A stretch of 64,000 bases of DNA from Eledone cirrhosa (taxonomy: Eukaryota). Of this stretch, positions 1 to 64,000 are shown piece after piece. Below the pieces are notes generated by a model, which made no database searches, had not been told where the DNA came from, and worked only from the letters and a program-made list of their open reading frames with translations. A program made the position numbers and the translations under genes. Position 1 is the stretch's first letter. Every line of letters begins with the position of its first letter. The stretch lies in contig OZ024753.1 in the NCBI GenBank assembly GCA_964016885.1, positions 14,260,001 to 14,324,000 on the forward strand, in the 5' to 3' direction.

Positions 1-120
1 ACTCGGCTTCCTTCCAATTTTTATTTTCTTTCTGTCATTCTTTCTTTATTTATTCTTTCCTTCCTTCAGTCCTCCTTTCCTTCCATCACTCATTTATTTA
101 CTTATTTATTTATTTTGCAG

Positions 121-180
121 GAAGCTGAAAAGTTCCAGTTTTGTGACATCCTTGCCAATATCTTCAGCAGTATTTTAAAA
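121..180 (+). CDS. NCDN: Neurochondrin homologue, first exon visible in window (EAEKFQFCDILANIFSSILK); upstream exons lie outside the window
   Basis: Pyrimidine tract + ttgcag acceptor ending 120; gttagt donor at 181; 60 nt, phase 0-0; resembles the KFELC segment of neurochondrin. Confidence 0.8.
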
Positions 181-204
181 GTTAGTCTTGGTATTTTCTT
201 CCTT

Positions 205-770
205 TTTTGTATTTCATGGAACAAATTAACAGCGATGGTGTATGTTCTGAAAGTGCAGTAGCCAGAGTAAGAACGGGATGGAAGAAGTTGAGGGAGCTAC
301 TACCACTGCTGGCTACAAAAGGCTTTTCCCTCAGAATGAGAGGCAGGCTGTATGATGTGTGCATATGTACAGCAATATTGCATGGTAGTGAGACCTGGGC
401 GCTGTGTGCAGAAGACTTGCGTAGATTGGAAAGGAATGAAGCTTGCTTGGATGTGTAATAGTAATGTATGAGAATGGTGAAGCATTAAATGAACTGAGAG
501 AGAAACTAGGCATAAGAGGAATCAAATGCTGTGTACAGGAGAGGAGATTGCGTTGGCATGGACATGTGATGCATATGAAAGATGAAAGATGACAGCTGAA
601 TAAAAAAGTGCAGAATGCTCAAAGTCGATGGAAGCCTTGGAGTGGGGAGACCTGGGATGAGGTGATAAAAGCTGACCTTGCCCAATTGCACCTCTTAAAG
701 GCGATGACACAGGATGGAGATCTCTGGCAAAACCTTGCCCAGGCTTGTGCCTCAGAGGGAAACTTTCTAG
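205..770 (+). mobile_element. RTE-clade LINE 3' fragment (degenerate)
   Basis: 'ARVRTGWKKLRELLPLL...LYDVC....ILHGSETW' and 'RLRWHGHV' motifs, with stops. Confidence 0.85.
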
Positions 771-1319
771 GTGGAAAACCATGGTCATTTGTAACCGAGT
801 GGGGCCTCAAAGATACAGGTATATATAGATATATGCATGTGTGTGTGTGTCTCACTTTCTCTCACAACATGTCTTCACATTGGCATTGCTGTTCGTTTAT
901 GTCCCTCATAAACAATACGTTATGCAGCTGGACTTGAAGATATACCCATCTACTAAACTCAGTCACAAGGCATTGGTCAGCTGGAGGTTGTAGGAGAAGA
1001 CACTTGCCTAAGGTGCCAAACAGCATGACCGAACACGGAACTTCACGGTTTAGAGGTGAACTTCTAAACCACACATCCAGAACTGTGTCTGTCTTATGAT
1101 GGTGTCACACCTGTTTTGTATATCTGTATGAAACGAGGGTAACACTCAAGGTATTCACCAGGTGTAATTCCGAACTACCAACGAGAGACTACGAGACTCT
1201 GTACACACAGTTTACCTGACAGTTCACTTCAGTTCTTATAGACTTTTGGCCTAGTCCACTTTTAGTTATGCACGGATATTCAGGGTTTTTTTCCCCCCAC
1301 AACACTCTATATATTATAT

Positions 1320-1666
1320 ATCATCATCATCATCATCATCATCATTTTACGTCCGCTTTTCCCTGCTTGCAAGGGTGGGACGGGAACTGATTCTGGCTTG
1401 ATTTCTACAGCTGGATGCCCTTCCTAACACCAACCTCATTTACAGTGAGTGCTGGGTGCTTTTTTCCGTGGCGCCTACACGTCCACTTTACAGTGGAATG
1501 ATATGGACCCCAGTCCCTATCATCTCATTTCTACAGCTGAGTAAACTGGAGCAATGTAAAATAAAGTGTCTTGCTCAAGGAAACAACACATCACTCGGTC
1601 TGAGAATTGAACTCACAACCTTTCGATTGCAAGCCCAATGCTCTAACTACTAAGCCATGTGCCTCC
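1320..1666 (-). mobile_element. tRNA-headed SINE with CORE-like body and RTE-type (GAT)n tail; other copies at 13441-13706, 17088-17472, 23608-23995, 29914-30252 (+) and partial copies at 21320-21700, 33145-33420, 42487-43232
   Basis: A box (tggcttagtggt), B-box-like (gagttcaattc), body ccttgagcaagacacttt...cagctgtagaaatgag; near-identical dispersed copies. Confidence 0.85.
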
Positions 1667-1847
1667 CATATCTCTGTTATAATTTAAGAAACTACTTGAA
1701 ATTGTGAAATTAGTTCACAGATACTTTGTACTCTTCTTGTAGAATCCAGGCTGGGACAACTTTATGAAGTTTACCAACAGCTGTTGTAAATTTAATGAAA
1801 ATCTATAAAAGGATGTTAATAGTATTGTTGTTGTTGTTATTGTTTAG

Positions 1848-1926
1848 GAGAACATCCCAAAAGGTAACTTTAGTTGGCAGAAAAACATACCAAAAGGAAT
1901 AATGGACTTGATTAAATCACGTCTAG
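1848..1926 (+). CDS. NCDN: NCDN exon 2 (ENIPKGNFSWQKNIPKGIMDLIKSRL)
   Basis: ttgtttag acceptor, gtttgt donor, phase 0-1; matches the 'GL..IL.SKL' segment and joins in frame to the next exon. Confidence 0.8.
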
Positions 1927-2035
1927 GTTTGTAAACCATTTCTCATTTAATTCTTGCACCCACTACACTCTGCATTGTAGTAATGTTGATGCCAGTATAT
2001 AATGCACCTTATTTGGATCATCAGCTCATTTAAAT

Positions 2036-2074
2036 CAAGCTGATGATCCGAATATGGTGAAACATTTGTTCTTG
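2036..2074 (+). ncRNA. Minimal type I hammerhead ribozyme motif
   Basis: caag-CTGATGA-tcc gaatat ggt-GAAAC attt GTT-cttg. Confidence 0.6.
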
Positions 2075-2367
2075 GTATGGTGAACTAACTGTTGTGGAAC
2101 TACTTATCATCATCATCATCTTCGTTTAACGTCCATTTTCCACGCTAGCATGGGTTATACTTATATATATTTATATATATATATATATATTGTAATAATA
2201 ATATTTATAGTTATATATGTTTTATATACAATTATAAATATGCAGGGTAGTACTTAGCACTAGCCAGTTACCGGTAGGAGAAAAGGCTCAATGCAAATTA
2301 TCAAATGTATTACAGAGCCGAGATATAAAATATTAAAACAATCAAATCTTAGTTTAATACATTTAAT

Positions 2368-2414
2368 TGCTGACAATTGTTTCTTCCAGACGGATGTCTG
2401 TATCCATCAGAGCA
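2368..2414 (-). ncRNA. Degenerate hammerhead motif 3' of the Penelope ORF
   Basis: tgct-CTGATGGA-tacagac atcc gtctggaa-GAAAC aatt GTC-agca; non-canonical core. Confidence 0.5.
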
Positions 2415-2889
2415 TATAGAATGTTTAAACAGATAATTAAAATCCTAGTCTTCAGAACATTTAGATAGATACATAACTATTGTCAGTGTCAGTGACATCA
2501 TATAGAAAATCAGGAGTTATAAAAAGATGTTATGCCACAGAAAACATTATAAGGAGCAATGGTGAAAAGTGAAATATTAAGCATATTATGTATAAAAAGA
2601 TATTGCTTAAGGTAATACATGTGCAAAAGATGTAAGATAAGAAAGATAAAAGATTTCATAGCATTGGAAATCAGGTAATGTTAAGGGTATATAATGCAAA
2701 AGTTAATAAAATTAATAAAGGCATGCATGAGGTAAGAGTTATATAATAAATGAAACAAGCATATTTCATATAGAATGTAAAAGCATGTTACAAGTGTTAG
2801 AAATGTTTATGGTAGAGAGATATGTGGTGATAAAATGGATAGATGTTATGTAAAATGTAATGCAAAAAACATGATTAGATAGGTAATTT

Positions 2890-4131
2890 TCATTCAAGAA
2901 TTTTTATATTGGAGTTTGTATATAAATGTATATGTTGGGTGTAACATAAATGTATTAACCATGGAATTTTCTTAGTTTTAGATGTAATGTTTTTGTGATG
3001 TGTACAGTTTAAAAATGTGTTTGGTAAACATTTGTTAGGTGGTTTATATGAAGGGGCCTTAGCTATCACTCCCCATTCTAAGGTATTACTTGATTTTAAT
3101 GAGTGTATGTATGTGGATAGTGAAGTTACATTACTAAGTGTAGGGTTTTTAAACGAATGAAGTTGCGAGTTATATCTAGTCTTAAAACTATTCGATGTTG
3201 AACCTATATAAACTTTAGAAATTTGATTAGCAGTGACAGTACAGGAGTAGATGATGTCTTTAATAAGGCAGTTGTTACTTAATGGGCATGTTCTATTAGG
3301 TCTACAATTACAATTGTTTTGGTAACTAGTATACTGGTTAAGGAGGTATGAAGTTGAGCGGTTATTACTGTTTATACTTCTAGTATTAAGATTATGGTAA
3401 GTATTATTATTGGTATTATTACTATTACTTGCAGTATAATCCTGTACTGAGTTATTATTAAGGTTATTTCTATGTTGGACATTATTAACTTGGTGTAATC
3501 TGAAGTACTTATTAATCTTCCTCTTGTTACTGCTGGCTATATGGTCTGCGATGTTAGGTGTGGTGGAGTAAGAGATTTTAGTGGTATTTTTGTTAAATAG
3601 GTTATGGTATTTATGGTTAATTGGGAAGTTTTTATCTAAAATAGAGAAGAAAGCTTTAGGTATGTTGGTGGAGACATTTAAGTTGAAAGGAGGATTAAAA
3701 AAATGTGTTACTTCTTCTATTCTTTTTATGATTGTTATATGATTGTTTTGTGTGGTGTTAGGTACCTTATTATTTATATTTTTGTTTTTAACATAATTTT
3801 TCTTTCTGTGGTTTTTCTTAGGATTATTGTTGTGGTGTGAGTTAACTTTTTTGATACCCTTGGTATTGGAGTCGGGATTTTCAATACTATGATTATATTT
3901 AATTTTATTCATGGTCATGTTATGTGAAATTATATTAGATTGTTTATGAATAGATGACGTTTTAGGTTTAAATTTAATTTTATCTCTATGGCCCAAATGA
4001 GCTAAGGCTTCATTATAGTATTGGGAGTTACGGTTAAACATATTCTCATTGTAAGAAAGATTAGAGATTCTATTAGATACCCTTTAATGATTGAGCTCAA
4101 TACAGATTTGGGGTGGTTAGATAAGGTGTAT

Positions 4132-4135
<4 letters not shown>
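2890..4135 (-). mobile_element. Penelope-like element remnant (Naiad-like): RT thumb end + GIY-YIG endonuclease
   Basis: 383-aa ORF with CNC-x4-CPL-x3-C and IIYSC...YIGST...FKTRY; 'SNHP' thumb motif upstream across a frameshift. Confidence 0.85.
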
Positions 4136-4179
<44 letters not shown>

Positions 4180-4247
4180 TCATCCAGATGCTAAACTCCA
4201 CCAGTTACAGACTGCACATCAACATGAGATATTTTTCTCCACAAAGT

Positions 4248-4628
4248 TTGATCACCAACAACAGAGTTTAAAGAGCAAAGATCAAGTCCAGTCCATAAGT
4301 TGACATTATCAAGCCATCATTTTGGCTGCCAGCCTCTGCTTCTCTTACTAGCCAACCTTCCTTCCAGGAATATATAATACCTTTTGATCAACAACAGCAG
4401 AGATTCAAGAGCAAAGATCAAGTCCAGTCCATAGGCTGACATTATCAAGCCATCGTTTTGGATGCCAGCCTCTGCTTCTCTTACTAGCCAACCTTCCTTC
4501 CAGGAATATATAATACCTTTTGATCAACAACAGCAGAGATTCAAGAGCAAAGATCAAGTCCATTCCATAGGCTGACATTATCAAGCCATCGTTTTGGATG
4601 CCAGCCTCTGCTTCTCTTACTAGCCAAC
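4248..4628. repeat. About 135-bp tandem repeat, ~3 copies
   Basis: tttgatca(a/c)caaca...agagcaaagatcaagtcc recurs at ~4248, 4384, 4519. Confidence 0.9.
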
Positions 4629-4750
4629 TGTCATTCTAGGCATTACTCACACCACAAGTTGATCTTTTGATATGACCGTATAGTTTAAGCACTCTTGACT
4701 AAGTCTCACTAAGTTATTGAATGATTTATTGAGTAATTCTAAACTTTCAG

Positions 4751-4920
4751 AACAGAAAGAAAGAGAATCTGTGTTGATGTTGATTGCTGAAATTGTTGAG
4801 AGTTTGGGACCAGAATTTTTACTGCCCCCAAATCTTGCAGATGCCAAACCATTTCTTTTAGCCATTAACTTGAATTCAGTCGAAGTTGGAATGATCATCC
4901 CATATTCACCTTTAGGACAG
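4751..4920 (+). CDS. NCDN: NCDN exon 3 (EQKERESVLMLIAEIVESLGPEF...SPLGQ)
   Basis: tttcag acceptor, cag|gtaaga donor, phase 1-0; lies in ORF 4717..4932. Confidence 0.88.
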
Positions 4921-5380
4921 GTAAGATATTGATATTTGTTAACTGTTTAACTACATTTAGCAATGGTTTACCATTTTTTAGATAACGGAAGTAGATTTGG
5001 CAGCCTCCCTCTACTACCTTTTGAGGCAAGCGTTACATGGGCATCACATGACACCTGTATGGCGAGCTGCCAGCGGTGACAAGAATAGCCCAACTATTCC
5101 AAACACCTCGAACGTAACAGGCTGGAAAAAATAGTTTGTTGATAATTCCTAGTATTTTAAAATTTCATTCCATTCGACTACGGAAGTAGTGACCCTCACA
5201 TTTACCTCAGCATCCAAGGTGAGGGTAGGAGATTTAATTTTAGCAACTGCCGAAGGTTAAATTTTTAGATGACATTCCACTGTGGCGTAAGATTTTACTT
5301 GCTTCCATTTTCATCATTATTCTTTAATATCTGATTTTACTCCAAGCAGCCTCCCTCTACTACCATAGGTTAATCAAAGC

Positions 5381-5582
5381 TACGAGGGTCGGCTGAAAAC
5401 TTCATAGGCTGAGCAAGATACTCTCATGGAATGACCAAATGAGGTTTATTTTTCAATATAATCCCTGGAAAGAAACAATGCAGCTATTAATAAGAAGAGT
5501 TGAAATTAATGTATGCAGGATTTCACAGCACTAATATCACTCCTTCATAGTCAGCCTATGAACTTTTCAGTTGACCCTTGTA
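5381..5582. mobile_element. Tc1/mariner-type MITE; second copy at 56134-56359
   Basis: TA flanks; ~30-bp imperfect TIRs cgagggtcggctgaaaacttcataggctga / tcagcctatgaacttttcagttgacccttg. Confidence 0.8.
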
Positions 5583-6108
5583 CTGTCCTCCAACAGCAGG
5601 ACTGAGGTAGGGGAGCCTACCTCAGTCCTGCTGTTGGTATTGTTTCTATAGCTGAATATTCTTCTTATCACCAAGAATTTTACAGAATGTACTGGGTACA
5701 TTTTATTTTGACACCAACACTAGGGAGGTTGTCATCTCGGTGGGAGGAGGCTGCTGTAGAGGATGTCCAAGAAAGACCTGAGCAGAGGTTGTGAGAGCCT
5801 GATTTCAATTTGCTAAGACTGGCAGAGGAATTCACGAAGGAACGTGACAAGTAGAGAAATGCCATACTGAGAAGGACACGTCCAACCCATGCAAGCATGG
5901 AAAAACATGGAAAAACGATGATGATGATGATGTGAGGGACCACTTGGTTTTTTGTTTAGATTGTTTTTCAAGAGACTAATTCTTTGGAATGGTAAAAAAA
6001 GCAGTAGATGCCCTTCCTAATGCCAACCACTTTAGAAACTGTAAAAATGGTTTTCAGATCACTTTGAAAATGAAGAATTTGAAGAGATTTAGTAATATCA
6101 TTTTCTCA

Positions 6109-6322
6109 TTAACCCTTTAGCATTTAAACCGGCCATATCTGGCCAGAATTTGCTCACCTCTTTCTGTTCAAACTGGCCGTAACCAGCAGCTCACACTTAT
6201 GTTAAGGTATTGTTCTCAAAATACATAACATCAAAATCAGATTCAATATTATCTGAAATAAAGTGTTTTTACCATGAAAATACAATAGTAAATGTTGAGT
6301 AATGTAAATGCTAAAGGGTTAA
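6109..6322 (+). mobile_element. piggyBac-like MITE (TTAA-CCCTTT...AAAGGG-TTAA); copies at 7364-7579, 16603-16823, 27960-28247, 35265-35828, 39167-39365, 39992-40192
   Basis: TTAA TSD, ccctttagcattta TIRs, shared ~200-bp interior. Confidence 0.85.
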
Positions 6323-7601
6323 GTTGGTGTTTAGCTTATAACTTAATGAATGTTTTTACATAAAATTATGATGGAAGATTTTTAGATGAATATAAACACT
6401 TTATAATATACATCTTTGTATCATAAAACCAGAGGTGGTTTCAAGTGGTTTGGTATCAAAAAGATATGGTGTTTGGGACATAACTTAACAAAAAGATCTT
6501 ACATGAAATTATAATGGAAGTTATAGTGCTGATTATTTAATAAAATACTCCCAGTACACTCTGTAAAGTGGTAGAGCTTATGTCATGATAAACTGTATAC
6601 ATTATTGTCTCTAAAGTGGCTGGCATTAGGAAGGGCATTATTGGAGAAACCATGTCAGAATGGAACATATGAACAAGATGTGGTGCCCTGATCTCTCTAG
6701 TCATGGACTATAGAGGATCTGGTGAACCCACGCCAGTATGGAAAGCAGACATACAATGATGGTTTCAGAGATTTTGGTATGAAAATGTTTAACCTGTAGC
6801 AAGGCGGTCATCAGAGAAACATAAAGGTGTATAAGGAATCAGGTGTTTTGATTGAAAACAAAAGTAGGAATTTATTAAGTCATGTGACAAGCATGTCTAA
6901 TGCAGAAAAGGTGACAAAGGTGTATGTGAGCAGGTCAGTGAGAAATAATGTCCAAGTCCATAAGTGTTGTAAATATTAGCTTTTAGTTACTCACATTGAA
7001 GAAGTAAAGTCCTTGCTTCGTATATAAGAATAATGTCCTGAGTTGCTAATGGCAATAGGAGAAGGACTGGACAGGCTTTGGCGGGATGGAAAAACTAGCT
7101 GCAACTGAACTGTACGTTTTAAATATTCGTGCTAATCACACTTGATTTGAAGTGATGTCACCGAGCCCTTGCACATGTATTCACTACAAACCCTTTCGTA
7201 TTTACACTACTCTCTATATTTACTATTATATTTTTGCAATAAAGGCTTTACCTCACATAATATCGAATTTATGAAATTTGATATAAGTGTTTAGATTTAT
7301 CTAAAAATCTTCCATCATAATTTTATGTAAAAACTTTCATTAAGTTATAAGCTAAACACCAACTTAACCCTTTAACACTTACATTACTCAATATTTACTG
7401 TTGTATTTTCATGGTAAACACTTTATTTCACATAATTATCACACATATCAAATCTGTAAGATCTTTATATTATGTATTTTGAGAACAATACCTTAACATC
7501 AGTATGAGCAGCCTGTTTGGACAGAAAGAGGTGAGAGAATTCTGGCCAGATATGGCTGGTTTGAATGCTAAAGGGTTAATATATATTAACTACCATTGTA
7601 G

Positions 7602-7796
7602 GTTCGTGAGAAATCCAGTCAGTTGTCAGCCTATTTCAGTCTTATAGAGAACACTATCAAGTTTTTGGTAAGCAGTGAAGAAGGGCCTCCATTTGATCCC
7701 AACCAAATTATTCAACTATATTCAATCCTTACAGAGACACTCAAGTGTGTCATTTTATTTCTACAAGAGATAAATAAATCATTGCAGTCTTTCCAG
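7602..7796 (+). CDS. NCDN: NCDN exon 4 (VREKSSQLSAYFSLIE...LQSFQ)
   Basis: attgtag acceptor, cag|gtatgt donor, 195 nt, phase 0-0. Confidence 0.88.
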
Positions 7797-10700
7797 GTAT
7801 GTATTTAATGCGTGTGTATGTATTTATGTATATAACATATGTGTGTGTGTGAATATATGTACATGTGTGTGTATATATGCAGTCTTTCCAGGTATGTATA
7901 TAATGCGTGTGTATGTATTTATGTATATAACGTGTGTGTGTGTGTGTGAATATATGTACATGTGTGTGTATATATGCAGTCTTTCCAGGTATGTATATAA
8001 TGCGTGTGTATGTATTTATGTATATAACGTGTGTGTGTGTGTGTGAATATATGTACGTGTGTGTATATATGCAGTCTTTCCAGGTATGTATATAATGCGT
8101 GTGTATGTATTTATGTATATAACGTGTGTGTGTGAATATATGTACGTGTGTGTATATATGCAGTCTTTCCATGTATGTATATAATGCGTGTGTATGTATT
8201 TATGTATATAACATATATGTGTGTGTGTATATATGCAGTCTTTCCAGGTATGTATATAATTGTGTGTGTATGTATTTATGTATATAACGTGTGCGTGTGT
8301 GTGTGAATATATGTACATGTGTGTATATATGCAGTCTTTCCAGGTATGTATATAATGCATGTGTATGTATTTATGTATATAATGTGTGTGTGTGTGAATA
8401 TATGTACATGTGTGTATATATGCAGTCTTTCCAGGTATATATATAATTGTGTGTGTATGTATTTATGTATATAACGTGTGTGTGTAAATATATGTACATG
8501 TGTGTATATATGCAGTCTTTCCAGGTATGTATATAATGCGTGTGTATGTATTTATGTATGTATTTATGTATATAACGTGTGTGTGAATATATGTATGTGT
8601 GTATATATATATATGCAATCTTTCCAGGTATGTATATAATGCGTGTGTATGTATATATGTATATAACGTGTGTGTATGAATATATGTACGTGTGTGTATA
8701 TATGCAGTCTTTCCAGGTATGTATATAATGCGTGTGTATGTATTTATGTATATAACATGTGTGTGCGAATATATGTATGTGTGTATATATGCAGTCTTTC
8801 CAGGTGTGTATATAATGTGTGTGTATGTATTTATGTATATAACGTGTGTGTGTGAATATATGTACGTGTGTGTATATATGCAGTCTTTCCAGGTATGTAT
8901 ATAATGCATGTGTATGTATTTATGTATATAACGTGTGTGTGTGAATATATGTATGTGTGTATATATGCAGTCTTTCCAGGTATGTATATAATGTGTGTGA
9001 ATGTATTTATGTATATAACGTGTGTGTGTGAATATATGTACGTGTGTGTATATATGCAGTCTTTCCAGGTATGTATATAATGCGTGTGTATGTATTTATG
9101 TATATAATGTGTGTGTGAATATATGTATGTGTGTGTATATATGCAGTCTTTCCAGGTATGTATATAATGCGTGTGTATGTATTTATGTATGTATTTATGT
9201 ATATAACATATGTTTGTGTGTGAATATATCTACATGTGTGTATATATGCAGTCTTTCCAGGTATGTATATAATGCGTGTGTATGTATTTATGTATATAAC
9301 GTGTGTGTGTGAATATATGTACGTGTGTGTATATATACAGTCTTTCCAGGTATGTATATAATGCGTGTGTATGTATTTATGTATGTATTTATGTATATAA
9401 CATATGTTTGTGTGTGAATATATGTACATGTGTGTATACATGCAGTCTTTACAGGTATGTATATGATTGTGTGTGTATGTATTTATGTATATAACATATG
9501 TGTGTGTGTGAATATATGTACATGTGTGTGTATATATGCAGTCTTTCCAGGTATGTATATAATGCATGTGTATGTATTTATGTATATAACGTGTGTGTGT
9601 CAATATATGTACATGTGTGTGTATATATGCAGTCTTTCCAGGTATGTATATGATGCATGTGTATGTATTTATGTATGTATTTATATATATAATGTGTGGT
9701 GTGTGAATATATGTACATGTGTGTATATATATGCAGTCTTTCCAGGTATGTATATAATGCGTGTGTATGTATTTATGTATATAACGTGTGTGTGTGAATA
9801 TATGTATGTGTGTGTATATATGCAGTCTTTCCAGGTATGTATATAATGCGTGTGTATGTATTTATGTATATAACATATGTGTGTGAATATATGTACATGT
9901 GTGTATATATATGCAGTCTTTCCAGGTATGTATATAATGCGTGTGTATGTATTTATGTATATAACGTGTGTGTGTGAATATATGTATGTGTGTATATATG
10001 CAGTCTTTCCAGGTATGTATATAATGCGTGTGTATGTATTTATGTATGTATTTATGTATATAATGTGTGTGTGTGAATATATGTATGTGTGTGTATATAT
10101 GCAGTCTTTCCAAGTATGTATATAATGCGTGTGTATGTATTTATGTATATAACGTGTGTGAATATATGTACGTGTGTGTATATATGCAGTCTTTCCAGGT
10201 ATGTATATAATGCGTGTGTATGTATTTATGTATATAACATGTGTGTGCGAATATATGTATGTGTGTATATATGCAGTCTTTCCAGGTGTGTATATAATGT
10301 GTGTGTATGTATTTATGTATATAACGTGTGTGTGTGAATATATGTACGTGTGTGTATATATGCAGTCTTTCCAGGTATGTATATAATGCATGTGTATGTA
10401 TTTATGTATATAACGTGTGTGTGTGAATATATGTATGTGTATATATGCAGTCTTTCCAGGTATGTATATAATGTGTGTGAATGTATTTATGTATATAACG
10501 TGTGTGTGTGAATATATGTACGTGTGTGTATATATGCAGTCTTTCCAGGTATGTATATAATTGTGTGTGTGTATTTATGTATATAACGTGTGTGTGTGAA
10601 TATATGTACGTGTGTGTATATATGCAGTCTTTCCAGGTATGTATATAATTGTGTGTGTGTATTTATGTATGTATTTATGTATATAACGTATGTTTGTGTG

Positions 10701-11150
10701 TGAATATATGTACATGTGTGTATATATGCAGTCTTTCCAGGTATGTATATAATTGTGTGTGTGTATTTATGTATATAACGTGTGTGTGTGAATATATGTA
10801 CGTGTGTGTATATATGCAGTCTTTCCAGGTATGTATATAATTGTGTGTGTGTATTTATGTATGTATTTATGTATATAACATATGTTTGTGTGTGAATATA
10901 TGTACGTGTGTGTATATATGCAGTCTTTCCAGGTATGTATATAATTGTGTGTGTGTATTTATGTATATAACGTGTGTGTGTGAATATATGTACGTGTGTG
11001 TATATATGCAGTCTTTCCAGGTATGTATATAAATGTGTGTGTGTATTTATGTATATAACATGTGTGTGTGTGAATATATGTACGTGTGTGTATATATGCA
11101 GTCTTTCCAGGTATGTATATAATTGTGTGTGTGTATTTATGTATATGTCT
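7783..11150 (+). repeat. ~85-100-bp minisatellite beginning in NCDN exon 4 (unit contains tgcagtctttccag|gtatgt)
   Basis: About 37 copies read directly; explains the HTYI/VCVY ORFs. Confidence 0.95.
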
Positions 11151-11564
11151 GTTAGTGTGTAGGTGAATGTATGTATTTTTGTACATGTGTGTGTGTGTAT
11201 ATGCCATCTAACCAGGACCAGAATGTAAATAAGAATTTATGTATATAATGTGTGTGTGAGCTGCTACTTCGAATAAATTGGTGTGGGGTAGAGAAGTCCC
11301 CCAAGTCCAGTAAGACAACTTTCTTAGTCCTGGTGGCATGAATAAAAGCACCCGGTCCATGCTGTAAAATGGAGGGGTAGAGAGGTCCTCTGAGTCCAGT
11401 AAGACGACCTCTCTGGTGCTGGTGGCACGAATAAAAGCACCCAGTCCATGCTGTAAAGTGGTGCTGGTGTTAGGAAGGGCATCTAACCAGTATATATACC
11501 ACTGCCAAAAACTATGAGCACAATGAGAATTGCAACAACTGCGTAAACAGCAACAACACTAACC

Positions 11565-12630
11565 ATGCTGTCAGTAAAGTGAGAGTAGGAATGGAGTTTA
11601 ATGAAGAATTCCAGATACAAGTAGGAGTACATCAGGGTTCGGTCCTCAGCCCGCTCTTGTTCATTATAGTCCTCCAAGCCATAACAGAGGAGTTTAAGAC
11701 TGGCTGTCCATGGGAACTTCTCTATGCTGACAATCTGGTTCTTATAGCAGAATCAGTAGAGGAGCTAGAGAATAAATTCTGGCTATGGAAACAGCAGTTG
11801 GAAGCAAGAGCACTGAGAGTGAACCTAGCTAAGACAAAAGTGTTGATGAGTAGAAAAGAGGACAAAACTCTGATTCCATCAGGGAAATGGCCATGTTCGA
11901 TATGAAGAAAAGGAACTGGTATAAATTCTATAAAATGTACGCAATGCAGATCTTGGGTACACGAGATGTAGTGGGATAGCAGGCAAACTAATAGGTAGGG
12001 AGAAATACGTATGGAGTAGATGTACAGGGAAATTAGACAGTAGTAATCGCAGTGATAGACACATTTTTCAAATGCAGGAGGGTTCTATAGAAGTGGTTGA
12101 TAGCTTCTGGTTCCTAGGTGATCAGATTAGCGTAGGAGGGGGGGGGGGGGGTATTCCGAGGCCATAGTATCTGGAATAAGGACAGGTTGGAAGAAGTTTA
12201 AGGAACTGCTTCCTCTGTTGACAAAAAAGGGTTTCCCCCTGCGTATGAAAGGCCTGCGATGGCTGGAGAGAAATGAAGCAAGCATGCTCCGTTGGATGTG
12301 CAATGTCAATGTGCGTGAACGACCAAGCATAGATGAGTTGAGAAAGAAACTGGGTATAAGAGGGATAAGTTGTAGTGTGCGGGAGAGAAGACTGCGATGG
12401 TATGGACATGTGATGCGCATTGAGGATGACTGCTGGGTAAAGAAATCCCAGTAGAACGAAGACGCAGTAGAGGAAGGCCACGAAAAACATGGGTGAGAAC
12501 AGACCTCAGATCACTGAAGCTCACGGTGGAGATGATGAAGGACCGTGACAAGTGGAGAGATGCTGTGCTGAATAGGACCCGTCCCACCCTTGCAAGCAGG
12601 GAAAAGCGGACGTAAAATGATGATGATGAT
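11565..12630 (+). mobile_element. 5'-truncated RTE LINE (RT 3' half to tail)
   Basis: GVHQGSVLSPLLF, LYADNL, GKWPC; (GAT)n tail; nearly identical to part of 18570-20390. Confidence 0.9.
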
Positions 12631-13186
12631 GTATATAACATATGTGGGTGAATGTATGTATATGTATATGTCTGTTAGTGTATCTGTATGTGTGTGAATG
12701 TAAGTATTTTTGTACATGTGTGTGTATATATGCAGTCTTTCCAGGAACAAAATGTAAATATGTATAGAATGTGTGTGGGTGTGTGTGTGTGTGTATTTAT
12801 GTATATAATGTATGTGTGTGAATGTATGCATATGTATCTGTTAGTGTATCTGTGTGTATGTGTGAATGTATGTATTTATGTATATAGCATGTGTGAATGT
12901 ATGTATATGTCTGTTAGTGAGTGTATGTATTTATATAACGTATGTGTGTGTGTGTACATGTGTATGTATTTATATAACATATCTGTGTCTGCATGTGTAT
13001 GTATTTATATATATGTGTGTGTACATGTGTATGTATTTATATAACGTATGTGTGTATGTGAATGTATGTATTTATATATATGTTTGTATTTATATATATG
13101 TATGTATTTATATATATATATGCATATATATATATATATATATGTATGTATTTATATATATGTATGTATATATATATTAATGTATT

Positions 13187-13217
<31 letters not shown>

Positions 13218-13740
13218 GTATGTATTTATATATATATATATGTATGTATATATATATATATGTATGTATTTATATATATATATATGTATGTATATATATA
13301 TATATATACGTATGTATTTATATATATATATGTATGTATTTATATATATGTATGTATATATATATATATATATGTATGTATTTATATATATATATTTATA
13401 TATATGTATGTATGTATTTATATATATGTATGTATTTATATGTGTTTCCTTGAGCAAGACACTTTACTTCACATTGCTCCAGTTTACTCAGCTGTAGAAA
13501 TGAGATGATAAGGACTGGGGTCCATATCATTCCACTGCAATGTGGTCGTGGAGGTGCCACGGCAAAAAAGCACCCAGCACTCACTGTAAATGAGGTTGGT
13601 GTTAGGAAGGGCATCCAGCTGTAGAAATCAAGCCAGAATCAGTTCCCGTCCTACCCTTGCAAGCAGGGAAAAGTGAACGTAAAATGAAATGATGATGAAA
13701 TGATGATATATATATATGTATGTATTTATATATATGTATG

Positions 13741-13781
<41 letters not shown>

Positions 13782-13815
13782 TTATATATATGTATTTATA
13801 TATATGTGTGTGTAA
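12630..13815. repeat. (TA)n/(TATG)n microsatellite field, with one stray tgcagtctttccag unit near 12731
   Basis: Direct reading. Confidence 0.9.
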
Positions 13816-14365
13816 GGCAGTGAATTGGCAGTTAGAACATTAGACAGAACAATTTACAGTATCTGTTCAACCCATGCTAGTGTGGAAGATGGACATTAAA
13901 GGATGATGATGATGATGATTCTCCTCTCTCTGCTCTCCGAGTTCAAATCCCGCCCAGGTTAATTTTGTCTTTCATCCTTACAGGGTCGATGAAAAAATAT
14001 CAGTCCAGTGTTGATACGGACATGTGATGTGCATGATAGGGTTGGACAGGTCTATAGAGACAGTCAGTACTGAAGCAGGGCTACTGGTCTCCCAGGCCAG
14101 GGATCTGCATCTCACAACATACAGTTTCATTCATTCTACCAAGTGTACAGGAGAGGTTGTTATGTCTTTGATCCAACAAACAAGCATGGACGAGTTGAGA
14201 GTGAAACTGTGTTATAAGAGGGATAAACTGTAGTGTGCGGGAGAGAGGACTGCATTGGTATGGCTATGTGATGCGCATGGAAGATGACCACTGGGTGATG
14301 AAGTGCCAAGAAATCTCGGTGGAAGGAAGACACAGTAGAGGAAGACCATGGAAATCATGGGCGGA

Positions 14366-15044
14366 GCTAAGTATCAACATCTGTTGGTCTTACCTAACTG
14401 TCAACATCTGTTGGTCTTAGCTAAGTGTCAACACCTATTGGCCTTAGCTAACTGTCAACATCTGTTGGTGTTAGCTAACTGTCAACATCTGTTGATCTTA
14501 GCTAACTGTCAACATCTATTGGTCTTAGCTAAGTGTCAATATCTGTTGGTCTTAGCTAAGTGTCAACATATGTTGATCTTAGCTAAGTGTCAATATCTGT
14601 TGGTCTTAGCTAAGTGTCAATATCTGTTGGTCTTAGCTAAGTATCAACATCTGTTGGTCTTAGCTAAGTATCAACATCTGTTGGTCTTAGCTAAGTGTCA
14701 ACACCTATTGGGCTTAGCTAACTGTCAACATCTGTTGATCTTAGCTAACTGTCAACATCTGTTGGTCTTAGCTAAGTGTCAACATCTGTTGGTCTTAGCT
14801 AACTGTCAACATATGTTGTTCTTAGCTAAGTGTCAACATCTGTTGTTCTTAGCTAACTGTCAACATCTGTTGATCTTAGCTAACTGTCAATATCTGTTGG
14901 TCTTAGCTAAGTGTCAACATCTGTTGGTCTTAGCTAAGTGTCAACACCTATTGGTCTTAGCTAAGTGTCAACACCTATTGGTCTTAGCTAAGTGTCAACA
15001 TCTGTTGGTCTTAGCTAAGTGTCAACATCTGTTGGTCTTAGCTA
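14366..15044 (+). repeat. 27-bp satellite, ~25 copies (ttagctaa(g/c)tgtcaacatctgttggtc)
   Basis: Direct reading; the 9-aa QHLLVLAKC period in the ORF track. Confidence 0.95.
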
Positions 15045-15086
15045 CTTTTTTTCTAACAATGTATGTAAATATATTTGATATGGCAG

Positions 15087-15202
15087 GCTAGTGATCCTCT
15101 CTTGCAAGCATGTGTCCGACTGGTTGGTGTATGGATGAAAGAAGATAGTGAAGCTCTCAATGATGAGATCAATGATTTAGTGCCAGTCTTGCTGACATTC
15201 AG
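15087..15202 (+). CDS. NCDN: NCDN exon 5 (ASDPLLQACVRLVGVWMKEDSEALNDEINDLVPVLLTF)
   Basis: ggcag acceptor, ag|gtaaaa donor, phase 0-2; matches the neurochondrin motif 'A.VR.LG.WLAEE...L..E...LLP.L'. Confidence 0.92.
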
Positions 15203-15301
15203 GTAAAAAAACCTTTTATCACAGTCATTATACTTTGTCATTATCATAATAATTTAGCAGAAAATATCTAAAAGCTTGTTTGTTAATTCAAATGTTTATA
15301 G

Positions 15302-15447
15302 CAGGTATGGTCAACCTTTTTCGAGCAGTGGGCCGCATAGGGTGTGGCTTATCATATGATGGGCCACTTTACTAAAAAATTCAAGGCAATTTTGGAATTA
15401 GACGTGCCATTCAGAAAGCCAAACGGGCCGCAGTTTGCCCATGACTG
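15302..15447. mobile_element. hAT-type MITE
   Basis: Perfect 8-bp TSD gtttatag (15294-15301, 15448-15455); CAG...CTG termini. Confidence 0.85.
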
Positions 15448-15901
15448 GTTTATAGTATTTATAGTAGCTTATAAATAGGGTTTGCTTATTTCTCAGGCAT
15501 AAAATAGGGATGTGTCGGCTTATATTTGAGTATATACAGTACATCTGTTGAAAGTCTATTCATGTCTCCTCATAACCCTTTTGCTACCAAACTGCCCAAC
15601 ACTGACCCTGGTTCAATGGTACAAAACTGTTTGTTTTAAAGTATTTATATTTATCATTAAACTTTCTACCATAATTTTATGTAAGAAACCTTTGTTATCT
15701 TCTAAACACCAACATAACAATGAAAATCTGCCAAGTATATATGGTAGATAAAATTCTAAATCTCTCCAAATTCTTGATTTTATTTTTTTAAATGATTTGA
15801 AAGGCAGTCTTTCATTTGAAATATAGTAAGAAAAGGGTTAAAAACTAATATTGTAAGAAAGGGCATCTGAAGAAATTCTTATTTTAATTATATTTTTCTA
15901 G

Positions 15902-16106
15902 TAAAAACCTGCTGTGTACAGCTGAAGTTGAGAACCCCGTGGTGAGTTGTTCTGGTGTTCTATCCCCTCTTTTTGAAGGGTTCTGTCAACTGGCCTCCGA
16001 CACTAATGGCAGGGAACAGTTATTACAACATGAAGCTTACATCCCAGTTGCACAGTATTTGTTACACGCTCTTAGCCAGCTTCCACAGAAGGACGGCAAT
16101 ATTCTG
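15902..16106 (+). CDS. NCDN: NCDN exon 6 (KNLLCTAE...LFEGFCQLASDTNGREQLL...DGNIL)
   Basis: tttttctag acceptor, gtaagt donor, phase 2-0; matches 'LLPG.CHL......RE.L'. Confidence 0.9.
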
Positions 16107-16131
16107 GTAAGTTCTCATAGTTTATTAATAA

Positions 16132-16500
16132 CTAGCAGTGGTACCTGGCGTTGCACGGGGTAAGGTATTGTGAAATATATAACCGCCTTAGCTAAGCTTA
16201 GTATTGCCACAACCACGGCTGGCAAAGAAGTAAGGGTCTGGTGGTACGTAAGTAAGCAACACTGTGGCTTAAAACGTGAGGAAGAAGTTCTGTGCACTTA
16301 CCACCAACTGTTTGGGGAATGAGTGTGAGATTTGTCTTGAGCAAGGATGGCAGAATAACCAGAGACAGCAGACAGCCAGACATACAGACAGATATATTAT
16401 AAGGGCGCGTTCTGGACGCAGAGAGAATTGTAGGAAGTGACGTAATGCAGACAGCTAGACATACAGACAGATATTATAAGGGCGCGACGTTATATGTATG
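16132..16500 (-). mobile_element. Non-autonomous Helitron remnant; a related 3' end lies at 53693
   Basis: Minus-strand hairpin acccgtgcaacgccaggt followed by CTAG|T; 5' boundary uncertain. Confidence 0.55.
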
Positions 16501-17477
16501 TATCTATCTAAAAAGAGAAAGACTAAGAATTATAGAGAGAGATCGCTAAATCGCCTAATGTTGATTCATGACAAATAGGTAAAGGTGGACACAAATACAA
16601 AATTAACCCTTTACCATTTACATTACCCTATATATACTATTTTATTTTTGCGGTAAACATTTTATCTCACATAATATTGAATCTATGAGATTTAGATATT
16701 ATTTATTTTGAGAACAATAGCTTAACATCAGTATGAGTGGCCAGTTACAGCCAGTTTGAATAGAAAGAGGTGAGAGAATTCTGGCCGGATATGGCCGGTT
16801 TAAATAAATGCTAAAGGGTTAAATAAAGGTAGCGAGTTTGGTTTTTACATCTACCTCCCATCCTCTGATGACTGAATGCTGAAGCTGGCGCATTACTGCA
16901 CCAGTTCCTGCAATTCTTGCACCTAATTCAGCTTCCTGCCTTCCATCACTCGTGAACACAGATACAGAATGAAAGAGAGAAAATTTGGCTTTCACACCTA
17001 CCTCTGTTGACCACAGAATACTGAAGTTGCTGTACTACTGCATCAACTCCTGCATTTCTTCTACTTGAAATTGTTATAGATTTTATTGGAGGCACATGGC
17101 TTAGTGGTTAGAGCATTGGCCTTGCAATCGAAAGGTTGTGAGTTCAATTCTCAGACTGGGTGATGTGTTGTTTCCTTGAGCAAGACACTTTATTTCACAT
17201 TGTTCCAGTTTACTCAGCTGTAGAAATGAGATGATAGGGACTGGGGTCCCTATCATTCCACTGCAAAGTGGTCGTGGAGGTGCCACGGCGAAGAAGCACC
17301 CAGCCCACACTGTAAAGTGGTCTTGGAGGTGCCACGGCGAAAAAGCACCCAGCACTCACTCTAAATGAGGTTGGTGTTAGGAAGGGCATCCAGCTGTAGA
17401 AATCAAGCCAGAATCAGTTCCCGTCCCACCCTTGCAAGCAGGGAAAAGCAGACATAAAATGATGATGATGATGTTCT

Positions 17478-17690
17478 TGTTGTTATATGTAAATAATCCC
17501 AAGGTTGTTGTTATTATTATTGTGTTGTTATATGTAAATAATCCCAAGGTTGTTGTTATTACTGTTGTGTTGTTATATGTAAATAATCCCACGGTTGTTA
17601 TTACTGTTGTGTTGTTATATGTAAATAATACCAAGGTTGTTATTATTGTGTTGTTATATGTAAATAATACCAAGGTTGTTGTTATTTCCA
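17478..17690 (+). repeat. 39-45-bp tandem repeat x5 running into the NCDN exon 7 acceptor
   Basis: ttgttatatgtaaataat(c/a)cca(a/c)ggttgtt repeated. Confidence 0.9.
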
Positions 17691-17691
17691 G

Positions 17692-17815
17692 TTGTGTATC
17701 GAAAGCCTCTGTGATCTTCTATATCAACTGACTGAGACAGATGTTCAGTTCTTGGACTCAGACTCAATATATGTCTGTTTATTCAACAGACTAGCAGAAG
17801 TTCTACAAAATACTG
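17692..17815 (+). CDS. NCDN: NCDN exon 7 (LCIESLCDLLYQLTETD...VLQNT)
   Basis: tttccag acceptor, g|gtaagt donor, phase 0-1. Confidence 0.88.
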
Positions 17816-18569
17816 GTAAGTTTTTTAACAATTATTTTGTCCTACTTCTTCCAGGTCACTATATATCTATCGACAGTCGATTGACTTTCGTCAAATCGGA
17901 CCGAGGAAACAATGTTTTCATTGGTCTTTCCAATTGCTAATACTATCTATCGGTCACAACTCCAGGTAGAAGGAGCAACGTGAAATAAAGTGTCTTGCTC
18001 AAGGACATAACGCATCGCCCGGTCCAGGAATCAAACTCATAGCCTCAAGATTGCGAATCCAATTCTCAAGCCACTCAGCCATGCACCTTCACATATATAT
18101 ATATGTGAAGGTGTCACATATATATATATATATGTGAAGGTGTCACGACAAAAAGTACCCAGCACACTGTAAATGTGGTTGGCGTTAGGAAGTGCATTCA
18201 GCCATAGAAAGCCAGCCCCAAAACACCCAGCCCACACTGTAAAGTGGACGTGTAAAAGACACGGCAAAAAGCACCTAGCACACACTGTCAAGGAAGGGCA
18301 TCCAGCCGTAGAAAACCAGCCAGAAGCTCTCCTACTTGCTTCTAAATGGGACAAACCCGTCTAACCCATGCTAGCATGGAAGATAGATGTTAACCAACGA
18401 AGATGATATATACACATACATACACACAAACATATATATATGTTCTACTTGTAGAATGCATGAAGGAACAATTAGAAACCTGACTTCTTTCATCAGGTGT
18501 TTCAAGAAAATGTTTGTATTTAGTAGATGATGCTCAACTATGTTTATATAACATCAATGGCAGTGTGTC

Positions 18570-20390
18570 AGTGTAAATCAGGATGTTGTTGGAGATAAGT
18601 GTGTCCAAAATGATGCTGGTGTACTTAGTGTCACGAATAATCAGAAAAAGGAGGCCTGGAAATGTCATTATGAGAGACTGATGAATGTGAAGAATGAATG
18701 GAATGGAAGAGAGAGAAATTACCCCAGTAGACCCAAACTAGGGACCAGCTATTAAGATTGATGAATATAGGGTCCAAGAGGCAATTAAGGAAATGAAAAA
18801 TGGTAAGGCTGCTGGACTGTCGAAGATAGTTGCTGAGATGCTGAAGGCATCAGGGAACATAGGCACTAAACTCGTTGACGCATCATCAATCGGGCTATAT
18901 ATGGTGGTGTCATACGCAAAGACTGGTGCAGCAGTATTCTCATAAATCGCTACAAAGTTAAAGGGGATGCTCTGGAGAGGAGCAATTATAGGGGTATAAA
19001 ACTGATGGATCAGGTTATGAAAGTGGCAGAAAGGATATTAGCACAACTAATTAGAGAAAGGGTCAAACTAGATGAGATGCAGTTTGGTTTTGTGCCTGGG
19101 AAAAGTACAACAGATGCCCTCTTCTTGGTGAGACAATTACAAGAGAGGTTCTTAGAGAAAAATAAGCCAATATACTTAGCTTTTGTTAACTTAGAGAAGG
19201 CCTTTGATAGGGTACCCCAATCTGTCATCTGGTGGTCCCTAAGGAAACTAGGTGTAGAGGAATGGCTTGTGAGGACAGTGCAAGCTATGTACAGAGATGC
19301 TGTCAGTAAAGTGAGAGTAGGAATGGAGTTTAGTGAGGAATTCCAGATACAAGTAGGAGTACATCAGGGTTCGGTCCTCAGCCTGCTCTGGTTCATTATA
19401 GTCCTCCAAGCCATAACAGAGGAGTTTAAGATTAGCTGCCCATGGGAACTTCTCTATGCTGACGATCTGGTTCTTATAGCAGAATCAGTAGAGGGGCTAG
19501 AGAATAAATTCTGGCTATGGAAACAGCAGTTGGAATCAAGAGGCCTGAGAGTGAACATAGCTAAGACAAAAGTGTTGATGAGTAGAAAAGAGGACAAAAC
19601 TCTGATTCCGTCAGGGAAATGGCCATGTTAAATATATAGAAAAGGAACTGGCATAAATTCTATAAAATGTACACAATGCAGATCTTGAGTACACAAGAGA
19701 TGTAGTCGGATAGCAGGCAAACTAACAGGTAGGGAAAATATGCAGTAGATGTACAGGGAAATATGACAGTAGGGTCGCAATGATAGACACATTTTTCAAA
19801 TGCAGGTGGATTCTATAGAAGTGGTTGATAGCTTCCGGTACCTAGGTGATCAGATTAGCATGGGAGAGGGGGTGTTCCTAGAATAAGGACGGGTTGGAAG
19901 AAGTTTAGGGAGCTGCTTCCTCTGTTGACAAAGAAGGGTTTCTCCCTGCGTATGAAAGGCCTGTTATATGATGCCTGTGTGAGATGCGCGATGCTGTATG
20001 GTAGTGAGACATGGACAGCAACTATAGAGGATATGCGACAGGTGGAGAGATATGAGGCAAGCATGCTCTGTTGGATGTGCGTGAATGACCAAGCATAGAT
20101 GAGTTGAGAGAGAAACTGGGTAAAAGAGGGATAAGTTGTAGTCTACAGGAGAGAAGACTTGAGATGGTATGAACATGTAATGCGTATGGAGGATGACCGC
20201 TGGGTAAAGAAGTGCCAAGAAATCCCAGTTGAAGGAAGACATAGTAGAGGAAGACCACTAAAAGCATGGGCGGAGGTGGTGAGAACAGACCTCAAATCGC
20301 TGAAGCTCACAGAGGAGATGACCAAGGACCATGACAAGTGGAGAGATGCAAGCAGGTAAAACCGGATGTAAAATGATGAGGATGATGATG
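18570..20390 (+). mobile_element. RTE LINE, degenerate RT with Cys-rich (PHD-like) insert and 3' tail
   Basis: NYRGIKL, QFGFVPGKST, FVNLEKAFD, HQGSVLS, YADD; stops and frameshifts. Confidence 0.93.
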
Positions 20391-21064
20391 AATGGCCTTT
20401 CATGATATTGTGAGATTTAGTATATTGAATAAATGATGAAATATGGGAGATAACTTCAAAAGTACCAAGCAATGAAACAACCATAACAAACATTTTAAGT
20501 CTAATTTCTTGGCTAAAGCATGACGGCCTTCTCCATTTTGTTTTATCATCTGATTCCCTCTTCACAAATCCCTGGCTTTCATCTCCTTCTTTCATCTTCA
20601 GCCATGTCTATCTTGGTCTTCCTTTACTTTCTTCTACATTCATTTCTATCTCTTCTTTTGTCACCTTGATCCTTCCTAAACACATGACCTAGCCATCTCA
20701 TTACAAAAAAGGACCTCATAATGAGTATATAACATGTACCAAACTCGAGGAAAAAAATTTTTAAGGTTACTTCCTATTGTCTTCAATCTTTTACTTTACT
20801 TCACTGCGGGGTTTTTTTTCTGTCTTATTACCTTGGCATTTTTACCAAATAAGGATTGTTGGGCTTCCAAATAAACAAACGTATTGTATGTTTGTATTTG
20901 CATTTCATATCATCATCATCGTTTAACATCCATTTTCCACGTTACCATGGGTTAAACGGGTTGTCCCATTAGAGGCAAGTCGAGTCAGGTGACCATGTCT
21001 TGTTCATATGTAACTGTTTCTGGCTACGTTTCTATAGCTGGATGCCCTTCCTAACACCAACCAC

Positions 21065-21890
21065 ATTTACAGTGTGGATTGGGTGCTTTTTATTGTGACA
21101 GCTACATGACCACTTTATAGTGTGGACTGGGTGCTTTTTGTTGTGACACCTACAAGACCAATTTACAGTGTGGGCTGGGTGCTTTTTGTTGTGACACCTA
21201 CATGACCAATTTACAGTGTGGGCTGGGTGCTTTTTGTTGTGACACCTACATGACCAATTTACAGTGTGGGCTGGGTGCTTTTTGTTGTGACACCTACACT
21301 TACCCAATTACACCTCTCAAAGGCGATGACACGCGACCGTGACCTCTGGCGTCACGCAGTAATACAGAGTACCCGACCTCCCATGGGTACAAGCTGAAGC
21401 AATAGACAATATGCCCCACACCCTCCCACTGCAAAATGGTCGTGGAGGTGCCACGGCAAAAAAGCACCCAGCCCACACTGTAAAGTGGACGTGTAGGCGC
21501 CACAGAAAAAAGCACCCAGCACTCATTGTAAATGAGGTTGGTGTTAGGAAGGGCATCCAGCCGTAGAAATCAAGCCAGAATCAGTTCCTGTATGAGCAAG
21601 GCATGGTCAGCCGACCAGACACTGCCCACAACAGGACAACTCGTCTAACCCATGCTAGCATGGAAGAACGGATGTAAAACGGTGATGATGATGATGATGA
21701 CCTACATGACCAATTTACAGTGTGGACTGGGTGCTTTTTGTTGTGACACCTACATGACCACTTTAGAGTATGGAATGGGTTTTTTTTATTGTGACACCTA
21801 CATGACCACTTTATAGTGTGGAATGGGTGCTTTTTATTGTGACACCTACATGACCAATTTATAGTGTGGACTGGGTGCTTTTTGTTGTGT
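21065..21890. repeat. 48-bp SINE-derived tandem array interrupted by a SINE insertion
   Basis: cagtgtgggctgggtgctttttgttgtgacacctacatgacc units on both sides of 21300-21700. Confidence 0.8.
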
Positions 21891-21985
21891 AAGGGTGGTA
21901 TGGACAGAAATGGGTGGGTATGTATATATTTATATCTCTCTATCTAACTATCTATATATTTTTTTATCTATGTTTCTTCTTACAG

Positions 21986-22069
21986 TTTTTGAAATAGAAT
22001 GTCTAAATGTTGTTGCTGTGATGTCACTCCTTGGTCTAACACTTTTTAACTCACATCATTTGACAACAG
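21986..22069 (+). CDS. NCDN: NCDN exon 8 (VFEIECLNVVAVMSLLGLTLFNSHHLTT)
   Basis: ttcttacag acceptor, ag|gtaagt donor, phase 1-1; matches the 'LGL' helix. Confidence 0.88.
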
Positions 22070-22209
22070 GTAAGTTGCTCCCCTTCTCATGTGAACACTT
22101 TAAACTGATTACCATCACAGACTTCTCTATTGAACACAACTAATTACCATCACAGTCTTCTTTATTGAACACAACTGATTCCTCTTAGGCCCAGTTTTTC
22201 TTTCAACAT

Positions 22210-23261
22210 TTAGCTAAGGCATATAGATGTTGACAGTTAGTTAAGACTCATGGATCTTGACATATTAGCTAAGACCAACAGATGTTGACAGTTAGCTAAG
22301 ACCAATAGATGTTGACAGTTAGCTAAGACCAATAGATGTTGACAGTTAGCTAAGACCAATAGATGTTGACAGTTAGCTAAGACCAACAGATGTTGACACT
22401 TAGCTAAGACCAATATATGTTGACACAACACTTAGCTAAGACCAATAGATGTTGACACTTAGCTAAGACCAATAGATGTTGACAGTTAGCTAAGACCAAT
22501 AGATGTTGACAGTTAGCTAAGACCAACAGATGTTGACACTTAGCTAATACCAATATATGTTGACACGACACTTAGCTAAGACCAATAGATGTTGACAGTT
22601 AGCTAAGACCAACAGATATTGACACTTAGCTAAGACCAATAGATGTTGACACTTAGCTAAGACCAATAGATGTTGACAGTTAGCTAAGACCAACAGATGT
22701 TGACACTTAGCTTAGACCAATAGATGTTGACACTTAGCTAAGACCAATAGATGTTGACAGTTAGCTAAGACCAACAGATGTTGACACTTAGCTAAGACCA
22801 ATAGATGTTGACAGTTAGCTAAGACCAATAGATGTTGACAGTTAGCTAAGACCAACAGATGTTGACAGTTAGCTAAGACCAATAGATGTTGACAGTTAGC
22901 TAAGACCAATAGATGTTGACAGTTAGCTAAGACCAACAGATGTTGACAGTTAGCTAAGACCAATAGATGTTGACAGTTAGCTAAGACCAATAGATGTTGA
23001 CAGTTAGCTAAGACCAATAGATGTTGACAGTTAGCTAAGACCAATAGATGTTGACACTTAGCTAAGACCAATAGATGTTGACAGTTAGCTAAGACCAATA
23101 GATGTTGACAGTTAGCTAAGACCAAACATATGTTGACAGTTAGTTAAGACCAATAGATGTTGACAATTAGCTAAGACCAAACATATGTTGACAGTTAGCT
23201 AAGACCAATAGATGTTGACTAAGACCAAACATATGTTGACACATTAGCTAAGACCAACAGA
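22210..23261 (-). repeat. Same 27-bp satellite in reverse orientation, ~38 copies
   Basis: ttagctaagaccaa(c/t)agatgttgaca(g/c) is the reverse complement of the 14366-15044 unit. Confidence 0.95.
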
Positions 23262-23384
23262 GTGATAATGTGATGCAGAGTAAATAAACTTGAATGTACT
23301 TTCAGTAACTATAGTTAATTTACAGAACGAGCCCTCCTAAGTTTTACTGATACAAGCCATTATCATCCAAAACAGTCACTATTA

Positions 23385-23577
23385 ATAATTGTTTCTACTT
23401 TTGGCACAAGGCCAGCAATTACCCAGTACATTACTGGTACTTTATTTTATCGATCCCGTAAGGATGAAAGGCAAAGTTAACTTCGGCGGGATTTGAACTC
23501 AGAATGGCAAGGGCGTAACTCTATACGTCAAAGCATGGCTTCCAACCCTCTACCGATACTGCCAATCTACCGCCCTC
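23385..23577 (-). mobile_element. Second SINE family with Meta-like domain; copies near 24170-24470, 35415-35800, 35977-36168, 50380-50560, 52630-52815, 53980-54165, 59965-60255, 61245-61400
   Basis: gagttcaaatcc B box + tttgcctttcatccttacggggtcgataaaataaagtaccag. Confidence 0.8.
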
Positions 23578-24074
23578 ACTCTTAATAATAAATATTATTT
23601 TGTATTGAAGGCGCATGGCTTAGTGGTTAGAGCATTGGGCTTGCAATCGAAAGGTTGTGAGTTCAATTCTCAGACCGGGTGATGTGTTGTTTCCTTGAGC
23701 AAGACACTTTATTTCACATTGCTCCAGTTTACTCAGCTGTAGAAATGAGATGATAGGGACTGGGGTCCCTATCATTCCACTGGAAAGTGGTCGTGGAGGT
23801 GCCACGGCAAAAAAGCACCCAGCACTCACTGTAAATGAGGTTGGTGTTAGGAAGGGCATCCAGCTGTAGAAATCAAGCCAGAATCAGTTCCTGTATGAGC
23901 TAGACAAGGTCAGCCTACTAGACACTGCCCACAACAGGACAACCTGTCTAACCCATGCTAGCGTGGAAGAACGGACGTAAGGCGGTGATGATGATGAGAT
24001 ACAGTATTGAGTCATTTATTGCATTTAAATACACAAACCTACAAAACAGCCTTACACACACACACACACACATA

Positions 24075-24134
<60 letters not shown>

Positions 24135-25235
24135 GTGACAATAAGAAGTCAGATTTGCAGCTTGTTATGAAACAAACTTTGTCTTTCATCCTTACGGGGT
24201 CGATAAAATAAAGTACCAGTTATGCACTGGGGTAATTGCTGGCCTTGTGCTAAAAGTAGAAACAATTATTACATAAGGGCGGTGGATTGGCAGTACCGGT
24301 AGAGGGTCGGACGCCATGCTTTGCAGCAAAGAGTTACGGCCCTCTATGGTCTGAGTTCAAATCCCACTGAGTTTAACTTTGCCTTTCATCTTTATGGGGT
24401 TGATAAAATAAAGTACCAGTAATGTACTGAATAATTGCAGGCCTTGTGCCAAAAGTAGAAACAATTATTACATATTACAATTGTTTCGATATCGATCAGG
24501 TGATCAGATCCCAACTCTTAATTGATACTTCAGATATGAGAGTTTACATGGGACCTTGTGTATGTCTGTATGTCTCTATGTATATCTGTGTATGTATGTC
24601 TCTATGTATATCTGTGTATGTATGTATGTCTCTATGTATGTCTGTGCTACTGGTAACATGTATTCCAGTACAACGTGTCCCATGGTCGGGTCGTTGGCGA
24701 CTAAACTGGCAACCCCACCAGTGTTTCTTGGTGAGGAGGGTGACTTTGGACATCCTGCAGGACTAAAAACAAAACCTGTCAAAGGGCAAAGGAGCTCTTA
24801 AGAGTCAATGGCCATCCAAAATCACCGGGAGAGATGACCCCTTAGCCTTTGTCAAGGCAGAATTCTAGGAGAAGGAAAACTCTGATATAACACCTGCAAC
24901 TCTGATGGTATCCAATGATGTTGACTTGTTCTTCTTTTTGGTAAATATCATCTTGATTAAGAGAGTGGGACTGGCTTTGTGCAGTGCCTTTGCTCACTAT
25001 AAAAGCTTCACGGCACAGGCATTGCTTTATATCTGGAGATCTCTCTGCACTTGTCGTCACATGGTACCATGGGCCCAGCACTATGTGTCAGTAATTGTCA
25101 CAAGTGTAGTGTTTGTACCAGTGTTTTCAAGTCACTGGCTGGACTAAAAAGTCACACTTATTCAGTGCATCAGTAGAGGTTCTCCTACATGGATATAAAG
25201 TAGTGGACATACTCGAAAACGAGTTGGCAGCCACC

Positions 25236-26123
25236 ATGTATGTATGTATGTTTGTCTCTATGTATATCTGTGTATGTATGTATATCTGTGTATGTCTCTA
25301 TGTATATCTGTGTATGTATGTATATCTGTGTATGTAATTATGTGTGTGTATGTATGTATGTATGTATGTATGTATGTATGTGTGTCTATGTATGTATGTC
25401 TGTGTATGTAATTATGTCTGTGTCTCTGTATGTATGTCTGTGCATGTATGTATGTCTGTATGTGTGTGTATGTCTGTTTGTATGTATGTGTATGTCTGTC
25501 TGTGTGTGTGTATGTATGTATGTATGTCTGTATGTATGTATGTACGTTTGTGTATAGCTGTATGTCTGTGTATGTGTGTGTGTATATATGTCTGTCTGTC
25601 TGTATGTATGTGTATATCTGTATGTATGTATGTATGCGTATGTATATATGTATGTTTGTGTATGTCTATATGTCTGTATGTCTATGTATGTATGTATGTG
25701 TATAGCTGTATGTCTGTGTATGTCTGTATGCATGTCTGTGTATGTCTATATGCATGTATGTTTGTGTATGTATGTCTGTCTGTATATATATATGTCTGTC
25801 TGTATATGTATATGTCTGTCTGTATGTATGTATGTGTATGTCTGTATGTCTGTGTATGTATGTATGTTTGTGTATAGCTGTATGTCTGTGTATGTCTGTA
25901 TGTATGTCTGTATATGTCTGTATGTATGTCTGTATATGTCTATATGCATGTATGTTTGTGTATGTATGTCTGTGTTTGTATGTCTGTATGTATGTCTGTC
26001 TGTATATATATATGTCTGTCTGTCTGTCTGTGTATAGCTGTATGTCTGTATGTATGTCTGTGTGTGTCTATATGCATGTATGTTTGTGTGTGTATGTCTG
26101 TCTGTCTGTATGTATGTTTGTAT
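25236..26123. repeat. TATG/TCTG/TGTG microsatellite mosaic
   Basis: Direct reading. Confidence 0.9.
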
Positions 26124-26179
26124 AGACACCACATATCCTGTATTACACAATACATAAATGTCTGCCTTTATTTCTATAG

Positions 26180-26350
26180 AAGTGGAAGAAACTAAACAAA
26201 GAACCTTGCTAAAATCAACAATAACATTTCTCAGTAGGGCCCATCTTTTAGACTGTCAAGGGGGTCGAAAGGGCAAGCTGTTGGTCATTAGTGAAGACTA
26301 TAGTGCCCAATGGGACTCTATATCTGGTTATTGGCTGTCCACTATGAAAG
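26180..26350 (+). CDS. NCDN: NCDN exon 9 (EVEETKQR...FLSRAH...SEDYSAQWDSISGYWLSTMK)
   Basis: ttctatag acceptor, ag|gtaacc donor, phase 1-1; matches 'FLSQSH ... Y...W..L...W...M'. Confidence 0.92.
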
Positions 26351-27184
26351 GTAACCTCCACATCTTTATTTGTCATCATTTCAACTCTTTTTTTTACCCG
26401 ATTTTTAATGAAAGACACTGCCTATTTTTTTTCAAATAATTTTGAAGCTAGATTCTTATAGAATTCCAGTTATGTTTAATAGCTGTTGAAACAACGGTTG
26501 CTGGGCCAGCAAAAATTAGGAATTAGTATTGGTGTTATGAAATAAACATACAGTATATTATCAAATATACTGTATGTTTATTTCAGAACAACAATATTAT
26601 CAAATATACTATACATACATTCATGTATACATCGCTATTTCAGAGCACCAATACTAATTCCTAATTTTTGCTGGGCCGGCAACTTCTCTGTTTAAACACC
26701 TCTTAAACATAACTGGAATTATGTAAAAATCTAGCTTCTATAACTCTCAGCAAAAGCAAAGGGGTATGTAGTCTTGACAACCACTTATGAGTGAGAAATG
26801 ATGACCGTTGATTACTCCCCTTTGCTTTTGTCAAGACTAAGTGACGTAGTCACTACTTTAAAATTCATAGTGAATGATCTTGAAAATGTTTTTAATTAAA
26901 CATACAGTATATTATCAAATATTCTATACATACATTCAATTTTGGAAATAATCACGAATTTAGAAGGATTTATTCATATAACTAACTTCCTTATTGTTAA
27001 CTCTTTTGTTAGTGTATTTCTAATGAAATACACTGCCAGAAATTTTCAAATAATTTTTAACATAATCATAAGTTTTTTGAGATTTGATAATATAACTAAC
27101 TTTTTCTTATAAGACGGTAAGGTGAGATTTGAGGGAGATTTAGCTGCTGTTTCCATCAGAATTCCATGATTTGACTCACTAGAC

Positions 27185-28442
27185 TAGTGTTTCTCAACCA
27201 GTGTTCCCCAGAACCTAGAGTTCCACAAGAGGTCACTCGGAGTTCTATGAGAAACAGTAATAAATAATCTAATGCGTAATTCTTATGTAATCTTATATTT
27301 GTAATTTCACTAGACACATACGGAATATTGTTGGAAAATCCTTTGTTATTATAATAAAGGCTTCAACCTCTTATCTATCTATATAATACTAAAATTCTGT
27401 GATTGCTTGCTTGCCTGCATTGTAATACAACCAAAAGGGTGCAAAATGGGAAAATACTTTGAAAGGAAGTTGACCCTGAAATGGGAATACAAATGGAATA
27501 AAATAAGTTTCATGTAAATCGGAGCCCGTGTTCCCGAGATATGGGGTTTTTTCTAGGTACCTTCATAAATAGAGAGAAAGATAGAGCTGGTGGTGGTGTT
27601 GTGTATATATATGTGAGTGTGTGTGTGTCTATGACCAGTGTATATAGATCACTGACACCCACATATATATATATGTAGGCACACATACATACATATATAT
27701 CATCATCATCATCATCATCATCGTTTAACGTCTATCTTCCACGCTAGCATGGGTTTAGACAGGAATTGTCCCACTTGAGGCAAGATTGGTCGGGAGACCG
27801 TGTCTCGCTCGTATAGGACTGTCTGGCAGGTTTTCTACGGCCGGAAGCCCTTCCTAACACCAACCACATATATATATACATACACACATGTATATATATA
27901 TATATATGGGCCTACCAGTTTCATTTCACATTATATATGTCTGTATATATTTTAATTATTTAACCCTTTAATGTTCAAACCGGCCAAAACCGGCCAGAAT
28001 TCTCTACCTTTTTCTGTTGAAATTGGCTGTAACTGGTCACTCAAACTGATGTTAAGGTATTGTTCTCAAAATAAATACTTTCAAAATCTCATAGATTCGA
28101 TATTATGTGAAATAATTATGTGCGGTAAAGCCTTTACCATGAAAATATAATAGTATATGTAGAGTAATGTGAATGTTATGTGAGATAAAGCCTTTACCAT
28201 GAAAATATGATAGTATATATAGAGTAATGTGAATGCTAAAGGGTTAAAAATTATTTTAAGTGAACATCATTTAAAAAAAATATTTTGAAGTGAACTTGAC
28301 CCAACGGGTCACGGGTGGTCTAATATTATTTAAAACTAGGTCGTAAACTAATAATGGTATATAATGATTTTTATGCAGGGGTTCTCTGAGACATGAAAAC
28401 TATTTCAAAGTTCCATAAGACTAAAAAGGTTGAGAAACGCCT
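27185..28442. mobile_element. hAT (Charlie-like) MITE carrying nested Helitron, SINE and piggyBac-like MITE
   Basis: TIRs tagtgtttctcaacc / ggttgagaaacgcct; degenerate TSD cactagac / ctctaggc. Confidence 0.6.
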
Positions 28443-28511
28443 CTCTAGGCTGTTACTACAGTGGGTTAAATGTGGTTAGAAACTAAAGTGTACTCTGTGT
28501 TTCTCTTGTAG

Positions 28512-28613
28512 TATTGACTAAATGTATCCGTAGTCACCCACAACTGACAACTACAGTCTTATTACAAACTGGATGGATTCCTCGTTTATTGAAACTTCTT
28601 GCTGAAGTCCAGA
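28512..28613 (+). CDS. NCDN: NCDN exon 10 (VLTKCIRSHPQLTTTVLLQTGWIPRLLKLLAEVQ)
   Basis: ttctcttgtag acceptor, a|gtaagt donor, phase 1-1. Confidence 0.9.
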
Positions 28614-28637
28614 GTAAGTATTGCTTATTTATTTCAT

Positions 28638-28885
28638 GTGATGCTCTGCTATCATTGACCCCAGGAGGGGGACAGTAGGTTTGCTTAATGAATGGGACAA
28701 CATTATGACTGACATCATTTGATGCAGTGCTATCATTAACCCCAGGAGGGGGCAGTAGGTTTGCTTAAGGAATGGGACATTATGACTGACATCATTTGAT
28801 GCTGTGCTATCATTGACCCCAGGAGGGGACAGTAGGTTTGCTTAAGGAATGGAACAACATTATGAGGGACATCATTTGATGCTGT
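28638..28885. repeat. About 79-bp tandem repeat x3, starting ~25 nt after the NCDN exon 10 donor
   Basis: tgctatcatt(g/a)accccaggagggg...gacatcatttgatgc. Confidence 0.88.
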
Positions 28886-29126
28886 ACTACCCTAGATTCC
28901 ATAAGAGGAAATAGGATTGTTTAACACTTATAGTGTTACAAGTTATGTCAGTGTTGATAACATTGATTAAACACAGCTTATATTTTGGCCTAAAATATCC
29001 ACAAATGCTAGGTACATAGGTTTACTTTTAGCTAAGTACTTCTCTTAGGTGTTGTTTCTTCACTGCTCAGCTACTATATTCAATAAGGGAATTACCATAA
29101 CATAATTATATATACATTATATATAC

Positions 29127-29590
29127 TGCTGGGTAAAGAAGTGCCAAGAAATCCCAGTAGAAGGAAGACGCAGTAGAGGTAGACCACGAAAAACATGGGC
29201 GGAGGTGGTGAGAGCAGACCTCAGATCGCTGAAACTCACGGAGGAGATGATAAAGGACCGTGACAAGTGGAGAGATGGGCGGAGGTGGTGAGAGCAGCCC
29301 TCAGATCACTGAAACTCACGGAGGAGATGATGAAGGACCGTGACAAGTGGAGAGATGGGCGGAGGTGGTGAAAGCAGCCCTCAGATCACTGAAACTCACG
29401 GAGGAGATGATGAAGGACCGTGACAAGTGGAGAGATGGGCGGAGGTGGTGAGAGCAGACCTCAGATCACTGAAACTCACGGAGGAGATGACAAAGGACCG
29501 TGACAAGTGGAGAGATGCTGTACTGAATAGGACCCGTCCCACCCTTGCAAGCAGGGAAAAGCGGACGTAAAATGACGATGAGGATGATAA
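29127..29590 (+). mobile_element. RTE LINE 3' end with an internal 80-bp unit repeated 4 times
   Basis: gggcggaggtggtga...gtggagagat at 29197, 29277, 29357, 29437. Confidence 0.88.
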
Positions 29591-30307
29591 ATATATATAT
29601 ATAAGATACAGAGCTTAGCGTTGTTTTGAAAATTAGCTTTGTTTACAAACAGCGGAGAATTTTAAAATTAGATAGTGAAATAGAGCTTCAGCCGTATTTT
29701 TTTGACTAAGTAAATTAGCCTAATAGTTGGAGTTATAAAAACCTACAGATTGGAAAAAGGATAAGCATTGATCTACATGAGACACAAACCCTCATCTTTG
29801 GCTATCATGACCACTATGTTAACCATTACACAAATACGTCACCCATCAATTTTCCAATCGGTAGTCATGATAGCCAAAGATAGCGCAACACAATAAATAT
29901 TTTTTATATGAATGGAGGCACATGGCTTAGTGGTTAGAGCATTGGCCTTGTAATCGAAAGGTTGTGAGTTCAATTCTCAGACCGGGTGATGTGTTGTTTC
30001 CTTGAGCAAGACACTTTATTTCACATTGCTCCAGTTTACTCAGCTGTAGAAATGAGATGATAGGACTGGGGTCCCTATCATTCCACTGCAAAGTGGACGT
30101 GTAGGCGCCACGGCAAAAAAAGCACCCAGCACTCACTGTAAATGAGGTTGGTGTTACGAAGGGCATCCAGCTATAGAAATCAAGCCAGAATCAGTTCCCG
30201 TCCCACCCTTGCAAGCAGGGAAAAGTGGACGTAATATGATGATGATGATGATGCAAATGAAACTTCCTTGTTATTTTATATTATATATATATATCTATAT
30301 ATAAATA

Positions 30308-30339
<32 letters not shown>

Positions 30340-30385
30340 ATTCAAAATGTTAATAAATGAAAAATATTCTCATAATTAAAATATA

Positions 30386-30448
30386 TATTTTATTATACAT
30401 ATTTCAAAGGTACAATGGTGTTTAAGTACGTTTTCATCAGACAAAATA
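30386..30448 (-). ncRNA. Type I hammerhead motif
   Basis: tattttgt-CTGATGA-aaacgtac...gtaccttt-GAAA tatgt ATA-ataaaata. Confidence 0.6.
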
Positions 30449-30711
30449 TAAGATTTGATATGTGACATACTGCTACGGTTTTGATTATTCAATTCCAGTA
30501 TTGGCAGTCCTTTGAAATATGTATAATAAAATATATATTTTGATTATGAGAATATTTTTCATTTATTAACATTTTGAATAATATTAAATACTCCAGGAAA
30601 ATCTCTTGTCGAGTGCTTCTAATCTATTGTAAAATTGTATTTGTTGATTAATCAACGAACCTTATTAATCTTTGGTTATATATATATATAACCAAAGATT
30701 AATAAGGTTCG

Positions 30712-30791
<80 letters not shown>

Positions 30792-30916
30792 TACACTGGA
30801 AGGTAATATCCGTAGTGGTAGAGCACTCAGTCCATGGGACGAGTTAGATAGAAGTGGTTACACAACAGTTAGTTCACCATACCGAGAACAATTGTTTCAC
30901 CTTAGAGGATCCATTA

Positions 30917-30954
30917 CGAGCTGAGGATCCGCTAAGGTGAAACAATTGTTCTCG
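30917..30954 (+). ncRNA. Minimal type I hammerhead motif
   Basis: cgag-CTGAGGA-tcc gctaa ggt-GAAAC aatt GTT-ctcg; palindromic stem III. Confidence 0.62.
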
Positions 30955-31228
30955 GTATGGTGAACTAACTGTTGTGTAACCACTTCTATATATATCGAAA
31001 CCGGTAAAGGAACCAAATAAATATATATATTTTTTTTAAAAATAAGACTCCAGTTGCATTTTCGATTTCATCTCTTTTTCTTTATACTTTCACTCGTGTA
31101 GGACACCTCGGTTATTTTTCATTTTGTAAAAAAAACCTCACTTTCTAATATATATATATATAAATATAAAATCTCCTACAGTAATACTAATGCCGGATTC
31201 GAAATTGTTTTGTTTCTCTCTTCTAAAG

Positions 31229-31346
31229 AGGTCAGTATTGATGTGGAATACAGCAATGCCTACCTGTATCTTGTGCATGCGATGACCACCACCACTAAAG
31301 AGGCTCGAACTGTAATCAGAGACAACTATGGAGCTCAAGTGGCCAA
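31229..31346 (+). CDS. NCDN: NCDN exon 11 (KVSIDVEYSNAYLYLVHAM...GAQVA)
   Basis: Pyrimidine tract + aag acceptor, aa|gtaagt donor, phase 1-2. Confidence 0.85.
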
Positions 31347-31506
31347 GTAAGTGATATACCAACACTAGTGTATAGTTTATCATATGGTTGTTGTTTACCC
31401 TAGGTCATCCATTTCCCTTATTGTACAAATGATGTACTTATGTTACACTAGTGACCAGCCCAACTTTGTATGAATATCTAGAACATTCTGTGGAAAATAT
31501 ATAATA

Positions 31507-32823
31507 CTAGCTGGCCCGTCCCGCTGGCGCCGGGCTAGGTATACCGGCATTTTATCTTTTCAGGAATTCCCCCCTACACTCCAGTGCAAAGATACCGCAC
31601 ACCCTCTCAAGTCAGCGAGGGGGGGGGGGGGGGTTAACTTGCTCTGATGTTGGGTTTGAACAGTTTTTAGGATTCCCCAGTTCAGCAGCCAGTACGTTAA
31701 AGAAAATTGATAGTTACAACAATAAAGGCTGAACAGAGAACACATTTCTTAACAAACAATAATTTGTACAACCATAATGGAAATTCCAAGTAACAGAAAA
31801 TATTTAAATTACATTGTTAGAGCCTTGGAGTATACAATATTTTTTGTTCGGCCCTCCTGAGCAAAGATTGTTTGGCGAGCTCACCCTAGAGCATCCTACA
31901 TACAATTGACCATGGGAGAAGCTCTGTAGACGTTGACCTCTGGACACTCCTGTCAGGAGCAGGTAAGCTCTAATGACTTAGAGGCCTACCACCAATCTCC
32001 AGGACACTGTTTTCAAGACAAATGATCGCCTCATTGAAAACGACATCGTATGCTACGTTCAGATTGTGTCTGCATGTGCGGTGGAGGTTGTCCTTAGCTA
32101 GACTTTCACGGTGGTTGTTCCACATTGCGAGAGGGTCGGCAAGATCGCAGTTTTGCAGCATAATAGCAAAAGGTGTTCGCAGCTGAGAAGGGACTTTAGC
32201 AGTTGCTGCTTCTTGCAGGGTGAGGTGCCAATTGCTGCCATTGTGTAACATACCACGCATCTTGCAAGCCAAACGGAAAGTGGAACATTGATGGTTCTCA
32301 GATCATGGAAAGACTGGTCCTCTAACCTCAAACAGTAACAATGATGATAAGCCGTCTGTACTTTCGTGAAATAAATAGGTTTTTGTTTTTGTGTATGCAA
32401 AAATATCTCTACACGAATGTATATATTAAAATTACAGATTAAAGTTTAAGCAAAGAATTGCTGCTTTTACCCTTAACTAAAAAAAATCAGTCTGTGAACG
32501 CAGAAGTAAATATGTCGAAAAACGTTATCTAATGCTATGTATCTATCTAAAAAGACAGACTAAGAGAAAGAGGGGAATGTTGTGCGACGTCATAAGAAAA
32601 AGTGAGGAATGACGTATAACCGGAAGTGTTGACATTTGAAATTTTAAAGAAGTGAATATTTAAATAACGTCTTTAATCTTTTAACAAAATTCAGTAGACA
32701 AAAATACCCTCATTTTTTTACTTGGAAAAAGTTATATCTATGCTGCAAACTTGGTGCTGTTTGGTCCAGTCGTTTGGCGGAAAGTTTGTTACCTACATAC
32801 GGCCGTCAGGTTTATAGTATAGA
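31507..32823 (-). mobile_element. Internally deleted Helitron with both termini
   Basis: A|TCTATACTATAAA 5' end; GC hairpin + CTAG|T 3' end; RepHel remnants 'PSQLRTPFAIML..C...DP..MW' and 'FSHGQLYVGCSRV...TKNIVY'. Confidence 0.88.
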
Positions 32824-34191
32824 TATATATATTATATATAATATATATAATACATATATATTTAGTTATGTAATAAACAACATAAGATAATTATTTCATT
32901 TACCAGTGGTTTCTTGAAGGCAGATGTTATGTCTGTCTTCAGTCGTCAGAATGGAAAACACTACTCTTTGCTAATAAAGGTACTAGATTCATTCTAATAA
33001 GCTCTGTAGCCTACATAGAGCACTCTTTTTTCCTGTACCTTTCCGACGGAAATACTTCATTCATATATATATATATATATTTGTATAGTTTATATATTTT
33101 ATATATGATATGATATACGCATATTATATATGATATAATAATACAGAAAACCCGAGTTCCCACTGGTACAAGCTGAAGCTGGAATGTATAGACAATATGC
33201 CCCCACACCCCTTCCGCTGTAAAGTGGTCGTGAAGGTGTCACGACAAAAAGCACCCAGTCTACACTATAAAGTAGTCATGTAGGTGTCATGGTAAAAAGG
33301 CACCCAGTACTCACTGTAAATGAGGTTGGTGTTAGGAAGGGCATCCAGCTGTAGAAATCAAGCCAGAATCAGTTACTGTAGGAGCAAGGCATGGTCAGCT
33401 GACCAGACACTGCCCACAACAGCTAAATAAACAATAAAATGTAGAGATTTAATAATAAATTTCAACATTATTCACGGAAAATATATCAAGTGTATTTTGA
33501 TTTACAACTGTTCCTAGTTTTCCCTGTTTTCCCAGCTCACGGTGGATTTAAATGTTTCTTTCAAGAATTCTACAGCAGTGCTAAATATTATTCTTTTGAT
33601 GGGTGTTTTGATGAAAAGAATAATGCTATGATTGAGTTGTTAATATTTATTTTATAATAATTTACTTTGAATGTCAAGCAATACTATTTATGATATAATA
33701 TTTAATCCGTACATTAATCTGCTAGCTGCTACGAGCTAGCATGAATGCATGTATCAGAGAAAACGATATAGTAAAAGTTGTATTGAATCTTACAAATACA
33801 ATATGACAGGAAGATTAGAATGAACTTACTATATGTATGTATGTGTGTGTGTGTGTGTGTGCCTATTCCTAGAATATATTATACTTCATGAATGGCTGTG
33901 TCTGTGGTCGAAGGGCCAGGAGACATATCACTCACCGACTGCTGCTTCGGGTCTCTGTTGGGTTCCTTAACTCCTTGTATTAATAGAAGGATGTGTATAT
34001 GAGGTTGATTATGATCAGCCATGTGGATTTTGTCTCCTAAGAAGCTGGGGTCACAGGTCAGGTGGAATGTATTTCATGTTGATTTTTATGTATAATTCTC
34101 CATAATTTTATGGAGAATTTTGTGGAAAATGTTGGTTCTGTGTCTGAAATTGTAAAGAGTTCTGTTGAATATATATTCTTTGTATTTCCAG

Positions 34192-34237
34192 GAAATTTGA
34201 CCATTCTGAGCTGCGTGATCTTCTCTCAGCCACATGA
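34192..34237 (+). CDS. NCDN: NCDN terminal coding exon (KFDHSELRDLLSAT*)
   Basis: tttccag acceptor, phase 2, TGA at 34235-34237; length agrees with the neurochondrin C-terminus. Confidence 0.8.
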
Positions 34238-34660
34238 AGGCAACCAACTAGTTAATTAATGGTTTTGTGATACTGTTTCAAAGATTTTTTTCTGTGGCAG
34301 AAAGATGCAACATCCTGTACTGCATGAAACCACATTAGCAAGACATTCAGGAAAAGTATAAACAGCTCCATGACTACATCAGATGAAAAATTAAAGTCTC
34401 TCTGCTGATCTTGTAATTTTCCACAACAATCTGTCCACTAGTAGAGATACTACAAACATTTAAATTAACAAACCCATTTTTAGATATTTTTCTGCTAAAT
34501 CACTACACGATGTTAAGAGTTAAGTTACTTGAAGTGACTGGATACATCAGAAACTAAACATTAAATGATGATATACATGAAATAAGAAGAAGAGAGCCGG
34601 TTCTACATATTCAACTTCAGTTTATTGTCTACATCACCCTATTATGTACATTTCAAAGGC

Positions 34661-34666
34661 ATTAAA
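34661..34666 (+). terminator. Candidate NCDN poly(A) signal ATTAAA
   Basis: About 420 nt after the stop, followed by GT/T-rich tgtttttggttttgtttttggt. Confidence 0.35.
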
Positions 34667-34964
34667 ATGTCCTCATGTAATAGTTTTTTAAGACTGGTGC
34701 TGAAAATGTAAACAATGTTTTGGTTTTGTTTTTGGTATACTCACTGTTGTTCATTCGGTTTTATGGCATCTTATAAAATTTCTTAGATAATAGCAAAGGC
34801 AGGAAAACACCATAATATTGGTGTAACTAATTTTACCTGCAGTATCTGTTGTAATTTCATCAGTTATGAGGAAATTACTGGAAGTGTTTCTTTAAGCAAC
34901 TCCTCAGTGTCGCTGCACAGGATGTAGAAAAACAACTGCTGCAATTGTGAGCCAAAGTTGTGAG

Positions 34965-35075
34965 CCTTTCAACTTGATGAGTCTATCCTGAGAAATAATG
35001 ACACTATGCTATTGGCATATGTTCGCTTTATGGATGATAATGAATTCAGAGAAGAAATACTTTTTGCCAGAAGGC
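34965..35075 (+). mobile_element. hAT (Buster/Charlie-like) transposase fragment; duplicate near 38450-38570
   Basis: FQLDESILRNNDTMLLAYVRFMDDNEFREEILFAR. Confidence 0.7.
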
Positions 35076-36708
35076 AAAACAATTTTCAAAGAATTAAACA
35101 TTTAATAAGGGTTTACCTACCCCAACCTGTATTTAGCACAGGTTTAACCCTTTAGTATTCAAAATGACTAAAACTGGCTGCAATTATTTCCCCTTTGTTT
35201 TTTCAAACTGGCCAATTGACGAGATTACTTCAAGATTAAGCACTTACCGCGAAAATGACCACTTAACCCTTTAGTGTTCAAACCGGCCAGAATTCTCTAC
35301 CTCTTTCTGTTGAAACTGGTCCCTCAAACTGATGTTAAGGTATTGTTCTCAAAATAAATACTTTCAAAATCTCATAGATTCGATATTATGTGAGATAATT
35401 AATATAAAAATATAATTGTTTCTATTTTTGGCACAAGGCCAGCAATTACCCAGTGTATTACTGGTATTTTATCAACCCCGTAAGGATGAAAGGCAAAGTT
35501 AAGCTCGGCGGGATTTGAACTCAGACCATAAAGGGCCATAACTCTTTGCTGCAAAGCATGGCGTCAGACCCTCTACCGATACTGCCAATCCACCACCAGT
35601 ATATATAAAATTGTTTCTACGTTAGGCACAAGGCCAGCAATTACCCAGTGCATTACTGGTACTTTATTTTATCGACCCCGTAAGGATGAAAAGCAAAGTC
35701 AACCTCGGCGGGATTTGAACTCAGATCTAAAGGGACGTAACTATGCTGGAAAGCATGGCGTCCGACCCTCTACCGACACTGCCAATCCAGCCAGTATATA
35801 TAAAATAATGTGAATGCTAAAGGGTTAACAGAACAACTGTTATGTAACATGTTATTTTAATGTTAAAAGTACAACAGATTTTTTTTGTGTGTATCAACAT
35901 GGCCTATGAAAGTAGCGATACCGACTTTGAAGATTTTTACACACGATGACATTCAAAATGAACAAGAAACAAACGATAATTGTTTCTACTTTTGGCACAA
36001 GGCCAGCAATTACCCAGTGTATTACTGGTACTGGCACTTTATTTTATCGACCCTGTAAGGATGAAAGGCAAAGTTAACCTTGCGGGATTTGAACTCAGAT
36101 CGTAAAGGGACGTAACTACGCTGGAAAGCATGTCTGACCCTCTACCAATACTGCCAATCCACCGCCCTTAATGTTAGTGATTTATCTTCAAATGAATCAG
36201 ATGCGTACATTTCTGAAATTTCATCCAACGATGACTGTTGGACACCATAGAAGATATTATAGCAACATGGTTGAAAAATACCACATCAATACATGTTCCC
36301 TATTTTATTGAAAATACAGGTCCACAACACATTACCTCTCGCACTATGGGGTGTGTGTCTTCTATGAGGTTTTCTTCTGGTGTTTTAAAGATAGGCTCAA
36401 CAGCCCAATTACCTGATCCCCACCCACATATTACTGAGAGGGTCGTGAAAGCAGACTGCAGCGTGTCCAAGAGTTTTACACTCTAACAAAATGGTTGCCA
36501 TAAATTGGTCTTAGATAACTGTTGCTAAATATTATCTAAATTAATTTCAGCTTTTAAAGCACTCGATATGTTCGTTCACATATGAGGTTTGTCAGGTGTT
36601 TTAACAAAAGGGTCTGCAGTCTAATTACTCATCGACCCTGCACGTACACTAAGATCTATATATATAAACTGGTCAGGCAATTATAATGTGGAATCTTTGT
36701 TTACGTTG

Positions 36709-36728
36709 ATGCATTCTGGGTAAATAGT
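36709..36728 (-). promoter_or_regulatory. ZNF143/Staf-like site ACTATTTACCCAGAATGCAT
   Basis: Close to the ACTAYAWYCCCAGAATGCA consensus. Confidence 0.35.
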
Positions 36729-39700
36729 TTGTTTTTAGTTTCCTTCATAATAGAGGTAGGTGGGATCGATTCCTAGACTGGGTTGTATGTTGTGTTCTTG
36801 AGAAAACATTTTACTGGTGCTTTATTTATCGACGGCAGTCCTTATTTATCGAGGCTAACCTCGGTAGAATGTTAACTCAGAACGTAAATGGCCGTAACTC
36901 TATGCTTTAGCATATTGTCCGACTCTCTACCGATACACAGCCGTGAAGGAATTTAATAATAAAACCACCTGGCCATCGTTAACTAGAAACACCTGGAACA
37001 CCTCTCTGCCAGTTACTCAGATATATTTCATGAGATTGTAGGCAGATATTTCTACCAGCCTGTGGGGTGAGAACTTTGACCTGGAAACCTACTTGTTAAA
37101 GAACTTTCTCATATCATTATAACCTCCTGTTGACCTTCTGTGATGCGTGAAATTTAGTAGACATTAAAGGAAGCCTGTAAGATGGACACCTTGTGAAACT
37201 TCAATATTTCTTCCCATTGTGGTTACAGTGGTGGACAGTGTCAACTATTTCTCCCAACCACACAGTGATTGGGAGAAATAGTTGACAGAAATAGGAACAA
37301 TTAATGAGAATATATGTTAAATTTTGTTATATTCGCAGTAAATAGTAGATCATACAAAGGAGTTGGGGTGTCTTGTATTCTTAGTCACTTTACGGGAGAA
37401 GCTTCGGGCTCGTGACAGATCAGAGAACGAGAGCTCTCGTGATGCCCAGGGCATATAAACGCTTTATTCAATTTTAATCAATCAAATTTATTAAGTTTCC
37501 CCAAATGATGCCCATACATATCAAAGGATGCTCGGGGCAATGCACCATCGCTCCACCCTCCCATCTGCACGCTACTGCAGAGAACAAAGTTCTCAACTCA
37601 CAGGCTGGAGTGGGAGGGTTGGTAGAAATATCTGCCTACAATCTTATGAAATCTGATTAACTGAGTGGATCTAGTAGAAGAGGGCGATCTCCATCCAGAT
37701 TAAGTGACCGTAGAAGCAGCTTCAGAATACAAAATTTACAACAGTTTCAGAAAATACTTAACACTGCTGAAGAATCGAATGAACAATGAATTTACAATTG
37801 TTTTAGTTTTTACATATGATTCAGCTGAAAATGAGTACCAGTAGGGGTTTAACTCTGTAATGGACTGGCGTCCTGTCCAGGGAAGAGTCTTGTACTGACC
37901 ACAGAACCTTCACCTCTTTCTCCACATACTTTGGAGATTTAAGTCAACAAGATAATTGCCGACTAAATAACAATATTAAATTGTGATTACAGTTTTAGAA
38001 AATATTTAGCACTGCTGAAGAATTGAATTAATAAACCCTCTTTAAGTTACTTGAAGTGACTGTATACATCAGAAACCAAGAAATTGTGTCACATTCTTCT
38101 CATTCAGCATGCAAATGTGGAAAAATAAACATTAAATGTTGATGATGATGATATACATGAAATAAGAAGAAGAGAGCCGGTTCTACATATCCAACTTCAA
38201 TTTATTGTCTTACATCACCCCTATTATGTACATTTTAAAGGCATTAAAATGTCCTCATGTAATAATTATTTAATGTGTTGTCATCAGACTTGCTGAAAGT
38301 GTAAACAATGCTTTAGTTATTGGTATGCCCACTGTTGTTCATTTGGTTTTATGGCATCTTATAAAATTTCTTAGATAATAGCAGTTCAGTGTCGTGACAC
38401 AAGATGTAGAAAAACAACTGTCAGCTAAATTGTGAGTAAAAGTATTTGCTTTTCAATTTGATTAGTCTATCCTGAGAAATAATGAAGCTATGTTCGCTTT
38501 ATTATTGGCATATGTTCACTTTATGAATGATAATGAATTCAGAGAGGAAATACTTTTTGCCAGAAGTCTTAAAAGCAAAACAATTTTCAAATTAAACATT
38601 TAATAAGGGTATCCTAACCTGTATTTAGCACAGGGTTAAACATTTAATAGGATAGCACAACCATTATTTAATATAGGGGTTTAACAATTTAGTACAGAGA
38701 TTTACTTACCTCATTCAGTAATTAGCTGGGGGTTAACATTGAATACAATAGAAATTTACCATCCACAACCAGTCATGGACAGTTTTTATGTTGTATACCC
38801 TCAAGCTAAAGAATTATTTTATATTTTTGTTAAAGTAGTTAATATCAATAAAAACAAGAGAAAACATAATCAGTAAAATATTCTATATTACTGTGTATAC
38901 TCGAATATAAGACGATGTGAATACAAACCGACCCCTATTTTATGTCAGAGAAATGGGCAAACAATCCAAACCTTATTTACATAGAATTTGAAGTTGGTGA
39001 AAATTGACAAAATATTAACTCCGAATATAAGCCGATACCCTTTCTACCATCAATTATTTTAAGGGGTCACATATTCCTTGGTTTATATTTGAATATATAC
39101 ACTAATAATGGCATAATGAAACAATACAATGATATAATAAATATATTGATATAACAGATTGTACTGTTAACCGGCCAAAGCCAGCCAGAATTCTCTACCT
39201 TTTTCTGTTGAAACTGGCTGTAACTGGTCACTCAAACTGATGTTAAGGTATTGTTCTCAAAATAAACACTTTCAAAATCTCATAGATTCAATATTATGTG
39301 AGATAAAGCATTTACCATGAAAATATAATAGTATATGTAGAGTAATGTGAATGCTAAAGGGTTAATTAATTTTTAAAGCCAAATAAATTAATTCCATTGA
39401 CCTTCTCATCTCTCCACAAGTAATGGTGGAAGGAAGACGTAGTAGAGGAGATGACGAATAGAGATGCTGTGCTGAAAAAGGACCCGTCCCACCCTTGCAA
39501 ACAAGGAAAAGCGGACGTAAAATGATGATGATGATGATACAAATATTATGTCAGAGCAGAGTTATTGTTTCATAGTTACCAAAAAACTATAATTTCTGTG
39601 GTTCCAGCTGGTATTGTTTTAATATTACATCATTACCATTCGATGAGGAATTTCCATGGACCCAGGGCCCAGCTAATATTGCTTCATGTTACATCATTAT

Positions 39701-39835
39701 CATTCACTGTGGAATTTCCATGGGTCCAGCCAGTTGTTACATCAATACTACAGAATAAAATCACGTCAGTTATTCTTGGTGCTATGTTTGATGTCATCGG
39801 TGAAACCAAATTTTGTTGGCACCTGGACAGCTGGC

Positions 39836-39859
39836 TTATGGACTTTCATCATTTGCACT
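39836..39859 (-). CDS. LRRC23: Probable LRRC23 terminal coding exon (SANDESP*)
   Basis: Strong acceptor ttgttttttattattcag, phase 0, TAA after 7 codons; no homology support for the peptide. Confidence 0.5.
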   Translation of the reverse strand, partial: SANDESP

Positions 39860-41271
39860 CTGAATAATAAAAAACAAGTTATAGTTAATATAAAGCATGG
39901 AGATGTTATAAAAGAGCTTCTAAAATATGGTGAAGACTCTTAAAGACAAAAGAAGTTGCCAGCAGCTAAATTAAATAGCTGATTCGCAGCCCTTAACCCT
40001 TTAGCATTTAAACCAGCCATATGTGGCCAGAATTCTGTCACCTCTTTCTGTTCAAACCAGCTGTAATAACTGGCTACTGATGTTAAGGTATTGTTCTCAA
40101 AATAAATAAGTTCAACATTATGTGAGATAATGCAAGTGTTTTCCATGAAAATACATAGTAAATATAGAGTAATGTAAATACTAAAGGGTTAAAGACCAGT
40201 CTATTGTTGTTAATTACTTAAGTGTCAAAGATATTCTATCTAAAGGAATTGTGGTGATAAGCTGGCAGGAATGTCTCAAATTATTTAAACCTGCCTTATC
40301 CAGCCAGAATTCTCTCACCTCTTTCTGTTCAAAACTGGCCAAGTTTACTTTTAGTCAGGCCTAAACCATTTACTCAAAATATACTTCTTCTCATGGAGAC
40401 AACCGCCAAGGCAATCAAGCTGTGTGTTGAAGTAGTGTTTATCTGAACTACATACCATTTTTCAGAATTACAAAGTTGACAAAATCTCGACCTATTCACG
40501 TAGGTGGTAGATCTTTCTAATAACCTCCACTTGATGGGAAAAGGTATGCCTTAATTTGTGAGCTGGGTGGCATGTTTTTTGTCAGGATATCTGAAGGTTG
40601 TTTCATGATTCAGGTACTGGTTTTTAAACCGGCTTTTGGACATAACAACATAGGTCCAGGCTTCTGGCTGGTGGAGGTAACCTCTGCTTGGTATATCACT
40701 GCAGGAGTATTGTACTGTTGGTCTAGTGGACATGTTTCAGGTCTTCTACATGAGCATCTATACAGTGGAGGGCTATATTTTTCTCATACCTTCCATTCTC
40801 TCATTGTTTCTATGGCTAGATTCCATTCCTAATGCCAACCACTTCAGAACATGTAGTGTGTGTGTTTTATTATGGCACTTCCACTATTACCTAACAGGGT
40901 GGAAGGAGTGTTTTTTAAGGTGGCACTAGCACTACCATTTTACAGAGTATATTGGATGCATTTTATTATGGCATCAGCACTACCATTTTACAGAGTGTAT
41001 TGGATGCATTTTATTATGGCATCAGCACTACCATTTTACAGAGTGTACTGGGTGTGTTTTATCATGGCATCAAGCACTACCACTTTACAGAGTGCACTGG
41101 GTGTGCTTTATCATGGCATCAAGCACTACCACTTTACAGAGTGTACATTAGCACTACTACTTTACATACTTCTTTTCCTATTTAAACAGCTTTCTAGACC
41201 AAACAGTAGAACCAAGTGTCAGTGAGTGAACGAGGTTTATTATGTGTCATAAAACCAAACCAATACAATAC

Positions 41272-41408
41272 CTTATCTGTAGGTTTCAAAAGTTCTTCTA
41301 CATCTTGTTTCTCCTCGTCTGTAACCTCAGTATTATTTAAAGATTCTAAATATCTCAAGCTGCAGAGAACGTCTATACGGAACTCCTCTTCTCGAGATAC
41401 TGGAGTAT
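41272..41408 (-). CDS. LRRC23: LRRC23 exon 7, LRRcap region (DTPVSREEEFRIDVLCSLRYLESLNNTEVTDEEK...TDK)
   Basis: aatacag acceptor, aag|gtattg donor, phase 1-0; LRRcap-like 'P.....YR..V...L..L..LD...VT.EE'. Confidence 0.88.
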
Positions 41409-41599
41409 CTGTATTGATGAAAAATAGGAATAACTAGAAATAGGTTAAAGAATCTAGTATAGTTTACATAAAGTATTGTGAAATATATGTCTACAGTTTT
41501 TATGAAATATGTGATATATATGGCAACAGGTTATGCGAAATATGTGATATATATATATATATATATATAAGATCAAAAGATGGTTAAAAGAGTTCCATG

Positions 41600-41672
41600 T
41601 ATTTTATTATGTGCATTTCAAAAACAAATATCATCATGGGATAATATTTTTTTGTTCTCATCAGATAAAATA
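41600..41672 (-). ncRNA. Type I hammerhead motif
   Basis: tattttat-CTGATGA-gaacaaa...tttgttttt-GAAA tgcac ATA-ataaaata; perfect 8-bp stem I. Confidence 0.62.
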
Positions 41673-43228
41673 GGGAGACATGATATGAAGCTTAAAATAT
41701 ATATATATAGTGAGTTAGAAACTCTGAGTAGTCTCTCACAGCTCTAAGAAAAAATCTTTTCTGAGCTGTGTAATATAATTGAATAAACAAGAGAGATGAA
41801 CACTAATATAAACATACATGTGTTCGAATCGTAAGGACTAGTTTTGCTAGGGTAAAAAAATACTAACTACAGCAATATGGTTTGTCAGACTTAAATTTAA
41901 GTAGTAAATTATTATTAATTTACTACTTAAAATTAAGTCTGACAAACCATATTGCTGTAGTTAGTATTGTTTCACCCTACCAAAACAGTCTCTTGTTTAT
42001 TCAATTATATATATATATATTAGAAAGTGAGGTTTTTTTACAAAATGAAAAAAAAAACAAGGTGTCCTACACGAGTGAAAGTATAAGGAAAAAAGATGAA
42101 ATTGAAAATGCAACTGGAGTCTTTTTTTTTTTAAATATATATTTATTTGGTTCCTCTACCGGTTTAGCAGTTCTTCTGCTTTTCAAAAGTAGATTTGAGA
42201 TGGAGGGTTTGTGGTTTTTCTCACATCTGGTTGGTGTTTGAATGTTACTTCTGTTTTATATGGAAAAAAGTGGCTTGAAATGCTAGGTTTTTAGAGAAGT
42301 AATTTGGTTGGTTGGTGAATAAGTGTAATAAATTTTGCGCCAGTTCGCATTACAAAGTTCTTATATTTGCCTTCAGGTTGTTTTTTCATATATGAGTGAA
42401 ATTTGGTTGGTTGATGCAGAATCAGCTTTGTGTATATATATATATATATACACACATACATATCCCTCTCTTTCTCTCTGTATATATCATCATCATCATC
42501 ATCTTCACCGTTTTACATCCATTCTTTCACGCTAGCATGGGTTAGATGGGTTGTCCTGTTGTGGGCAGTGTCTGGTCGGCTGACCTTGTCTTTGCTCATA
42601 TGGGAACCGATTCTGGCTTGATTTCTACAGCTGGATGCCCTTCCTAACACCAACCTCATTTACAGTGAGTGCTGGGTGCTTTTTTTCCGTGGCGCCTACA
42701 CGTCCACTTTACAGTGGGCTGGGTGCTTTTTTCCCGTGGCACCTACACGTCCACTTTACAGTGTGGGCTGGGTGCTTTTTTCCCGTGGCACCTACACGTC
42801 CACTTTACAGTGTGGGCAAGGTGCTTTTTTCCTGTGGCACCTACACATCCACTTTACAGTGTGGGCAAGGTGCTTTTTTCCTGTGGCACTTACACGACCA
42901 CTTTGCAGTTTGAGGGTGTGGGGGCATATTGTCTATATGCTTCAGCTTGTACCTGTGGGGGGTTGGGTCTTCTGTATTACTGCGTGATGTCAGAGGTAAC
43001 GGTCCTGTGTCATCGCCTTTGAGAGGTGTAATTGGGTAAGGTCGGCTTTTATCACACACTTTACCCACACTGTAAAGTGGACGTGTAGGCGCCACGGAAA
43101 AAAAGCATCCAGAACTCACTGTAAATGAGGTTGGTGTTAGGAAGGGCATCCAGCTGTAGAAATCAAGCCAGAATCAGTTCCCATCCCACCCTTGCAAGCA
43201 GGGAAAAGCGGACGTAAAATGATGATGA

Positions 43229-43266
<38 letters not shown>

Positions 43267-43938
43267 AAATTTGAAACTGAACTTTTCATATACCCACTCT
43301 ACTACCCCAAGTATTGAGTACTCTGGTGAGTAATAGTCTATCACTTCCATTCTGACATATTTCCCCTGTACAACAAGAAGACCAAATTATCACATTATAA
43401 ATAATAATAATGAAATTATTGTGTACAGTGCTCAGGTGCACTACAACTCATCAAAGGTACATGTACAGTACATAGAATAATGTACAAATGTCAGGAAAAT
43501 GATCAGCGTGTGTATGGAGGGGGGATATTAGACAAGATCTCATATATGACATATATATATGTTTGATGATAACTAAACTAGCAGACATAGAATATCTATG
43601 TCCTATACTGGTTGAACTTTGAAATCTTAGGTAGCATGCATTTGTGTTGAGATCTTATTCATATAATATATTTTGTCTCTGCACATTACATAGAGTGCTT
43701 TTCTTTTATTTGTTCCCACAATAAAAAGCACCCAGTCCACATTGTAAATGTGGTTGGCAGGAAAGGCATTCAGCTATAGTAATCAGGCCAGAAACAGTTC
43801 TGTATGAGCAAGACACAGTCATATAAAATTTTTATAAAACTATGACCCTTTAATTTTCTATAATGGGACACACTGAAGCCTGTATCTAATGTGGCTACCC
43901 AGTTGGGTTAACTGTAGCAGCGGCCCTAGGTGGCTTAC

Positions 43939-44015
43939 CATTTAAAAACAAAATTGTAAGACTTGGCAAAGTGGACAGTTTGATCACTTCAGACATTTCC
44001 TCAATGATATTCTCT
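43939..44015 (-). CDS. LRRC23: LRRC23 exon 6 (ENIIEEMSEVIKLSTLPSLTILFLN)
   Basis: tatttcag acceptor, g|gtaagc donor, phase 2-1. Confidence 0.9.
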
Positions 44016-44116
44016 CTGAAATAGAAAAGAAAAGGAAAATAAACTGACTTAATGGTAAATATTTAAAGTGGCAAGGGTTGTGTTGTGATAACATGCACCA
44101 AGTACACTCTGTAAAG

Positions 44117-44545
44117 TGGTGGTGGTAGTGTAGTTGGCGGCAGTGGTAATGGAGGTGGTGTTAGTAGTGGTATTGGAGGTGGTGTTAGTGGGGGTATTGG
44201 AGGTGGTGTTAGTAGTGGTATTGGAGGTGGTGTTAGTGGTGGTGGTATTAGTAATGGTATTGGAGGTGGTGTTAGTAGTGGTATTGGAGGTGGTGTTAGT
44301 GGTGGTGGTATTAGTAGTGGTATTGGAGGTGGTGTTAGTAGTGGTATTGGAGGTGGTGGTATTAGTAGTGGTATTGGAGGTGGTGTTAGTAGTGGTATTG
44401 GTGGTGGTGTTAGTAGTGGTATTGGTGGTGGTGTTAGTAGTGGTATTGGTGGTGGTGTTAGTAGTAGTATTGGTGGTGGTGTTAGTAGTAGTATTGGTGG
44501 TGGTGTTGGAGGTGTTATTAGTAGTGGTGTAGGTTGTAGTTGTGC
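44117..44545. repeat. GGT/AGT/ATT trinucleotide mosaic
   Basis: Direct reading. Confidence 0.9.
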
Positions 44546-44594
44546 TATAAATGATGGAAAAGTAGAAGAAGAAAATGAAAGCCAACGAAATATT

Positions 44595-44727
44595 GTATGG
44601 AAACCCTACCTGAGGTCAATGTATGGAAACCCTAAGTGAGATCAATGTATGGAATCCCTTCCTGAGGTCAATGTATGGAAACCCTACCTGAGATCAATGT
44701 ATGGAAACCCTACCTGAGATCAATGTA
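44595..44727 (-). repeat. 26-bp repeat x5 of the LRRC23 exon 5 end + donor
   Basis: tacattga(t/c)ctcag|gtagggtttcca. Confidence 0.92.
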
Positions 44728-44850
44728 CTTCAGTTGTTTTAACTTGGAATGAAAGCCTTCCAGATCATCAATCATATTGTTATTTAGCTCCAATACTTCT
44801 AAATTGACCAGGTCTGAAATCCACTCAGTGTGGAGAATCTTATTGAAACC
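44714..44850 (-). CDS. LRRC23: LRRC23 exon 5 (GFNKILHTEWISDLVNLEVLELNNNMIDDLEGFHSKLKQLKYIDL)
   Basis: tttttcag acceptor, ag|gtaggg donor, phase 0-2; LxxLxLxxN repeats. Confidence 0.92.
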
Positions 44851-47800
44851 CTGAAAAACAGAGAATAAGGAGGTGCTGACCAGTGACCAATGAAAGACAG
44901 AGAATAAGGAGGTACTGACCAGTGACCAATGATAGACAGAGAATAAGGAGGTACTGACCAGTGACCAATGAAAGGCATGGCATAAGGAGGTGCTGACCAG
45001 TGACCAATGATAGACAGAGAATAAGGAGGTACTGACCAGTGACCAATGAAAGGCATGGCATAAGGAGGTGCTGACCAGTGACCAATGATAGACAGAGAAT
45101 AAGGAGGTGCTGACCAGTGACCAATGATAGACAGAGAATAAGGAGGTACTGACCAGTGACCAATGAAAGGCATGGCATAAGGAGGTGCTGACCAGTGACC
45201 AATGATAGACAGAGAATAAGGAGGTGCTGACCAGTGACCAATGAAAGGCATGGCATAAGGAGGTGCTGACCAGTGACCAATGAAAGGCATGGCATAAGGA
45301 GGTGCTGACCAGTGACCAATGAAAGGCATGGCATAAGGAGGTGCTGACCAGTGACCAATGAAAGACAGAGAATAAGGAGGTGCTGACCAGTGACCAATGA
45401 TAGACAGAGAATAAGGAGGTACTGACCAGTGACCAATGAAAGGCATGGCATAAGGAGGTGCTGACCAGTGACCAATGAAAGGCATGGCATAAGGAGGTGC
45501 TGACCAGTGACCAATGAAAGACAGAGAATAAGGAGATGCTGACCAGTGACCAATGATAGACAGAGAATAAGGAGGTACTGACCAGTGACCAATGATAGAC
45601 AAAGAATAAGGAGGTACTGACCAGTGACCAATGAAAGGCATGGCATAAGGAGGTGCTGACCAGTGACCAATGAAAGGCATGGCATAAGGAGGTGCTGACC
45701 AGTGACCAATGAAAGGCATGGCATAAGGAGGTACTGACCAGTGACCAATGAAAGACAGAGAATAAGGAGGTGCTGACCAGTGACCAATGATAGACAGAGA
45801 ATAAGGAGGTACTGACCAGTGACCAATGATAGACAGAGAATAAGGAGGTACTGACCAGTGACCAATGAAAGGCATGGCATAAGGAGGTGCTGACCAGTGA
45901 CCAATGAAAGGCATGGCATAAGGAGGTGCTGACCAGTGACCAATGAAAGAGAGAATAAGGAGGTACTGACCAGTGACCAATGAAAGGCATGGCATAAGGA
46001 GGTGCTGACCAGTGACCAATGAAAGGCATGGCATAAGGAGGTGCTGACCAGTGACCAATGAAAGGCATGGCATAAGGAGGTGCTGACCAGTGACCAATGA
46101 AAGAGAGAATAAGGAGGTGCTGACCAGTGACCAATGATAGACAGAGAATAAGGAGGTACTGACCAGTGACCAATGATAGACAGAGAATAAGGAGGTACTG
46201 ACCAGTGACCAATGATAGACAGAGAATAAGGAGGTACTGACCAGTGACCAATGATAGACAGAGAATAAGGAGGTACTGACCAGTGACCAATGATAGACAG
46301 AGAATAAGGAGGTACTGACCAGTGACCAATGAAAGGCATGGCATAAGGAGGTGCTGACCAGTGACCAATGAAAGAGAGAATAAGGAGGTGCTGACCAGTG
46401 ACCAATGATAGACAGAGAATAAGGAGGTACTGACCAGTGACCAATGATAGACAGAGAATAAGGAGGTACTGACCAGTGACCAATGATAGACAGAGAATAA
46501 GGAGGTACTGACCAGTGACCAATGATAGACAGAGAATAAGGAGGTACTGACCAGTGACCAATGATAGACAGAGAATAAGGAGGTACTGACCAGTGACCAA
46601 TGAAAGGCATGGCATAAGGAGGTGCTGACCAGTGACCAATGATAGACAGAGAATAAGGAGGTACTGACCAGTGACCAATGAAAGGCATGGCATAAGGAGG
46701 TGCTGACCAGTGACCAATGATAGACAGAGAATAAGGAGGTACTGACCAGTGACCAATGAAAGGCATGGCATAAGGAGGTACTGACCAGTGACCAATGATA
46801 GACAGAGAATAAGGAGGTGCTGACCAGTGACCAATGAAAGGCATGGCATAAGGAGGTGCTGACCAGTGACCAATGAAAGGCATGGCATAAGGAGGTACTG
46901 ACCAGTGACCAATGATAGACAGAGAATAAGGAGGTACTGACCAGTGACCAATGATAGACAGAGAATAAGGAGGTACTGACCAGTGACCAATGAAAGGCAT
47001 GGCATAAGGAGGTGCTGACCAGTGACCAATGAAAGGCATGGCATAAGGAGGTGCTGACCAGTGACCAATGAAAGGCATGGCATAAGGAGGTGCTGACCAG
47101 TGACCAATGAAAGAGAGAATAAGGAGGTGCTGACCAGTGACCAATGATAGACAGAATAAGGAGGTACTGACCAGTGACCAATGAAAGGCATGGCATAAGG
47201 AGGTGCTGACCAGTGACCAATGAAAGGCATGGCATAAGGAGGTGCTGACCAGTGACCAATGAAAGAGAGAATAAGGAGGTGCTGACCAGTGACCAATGAT
47301 AGACAGAATAAGGAGGTACTGACCAGTGACCAATGAAAGGCATGGCATAAGGAGGTGCTGACCAGTGACCAATGAAAGGCATGGCATAAGGAGGTGCTGA
47401 CCAGTGACCAATGATAGACAGAGAATAAGGAGGTACTGACCAGTGACCAATGAAAGGCATGGCATAAGGAGGTGCTGACCAGTGACCAATGATAGACAGA
47501 GAATAAGGAGGTACTGACCAGTGACCAATGAAAGGCATGGCATAAGGAGGTGCTGACCAGTGACCAATGAAAGGCATGGCATAAGGAGGTGCTGACCAGT
47601 GACCAATGATAGACAGAGAATAAGGAGGTACTGACCAGTGACCAATGAAAGGCATGGCATAAGGAGGTGCTGACCAGTGACCAATGATAGACAGAGAATA
47701 AGGAGGTGCTGACCAGTGACCAATGAAAGACAGAGAATAAGGAGGTACTGACCAGTGACCAATGAAAGGCATGGCATAAGGAGGTGCTGACCAGTGACCA

Positions 47801-47986
47801 ATGATAGACAGAGAATAAGGAGGTGCTGACCAGTGACCAATGAAAGACAGAGAATAAGGAGGTACTGACCAGTGACCAATGATAGACAGAGAATAAGGAG
47901 GTACTGACCAGTGACCAATGAAAGGCATGGCATAAGGAGGTACTGACCAGTGACCAATGAAAGGCATGGCATAAGGAGGTACTAAC
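44851..47986 (-). repeat. 39-bp (some 37-bp) satellite, ~80 copies, forming the whole of LRRC23 intron 4
   Basis: 13-aa periodic ORFs; array begins at the donor GT and ends at the acceptor AG. Confidence 0.95.
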
Positions 47987-48111
47987 CAGTGAAAGTGTTG
48001 TCAGACTTGGTATGTTGATTTTTTCAATATACTCAAGAAGATTTGATGAAGCTTTGAGAGTTGTGAGATGAGGAGATCCCTTTAACTGGGACAGGTCCCT
48101 GATTTTATTGC
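47987..48111 (-). CDS. LRRC23: LRRC23 exon 4 (GNKIRDLSQLKGSPHLTTLKASSNLLEYIEKINIPSLTTLSL); not in the ORF track
   Basis: ccattccag acceptor, ctg|gttagt donor, phase 1-0; two LRR units. Confidence 0.9.
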
Positions 48112-49117
48112 CTGGAATGGAAGAAAGTCAGCAAATTGATTTGTGTGTGTGTTGGAGGAGGGGGGGGGAGTATGTGGATGTGTTTGTGTGTATGTGTGTG
48201 GGGAGTGTGTGTATGTGTGTGGGGATATGTGGATGTGTGTGTGTGTGAGTATGTTAGACCTCTCTTGGTTCTGATGTTCAGGGTTCCAGTTGTTTGAACA
48301 ACAGAACAGCATTCTCGTGAAATTAACGTGCAAGTGACTGAGCATTCTGCAGACACATCACTGTTACAGTCACTCTCTCAGGAGTTTTCAGTGTGACACG
48401 CCATGTGACATGGCTGGCCCTTTCAATAATTTACACATATATAACTCATTTTTGCCAAGTTGTGTGGACTGGAGGGACATGAAGTAAAGTATTTTGCTCA
48501 AGGAGACAACAACCTGGAATCAAACTCACGACTTTATAACTGTGAACCAAACACATTAACCACTGAGTCACATGCTTTCACAAATGGCAAATTTACGCAC
48601 ACAGCAAGAGCAACGCCCTGACCACCTACCAACATATTCTTAACCCACCATTGGTGTCTTGAATGGACCCCATGGTAGTTTCGACGACAAGTCTTTCTTC
48701 CAGTTGTTTGATAAATACAACAACCTTCTGAAATTAATGTGGCTGAGTATTCCACAGATACATGTAACTGTAATGCAATATTTTTCAGGGAAGACTGAAT
48801 GTGGCACAGTGGTTGACAAAGCTGGCCCTTTGAATTACATGCATAGTCCATGTAGCAGGCTTTCAAACAGTTTCAGGTCAACCAAATTTCACACACATGT
48901 CTTGGTTTAGCCTAAGCTGCCATACAGTGGAGTCAAACTCGGGACCCAATGTTTGTCAAGTGAACATCTTTACCGTTCAACAATTTTGCACCAACCACTA
49001 ACACCTGCACCTCCATACCTATACAAGAAGGTGAGTAGTGAAGATAAAAAAAAATTTCACAATATTCACCTCCCACATTGTCATGAAATGAAACAAAAAA
49101 TATGAACTCATACTTAC

Positions 49118-49374
49118 CACTGATGTCAATAAACTTAATAATTGGGTGAGTTAATCCCTCAGAAATGTCCACAATCCTGTTAGAACCAAGGGAAATATAC
49201 TGTAAATAGGAATGGGCCTCAAGAGCAATTTTTTCAATGCTGTTTCTGTCTGCTTTCAGGAATAATAAATTTGGCAAGAAGTTGAGAGGACTTAGATCTG
49301 TGAATTGGTTGTGACTAATATCAACAATTCTCAAATGGATATATTTCTCCAGAATGTTGAAACTGTTGAGTTCC
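49118..49374 (-). CDS. LRRC23: LRRC23 exon 3 (ELNSFNILEKYIHLRIVDISHNQFTDLSPLN...KFIDIS), proximal acceptor
   Basis: ttcccag acceptor, g|gtaagt donor, phase 2-1; matches 'YIHLRYVDIS.N.LTDLSPLN.L..LL.LKAD.N'. Confidence 0.93.
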
Positions 49375-50372
49375 CTGGGAAATAAGAGAGGTAGATATAA
49401 ATTGATATATTTCTCCAGAATGTTGAGTTCCCTGGCAAATAAAAGAGGTAGATATAAATTAATATATTTCTCCAGAATGTTGAGTTCCCTGGGAAATAAG
49501 AGAGGTAGATATAAATTGATATATTTCTCCAGAATGTTGAAACTGGTGAGTTCCCTGGGAAATAAAAGAGGTAGATATGAATAGATATATTTCTCCAGAA
49601 TGTTGAGTTCCCTGGGAAATAAGAGAGGTAGATATAAATTGATATATTTCTCCAGAATGTTGAGTTCCCTGGGAAATAAAAGAGGTAGATATGAATAGAT
49701 ATATTTCTCCAGAATTTTGAGTTCCCTGGGAAACAAGAGAGGTAGATATAAATTGATATATTTCTCCAGAATGTTGAAACTGTTGAGTTCCCTGGGAAAT
49801 AAAAGAGGTAGATATGAATAGATATATTTCTCCAGAATTTTGAGTTCCCTGGGAAACAAGAGAGGTAGATATAAATTGATATATTTCTCCAGAATGTTGA
49901 AACTGTTGAGTTCCCTGGGAAATAAAAGAGGTAGATATAAATTGATATATTTCTCCAGAATGTTGAGTTCCCTGGGAAATAAAAGAGGTAGATATGAATA
50001 GATATATTTCTCCAGAATTTTGAGTTCCCTGGGAAACAAGAGAGGTAGATATAAATTGATATATTTCTCCAGAATGTTGAAACTGGTGAGTTCCCTGGGA
50101 AATAAAAGAGGTAGATATGAATTGATATATTTCTCCAGAATGTTGAGTTCCCTGGGAAATAAGAGAGGTAGATATAAATTGATATATTTTTCCAGAATGT
50201 TGAAACTGGTGAGTTCCCTGGGAAATAAAAGAGGTAGATATGAATTGATATATTTCTCCAGAATGTTGAGTTCCCTGGGAAATAAGAGAGGTAGATATAA
50301 ATTGATATATTTTTCCAGAATGTTGAAACTGGTGAGTTCCCTGGGAAATAAAAGAGGTAGATATAAATTGAT
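49375..50372 (-). repeat. 57/66-bp tandem copies of the LRRC23 exon 3 acceptor + exon start
   Basis: ttccctgg recurs 17 times between 49371 and 50337. Confidence 0.95.
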
Positions 50373-51057
50373 TTAGGCAGAAAGCCAATAATTTTGGGGG
50401 AGGGGAAAGTTGATTAAATCCCCACCCTGTGCATTATTGGTACTTTGTTTTATCGACCCAGTAAGGATGAAAGGCAAAGCTAACCTCAGCAGGATTTGAA
50501 CTCAGAACGCACAAAGCATGTTGTCTGACACTCTACCGATATTGCCAATCCACAGCCCTATATAAGTATATAATAATTGTTTAAGAGTAAAGGGTCGTAA
50601 CACCGATGGAGCCCATCTCTCCAGGTTTGAATACAGTCGATTTCTTGAGGGAGGAAATAAGAGGAAGAATGAATCCCAGTACATGACTGGTACTTTTTTT
50701 TATCAACCTCAATGGATGAAAGGCAAAGTTGACCTCAGTGGGATTTGAACTCAAGAGCGCAGAGAGATGGCACGAATACTACAAAACATTCTATATGACA
50801 CACAGATATATATAGAAATGGCTTTTACCGGACTAGAACTGTTTCATTTGTATGAAATCGTCATCATCGCTATTTAACCTCTATTTTCCATGCTTGCATG
50901 GGATGGAGAGGCTGACACGTTAGGAGGTCAGGTGACCCTGTCTGTTCATACATTCCATTTTTGGCTTGGTATTCTATGGCTGGATACATTTTCTAATGCC
51001 AAGCTCATTACAAAATGGTCTGCATGTGTTTTGTTGTGTCACCAATCCCTAACATAA

Positions 51058-51845
51058 CCACCTTATAGAGTAGACTGGATGTTGTGAGACCTATACGACC
51101 ACCTTATAGAGTGGACTGGGTGGCTTTTGTTGTGAGACCTATACGACCACCTTATAGAGTGGACTGGGTGGCTTTTGTTGTGAGACCTATACGACCACCT
51201 TATAGAGTGGACTGGCTGGCTTTTGTTGCGAGACCTATACGACCACCTTATAGAGTGGACTGGCTGGCTTTTGTTGCGAGACATACACGACCACCTTATA
51301 GAGTGGACTGGCTGGCTTTTGTTGCGAGACCTATACGACCACCTTATAGAGTGGACTGGCTGGCTTTTGTTGCGAGACATACACGACCACCTTATAGAGT
51401 GGACTGGCTGGCTTTTGTTGTGAGACCTATACGACCACCTTATAGAGTGGACTGGCTGGCTTTTGTTGCGAGACCTATACGACCACCTTATAGAGTGGAC
51501 TGGGTGGCTTTTGTTGCGAGACCTATACGACCACCTTATAGAGTGGACTGGCTGGCTTTTGTTGCGAGACCTATACGACCACCTTATAGAGTGGACTGGC
51601 TGGCTTTTGTTGCGAGACCTATACGACCACCTTATAGAGTGGACTGGCTGGCTTTTGTTGCGAGACCTATACGACCACCTTATAGAGTGGACTGGCTGGC
51701 TTTTGTTGCGAGACCTATACGACCACCTTATAGAGTGGACTGGCTGGCTTTTGTTGTGAGATCTATACGACCACCTTATAGAGTGGACTGGCTGGCTTTT
51801 ATTGTGAGACCTATACGACCACCTTATAGAGTGGACTGGGTGGAT
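51058..51845. repeat. 48-bp SINE-derived satellite, ~16 copies
   Basis: ccaccttatagagtggactggctggcttttgttgcgagacctatacga. Confidence 0.93.
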
Positions 51846-52455
51846 CTTTTTTCATAGAACCAGCACCAGTTTATGGTCACTAAATTCTACTCACAAGTTA
51901 TTGATCAACCCGAAGCTATAGTAGAAGACACTTGACCAGATGTCACGCAGTGAACCTGAAGACACTTAACCAGATGTCATGCAGTGAACCTGAAACAATG
52001 TCTGCGCCTAATTGGGTAAGACAAAAGGATATATATATATATACACACAGATATACATATATATCCTTTGTATATTGGAGTTGAAGGAGAAGCTGGGCTT
52101 AAGAAGAATTTAAGGTAGTGTACAGGAGAGAAGATGAGATTGGTTTGGACATGTGATGCACATGGACAATTATCGTTGGGTGAAGAAGTACCAGGAAATG
52201 ACAGTGGAAGGAGACCAAGACAGACCTGGACAGAGGTCTGAAACTGACAGAGGTGATGACAAAGGATGGCGATGTGTGGAGAGATGCCATGCTGAGAAGG
52301 ACCCATGGAAAAGTGGACATAAAAACGACGACAATGATGATATATATATATATATTATATTATATGTTACATTAATTAGATAATATTTAATATTACCCAC
52401 ATTATATATATATAGAGATACAATTATATATATATATGTATGTGTATTAACGTAC

Positions 52456-52565
52456 CTATTACTGCAATCAAGTCGAATGTACACATAGGAGAGACTGTCC
52501 CCTATTCTGAAGAGTAAGGATATACATTCATTTATTATGTCTTCTGTCAAAGTATTATTTTCTTG
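52456..52565 (-). CDS. LRRC23: LRRC23 exon 2 (QENNTLTEDIINECISLLFRIGDSLSYVYIRLDCSN)
   Basis: ttttctag acceptor, ag|gtacg donor, phase 0-2; matches 'LTED...GLSLLCKTG.GL.HAYV.L'. Confidence 0.92.
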
Positions 52566-52836
52566 CTAGAAAAGAAGACAAATTTATAGAAATTATTTGT
52601 GTAGTTCTGGACGAGACTGGAGAGATTAATAAAATAATTGTTTCTACTTTTGGCATAAGGCCAATTACCCAGTACATTACTGGTACTTTATTTTACTGAC
52701 CCTGTAAGGCTGAAAGACAAAGTTAGCTTTGACGGGATTTGAACTCAGACCGTAAAGGGACGTAACTATGCTGGAAAGCATGGTTACTGACCCTCTACTG
52801 ATATTGCTAATTCATCAAATAATAAGCACGCCCAGA

Positions 52837-52884
52837 TACCTCTCGCATGCTAAGCGAGCGCTCTACCATCTGAGCTAATTCCTC
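52837..52884 (-). pseudogene. 3'-truncated tRNA-Ala(AGC)
   Basis: gaggaattagctcagatggtagagcgctcgcttAGCatgcgagaggta matches eukaryotic tRNA-Ala(AGC) up to the variable loop; T arm and 3' acceptor strand absent. Confidence 0.8.
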
Positions 52885-54421
52885 TCACCAAGACATAATA
52901 ATCTATTTATTCTTAATCAACGCTACGTAACCATCATCATCATCATCATCACCGTTTTACGTCCGTTCTTCCACGCTAGCATGGGTTAGACGGGTTGTCC
53001 TGTTGTGGGCAGTGTCTGGTCGGCTGACCATGCCTTGCTCATACAGGAACTGATCTGGCTTGATTTCTATATCTTATATATATATCATTAAACATTTTAA
53101 ATTGGACAAACATAGAGAAAAAGCACATAGTGTTGGAAAGGAGTCCATAAATGGGAGGAAAATGAGGGGAAGAGCAAGAAATATAAGAGAAAGGTGAGAG
53201 CAATTGTCGCACTTGGTGGTAAATTACCCTAACCCCTTTTCTTTCCTTTATCATTATTGATAAAATAAAATATACACACAGACAAAGGAAGTAAGAAGTC
53301 GAGGGTGGCAGACTGTACACCTAGATCAGAGCGGTGTTTTGGTTGTTAGGTACTGTCTTATGTTTACCTTTTAATATACGATCCTATATAACAAAGGCAG
53401 ATCTAAGCCTCATTTGTTACAGAAAAAAGAAGCATTCTCGAAAATTCTATAGTGTCTGCACAAACTACGAACTACTTATATATATATATATATATATAAC
53501 GGACGCTCTATCTCAAAATTATTTTTGAAAAGCATTTAGAAATACGCAACCGGTAAAAACTTAAAACCAAAACTGAATACTAACCAATACAATCACTAAT
53601 ACTCTTTTATTCCTAATTAAACTATTTTTCAACTGTGAACAATTTGTCAGCCTTTTCTATTCCGTTTACCAATATATATATATATATATATACTAGCAGA
53701 GGTACCCGGCGTTGCTCAGATATTAAATAGCAATTGTGTATACCATTTATGTCAATACTTCAGTGCTGCTTCGAAAACTATACTTTTACAAAATCATTGG
53801 CTTTTTCGAAAAGGGGGTTCCTGCCCGCAGGGGTCCCCTACCCAATATGTGCCAATTCTGAGAGTTCACATTCATCTGTAGGACAAACGTAGCCCAATTG
53901 TCAAGTTTTGTGAAAATCGGTTGCGAACTCCAGAAGTTTTGACGTTTTATGTCCGAGGAAATTTAATATATAAACACGACAGGCTGGCTGTATCGGTAGA
54001 GGGTCGGGCGCCATACTTTGCAGCATAGAGTTACGGCCCTTTATGGTCTGAGTTCAAATCCCGCCGAGGTTGACTTTGCCTTTCATCCTTATGGGGTCGA
54101 TAAAATAAAGTACCAGTAATACACTGAGTAATTGCTGGCCTTGTGCCAAACGTAGAAACAATTAAATTTATTTGTCTAAATCCAAACAATCGTCTCCTAG
54201 CATGGACACACTGGAAGAGGAAAACCAAGGTTAACATATGTTGATGCCCTAAGGACAGACACTGGTCTGTTGGAGACGCAGGACATGGCAGCGATAATGA
54301 GGGACAGAGACTGCTGGAGAGAACTCGTCCATGGATCTCTGGAATTTTACCCGCCCTAGATATATATATATATATAAAAGATCGGAGGCCATATTCAGTT
54401 GTTTAAGGTTTATTTAAAACT

Positions 54422-54479
54422 CCGTTATACGTATTTCACTGAGGTCTATCAGTTATGAGAGCCCGAGCTCTTCAGACAG
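54422..54479 (-). ncRNA. Type I hammerhead motif
   Basis: ctgt-CTGAAGA-(imperfect stem II)-GAAA tacgt ATA-acgg; palindromic atacgtat stem III. Confidence 0.55.
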
Positions 54480-54976
54480 CAAAACCTAAAATAAAAATTA
54501 AAGGTTCTTAAGAAACCTTTAAATTTGGAGAAAATCAATAATTTCCCCGAAAAAGATTCTCTTCGTGATACAGGGGACCGGTGGTGTTGTTTCTTCGATG
54601 GCCGGGCCCTTCACAACCAACAGACCATAATGTGACCCGCACATCTCTGTTCGGTTAACCACATACTCTATGAAAAGAGTCAGGACCCCGACGACTGAGC
54701 CCCGGCCGTTTCGACAGCTAGATCTGAACTGTTCAGATCTAGCTGTCGAAACAGCCGGAGCTCAGCCATCAGGGTCCTGACTCTTTGCCTATTACCCCAA
54801 ATATCGAGTATTCTGGTGCGTTATGGTCCACCTGGTATCTTACCACATCCTTTTTTGTTTTAAGGTCAAGTTAGAAGCTATCGGGTTAAATACAAAATAC
54901 TTTACTGTCTAGCTATACTATAATACAAGTGGTGTGTATATAAAAACCATTAATCTGGATACCTAAATATGGAATG

Positions 54977-55180
54977 TTACGCGATGGGGCCCCCCACAGC
55001 CCCGGCGGACAGGATGGAGAAGGCGTTCCCACGGAGGACGGCAAGGGAGACGCGCTGGAAAAGCCACTCCAGCTCGCGGGATTCACACCTGCGGCTGGCC
55101 AGCTCAGTGCCTATGGTGGTAAGTAGGGAGGTAGCCCTGGGGCCGAGGACACCAGAAGTCTCCACTGCCAGGGGCACAAC
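54977..55180 (-). mobile_element. CRE-like non-LTR element, restriction-like endonuclease C-terminus
   Basis: PLAVETSGVLG...WLFQRVSLAVLRGNA. Confidence 0.8.
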
Positions 55181-55264
55181 CCTCTTTGTTTATATATATA
55201 TATATAAGAGAGAGAGGCACACCAAACTCTCACAGACGCCTGACTATAATTATATAAGTTTTAC

Positions 55265-55354
55265 CTTTTCCACCTCTTCGTCTAATGGAGCTGGTGTTAG
55301 AAAATCTTCCTCTTCATTATCCTCTTCGAGGTCTGCTAGTTCTGGCACTGACAT
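55265..55354 (-). CDS. LRRC23: LRRC23 homologue, first coding exon (MSVPELADLEEDNEEEDFLTPAPLDEEVEK)
   Basis: ATG at 55354; acidic N-terminus typical of LRRC23; aag|gtaa donor, phase 0; an acceptor-like site near 55448 suggests an upstream UTR exon. Confidence 0.8.
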
Positions 55355-56059
55355 TTTTCAAACGTCGCCTTTTTCTATTTCTTTTTTTTTTTAAATGTTT
55401 GATTTGGTGTCGTTCTTTCTTCCTTCTCTTTCTCTGAAGTATCGAACCTTTAAGAAAAAATCTTTTAAACCAACAATAACACAGAGTTCTTCATAACCAA
55501 TTCACAGAGAACACTCCCTATTCCTTATATATATATGTTAAGTATTTCCGAAGAAAAAGCAAAGGAAAAAAGAGTGCTCTGTGTGTAGAGCAGAGCTAAT
55601 ATAGTCTAGAGTCTGAAACCTTTGGTAATGGAGTAGTTATATGTTGTTCACTTTCTAATGTATATATAAAATTGTAAGTTTGAAGAATAGTCAGACAAAA
55701 TTCATCCAATTTTTTCTTCTTAGTCCGTAGAAATCAACCAGATAAATAATCATTTAAACGGAGCTAAGTTTAAAATGTAACTTTGAAGAAATAACAGATA
55801 AATGTTACCGATATTCCTTTATGAGGAACAGTCAGATAATATATGTGTGTGTATGTATGTATGTGTAATTATATTACGTGTTAAAATATGTTTTGTCTGG
55901 TTAATTTTCTTCTACATTTAAATTCTGGCAGTTATTTAGTATAAAGTGATCTTCTCAATGAATAAAATATAATCTTAATTCCCTCTATATCTTTATAGAA
56001 GTTCTTAACCAACTTGGACATAAGTTATTTGTTGTTAAAGAGTGTTTAGTGTCTAGTTG

Positions 56060-56073
56060 GTTGTTATAGCAAC
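56060..56073. promoter_or_regulatory. RFX X-box candidate GTTGTTATAGCAAC upstream of LRRC23
   Basis: Fits GTYNYY-AT-RGNAAC; about 700 bp upstream of the ATG of a motile-cilium gene. Confidence 0.55.
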
Positions 56074-56571
56074 CAATTATATGGCCACTGAAACAACGTC
56101 ACGGTATCTAAGGGAGATAACTCTGCGCGACTATACGGGTTTCGGCTGAAAAGTTTATAGGCTGACTAGTTTATAGGCTGAAAAGTTCTGAGACTGACCA
56201 AGATACTCTCATGGACTGACCAAATGAGGTTTATTTTTAAACATAGTCCCTGAAAAGAAACAATGCAGTTGAAGAGTTGAAATTAATGTATGCAGGTTTT
56301 CACAGCTCTAGCATCACTCCTTCATAGCCAGCCTATGAACTTTTCAACCCACCCTGGTACACGCCATACAAGACAAACGAATATAAGTCCCCTTCGTCTG
56401 CTATGAAAAGGTATTTGACTCCATTGAGTTTACTTCCCTATTCACAGCACTGGAGAACCAAGGAGTGGATCTTGCTAACGTCACATTATTAAAGGATTTG
56501 TTGATATTGGGCTGAGGTATCTGGTCAGATCATCGCACCATCTGGTTCTTCCCCTGTCTTGGTATCCCACC

Positions 56572-57581
56572 TGTCACTCTAATAGTCCCCCAAACAAGAG
56601 ACATGGCCAGCCCATCTATATTTGCTCTTCTTGGTAGTCTCCTCTGTCACTCTAATAGTACCCCTGTTGTCCTCCAAACAAGAGACATGGCCAGCCCATC
56701 TATATTTGCTCTTCTTGATGGTCTCCTCTGTCACTCTAATAGTCCCCCAAACAAGAGACATGGCCAGCCCATCTATATTTGCTCTTCTTGATAGTCTCCT
56801 CTGTCACTCTAATAGTCCCCCTGTTGTCCTCCAAACAAGAGACATGGCCAGCCCATCTATATTTGCTCTTCTTGATAGTCTCCTCTGTCACTCTAATAGT
56901 CCCCCTGTTGTCCTCCAAACAAGAGACATGGCCAGCCCATCTATATTTGCTCTTCTTGATAGTCTCCTCTGTCACTCTAATAGTCCCCCTGTTGTCCTCC
57001 AAACAAGAGACATGGCCAGCCCATCTATATTTGTTCTTCTTGGTCGTCTCCTCTGTCACTCTAATAGTCCCCCTGTTGTCTCTCAAACAAGAGACATGGC
57101 CAGCCCATCTATATTTGCTCTTCTTGATGGTCTCCTCTGTCACTCTAATAGTCCCCCTGTTGTCTCTCAAACAAGAGACATGGCCAGCCCATCTATATTT
57201 GCGCTTCTTGATGGTCTCCTCTGTCACTCTAATAGTCCCCCTGTTGTCCCCCAAACAAGAGACATGGCCAGCCCATCTATATTTGCTCTTCTTGATAGTC
57301 TCCTCTGTCACTCTAATAGTCCCCCTGTTGTCCTCCAAACAAGAGACATGGCCAGCCCATCTATATTTGCTCTTCTTGATAGTCTCCTCTGTCACTCTAA
57401 TAGTCCCCCTGTTGTCCTCCAAACAAGAGACATGGCCAGCCCATCTATATTTGCTCTTCTTGATGGTCTCCTCTGTCACTCTAATCGTCCCCCTGTTGTC
57501 TCTCAAAGAAGAGACATGGCCAGCCCATCTATATTTGCGCTTCTTTATGGTCTCCTCTGTCACTCTAATAGTCCCCCTGTT
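56572..57581 (-). repeat. 84-bp satellite, ~12 copies, derived from an RTE ORF C-terminus
   Basis: 28-aa period KYRWAGHVSCLEDNRGTIRVTEE; flanked by RT remnants. Confidence 0.9.
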
Positions 57582-58624
57582 CATAATGTGCAACACCTAT
57601 CATAAAAACATGTATACCAAAGCTAGGGTTAGATACGTAGCTACAGGTCAAGAACAAATGTGGTAATACATCTCATTAATGAAAGTGACGTGTCTGTCGA
57701 ATGCTCAGTAACTTGACGTCAGTTCCATGAGCAATAGAACTAACACAGATTGTACAACTGATTTTTCATGGCTGACAAGTCAAGTTCTTGAGAGTGGTGT
57801 AAATAGATGGAGCAGTGTGTATTTGAGGACCTGCGATCTATTTCAAAACAAAATCTAACAGATCCTAAAAACATACCATTATCGAAACACTGCCCCAACC
57901 TAGGCACTGAGTCTGTCACCCTCTCCCTCTCTTTCTCCCGCAGCCTAATAGTCTTTGCTCTTTCCCTCACATTTACAGCATTTATAGTCCTTTCCTCTAT
58001 TTTCCTATACAGCCAGATCTGCCCTTCTTTACCATTACCCCCTTATTTTTTCATTACTTAATTTTGTTTTGAATATTTCTATGGTTGTAAAATATAGTTG
58101 ACATAATAAAACCATAGCTAAATCTCTCGAATAAAATAAAAAGTTATCATATTATACCAAAATGGTAATATCATTATTTAATTACTGTGTTAATGAATCT
58201 GGTAATCTGTGAAATATTAAAAAAACGTCAAATATTTAAATGAATAATAATTTTTTTTCGAGGCAAGCCATGCTTATTAGATTAGCTAACATTCAAAGGG
58301 AAATAATTCAAGACAATTGTTTTGATAGGTGAGTTATGTTCCCTTTACTTTTTCATTAATGTGCTGATTTTATTTCAGATATATTTTATAGATTTATGTA
58401 TTAATTAATAACAGACTAAATAAATGGGGGGAAAAAAAACAAGAATTATGTGGATTAATGATATCAAGAAGAGGTTAGACAGAAATTATAGTGAATTTAT
58501 TGGTAGGGTACGAGAAAGACCGAGAAAGCAATACATGGAGTTCAACTGACTGAAAGCAGACGACACTTGATGTTTATGTTATGTATGTAAATAGCCGTAC
58601 CCGTATTTCATAGAAATACACTTC

Positions 58625-59125
58625 TGTTGTTGTTGTGGTGGTGATGGGAGAAGGAGTAGTAGTGATGATGATGATGGTGGTGGTGGTGGTCGCCATCGTA
58701 GCAGTAGTGATGGTGGTGGTGGTTGTCGTCGTAGCAGCAGTAGTGGTGGTGGTGGTGGTTGTCGTCGTAGCAGCAGTAGTGGTGGTGGTGGTGGTTGTCG
58801 TCGTAGCAGCAGTAGTGGTGGTGGTGGTGGTGGTTGTCGTTGTCGTCGTAGCAGTAGTAGTGGTGGTGGTTGTCGTAGCAGTAATAGTAGTGGTGGTGGT
58901 TGTCGTCGTCGTAACAGTAGTGATGGTGATGGTTGTCGTCGTAGCAGTAGTAGTAGTGGTGGTGGTGCTGTCGTCGTAGCAGTAGTAGTAGTGGTGGTTG
59001 TCGTCGTAGCAGTAGTAGTTGTCGTCGTAGCAGTAGTGGTGGTCGTAGCAGTAGTAGTGGTGGTGGTGGTTGTTGTCGTTGTAGAAGCAGGAGCAATAGT
59101 AGTAGTGATGGTGGTGGTTGTGGTA
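58625..59125. repeat. GGT/AGT/CGT/AGC trinucleotide mosaic
   Basis: Direct reading. Confidence 0.88.
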
Positions 59126-60254
59126 GGAGGAGGGGTGTGAGGGGGAAGAAGTGGAGGAGGCTCTGCAATATCACGAGCCAAGCACAGCAAAAACAACGAT
59201 TGGTAAGAATTTATTAAAATTAGTAACGGCAGAAACGATATGGAGGGGGGGGGGGTTAGTGTGTGTGTGTATCTATATATATATATATATATGTGTGTGT
59301 GAGAGAGAGAGTAAGTGTGTGAGCGAGTAAGTGTGAGGATAAGCGTGTATGTAGGGGTGAATAAGTGTGTGTGTAGGGGTGAATAGTGTGTATATATATG
59401 TGTGTGTGAGAAAGAGAGTAAGTGTGTGAGCGAGTAAGTGTGATAATAAGCGTGTATGTAGGGGTGAATAAGTGTGTGTGTGAGTAAGTGTATGTAAATG
59501 AACGAAGCGACTGACCTCCGACAGCCCGAGGAAATCGCGTCTCGATTGATGCTAACAATCAAAGGGAAATAATTCCATACAAACTATATTTATAGATGTA
59601 TTATGGATTTGTTTATTAATAGATGATTGAATTAAATCGAAAGATTGGAAGGGGGGGGGGGGATTAAGAATTGCATAGATTATTTCAAGGATATGATAAT
59701 CTTTAAATAAAGTGGATTTATATGGACGGAGATAGTGTTCAACTGCCATGACCTACAATCGATGGTGTTCAACTGACTGAGAGCAGACGATACCTGTTAC
59801 TCTCCTCTACCGTTGTGAATATTGTTATGAGTTCTATGTTTCGGGGTCATTTTTACAATGATGTCGCTATTTATACGAACTGCTGGGGTTTCCATTAGTC
59901 AGTCAATATTCTATAATACTCAAATATGTATTTTATTGGTGTTTTATTCTCTACTTGGGAATATAATTGTTTCTACTTTTGGCACAAGGCCAGCAATTAT
60001 CCCAGTGCATTACTGGTACTTGATTTTATCGAACCCGTAAGGATGAAAGGCAAAGTTAACCTCGGCGGGATTTGAACTCAGAATGGCAAGACACTCCGTA
60101 GTGAGGCAGTGTGTTAGAAAAAGTGATTAGAATGTATGCTCAGGCGGGAGAGAAATGACAGTAACTTTGCCTTTCGTCCTTACGGGGTCGATAAAATAAA
60201 GTACCAGTAATGTACTAATTAATTGCTGGCCTGGTGCCAAAAGTATAAACAATT

Positions 60255-60548
60255 ATTTATGTATCTATCTCTCCCTTCCTCCCTCACTCCATTTATGTAT
60301 CTATCTCTCCCTTCCTCTCTCACTCTATTTATGTATTTATCTCCCCCTTCCTCTCTCACTCTATTTATGTATTTATCTCTCCCTTCTTCTCTCACTCTAT
60401 TTATGTATTTATCTCTCCCTTCCTCTCTCACTCTATTTATGTATTTATCTCCCCCTTCCTCTCTCACTCTATTTATGTATTTACCTCTCCCTTCCTCTCT
60501 CACTCTATTTATGTATTTATCTCTCCCTTCCTCTCTCACACTATTTTT
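60255..60548. repeat. 36-bp tandem repeat x8
   Basis: atttatgtatttatctctcccttcctctctcactct. Confidence 0.9.
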
Positions 60549-60619
60549 TTATCGTCTGTTTATTTTTATATAAGAGATCAGATATGAATGTGTTGTTAAG
60601 AAGCTCGTTTATATTTAGC

Positions 60620-60760
60620 AGTCGACATGGCATGGTCCAATAGGTTGCGGCTGGAGAAAGTGTCGCTGCAAGTGGCATCCCAGACGCTGGGCCACCACGG
60701 AACGGGAAAGTGGTCATACCATCTGGCCTTTTGTCATCCCCTCCGTCCAGCCCAAGAAGT
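60620..60760 (-). mobile_element. CRE-like endonuclease fragment
   Basis: GLDGGDDKRPDGMT.FPF then WDATC after a frameshift. Confidence 0.75.
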
Positions 60761-61739
60761 TGACGTAGTATACATAATAATAATATAATCAATGTGTACT
60801 ATCGAATGAATAGAAGTAAACATACATACACATGGAAAAATTATGATTTAAAAGATAAAAAATTCGAAGTTTGAAAGCCACGTAAATGCGAAGTGAACGT
60901 ATAAATAAATACTTCGGACGAAACAAGAATTATTTTAACCTTAATTTATTCTTGTCCTGCTATTTCGAGATTAGAATCTCTTCTTTCGATGAAAATATAA
61001 GGACTATTCCAGTGTCCGGTGCTGTTCGCTTTACCATGCTGGCGGAAGCAGTTTTGTCATTATTTAATTTTTATCAACCTCTTTTGTTTTAAAAATTAAG
61101 GTCTGGACAGGTCAAGGGGATCACAGAGTTGTTTCCCTTGATTTTTGCATAGACACATATATATATACTAATAGACACGTAAACACACATGGATAAAATC
61201 GTGTGAACACATGAATGTATATACATGATTTCTCCCTCGGATAAATAATTGTTTCTACGTTAGGCACAAGGCCAGAAATTACCCAGTGTATTACTGGTAC
61301 TTTATTTTATCGACCCCGTAAGGATGAAAGGCAAAGTTAACCTCGGCGGGATTTGAACTCAGAATGGCAAGGGCCGTAACTCTATGCACCAAAGCATGGC
61401 ATCCGGATAAATAATATGCTCGTATGTGGGCCCATGTGTACCCCTATGTGTAGAGTCCAGTGGCCTAACATGTCTTGTGCGAGGAAAGGCAGTCACTCCC
61501 GGGCGCAGAATTTCCCCTGGTCTATAATATTTATTAATTAAAATGCAGCCGCCAAAAATAACTTTGCCTCTCCTCACTGAGATTAAGGTGAATGCGGGAG
61601 AGGGGGACATATTGGCAAGCGGGGGCCCTACATGTTGTTACACTTCTGTTTTTTTCTCTACCATCCTCTTCATGCTTGTTCTAACCTTCTCATGTTGGAA
61701 GGGACTATACATAAGTGACACGACAGACTCCTGGCTTGT

Positions 61740-62495
61740 CTGGGAGATCAGTAGCCACAGCGTCAATACTCACCAATAGGCTTATCCATGGCGCCCAGGA
61801 CCCTCACTCCCGAGGCCTCTTTTTTTCGGCTAGCCTGACCGCTCTCATGAAGAAAGAGGGTGGCATACGCCCCATCGCTGTGGGCAATGTCTTCCGGAGG
61901 CTGGCTGCCAAGGTGGTCTGCAGGTCCATAACACCTGAACTGGGTCAGGAGTTCAGTCCGGTGCAACTGGGTGTCGGCATGTCCGGTGGCCGCACATGCA
62001 ACCAGGCAGTTCTTCAACAGCTGTCCACCGGAAGTGGCATCCAGGGACTCCAGGCACCTCATTGTCAAGCTTGACATGAGGAATGCTTTTAACTGCATAC
62101 GCTGGGACCATCTGCTCGATGCCTGCCTCAGCCGAGCCCCTCTGCCTACCTGTCGTATGGATCCCCGAGCATGCTCCTTGCTGCTGATACGGTCATACCT
62201 TCGGCCACTGGGTGACCCTTTGGGCCCCCTCCTGTTTGCCCTTGGTATAGACCACATTGCCAGAAGTATCACGGCCCCTCTCAACGTTTGGTATCTGGAT
62301 GATGCTACGATGGGCGGGCCCGTAGAGACTGTCTGCCATGACCTACAGTTGGTGGTTCCTGCCCTAGCGGGAATCAGCCTCCAGGTCAACTCGTGCAACT
62401 CGGAGATGGTGAATGTCAGCCACGATGCTGAGAGCTTTTCAACCTCCGTCTCGGGCGTGCGGTCCATTCTCCACCAGGTACAGGTGGCAGTGTGC
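61740..62495 (+). mobile_element. CRE-like non-LTR reverse transcriptase, frameshifted
   Basis: L.ALMKKEGGIRPIAVGNVFRRL, QLGVG, KLDMRNAFN, GDPLGPLLF, WYLDD. Confidence 0.88.
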
Positions 62496-64000
62496 AAGGG
62501 TTACATGAAATCCCTAAACCGGTGTCACAATTTTACACTATTATTCTCAAAACAATGTCAGATATAATTATTTATCTTCTATCGCTGCACATTCCATATT
62601 TATAATTAAATAAATAGATTAAGGTTTTAATACTTTCAATATATAGGATCTCCTACGGGCAGTTAAACATCGCCTGTCTCTCTTACTCCAGATAATGGAA
62701 CAGGGGACTTTGTTAAAGGCTGTCTCTGGAATAAATCTGCTGTATACTTCTTTCTGTGTGTTAGCAGCCAACACACTCAAGTGTAAAAGAAAAAAACTTT
62801 ATTTCATGTTGTTCCAGTACCCTCAGTAGTTAGGGAGTAAATCCTGTGATAACAACAAGGAAACCCAATGATAAACTTAGAACAAACTTTATATATATAT
62901 ACTAATTTTTCAATTTACAGAAACATGTATATTAACTTACATATTAATTGTTGGGCATATATCTACTAAATACTAGTAGTTTTTAAATTAATTTATATAT
63001 AGAAACGGAATGAGAGTAAGGTAACACACGGAATATATTTTGAGGCGTGTTATCTAGCTTTCTTTCCGTGTTATTTTGTTTCTTGTAAATAATGTTTTCA
63101 AAATATCAATTCAAAACTTTTGTGAATAGGCATCATATCTTGTCATTTAGCTATGGTTTAATTTTGATATAAATAGTGGGTTCAACCCATTATACAACTA
63201 GATATATTAAAATTATATTTATTTATATATATTATAGTTATATACCTGTTATATACATTATATTTATTTAATTAATAAATATGTATGTATATAAAATGTA
63301 TATATATTTAATAAAATATATGTGTATAAACACATATTTTAAAAATACATAGTATATATGTATGTATTAATATATATAGTAATTATTTATTATTAATATA
63401 AATATAAATATATATAAAATGGGAAGTATACAATCTAAAAAGAATCGAACTCACGATCGTGAAGTCGCAATGGCTTTACATACTTTGCGCACTGATATCT
63501 ACTTTTTTGCGCATGTGCAATTTGCAAAAACAAAATGGCCGCTAGAGCAATTTCTTTTTTTTCTAACCCGAATGAAAAACGTTAAAAACTTGGATTTTAC
63601 TATTTATAAGGAGGTAAAGTAAAGTTTTATTTTATGTTGAACAGTTTTATGTTTATTTCCTTCCATAAACGTCAGCAATAATTATTGAAACGATAGTTTT
63701 GTTCTACTACTACAACATCTCCACGTAGTGTTGTATTTCAACGGTGCTCATTGTTACATGGTAGATTGATCATGCTACATTATCTTATGCCAGAAGGTTA
63801 CGTTTCCAAAGCAATCCAGGTTAAAGACAGGGGAACAGACAGATATGATGTTGTCATTGCTTATGTCTGTTCCACTTTACATGTGTGTGCAGTTGAATGT
63901 CAATCTGCCACTCCTAGTAAGCAGTTAGAACCATACCTACATGGCACACCAAAACCACCCTCCTCCATAGTTGGTCAATTACAGTTGAGAGGGTGATTGA

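Follow-up and report, generated by a model that had tools for sequence, protein, structure and literature searches.

Four unrelated minisatellites in the 64,000-nt window of octopod DNA analysed here include a genuine splice site, as judged from TRF arrays and homology-supported exon borders, and in them pieces of an exon edge are repeated head-to-tail, up to 80 times. In each case fragments of the exon edge have been duplicated into the adjoining intron, the exon itself is intact and the predicted working site is the copy at the exon-side end. These ladders are repeats of the 'mirage' or exon-stuttering type, a kind that has already been described, and the phenomenon itself is not new. Within this one selected window the bias of arrays towards exon borders exceeds chance, and we consider it slightly better than an even bet that ordinary slippage-type duplication, old exon-flanking DNA that has been kept, and tolerance of junction copies together explain the ladders.

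Two neighbouring genes lie in the window (GC 0.26-0.48 per kb), octopod neurochondrin on the forward strand (12 exons) and LRRC23 on the reverse strand (7 exons). The neurochondrin model covers the last 12 exons of the gene (121..34237, +; exons 121-180, 1848-1926, 4751-4920, 7602-7796, 15087-15202, 15902-16106, 17692-17815, 21986-22069, 26180-26350, 28512-28613, 31229-31346 and 34192-stop), with a spliced frame that is open to the stop and introns that are all GT-AG. It is ~82% identical to O. bimaculoides neurochondrin P0122, as counted from the alignment, and its product matches PF05536; comparison of the O. bimaculoides protein with metagenome contigs gave 0 related loci among 156 pattern matches. 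The LRRC23-like gene (41272..55354, -) was modelled by tblastn and spliced alignment (exons 55354-55265, 52565-52456, 49374-49118, 48111-47987, 44850-44714, 44015-43939 and 41408-41272), which found no additional last exon; lungfish LRRC23 P0027 shows 49% identity across exon 49374-49118. Both frames are intact when the exon-side sites are used. The sole spliced junction observed, 49118 to 48111, is not a ladder junction and is joined in one contig of run X4; this run, whose library is not documented, is regarded as derived from transcripts solely because the contig omits the 1,006-nt intron between canonical ends. The part of X4 that was compared does not reach the ladder junctions.

The neurochondrin donor ladder (7783..11200, +; TRF) spans the donor at 7796|7797 with a unit of about 75-105 nt that consists of 14 exon bases and about 75 intron bases. 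The exon end occurs in 37 copies, 32 of which retain the exact full donor context, and the predicted real donor is the first of them; splicing from the first spare copy would lengthen the transcript by 95 nt and bring in an in-frame stop. Units have a mean identity of 0.886, and the unit pairs 10/26, 11/27 and 13/29 are identical, higher-order copies that are compatible with repeated duplication in vivo.

The remaining three ladders are in LRRC23. A 26-nt unit is repeated 5.2 times at 44594..44727 (-), with donor 44714 as the first copy in the direction of transcription; GT is kept in two of the four extra copies (44688, 44610) and lost at 44662 and 44636. In the second, a 39-nt unit fills the 3,136-nt intron at 44851..47986 (-) completely, with two main 39-nt variants and seven 37-nt units. 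Every unit includes the exon's final bases together with a donor of lower strength, giving 80 extra donor-like sites, and an AG of acceptor quality is restricted to the last unit. This intron can be discarded as coding sequence, as 3,136 nt is not a multiple of three and read-through stops in the next exon, and an origin by classic intron gain from a duplicated exonic AG/GT is likewise rejected, since the unit shares few bases with the flanking exons. Finally, an acceptor ladder at 49338..50372 (-) is built of 57- and 66-nt units, each comprising 29 intron bases and 28 or 37 exon bases, with the real acceptor, 49374, in the last copy. Its 16 spare acceptors score 12.0-13.5 vs 13.3 for the real site, using a matrix derived from the window's own 18 acceptors. 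Across the four ladders the extra copies thus provide 36, 4 and 80 donor positions and 16 acceptors, and most are intact.

So many intact signals could be read as functional splicing devices, with in-frame spare sites lengthening LRRC23 or with the arrays tuning splicing. All 16 spare LRRC23 acceptors, whose scores match that of the real site, are in frame without a stop, in the 39-mer array the same holds for spare donors 1 to 17, and the full donor is retained in most neurochondrin copies. Against this, one unit in three will have a length divisible by three by chance, short stop-free units are common, and the in-frame state of the ladders is not significant; moreover, only 22 of the 80 sites of the 39-mer are in frame overall, half of the spare 26-mer donors are destroyed, the two ladders other than the acceptor and 39-mer ones yield stops or frameshifts, and inserts would be expected to disrupt the LRR repeats. 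We therefore regard a splicing function as very unlikely; judging from sequence, the splicing machinery likely passes over the spare signals.

An artefactual origin of the arrays, in assembly or library, is more improbable still. In contigs of runs X1 and X3, words of the 39-mer array (high depth) and of the acceptor ladder (raised depth) reach about 44-64 and 10-14 times the flanking unique depth, values that are summed contig depths and not copy numbers; the RAD-seq run X5, from another study, does not cover the arrays. These two runs derive from one sample, possibly the source of the assembly, and their library type is without record, which leaves some room for an artefact; shared unit variants, the 57/66 alternation and higher-order repeats would, on the other hand, not be generated by read errors. 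The shared variants and higher-order repeats also speak for concerted turnover within clusters.

Further arrays lie near junctions and do not cross them. A 27-nt satellite (14365..15044) ends 42 nt before acceptor 15087, a 45-nt array of sequence from just upstream of an acceptor (17478..17686, +) ends 5 nt before it and is stretched across it under a relaxed TRF setting, a degenerate ATGT microsatellite (25236..26123) ends 56 nt before acceptor 26180, and a 77-80-nt array (28634..28889, +) starts 20 nt after donor 28613. These four and the four ladders had been proposed in an earlier sequence-only reading of the window, and TRF places all eight where it put them, with junctions that are homology-supported exon borders. 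Its statement that each array has its own unit does not apply to the 27-mer, of which a sister array in inverted orientation, about 91% identical, lies at 22206-23240; the array ending at 26123 is indeed close to a junction, but the ATGT class to which it belongs is not enriched near exons. Three arrays were absent from that reading: a 35-nt duplication (22103..22180, +) 33 nt after donor 22069, a 136-nt array (4247..4628, +) 122 nt before acceptor 4751 and a 33-nt array (41477..41554, -) 68 nt before LRRC23 acceptor 41408. Beyond the genes an 84-nt unit is repeated 12 times at 56585-57581.

In order to quantify the bias we took the 47 TRF loci of the window and tested the 38 within gene spans, the 9 outside being excluded. 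Of these, 4 include a splice site (1.4 expected, P 0.048); for 15, one is at most 150 nt away (7.0 expected, P 0.002). The excess is carried by arrays with a unique seed, among which the 7783 array was classed by hand although its TG/TA content matches other places: 9 of 11 have a splice site no more than 150 nt away, where 2.7 would be expected (P 5e-5, and at most 0.004 under ten settings). Transposon-seeded arrays (3/11 vs 2.1 expected, P 0.36) and low-complexity loci, hand-listed in the main test and rule-defined when settings were varied (3/16 vs 2.6 expected), are not enriched near exons. After repeat masking 9 of 10 unique-seed arrays are near vs 3.2 expected, and transposon avoidance alone is therefore insufficient.

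It is nevertheless conceivable that there is no real bias and that the window, picked from many since it holds several junction arrays, reflects chance. It is a single window with 11 informative arrays, the distance thresholds were set after the pattern was known, the excess shrinks under a relaxed TRF setting, with 13 of 27 against 6.4 expected, and three of the five unique-seed arrays outside the list of the sequence-only reading are within 150 nt, a point that is weak alone. Set against these considerations, the P values for the 150-nt zone run from 1e-4 to 4e-3 across settings, and we think a purely chance origin unlikely.

A different possibility is that some mechanism directs duplication or expansion to exon borders, for instance breaks, R-loops, polymerase pausing or nucleosome edges linked to co-transcriptional splicing. 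Four of the 11 unique-seed arrays contain a splice site (1.0 expected, P 0.011-0.034 across settings), the enrichment persists under repeat masking, and a TRF locus with a period of at least 18 is found within 150 nt of 18 of the 36 splice sites. The three longest unique-seed arrays within gene spans all have a splice site inside, a hint that units at junctions may grow longer arrays, and the origin of mirages is termed unclear in PMC3087553. However, once nearness is allowed for there is no excess of site-containing arrays: among unique-seed arrays within 150 nt the site is contained in 4 of 9 with 36% expected (P 0.33-0.53, ten settings). Breakpoints of the units are scattered, lying about 6 to 37 nt inside exons and as far as about 120 nt inside introns, and do not fall on the junction, and arrays also occur in transposons and, at 56585-57581, outside genes. 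Because containment is not enriched once an array is near an exon, the signal is that of exon flanks rather than of splice sites. The exon-border bias put forward in the sequence-only reading is thus borne out within the window, robustly to TRF setting and repeat mask, but it is not specific to splice sites, and seeding at splice junctions as a separate effect finds no support. With a bias that spans the exon-flanking zone and is no sharper on the splice site, persistence and tolerance are favoured over targeting, which we rate as rather unlikely.

The reading that we prefer, slippage with old flanks and tolerated junction copies, can be laid out in steps. The genome stutters generally: TRF loci cover 15,589 of 45,797 intron bases (34%) and more than half of 5 of the 17 introns, and arrays also grow within transposons, as the sequence-only reading had noted and as the 11 transposon-seeded arrays in the gene spans attest. 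The intron arrays are of local origin except for the 48-mers carried by transposons and the pair of 27-mer arrays. A unit would be seeded by a short duplication involving 3-4 nt of microhomology, and slippage or unequal exchange may then expand and homogenise it. At the three junction arrays where they are readable by eye the edge overlaps are 4, 3 and 3 nt, with a chance for each of 2% for at least 4 nt and 6% for at least 3 nt, and are compatible with the microhomology or slippage suggested from the sequence. A source in a reverse-transcribed lariat or circular RNA is set aside, in that the units appear to run from exon into intron sequence over a single junction.

Unique-seed arrays in the window lie within about 130 nt of exon edges with no additional peak on the site. 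Intron ends would persist, presumably because deletions there are purged, and middles would be swapped out by transposon insertions, so that seeds would build up at the flanks. Dispersed repeats make up 10% of intron DNA in the 25 nt next to a site, 18% between 25 and 60 nt and about 40% farther out, as estimated from self-comparison of the window, which misses further repeats that are visible as high-depth bins. Counting against the old-flank step, near-exon and transposon-seeded arrays do not differ significantly in divergence (median match 89% vs 91%, P 0.16). As for tolerance, the geometry is such that a duplication crossing a donor would leave the first copy on an intact exon and one crossing an acceptor would leave the last, so normal splicing would be expected to survive; the ladders are likely tolerated because the exon-side copy remains the one used. 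Wholly exonic arrays would be removed, and none was found at four TRF settings, with one at the most relaxed setting. Tolerance at exon borders, raised in the sequence-only reading, agrees both with this geometry and with the literature.

The closest parallels are the amphioxus 'mirage' minisatellites of Adh3, the globins BflGb6 and BflGb9, troponin C and PGBD5 (PMC3087553, PMC3902484), reported without disturbance of splicing (PMC3087553). As here, their units of tens of bases cross an exon-intron boundary on the donor or acceptor side, copies carry spare AG or GT, and there are several per locus with signs of concerted turnover. The present ladders differ in being from a mollusc, in having 17-80 copies vs 3-6 in BflGb6, in one array that fills a whole intron and in that the exon-flank bias was measured; length instability and normal splicing were shown for amphioxus, whereas the octopod ladders are known from sequence. 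On chicken dot chromosomes sequence and exon stuttering has been described (Hron et al. 2026, PMC12954441), with exon-edge copying that includes a donor or acceptor in 190 of 5,572 dot-chromosome introns. There too introns are full of tandem arrays that arose locally, are unrelated to one another and stop short of exons. The setting here is, however, AT-rich in contrast to the GC-rich dot chromosomes, many transposons are intermixed and one 27-mer occurs in two introns, and variation among individuals was shown in chicken, while the octopod arrays are known from one assembly. The octopod arrays behave like stuttering, yet they are not classed as the avian case, whose GC-rich setting they do not share.

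In human, a 37-bp VNTR in F7 intron 7 uses the first donor with downstream copies silent (PMC1557585), and a 25-bp VNTR in ABCA7 intron 18 has one spare site that is used at some level (PMC5954066), which counts against our preferred explanation. Both resemble the donor ladders in having the real donor in the first unit and identical pseudo-donors in later ones, but both are isolated loci, arrays of this sort being rare in the human genome. Exon-border minisatellites also occur in human duplicated genes, as internal tandem repeats at the exon-intron boundaries (PMC2812944); these can alter splicing and, a feature that we do not claim for the octopod arrays, can create new introns. Our literature search, with subscription papers mostly outside it, returned no cephalopod report of such arrays and no genome-wide test of their enrichment at exon borders.

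The mechanism by which such repeats form is termed unclear in PMC3087553 and is a matter of speculation in Hron et al. (PMC12954441). A bolder proposal, which we offer tentatively and with the balance clearly against it, is that in octopods duplication coupled to transcription or splicing gives rise to minisatellites, and enlarges them, preferentially in the 150 nt or so around exon borders, growing introns independently of transposons and leaving thousands of ladders. If so, the LRRC23 intron would have grown from perhaps 30-70 nt to 3.1 kb, and identical donor and acceptor ladders, some in frame, would test models of splice-site choice and intron gain. The 17 acceptors, nearly identical, that precede one LRRC23 exon form a natural test of 3' splice-site choice, the mirror of the F7 donors. 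True targeting would tie splicing to a mutational process and would help to explain the large introns of cephalopods.

The window consists of animal DNA with abundant transposons and tandem repeats, and the two genes in it, modelled by tblastn and hand splicing, together provide 36 splice sites. Exon translations identify the first as neurochondrin, with matches in Octopus bimaculoides and Argonauta hians and to PF05536; its 12 exons on the forward strand (121-34237) keep an open frame with GT-AG at every intron, and it is ∼82% identical to the O. bimaculoides protein P0122 (hand count on the alignment). The second, LRRC23-like and 49% identical to a lungfish protein across one exon, has 7 exons on the reverse strand (55354-41272), with the junction 49118 to 48111 joined in one contig of sequencing run X4. 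These homologies place the animal among the octopods. A terminal LRRC23 exon is expected in 34240-41271, where the 3' ends of the genes face each other, and a simple acceptor scan there found none.

TRF yields 47 merged loci, and 15,589 of the 45,797 intron bases lie inside arrays. As the sequence-only reading had claimed, arrays hold splice-site sequence at four places (TRF with the exon models), denoted a-d, and in every case the working site is the end copy on the exon side. Array a (7783-11200, neurochondrin, forward strand) is a donor ladder of 37 copies of 14 exon and ∼75 TG/TA-rich intron bases, 32 of which keep the exact donor context; use of the first spare donor would insert 95 nt with a stop as the fourth codon. 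Beyond it the neurochondrin exon end recurs in two displaced copies (11202-11217, 12731-12745), and 11113-11256 and 12629-12777 form a 75%-identical duplication flanking a LINE fragment that has a reverse-transcriptase frame. The other three are in LRRC23, on the reverse strand. Array b (44594-44727) is a donor ladder with a 26-nt unit, two of its spare donors being intact and two destroyed, and array d (49338-50372) is an acceptor ladder of 57/66-nt units whose 16 spare acceptors are all in frame, free of stops and similar in score to the real one. Array c (44851-47986) is a whole intron, all 3,136 nt being repeats of a 39-nt unit that has two main variants; with matrices derived from the window's own sites, 80 spare donors score 6.3-7.8 vs 10.3 for the real donor, and a good acceptor is confined to the last unit (11.6; other units <1). 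It may derive from a very short ancestral intron (∼30 nt for one unit, 69 nt for first plus last) that was amplified nearly whole, with the acceptor retained at the end only. Every frame on the gene strand is stop-free for >1,000 codons, which will lead ORF finders to false long ORF calls; retention of this intron would be out of frame.

It is unlikely that the arrays are an artefact, since words of array c (roughly 44-64-fold) and array d (roughly 10-14-fold) exceed adjoining unique DNA in depth across contigs from runs X1 and X3 (depth ratios, not copy numbers, from one sample that is possibly the source of the assembly), and since the units have variants in common and higher-order repeats.

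Four further arrays lie beside a splice site, at 42 (14365-15044), 5 (17478-17686), 56 (25236-26123, a plain microsatellite) and 20 nt (28634-28889), within the ∼60 nt first proposed. The accompanying claim that each array has its own unit meets an exception in 14365-15044, a 27-nt satellite present again in inverted form 7 kb away (22206-23240). The pair is ∼91% identical with four unit variants in common, adjoins neurochondrin exons at 42 and 136 nt, and suggests local copy-out of an array.

For the question of exon-border bias each array was reduced to one seed unit, and seeds were placed at random in gene spans (20,000 draws) with wholly exonic positions barred. All 38 loci in gene spans show an excess, with a splice site inside 4 (1.4 expected, P = 0.048) and 15 at ≤150 nt from one (7.0 expected, P = 0.002), as do the 22 complex minisatellites (4 vs 1.2, P = 0.025; 12 vs 4.35, P = 0.0005). 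Placement of the 11 unique-seed arrays, among which array a was put by hand, was confined to non-repeat DNA under a mask from window self-comparison that under-masks repeats; a site is inside 4 (1.0 expected, P = 0.014), with 7 at ≤60 nt (1.8 expected, P = 0.0007) and 9 at ≤150 nt (2.7 expected, P = 5e-5). No site is inside any of the 11 arrays seeded by dispersed repeats (3 at ≤150 nt vs 2.1 expected, P = 0.36) or the 16 low-complexity loci (3 vs 2.6, P = 0.49). Over ten runs, five TRF settings by two repeat masks, P is ≤0.004 for the 150-nt zone and 0.011-0.034 for overlap with a site, the most relaxed TRF setting giving a smaller excess (13/27 vs 6.4 expected); all these values describe one window chosen for showing the pattern, with thresholds fixed after it was seen. 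Among arrays at ≤150 nt a site is inside 4/9 vs 36% expected (P = 0.43), and this conditional test is null in 10/10 settings (P 0.33-0.53). The arrays are real and locally enriched, and the proposed bias to exon borders stands as an excess at exon flanks in the window but not as extra enrichment at the splice site itself: its shape is that of the exon flank.

Local tandem growth is generally high in the window, outside genes and also, as had been claimed, inside transposons. A SINE-like dispersed family (17259, 21060, 21427, 21700, 33220, 40921, 42659, 51080) has an internal 48/49-nt unit in 2 to 16 copies by insertion, a transposon-borne VNTR. LINE fragments with reverse-transcriptase matches (PF00078) lie at 18560-20400, 11474-12640 and 61715-62567, and LINE 3' ends recur over the window, one holding an internal 80-nt x4 array (29195-29517). 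A neurochondrin intron contains, on the reverse strand at 2893-4083, a 397-codon frame with neither stop nor Pfam match that is probably part of a transposon, and an 84-nt x12 array of unique sequence (56585-57581) lies beyond both gene models, 1.2 kb before the LRRC23 start codon.

Unique-seed arrays are concentrated in the exon-flanking zone with the exon-side site preserved, and TRF finds wholly exonic arrays nearly absent from the window. Seeds would arise via slippage or microhomology repair, followed by expansion and homogenisation; edge overlaps in arrays b, c and d, read by eye, are 4, 3 and 3 nt (chance 2% and 6% each). Because dispersed repeats are scarcer close to splice sites (10% of intron DNA at ≤25 nt vs ∼40% beyond 60 nt), exon flanks may be a refuge of old unique DNA, whose survival would allow seeds a longer time and make their deletion harder. 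Near-exon arrays show no measurable excess age over transposon-seeded ones (median match 89 vs 91%, P = 0.16) and the junction arrays are the longest unique-seed arrays of the gene spans, so a mutational or expansion bias tied to exon borders is possible. The bolder reading, a mutational process coupled to splicing, we consider rather improbable.

The name mirages was given to tandem repeats over exon-intron borders in amphioxus Adh3 (PMC3087553), and further cases are known from amphioxus globin, troponin C and PGBD5 genes (PMC3087553; PMC3902484); they are described as unstable in length, seemingly harmless to splicing and unclear in origin (PMC3087553). Arrays a-d, as read from sequence, have the structure that defines mirages and belong to a known kind. 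Other reports describe 'exon stuttering' in 190 of 5,572 introns of chicken dot chromosomes, amid general intron stuttering (PMC12954441), and human donor VNTRs in F7, whose splicing picks the donor furthest upstream (PMC1557585), and in ABCA7, where one spare donor is in use (PMC5954066). Splicing would presumably ignore the spare sites of arrays a-d, as in F7. Our literature search, which reached few subscription papers, found no cephalopod mirage and no genome-wide enrichment test of such arrays. What is useful here is that the bias, as measured, follows exon flanks instead of splice sites, and that the 17-acceptor ladder of array d is fit for tests of splice-site choice.

What the first reader, a model, noticed from the sequence alone, without database searches (positions are those of the whole stretch)
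14366..23261. Opposite-orientation 27-mer arrays tightly bracket NCDN exons 5-8 (circRNA / dsRNA geometry)
Seen: a ~25-copy array ends ~42 nt before the exon 5 acceptor, and the reverse-complement ~38-copy array starts ~140 nt after the exon 8 donor. I found the unit nowhere else in the window. They could form ~680 bp of duplex in many registers. Known: flanking reverse-complementary intronic repeats drive back-splicing and are ADAR substrates, and coleoid cephalopods edit neural RNA heavily. Inference: a 529-nt circle (116+205+124+84); skipping these exons would frameshift the linear mRNA. The unit is quasi-palindromic (ttagctaa; caaca-tc-tgttg), so intra-array folding could compete, and many units contain a CTAAC branch-point-like motif.
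Basis: partly seen in the sequence, partly recalled or inferred. Interest (0 to 1): 0.75.

Follow-up and report, generated by a model that had tools for sequence, protein, structure and literature searches.

The report
Private inverted minisatellites bracket octopus exons
In an octopus neurochondrin gene, two mirror-image arrays of a 27-base repeat, likely found only at this locus, sit just outside a block of four exons and are predicted to pair in the pre-mRNA, which would likely invite RNA editing and a little circular RNA as an accidental by-product, though neither has been seen.

Summary
Observation confirmed. Arrays at 14365-15044 (25 units) and 22206-~23245 (37-38 units, reverse complement, ~92% complementary) lie 42 nt before and 136 nt after four neurochondrin exons (529 nt); skipping them frameshifts. 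New result: in a DNA-like run, contig depth on the array ends (62,000 depth-nt) matches what these two arrays alone predict (54,000-71,000), and two RAD runs agree, so the 27-mer is likely private to this locus rather than a dispersed family. The arrays share 4 polymorphic positions and are as alike between as within, so one was likely copied from the other; the left one starts at a broken RTE-LINE end with 2-nt microhomology. Against a designed device: 5 of 8 other minisatellites in this gene also hug exons; each array folds on itself; the one RNA-like run gives one 2,246-nt spliced contig of full-mRNA length and no signal on the left array. Back-splicing and editing were not testable. Best reading: an accidental, locus-private inverted pair predicted to form long dsRNA, with low-level circle and editing as likely by-products.

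The parts
14365..15044 (+). Left 27-mer array (A), 25.2 units, intron 4 (in-window numbering); self-folds into a long imperfect hairpin; ends 42 nt before the acceptor
22206..23245 (-). Right 27-mer array (B), 37-38 units in reverse complement, degenerate edges (to ~23260), intron 8; starts 136 nt after the donor
14181..14366 (+). RTE-like LINE 3' fragment, cut off exactly where array A starts (2-nt AG overlap)
22145..22207 (-). Old antisense RTE-like remnant (looser match from ~22100) abutting the inner edge of array B
   Evidence: E 9e-8; 0/200 shuffles for each of 5 RTE copies
15053..15057 (+). CTAAC branch-point candidate outside the array, predicted unpaired
15087..15202 (+). Neurochondrin exon 5 (116 nt); acceptor of the predicted back-splice
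   Evidence: RNA-like depth 16.6
15902..16106 (+). Neurochondrin exon 6 (205 nt)
17692..17815 (+). Neurochondrin exon 7 (124 nt)
21986..22069 (+). Neurochondrin exon 8 (84 nt); donor of the predicted back-splice
7602..7796 (+). Exon 4, upstream partner in a skipping event (ends in phase 0)
26180..26350 (+). Exon 9, downstream partner in a skipping event (phase 1; premature stop 30 nt in)

Best explanation
Two inverted 27-mer arrays, likely private to this neurochondrin locus and likely made by one being copied from the other into a DNA break, are predicted to form long double-stranded RNA in the pre-mRNA and would likely yield editing in the arrays and a low-level 529-nt circle as unselected by-products. 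Shown: arrays, orientation, exon structure, frameshift on skipping, shared unit variants, RTE junctions, linear spliced transcript. Inferred steps: (1) a quasi-palindromic 27-mer amplified in place at the broken end of an old RTE remnant (the right array has ragged edges); (2) a multi-unit tract was copied in reverse orientation into a break that cut off an RTE fragment 7 kb upstream (microhomology-mediated template switch, from DNA or from the gene's own pre-mRNA, which would also give an inverted copy); (3) both arrays kept changing length; (4) in the transcript, array A first folds on itself, and when intron 4 is still present as array B emerges 7.2 kb later the more stable A:B duplex can form and bring the exon 8 donor near the exon 5 acceptor; (5) ADAR editing and ordinary splicing keep circle and exon skipping minor, so the linear mRNA dominates.
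For: Private origin: X1 depth summed on the two array-bearing bins 62,482 depth-nt vs 54,157-71,206 simulated from these two arrays alone at the 5.4-7.1 depth of neighbouring unique contigs, while dispersed repeats in the same introns reach 1e4-2e6; in RAD runs X5 and X6 the left-array bin is the lowest of 30 bins (0.87, 1.11). Copying: 4 of the 11 variable unit positions are polymorphic for the same two bases in both arrays; mean unit distance between arrays 2.30, within A 2.48, within B 1.20 (24 and 30 units of 27 nt). Junction: RTE match stops at 14366 and the array takes over with an AG overlap. Templated, inverted insertions through microhomology are a documented repair outcome in yeast (PMC11724301, abstract only). 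dsRNA: cofold 647 inter-arm pairs, longest unbroken helix 65 bp; self-fold of A z = -24. By-product: exon-hugging is general here; record 9 of run X4 (2,246 nt, depth 16.6) joins exons 6 and 7 and its length fits the whole linear coding sequence (1,179 nt upstream vs 1,176 expected); octopus circRNAs are few and low (296 high-quality; PMC9699675 passages and supplement); mammalian circRNA-forming repeat dimers showed no sign of special selection (PMC8516420 passages); cephalopod editing is widespread in intronic and repetitive RNA (PMC9068888 passages).
Against: No back-splice read and no edited array read was seen; the joint table showed 15 of 1,723 rows, all from dispersed repeats, so it is blind here. 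The tool warns that summed contig depth is not a copy number; my estimate rests on a rough unitig simulation, one low-depth run that may be the assembly's own sample, only about 3 units of each array end, and a 90% likeness cut, so a few extra or diverged arrays are not excluded. Direction of copying is unsettled (A is internally more diverse than B). Three of the four shared variants (unit positions 5, 8, 10) lie in the unit's palindrome and could recur independently. Repeat pairing does not guarantee circles: stability is not a good predictor and G-U wobbles can inhibit (PMC4201285 passages); the cofold has 19 G-U pairs among 647. No ortholog intron from another octopod was available.
Confidence: 0.5

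Rival explanations
1. The pair is inert across the exons: each array folds on itself and intron 4 is spliced out before array B is transcribed, so no cross-exon duplex, circle or skipping occurs; at most the self-hairpins are edited.
For: Self-folds -297 and -347 kcal/mol; 7.2 kb between arms; branch point and acceptor predicted unpaired (0.92-1.0); X4 depth in the left-array bin (7.87) is what exon 5 alone gives (7.80), and its contig is of full linear length.
Against: The A:B duplex is far more stable (-1107 vs -643 summed) with helices up to 65 bp against 10-11 bp in the self-folds; X4 is shallow, of unrecorded library type, and contigs drop rare forms.
Confidence: 0.25
2. A selected regulatory device: the private inverted pair makes an abundant neural circle and shunts the rest of the transcript (exon 4 joined to exon 9) to nonsense-mediated decay, with ADAR editing or array length as the dial for neurochondrin dose.
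For: Top RCM of the gene, tight on both sides, low copy, high identity between arms; skipping gives a stop 30 nt into exon 9 with three junctions downstream.
Against: No expression evidence; unrelated arrays hug exons too; G-U-compatible differences (35% sense vs 23% antisense) come mostly from one site and are not evidence of selection; circle reading frame stops just past the junction; the duplex contains no coding sequence, so it would not direct recoding.
Confidence: 0.1
3. The pair is the scar of an inversion with staggered breaks that later flipped back, and still acts at DNA level as inverted repeats that can invert exons 5-8 by recombination.
For: Inverted duplicates at both ends of a segment are the expected product of staggered-break inversions (recalled); arms are ~92% identical over 680 nt.
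Against: Needs two events through a null allele; the missing RTE tail is not found inside array A; X1 contigs run exactly from each array into the exon side in the assembled orientation (15015-15339, 21861-22294), which does not test the outer junctions.
Confidence: 0.08
4. The arrays are ends or copies of a dispersed element (Foldback-type transposon with tandem subterminal repeats, or a genome-wide minisatellite family) that landed twice by chance.
For: Tandem units in inverted orientation resemble Foldback arms (recalled); both arrays abut RTE pieces.
Against: Depth fits two arrays only; outer ends share no terminal sequence and no target duplication is visible (by inspection); the enclosed exons are collinear with the rest of the gene.
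Confidence: 0.07

Closest known systems
Alu/SINE reverse-complementary matches driving exonic circRNA (ZKSCAN1, HIPK3, EPHB4; PMC4201285, passages read)
   Same: Inverted complementary sequence in the two introns flanking an exon block, close to the splice sites
   Different: Here the arms are tandem arrays of a likely locus-private 27-mer, pair in many registers and also fold on themselves; no circle has been shown
Mouse Sry circular RNA locus (as described in PMC4201285, passages read)
   Same: Locus-specific long inverted repeat around exonic sequence
   Different: Sry arms exceed 15 kb around one exon and the circle is demonstrated; here 0.7/1.0-kb minisatellites inside introns of a multi-exon gene
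Repeat-directed A-to-I editing in coleoid introns (PMC9068888, PMC9699675, passages read)
   Same: Long intronic dsRNA in a coleoid transcript
   Different: Editing not observed here; substrate is a private minisatellite, not an annotated transposon
Templated inverted insertions at double-strand breaks (PMC11724301, abstract read)
   Same: Inverted copy of nearby sequence at a junction with microhomology
   Different: Shown in yeast, mostly 5-34 bp; here inferred from one allele, multi-unit, 7 kb away
Foldback transposons (recalled, no call)
   Same: Inverted arms built of tandem repeats
   Different: No shared termini, no visible target duplication, not multicopy, interior is the host gene

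Membership tests
RCM-driven exonic circRNA locus | Reverse-complementary sequences in both flanking introns | tested here: met
RCM-driven exonic circRNA locus | Canonical acceptor and donor at the ends of the block | tested here: met
   AG/GT; branch-point candidate
RCM-driven exonic circRNA locus | Arms pair with each other in the cell | tested here: inconclusive
   Favoured by energy but self-folds compete; prediction only
RCM-driven exonic circRNA locus | Back-splice junction present in RNA | tested here: inconclusive
   15 of 1,723 joints shown, none relevant; one shallow contig set of unknown library type gives a linear-length contig
RCM-driven exonic circRNA locus | RNase R resistance and dependence on the repeats | not testable with these tools
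   needs bench work
ADAR hyper-edited dsRNA | Long intramolecular duplex | tested here: met
   predicted:
ADAR hyper-edited dsRNA | Clustered A-to-G changes in RNA but not DNA | tested here: inconclusive
   X4 has essentially no depth on the left array end and 2.33 on the right bin; the two X4 exon differences listed (15131, 15938) are synonymous and not A>G
Dispersed satellite or minisatellite family | Many loci in the genome | tested here: not met
   (indirect, depth-based); no whole genome held
Foldback-type transposon | Shared terminal inverted sequence and target-site duplication | tested here: not met
   flanks inspected
Foldback-type transposon | Multiple genomic copies | tested here: not met
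Neurochondrin (PF05536) | Sequence homology along the family profile | tested here: met
   12 window exons match P0002/P0003 by tblastn; P0003 hits PF05536 at 3.3e-100; the 68-aa exon 6 piece alone had no Pfam hit

The most novel reading that the evidence does not exclude
A gene-private, self-made RCM: a minisatellite born in one intron was copied in reverse into another intron of the same gene, possibly from the gene's own pre-mRNA, creating a length-variable duplex that sets the split between neurochondrin mRNA and circle plus decay product, gated by ADAR. If octopod genomes hold many such private inverted pairs next to splice sites, they would be a transposon-independent source of new circRNA and editing substrates.
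Probability: 0.1. Interest if true: 0.8.

Novelty: new variant of a known kind. Interest (0 to 1): 0.42.

Why it matters
Known RCM pairs come mostly from abundant transposons, where inverted pairs are expected by chance. A pair built from a repeat that seems to exist only here must have been made locally, so it is a clean natural test of how new back-splicing and editing substrates arise, of whether self-folding arms or cross-exon pairing wins, and of whether heavy coleoid ADAR activity protects genes from such accidents. One divergent RT-PCR answers the first question. If no circle or editing is found it is a curiosity of repeat evolution. The wider pattern, minisatellites clustering at exon edges in this gene, is unexplained and may matter more.

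Tried and rejected
No whole genome held, so no direct genome-wide scan and no ortholog introns. No run on record as RNA was listed (7 runs; 'no RNA holder listed' is no evidence on expression); I laid 4 of the 7 (X4, X1, X5, X6), not X2, X3, X7, and only on 14965-22345, so exon 4-to-9 skipping, the outer junctions and the array bodies were not examined. Tables were swamped by dispersed repeats (754 differences, 1,708 joints, 9,250 loose ends not shown). Origin of the unit from an RTE coding stretch near 11800/19560: score 38, reached by 17 of 300 shuffled units, rejected. Origin from the RTE segment collinear with B's inner edge: 1 of 10 comparisons at p 0.0025 (edge unit vs an AT-rich stretch), one at 0.05, the rest not significant; not shown. 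B's outer flank does not match RTE (5 of 5 copies at shuffle level). G-U bias as a sign of selection: driven by one site, rejected. Rolling translation of the circle: every frame has stops. Unit pattern in metagenome contigs: 0 matches. Earlier findings: 5 look-ups, nothing. Literature: no paper holding minisatellite + inverted orientation + intron + circular RNA; listings showed no such case in an octopus or for neurochondrin (listings only; the library lacks most subscription papers). Ivanov 2015 not held. Data files S1-S4 of PMC9699675 were cut and not seen, so an octopus neurochondrin circle could be listed there; 'neurochondrin' and 'NCDN' had 0 hits in the PDF supplement and tables. For the exon-hugging count I kept arrays of period 20 or more and 150 bp or more in the gene span and left out low-complexity and shorter ones; with 7 of these added the count is 8 of 17 (expected 2.0, 8/20,000).
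Full report
Observation. Tandem Repeats Finder gives two period-27 arrays, 14365-15044 (25.2 copies) and 22206-23219 (37.1 copies, ragged to about 23260). The second is the reverse complement of the first: 90-93% complementary over up to 559 ungapped bases in many registers. The unit has no other match in the window at up to 7 mismatches. The gene is neurochondrin of an octopod other than the two named hits: exon 6 is 88% identical to O. vulgaris and O. bimaculoides proteins, and 12 in-window exons with AG/GT ends give one open frame. The bracketed exons total 529 nt; the gaps to the arrays are 42 and 136 nt; skipping all four puts a stop 30 nt into exon 9.

Is the unit dispersed? In run X1 (contigs, DNA-like, possibly the assembly's own sample) unique contigs beside the arrays have depth 5.4-7.2, dispersed repeats in the same introns 1e4-2e6, and the two bins with array ends 98.6 and 174.9. 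A simulation of k=31 unitigs from these two arrays alone predicts 91-120 and 145-191 (summed 54,157-71,206 against 62,482 observed). In two RAD runs of other samples the left-array bin is the lowest of 30 (0.87, 1.11). The tool warns that summed contig depth is not a copy number, and diverged copies under 90% would be missed, so this is indirect; but it argues that the 27-mer is confined to this locus or nearly so. That removes the dullest explanation, two chance hits of a common repeat, and requires a local origin.

Origin. The arrays are not differentiated: mean unit distance 2.30 between, 2.48 within A, 1.20 within B, and 4 of 11 variable positions carry the same two bases in both (24 and 30 regular units). 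This points to copying of a multi-unit tract or later exchange, though three of the four sites lie in the unit's palindrome and might recur. Array A begins exactly where an RTE-like LINE fragment (14181-14366) stops, with a 2-nt overlap, and the LINE tail is absent on the other side. Array B has degenerate edges and abuts an old antisense RTE remnant. I infer that B arose in place and A is a templated insertion at a break; A's higher diversity leaves the direction open. A template switch on DNA gives an inverted copy (yeast precedent, PMC11724301, abstract only); so would extension of the sense strand on the gene's own pre-mRNA (my inference; one search gave listings only). Attempts to derive the unit itself from RTE sequence did not pass controls.

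RNA consequences. The A:B duplex is predicted at -1107 kcal/mol, with 647 inter-arm pairs and helices up to 65 bp, against -297 and -347 for the self-folds, whose helices reach 10-11 bp. It is the strongest of 34 inverted matches among 66 intron pairs. Each arm is therefore a predicted ADAR substrate alone, and together they have RCM geometry. But A is made 7.2 kb before B, folds first, and leaves branch point and acceptor open, so ordinary splicing may remove it before B exists. Published minigene work shows that duplex stability predicts circles poorly and that G-U pairs can inhibit them (PMC4201285, passages). The duplex holds no coding sequence, so it would not direct recoding.

Expression data. 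Run X4 is not on record as RNA but behaves as RNA: record 9 (2,246 nt, depth 16.6) joins exon 7 to exon 6 without the intron; the same depth appears in exon 5; and the remaining length (1,179 nt upstream, 538 downstream) fits the full coding sequence plus about 100 nt of UTR (1,176 and 437 expected). Only two pieces of that record were printed, so its exon 4/5 and 8/9 joins are inferred from arithmetic. An unbroken contig argues weakly against a circle or skip at a level near the linear form in that sample; it says nothing on rare forms, and library type and tissue are unknown. Depth in the left-array bin equals exon 5 alone (7.87 vs 7.80), so editing could not be tested. The joint table (15 of 1,723 rows) was filled by dispersed repeats.

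How special is the tight bracketing? Random placement would put both arrays within 150 nt on the inner side in 0.36% of trials. But 7 of 10 minisatellites in this gene lie within 150 nt of an exon (expected 1.2), 5 of 8 without the 27-mers (expected 0.94), including an 89-mer array that repeats the exon 4 donor 31 times. Closeness to splice sites is thus a local habit of arrays, not a mark of design.

Comparison. It would work like an Alu- or Sry-type RCM; membership among circRNA loci is unproven because the defining junction was not seen. It fails the tests for a dispersed satellite and for a Foldback element. Octopus circRNAs are reported as low and few, with most editing in introns and UTRs (PMC9699675, passages and PDF supplement; PMC9068888, passages); in mammals, circle-forming repeat dimers are young and showed no special selection (PMC8516420, passages). 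My searches found no paper on a private inverted minisatellite pair as an RCM (listings only, open-licence library).

Verdict. Real, well-formed and likely locus-private; most likely an accident of repair and repeat expansion with predicted dsRNA and minor RNA by-products (0.5); inert across exons 0.25; selected device 0.10; inversion scar 0.08; dispersed element 0.07. New variant of a known kind; interest 0.42; cheap to settle.

Noticed in passing
window 7783-11144: An 85-105-nt tandem array starts inside exon 4 and repeats its last bases plus the splice donor 31 times, giving a 3.3-kb run of spare 5' splice sites.
   Followed up: partly
window 4247-29517 (gene span): Unrelated minisatellites cluster at exon edges: 7 of 10 within 150 nt (expected 1.2); e.g. 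45-mer ends 5 nt before exon 7, 77-mer starts 20 nt after exon 10. Cause unexplained.
   Followed up: partly
window 14360, 29195, 12490: The same spot in the RTE 3' region (around CATGGGCGGAGGTGG) is where array A takes over in one copy, where an 80-bp tandem array starts in a second, and where a third has a small deletion; possibly a fragile site.
   Followed up: no
P0002 vs P0003: The O. vulgaris protein model lacks about 43 residues of exon 4 that O. bimaculoides and this species have; alternative donor or annotation error.
   Followed up: no
window 14365-15044: Each unit ends in a pyrimidine-leaning run plus TAG about 23 nt after a CTAAC in 9 units, so the array carries possible cryptic acceptors that folding might mask; not scored.
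   Followed up: no
window 15131 and 15938: Two differences between the RNA-like run X4 and the window, both synonymous third positions.
   Followed up: yes
window 44852-47992, 49333-50372, 51080-51843, 56585-57581: Further long minisatellites (39-mer x81, 57/123-mer, 48-mer x16, 84-mer x12) downstream of the gene.
   Followed up: no
window 26444-26738 and 30845-30992: Self-complementary (palindromic) elements of about 300 and 150 nt in introns 9 and 10.
   Followed up: no

Follow-up and report, generated by a model that had tools for sequence, protein, structure and literature searches.

The window analysed here is a 64,000-nt stretch of the Eledone cirrhosa genome. It carries a neurochondrin gene and, on the minus strand, a gene for LRRC23, a cilium and sperm-tail protein that is a component of the sperm radial spoke. 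The LRRC23 gene model consists of six minus-strand exons, which join into a stop-free frame of 281 residues. Exons E2 (52456–52565), E6 (43939–44015) and E7 (41272–41408) are predicted; E3 (49118–49374) is supported by the gene model and by a contig of sequencing run X4, and E4 (125 nt, 47987–48111) and E5 (137 nt, 44714–44850) are also represented in X4 contigs. The encoded protein shares 41% of its residues with lungfish LRRC23 (E = 1e-61), and its similarity to named LRRC23 proteins is colinear across the junction between E4 and E5. In a tree of 15 proteins, the model falls inside the starred octopod clade, nearest to one of two Octopus LRRC23 paralogs (54–57% identity; support 92/94, at a node that is not starred). 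A tblastn search with two LRRC23 proteins located one exon set in the window. Neither E3 nor a three-row alignment, used as queries, retrieved a protein above about 57% over the whole model, which leaves no true ortholog for polarising exon variants; a protein search with E5 alone gave no match among 33 candidates. The top representative match, P0098, is an unrelated bacterial LRR protein and was rejected as a relative. The LRRC23 family appears to be duplicated and fast-evolving in octopods (window positions 41272–52565, minus strand), and O. bimaculoides has two LRRC23 genes that are about 49% alike.

The intron between E4 and E5 occupies 44851–47986. Judged by alignment, its position is that of intron 5 of human LRRC23 and is thus old. 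According to the accessible part of a report on human LRRC23 (PMC10721216), the donor variant c.621+1 of intron 5 is predicted to cause the loss of 136 C-terminal residues, and 136 residues follow the matched junction in both LRRC23 chains to which E5 was aligned (PDB 9d2f_B and 9fqr_Xm). Since the position is common to human intron 5, the repeat that now fills the intron did not create it. The same part of that report describes a human family in which male infertility co-segregates with donor loss at this site (PMC10721216); given this and the role of the protein in the sperm radial spoke, mis-splicing could be under selection.

An intron composed of 81 repeat units

The intron is a 3136-nt GT-AG intron of phase 0 on the minus strand that divides exactly into 81 units and contains no unique sequence; 73 of the units measure 39 nt, seven 37 nt and the last 30 nt. 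Tandem Repeats Finder places the array at 44852–47992 (period 39, 80.9 copies, 91% matches, score 4658), a span that extends slightly into E4, and a 17-nt core motif of the array is matched 81 times in the window, where shuffles predict 0.26 matches. The first unit (47948–47986) is of G-type and opens with GTTAGT, the donor that is used. It is followed by 79 internal units (44881–47947), among them the seven of 37 nt, in which G- and S-types are interspersed. The last unit, truncated to 30 nt and of S-type (44851–44880), supplies the pyrimidine tract (14 pyrimidines in 16 nt) and the AG that is used. All 80 units after the first begin with CACTG|GTCAG(T/C), the final letter being T in 36 and C in 44, and each of them thereby carries a decoy donor.

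Thirteen distinct unit sequences are present. They have three main variable sites, namely position 6 (T or C), positions 17–23, which separate 36 G-type from 45 S-type units, and position 26. In 63 of the 81 units, T accompanies S or C accompanies G (Fisher p = 3.7e-7); no linkage was found between the G/S type of a unit and position 6 of the unit that follows it (p = 0.11). The longest repeated word in the order of units comprises eight units and is present twice, a length reached in 41 of 2000 shuffles. The branch point must sit within the repeat, because the intron contains nothing else; a scan with the branch-point motif yUnAy gives candidate adenines at −16, −34 and −41 from the 3′ end (44866–44891).

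A preliminary description of this DNA had given the intron these coordinates, ends and length, and had stated that it holds no unique sequence, that its units mimic the real donor, that its branch point lies in repeat sequence and that the order of its units records a history; the sequence bears these points out, the last of them through the duplicated blocks of up to eight units. Its picture of a two-state 39-mer stands as regards the interleaving of G- and S-types, but has to be widened to 13 unit sequences with three main variable sites.

The variant proportions of the array recur in sequencing data. Five unit-variant contigs of DNA run X1, with depths of 275, 230, 39, 31.3 and 208.7 for window word counts of 36, 31, 5, 4 and 27.7, give 7.4–7.8 in depth per assembly copy in every case; X1 may be the source sample of the assembly, and these values are then a check on the assembly, not an independent animal. 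Four unit-variant contigs of run X2 give 7.3–7.8 per assembly copy. X2 and X3 were each compared with one stretch of the locus. On the E4 stretch, the DNA runs yielded no contig over E4 and X5 not a single read, gaps that carry no weight either way.

Use of the outer splice sites

Run X4 is small, contains 21% of the words of an exon–intron–exon stretch and matches the exons only, from which it was taken to be an RNA run. In one of its contigs, the end of E3 is followed directly by the first letters of E4; another (depth 3.4) covers E5 at 44714–44851 and continues into the last 20 nt of E4. In this run, which is likely RNA, the outer sites of the array are used, namely its first donor and its last acceptor; each junction is carried by a single contig with a depth of about 3, rare isoforms drop out of contigs and the sample may differ in intron length. 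The intron is thus a real one and exon 47987–48111 is spliced at both ends, as the preliminary description had held.

The choice of donor is not explained by sequence strength, since both the used donor and the 36 GTCAGT decoys agree with the U1 consensus at 8 of 11 positions. In predicted accessibility, the used donor surpasses all 36 of these decoys in each of three window settings. The values are small, below 1% for the used donor and below 4% for all sites, with one to four of the 80 decoys as open as the used donor, and the predicted contrast may be a mere edge effect of the first unit. Folding 181 nt of the donor region gives a stability that does not exceed that of shuffled sequences (z = 0.07). 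At the other end of the intron, the 16 nt before the AG hold 14 pyrimidines at the used site and 9–10 at all 80 internal AGs. Full retention of the intron shifts the frame; 22 of the 80 decoys are in frame, with the exon frame open, so the use of a decoy would not always be caught by a stop. The outer sites are probably retained because the cell encounters the first donor before all others or recognises it together with its exon; the weak pyrimidine tracts at internal AGs probably contribute, as do the decoy donors, which are predicted to pair with neighbouring units.

Recursive (ratchet) splicing was considered and rejected. The AG of the unit lies at positions 4–5 and GT occurs at positions 1, 5, 22 and 33, the G of the AG also beginning a GT; this shared G leaves no AG|GT site, and the tracts have 9–10 pyrimidines in 16 nt.

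Short forms and the origin of the array

Another form of the locus is found in a 1017-nt contig present in X1 and X3, the two runs of sample S1 that were compared with this stretch. It consists of a variant exon end, a 32-nt unit, a 30-nt unit and E5, which gives an intron of 62 nt (32 + 30) with both units of S-type and with GTCAGT at its putative donor position. Over 188 nt of E5 and its flanks, the contig shows no difference from the window; at the exon end, 3 of the 32 compared letters differ, with two amino-acid changes. Compared with the Octopus paralog, each form retains one of the two changed residues, so neither exon end is simply ancestral. The three substitutions fall in the last 12 nt of the exon (47987–47998; runs X1, X3 and X6). 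The variant exon end may have arisen when repeat tail and exon exchanged sequence, or it may belong to a recent gene copy.

Run X6, a RAD library from a different study, contributes 87 reads at the locus, which start at one or two places. A 32-nt period is present in 81 of these reads, a 39-nt period in 85 and the same variant exon end in 83. They run through a 32-nt unit, a 39-nt unit and further units, with an S-type unit at the donor end, and stop before E5, which means that this animal has at least three units. The forms observed therefore have 81, two and at least three units, counts whose reading depends on whether the forms are alleles or paralogs and on contig collapse.

The 32-mer of the short form is made of the 23 nt of the intron start and 9 nt that match the exon end in eight of nine letters, the layout known from donor mirages; the last 9 nt of E4 (47987–47995) are the likely source of this unit tail. 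A 5-nt word occurs at the exon end and again at the acceptor, its two copies lying 32 nt apart across a single-unit intron. The 39-mer corresponds to the 32-mer with a 7-nt internal duplication, a feature that had been noted in the window before the comparison with reads. These findings revise the preliminary description, which had described the repeat as a 39-mer and had proposed a short ancestral intron of 69 nt with a G-type donor half. A short form does occur, but with 62 nt instead of 69; its basic unit is the 32-mer; and since both other forms begin with an S-type unit, and both halves of the short form are S-type, the supposed donor-end variant looks derived.

We consider it probable (about 0.6) that the array grew from a 32-nt duplication of the donor in an old LRRC23 intron, by way of a 62-nt state, to 81 units, with splicing at the outer sites. 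The growth from 62 nt to 3136 nt is likely to have been about fifty-fold. Slippage at the 5-nt microhomology between exon end and acceptor would have produced the 32-nt duplication, with the remainder trimmed; the unique sequence of the intron would have been lost except for its last 7 nt, the lost remainder being an assumption of the model. A 7-nt duplication within the unit would have led from 32 to 39 nt, a cluster of substitutions would have given rise to the G-type, and slippage and unequal exchange may have mixed and multiplied the unit variants. We infer that the changes ran from short to long, from 32 to 39 nt and from S to G. A donor mirage, i.e. a tandem copy of the exon–intron boundary, followed by loss of the unique rest is the preferred order of events, because in this order the intron never reaches a length that probably rules out splicing. 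Most likely, the array brings no benefit and is simply tolerated.

An unlikely alternative, which nevertheless has to be weighed, is that the short form is not the pre-expansion allele, being instead a recent LRRC23 copy or a collapsed longer array with little bearing on the ancestor. The 62-nt contig crosses a 34-nt stretch common to the long form, at which the assembler must have discarded a branch, so it may have collapsed a longer array such as that of X6. The depth of the short-form contig (3.6 and 6.5, where the long form has 7.5 and 8.2 per copy), its 3 differing exon letters in 32, the presence of two LRRC23 genes in O. bimaculoides and the X6 reads, in which the same exon end is followed by at least three units and E5 is not reached, are all in keeping with such a reading. 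It is opposed by the identity of E5 and its flanks over 188 nt, by the single exon set that tblastn with two LRRC23 proteins located in the window and by the 32-nt first unit in raw reads, which cannot collapse. The depth of the S-type contig in X1, 208.7 against about 213 predicted from the long form, is a rough sign that few units are hidden.

It is somewhat less likely that the 32-nt duplication acted as a rescue. A deletion would have left an in-frame, stop-free intron of 30 nt, and the duplication would have restored a usable length; as a corollary, selection would forbid collapse to a single unit and bias the array toward growth. In a 30-nt intron, slipping once from one 5-nt microhomology to the other yields exactly 32 + 30, the exon frame is stop-free through the units and no remnant of the deletion is visible, all of which would fit. 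However, the usual minimum size of animal introns exceeds 30 nt, so that the intron required here lies below it, and the end state is the same as that of donor duplication followed by loss of the unique rest, so the present data do not favour a rescue. More doubtful is the extension of this idea by which the whole life cycle of an intron would be seen in one species, a sub-minimal intron of 30 nt having duplicated itself to 62 nt and, unable to shrink to one unit, having been ratcheted upward to more than 3 kb, with donor, tract, branch point and acceptor all drawn from one 23-nt seed. If it were true, the excess of arrays at splice sites described below would be the trace of a process linked to splicing, either mutational or selective, by which octopod introns gain length.

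The 69-nt ancestor of the preliminary description, with a G-type donor half, an S-type acceptor half and an expansion of about 45-fold, is highly improbable. The first unit of the window is indeed G-type and the last S-type, and the two commonest internal units combine the features of the two ends, in line with the association of T with S and C with G given above; 69 nt may have been a late intermediate of the window haplotype. Yet both other forms open with a 32-nt S-type unit and neither is a 69-nt form, and the two halves are copies already, so that 69 nt cannot be the starting point.

More improbable still is a functional array, in which in-frame decoy donors would add blocks of 13 residues to LRRC23, or the array would tune the efficiency of splicing. 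The 39-nt unit preserves the frame, 9 of the 22 in-frame decoys are GTCAGT, with a U1 match as good as that of the used donor, and no stop interrupts the exon frame along the intron; the single junction observed uses the first donor, however, a form with 32-nt units exists and a search of Rfam at the gathering score gave no match in 44500–48300. The remaining two frames are nearly stop-free too (0 and 1 stops), which means that the open exon frame needs no selection, and selection for it was rejected on this ground. That the long array is an artefact of assembly has next to no probability, because the contig depths scale with the assembly counts in five contigs of X1 and four of X2.

Relation to known arrays and to other arrays of the window

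The array works like a mirage, or splice-donor VNTR, which is a known class. Its unit spans a boundary, as shown by the extension of the array into E4 and by the 32-nt unit tail matching the exon end in eight of nine letters; it is a minisatellite of 81 head-to-tail units in which the splice signals recur, with 80 decoy donors; and splicing at the authentic sites is kept, according to one X4 contig with a depth of 3.4, in which minor isoforms would be invisible. Mirage minisatellites are described in amphioxus in the accessible parts of two reports, in Adh3, troponin C, the globins BflGb6 and BflGb9 and PGBD5 (PMC3087553, PMC3902484). As presented there, mirages keep splicing intact and are unstable in length, and their mechanism of origin is called unclear (PMC3087553). 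The amphioxus mirages resemble the array intron in being tandem copies of an exon–intron boundary, in their normal splicing and in the occurrence of several in one gene, and their copy number differs between haplotypes (PMC3087553, PMC3902484). In the examples given in those parts, they cover one boundary, with 3–6 units in the globins, whereas here 81 units reach from donor to acceptor, the array provides the pyrimidine tract and only 6–9 nt of the unit are exonic.

A second comparison is with the 37-bp VNTR in intron 7 of human F7, where, in the portion of the report that was available, the most upstream of several identical and functional donors is used (PMC1557585). As in the array intron, the first unit spans the exon–donor junction and the upstream-most donor is used; the downstream pseudo-donors of F7 are potentially functional, and those of the array may be so too. 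The F7 array has 5–9 donors identical in sequence; by contrast, all 80 decoys here depart from the used donor at +3 and 44 do so at +6 as well, and the array reaches the acceptor. Like MVR arrays, as far as an excerpt of one example goes (PMC2363947), the array has at least two similar unit types interspersed and duplicated blocks, but it has a working splice site at each of its ends. Introns gained by tandem duplication, as outlined in the consulted part of another report, likewise consist of duplicated sequence and have their splice sites within the repeat; there, exonic AGGT is duplicated and the position is new, whereas here the unit is mostly intronic and the position old (PMC3443670). 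A gain of the LRRC23 intron by tandem genomic duplication was rejected in view of its old position, the mere 6–9 nt of exon-like sequence in the unit and the E4–E5 junction, which reads CTG|GG.

Within the titles and abstract openings searched, a body of literature with most subscription journals outside it, no intron made wholly of such a repeat was found. Related human cases are CBS, IFI6 and ABCA7, in addition to introns from tandem arrays. The contribution of this case is that the array supplies the whole intron, so that every splicing signal comes from the repeat, and that short and long forms coexist. The presence of 62-nt and 3136-nt forms in one sample provides a natural experiment on the effect that 80 decoy donors and a fifty-fold difference in length have on splicing, and the short form offers a rare view of the starting state of a mirage.

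Two further arrays lie across splice sites of the same gene on the minus strand. The second mirage is a 26-nt array of 5.2 copies across the E5 donor (44594–44727); the X4 contig stops at its first donor, which is therefore the one used. The third is a 57/66-nt array of about 17 copies across the E3 acceptor (49333–50372). Its copies of that acceptor carry 28–37 nt of exon, and in places the frame continues through the unit.

Of 22 splice sites placed in the window (12 in LRRC23, 10 in the neurochondrin gene), six coincide with an end of one of 17 selected arrays, where 1.0 would be expected. When the two sites of the array intron are set aside, 4 of 20 are at array ends (p = 0.012), three strictly inside an array and one beside an array. 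The zones and filters for this count were chosen after the data had been seen, most of the exons are predicted and four neurochondrin exons are off by one base at an end; the excess, roughly fourfold, is a lead.

Several other repeats were observed. An array with a unit of about 89 nt and more than 30 copies of a neurochondrin exon end and donor occupies 7783–11144 (plus strand), and a 45-nt array at 17478–17686 (plus strand) stops 5 nt before a predicted neurochondrin acceptor. Arrays with similar 27-nt units lie in opposite orientation at 14365–15044 and 22206–23219 and could pair in the neurochondrin pre-mRNA. Broken reverse-transcriptase fragments, LINE-like as judged from their ORFs, are present at 18552–20356, 11474–12451 and 56585–57581, and the 84-nt array at 56585 has an open frame built from such a fragment. 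Arrays of 48–49 nt at 21060–21889, 40921–41146, 42659–42909 and 51080–51843 apparently share one common dispersed-repeat unit.

Follow-up and report, generated by a model that had tools for sequence, protein, structure and literature searches.

The window, a stretch of 64,000 nucleotides from Eledone cirrhosa, carries on its minus strand a gene in which exons 2–7 align collinearly with an LRRC23 profile and with LRRC23 proteins of octopods (tblastn/HMM; Table 1). The seven-exon model is open over 311 codons; among named proteins, those of Octopus bimaculoides (60% identity in exon 3) and Argonauta come closest. These collinear matches uphold the name LRRC23 that an earlier note had given to the gene, which on sequence similarity is a diverged LRRC23 paralogue. 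A pseudogene was considered and rejected because the gene model is open and exon 3 appears to be spliced. In mouse, LRRC23 is described as a head protein of radial spoke 3 (PMC10721216; bioRxiv 10.1101/2025.05.19.654877), and its N-terminal hairpin and LRRs are both described as contacting AK9 (bioRxiv 10.1101/2025.05.19.654877). By analogy with mouse, the Eledone gene likely has a role in the sperm tail, and its exon 2 would encode the AK9-contacting hairpin.

Table 1. Features of the LRRC23-like gene, its junction arrays, and other repeats in the window.
Feature	Positions	Strand	Evidence or remarks
Predicted coding exon 1 (ATG, acidic N-terminus)	55265..55354	-	Sequence; GT donor and open frame in gene model; weak profile match
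Exon 2	52456..52565	-	tblastn/HMM to LRRC23; donor GT at 52455 partners all 17 acceptors
Putative original intron-2 3' end (most upstream acceptor)	50341..50375	-	27/35 columns identical to the paralogue's single acceptor
Junction-spanning minisatellite	49375..50372	-	16 full units (10 x 57 bp, 6 x 66 bp) plus 33-nt intron end of first copy
Exon 3, true LRRs	49118..49374	-	257 nt from exon-nearest acceptor; Pfam, LRRC23 structures, X4 contig
Exon 4	47987..48111	-	LRRC23 profile, octopod protein matches, gene model
Intron 4, 39/37-bp array throughout	44851..47986	-	81 CTG/GTYAGY donor look-alikes
Exon 5	44714..44850	-	LRRC23 profile, octopod protein matches, gene model
26-bp array, 5 copies, reiterating exon-5 donor	44594..44727	-	Out of frame; CAG/GTAGGG kept in 3/5
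Exon 6	43939..44015	-	LRRC23 profile, octopod protein matches, gene model
Exon 7 (provisional 3' limit of gene model)	41272..41408	-	LRRC23 profile, gene model
Neurochondrin exon with its donor array	7783..11144	+	Pfam PF05536 (exon)
Dispersed repeat fragment	~50375..50510	-	Several copies in window; ends exactly at array start
Other long minisatellite	51080..51843		48 bp
Other long minisatellite	56585..57581		84 bp
Other long minisatellite	14365..15044		27 bp
Other long minisatellite	22206..23219		27 bp

A motif scan of the window identified 17 acceptor look-alikes on the minus strand, each comprising [C/G]CAG directly followed by GGAACTCA. Their exon starts lie at 50340, 50274, 50217, 50151, 50094, 50028, 49971, 49914, 49848, 49791, 49725, 49668, 49611, 49554, 49488, 49431, and 49374. 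The tandem-repeat signal is far beyond chance (TRF score 1336–1500). Each unit joins the start of exon 3 to the 3' end of intron 2, with its pyrimidine tract and CAG; the 66-bp unit comprises 33 nt of intron end and 33 nt of exon start and thus spans the exon-intron boundary. The 57-bp unit is the 66-bp unit minus 9 nt between short direct repeats. The pyrimidine tract and CAG/G are kept in 17 of 17 acceptors, including the variant GCCAG at 49431. The acceptors are nearly identical, and no visible feature singles out the last one. Ten distinct unit sequences were found, with a mean of 2.6 differences per 57 nt, and the units are without a donor-like GT at the duplicated junction. When the exon-2 donor (last exon base 52456) is joined to any of the 17 acceptors, the frame is free of stops through exon 3. 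The acceptor scan and translation thereby confirm what the earlier note had reported of the array, namely 17 in-frame acceptors separated by ten 57-bp and six 66-bp units that total 966 nt (322 aa) without a stop, together with its claim that use of an upstream acceptor would yield an in-frame product. The microhomology that it had described as joining the exon and intron parts, atc(a/c)attt, was likewise found 33 nt either side of the junction.

A paralogue of the gene is present on the same contig, approximately 2 Mb away (G000:C13 16.44 Mb). At its exon 3, one homologous acceptor is present without any array, and the comparison of its last 34 intron bases with the most upstream copy here yields matches in 27 of 35 columns. 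Intron 2 is therefore old, because the paralogue has the same intron and the end of that intron matches the most upstream array copy. This points to an origin of the array in this gene copy after the gene duplication. The start of exon 3 differs among copies: Thr is found at this position in 120 of 124 family proteins and is kept in the most upstream copy (50340–50332, minus strand), and the coding copy (49374–49366, minus strand) has Asn, as do two of the upstream long units. This comparison of sequences suggests that the real exon start went from Thr to Asn through turnover of the array or a subsequent point change.

Two further observations concern relatives of the gene. At the exon-4 donor of the paralogue (L013 1404–1518), approximately three copies of the 39/32-bp donor unit that is also seen in intron 4 were identified; the last 33 exon bases are 30/33 identical between the two genes, against 96/131 for the exon overall, which may reflect gene conversion or an old seed of the array. 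Two LRRC23 models of Octopus bimaculoides (P0246 and P0391) are without the exon 1–2 part and begin at the exon-3 start with differing short leaders. The same intron may have been misassembled or misannotated there.

The earlier note characterized the units as LRR-sized repeats. LRRs have a repeat length of 20–30 aa, and this length criterion excludes 10 of the 16 units, which encode 19 aa. The proposed 22-aa period holds for the remaining six units, those of 66 bp; the unit peptide given with it does not generalize, since ELNSF is encoded in only two of the six long units and ELTSF in the other four. A Pfam search with an E cutoff of 1 found no LRR family in the 322 array residues, and exon 3 matches LRR_4, LRR_8, and LRR_1. 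Relative to the LxxLxLxxNxL core, array units have Pro at positions 4 and 8 and Arg at position 9, such that the strand and Asn positions of the real repeat are replaced by two prolines and an arginine. Pro at position 8 is observed in 0 of 998 family LRR cores; the pattern for these cores fixed positions 1, 4, 6, 9, and 11, which are thus uninformative in this comparison. In total, 31 prolines are present among the 322 array residues.

With a 59-row alignment, AlphaFold predicted helices for residues 16–307, with block pLDDT values of 45–67, and an LRR fold for exon 3 with pLDDT of about 90; low confidence on the array is expected because almost no true homologous rows are available there. 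A short strand predicted at residues 323–326 falls in the last unit, where the alignment placed exon-2 residues of orthologues. Single-sequence prediction also gave helices, at a mean pLDDT of 39, in a run in which the real LRRs failed too. Foldseek aligned only 66–114 columns, an exon-sized part, with best matches to the LRRC23 structures 9fqr_Xm and 9d2f_B in the exon-3 region. Collectively, as judged from sequence and predicted structure, the added units are not LRRs, and we found no support for the description of the units as LRR-sized repeats, given the absence of a Pfam LRR match, the low-confidence helices, and the predominance of 19-aa units.

The family is also invariant where the array would add residues. 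Of 123 LRRC23-like proteins, 122 have 18 residues across the exon 2/3 junction, the remaining one having been missed by the pattern, and the same spacing results here when the exon-nearest acceptor is used. An insert at this junction was seen in no family member. In each of the 150 best representatives, the best stretch began at residue 286 of the 418-residue query or later. A search for full-length proteins with residues 312–418 of the array-plus-exon frame returned none among 134 candidates at E up to 1e-8, although this search is weak because known relatives were missed too.

The uninterrupted frame of the array might appear to be a mark of coding function. However, shuffled versions of the intron part were stop-free in 60% of trials and the odds that a unit length is divisible by three are 1 in 3, and a first unit that is both in frame and open is therefore expected in roughly 1 of 5 cases. 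The rough chance that all 16 units would be in frame, given two unit lengths, is 1 in 15. The open frame does not greatly exceed chance expectation and would reflect luck or, at most, a filter of tolerance rather than selection for new repeats.

Four other junction arrays, two of them in the same gene, break the frame or carry stops. The array of intron 4 comprises 73 units of 39 bp and 7 of 37 bp, is net out of frame, and runs from donor to acceptor, with the acceptor itself resembling a modified unit. It is stop-free in all three sense-strand frames, and its first 18 donors are in frame because the first 37-bp unit is number 18. In the short array at the exon-5 donor, the GT is lost in two copies. 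On the other strand, an exon of the neighboring neurochondrin gene precedes an array in which its donor CAG/GT recurs at least 35 times (35 matched copies), in units of mostly 85–105 bp that break the frame. Outside the window, a kinesin exon occurs in four nearly identical copies of its gene (L070, L072, L075, and L076), with 2, 5, 5, and 3 acceptors, respectively, in units of 119, 120, or 140 bp with in-frame stops. The kinesin case is a second acceptor array, and its length differs between paralogues.

The base rate of such junctions was estimated from the best 30 of 72 myosin matches and the best 30 of 107 kinesin matches in this genome (G000), with exon ends inferred rather than annotated. 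After four long uninterrupted matches were dropped, 56 loci remained, and a duplicated junction was detected in 5 of these, originating from 2 independent exons (the kinesin exon and a myosin exon with its donor copied once). Arrays cover 24% of the window, counting those with a period of 20 or more, and 9.6% of the 60 kinesin and myosin loci. The kinesin, myosin, neurochondrin, intron-4, and exon-5 cases indicate that junction arrays are a recurring by-product in this repeat-rich genome, and the survey suggests that three in one gene exceed the surveyed rate. Several myosin matches (G000:C18:36957815-36961258, C2:18980830-18982542, and C3:145268933-145271344) share open frames of 823–1179 aa across separate exon-sized matches, with a long array beside the exon in at least one such locus (L040). 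These long frames may be further stop-free intronic arrays.

Evidence on which acceptor is used comes from run X4, which carries no RNA record and is taken as RNA from the layout of its contigs; it derives from a sample other than that of X1 and X2, and its allele may differ. A single 321-nt contig (depth 2.8) covers 49340–49117 without differences, stops at the exon-3 donor, and continues for 97 letters that are off the stretch, while the unique intron is uncovered. X4 is thus probably RNA and its exon-3 contig probably spliced. The contig does not show the exon 2/3 join because 34 nt separate its end from the acceptor, and no read or contig crosses this junction. The array units examined (3.5 of 16) had no cover in X4, where a hole in contigs proves nothing by itself. 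In simulations at depths of 1–2.8, an even ladder of acceptor use left no array 31-mer in 0–5% of trials and distal-only use left none in 0–0.1%; upstream use of 10% was missed in 64–91% of trials and use of the nearest two acceptors at 40% in 50–89%. X4 is accordingly weak evidence against a full ladder and is no evidence against a minor leak, because the sample is a different one and contigs show presence, not absence.

We consider it likely that the array is a recent junction-spanning minisatellite in which the exon-nearest acceptor is mainly used, with the other 16 acceptors being decoys that are removed with the intron. Under this scenario, one duplication by slippage or unequal crossover, bounded by the 8-nt microhomology, would have followed the gene duplication, and subsequent expansion and mixing of units would have copied the intron 2/exon 3 boundary 17 times. 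That the expansion was recent and mixed is suggested by the few differences between units and by their ten distinct sequences. The duplication-by-microhomology origin proposed in the earlier note therefore holds along with its array geometry, at the level of what the repeat structure can suggest. Exon definition would favor the 257-nt exon over exons of 314–1223 nt. A leaky transcript would separate the exon-2 part from the LRR solenoid by 19–322 residues that contain prolines and form no LRR, and its product would likely be non-functional.

Several lines of evidence favor decoy acceptors: LRR families match exon 3 and not the array; the fixed spacing of 18 residues is obtained with the exon-nearest acceptor; the AlphaFold model has low-confidence helices on the array, and Foldseek aligns only the exon-sized part; best stretches in the 150 representatives never start before residue 286; the paralogue has a single homologous acceptor; and the other four junction arrays break frame or carry stops. 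Weaker support comes from X4, where the exon-3 contig looks spliced and the array units are uncovered, a pattern that the simulated ladder rarely produces. Human donor arrays, as described in PMC1557585, point in the same direction: splicing is confined to the authentic site in F7, lamin B2, and PDGF and takes in two pseudo-sites besides it in 6-16 and CBS. On the other side, all 16 units are in frame with two lengths, which is somewhat improbable by chance; nothing in the 17 nearly identical acceptors favors the last; and, in that same source, two studies of engineered splice-site duplications are reported with opposite results and the natural precedents are donors.

An alternative that we consider unlikely, albeit one to be taken seriously, is that one or both of the closest upstream acceptors (49431 and 49488) are used in more than 10% of transcripts, yielding isoforms of +19 and +38 aa as tolerated splicing noise. 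Such products would be in frame and stop-free and would therefore escape nonsense-mediated decay, and their exons of 314 and 371 nt would be only slightly longer than 257 nt. Pseudo-site use in the 6-16 and CBS donor arrays (as described in PMC1557585) provides a precedent, and the simulations indicate that a leak of this kind is compatible with X4 cover. However, the junction spacing does not vary in the family, the acceptor at 49431 is the GCCAG variant, and the X4 contigs gave no positive sign of use.

Far less probable is a ladder extending to +322 aa, in which many acceptors are used, scanning to the most upstream acceptor included, and the intron is recruited as new repeats. Both unit lengths are multiples of three, 16 of 16 units are stop-free, the 66-bp unit reproduces the local 22-aa period, and the most upstream copy keeps the Thr of the family where the exon-nearest copy has Asn. 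Repeats are also reported to be retained in alternative transcripts of human paralogues (PMC2812944). Yet the units are not LRRs by the analyses above and mostly fall short at 19 aa, their prolines include one at a core position where the family has none, the sister arrays are out of frame, and array contigs would have been expected in X4 under even or distal-only use, although this last argument is weak. The length ladder of isoforms put forward in the earlier note is consequently not supported, with the fixed family spacing and frame-breaking sister arrays opposing it and X4 weakly so; nor is its view of the locus as a snapshot of repeat-protein growth by intron exonisation, given that the units are not LRRs and the family spacing is fixed. 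It is similarly improbable that several acceptors are used in the gonad, such that an unstable array length would set a heritable ladder of LRRC23 isoforms with a helical spacer of 19–322 aa and array turnover would have rewritten the exon start from Thr to Asn.

The earlier note had made its claims depend on the array being present in sequencing data, and multi-copy contigs were identified in both X1 and X2. Depth of array contigs relative to the unique flank was 58.3 versus 9.7 in X1 and 40.1 versus 6.9 in X2, or about 6-fold, for contigs covering 3.5 of 16 units. The mean number of assembled copies of the 31-mers in these contigs is 5.3, which is close to the depth ratio. X1 and X2 represent one sample, possibly the assembled one, and hence not an independent animal; a RAD run (X5) had zero cover on exon 3 and array. 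Tandem arrays are hard to assemble and no listed contig spans this one, but an artefact of assembly, or a real array of much smaller length, is highly improbable and was rejected, given ten distinct unit sequences in non-periodic order and a multi-copy depth in both runs that matches the assembled copies.

The decoy reading has counterparts among known junction-spanning repeats. The 37-bp VNTR at the exon 7/intron 7 boundary of human F7 likewise has a junction-spanning unit that reiterates an apparently functional splice site. F7, lamin B2, and PDGF are, however, donor arrays, whereas the Eledone array is composed of acceptors that are all in frame, occurs in an invertebrate, and is known from sequence alone. 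In the human 6-16 and CBS intron-13 minisatellites, 15–25 pseudo-sites derive from a junction-spanning repeat, as here, but on the donor side (PMC1557585), in contrast to the 3' side in Eledone. Internal tandem repeats are also described at exon-intron boundaries of recently duplicated human genes, some of them retained in alternative transcripts (PMC2812944). Those repeats and the array here are both paralogue-specific at an exon boundary and could be spliced out or retained; the human cases have transcript support for alternative forms, and none was found here. Finally, in intron gain by tandem genomic duplication, a duplicated exonic AGGT is described as creating a new intron (PMC3443670). 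In that model, as at this locus, a splice signal comes to be present twice through tandem duplication and the extra copy can be concealed by splicing, but the result there is a new intron, whereas here an existing acceptor was apparently copied and an old intron lengthened. Intron gain by AGGT duplication was rejected for this locus because the intron pre-exists at the same position in the paralogue; the units also have no donor-like GT. Literature searches, covering the main texts of largely open-access papers, returned no paper on natural acceptor-side arrays or on cephalopod junction arrays. By analogy, the best reading of the locus is as an acceptor-side mirror of the human F7, CBS, and 6-16 donor arrays.

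If the exon-nearest acceptor dominates, the locus would provide a natural parallel, on the acceptor side, to the F7 donor array. Its 17 near-identical 3' splice sites, many with unit-specific SNPs, would make scanning versus exon definition testable in an invertebrate, with the two donor arrays of the same gene serving as internal comparisons. If several acceptors are used, this gene with its three arrays would offer a natural system in which to study spliceosomal choice between sites that are almost the same. For annotation, the locus is a caution that a long open frame may prove to be an intronic array where a genome is rich in repeats. The array would bear on the growth of repeat proteins only if the upstream sites are used and translated; it is likely an incidental product of the high repeat content of this genome, and not a novel route by which a protein grows.
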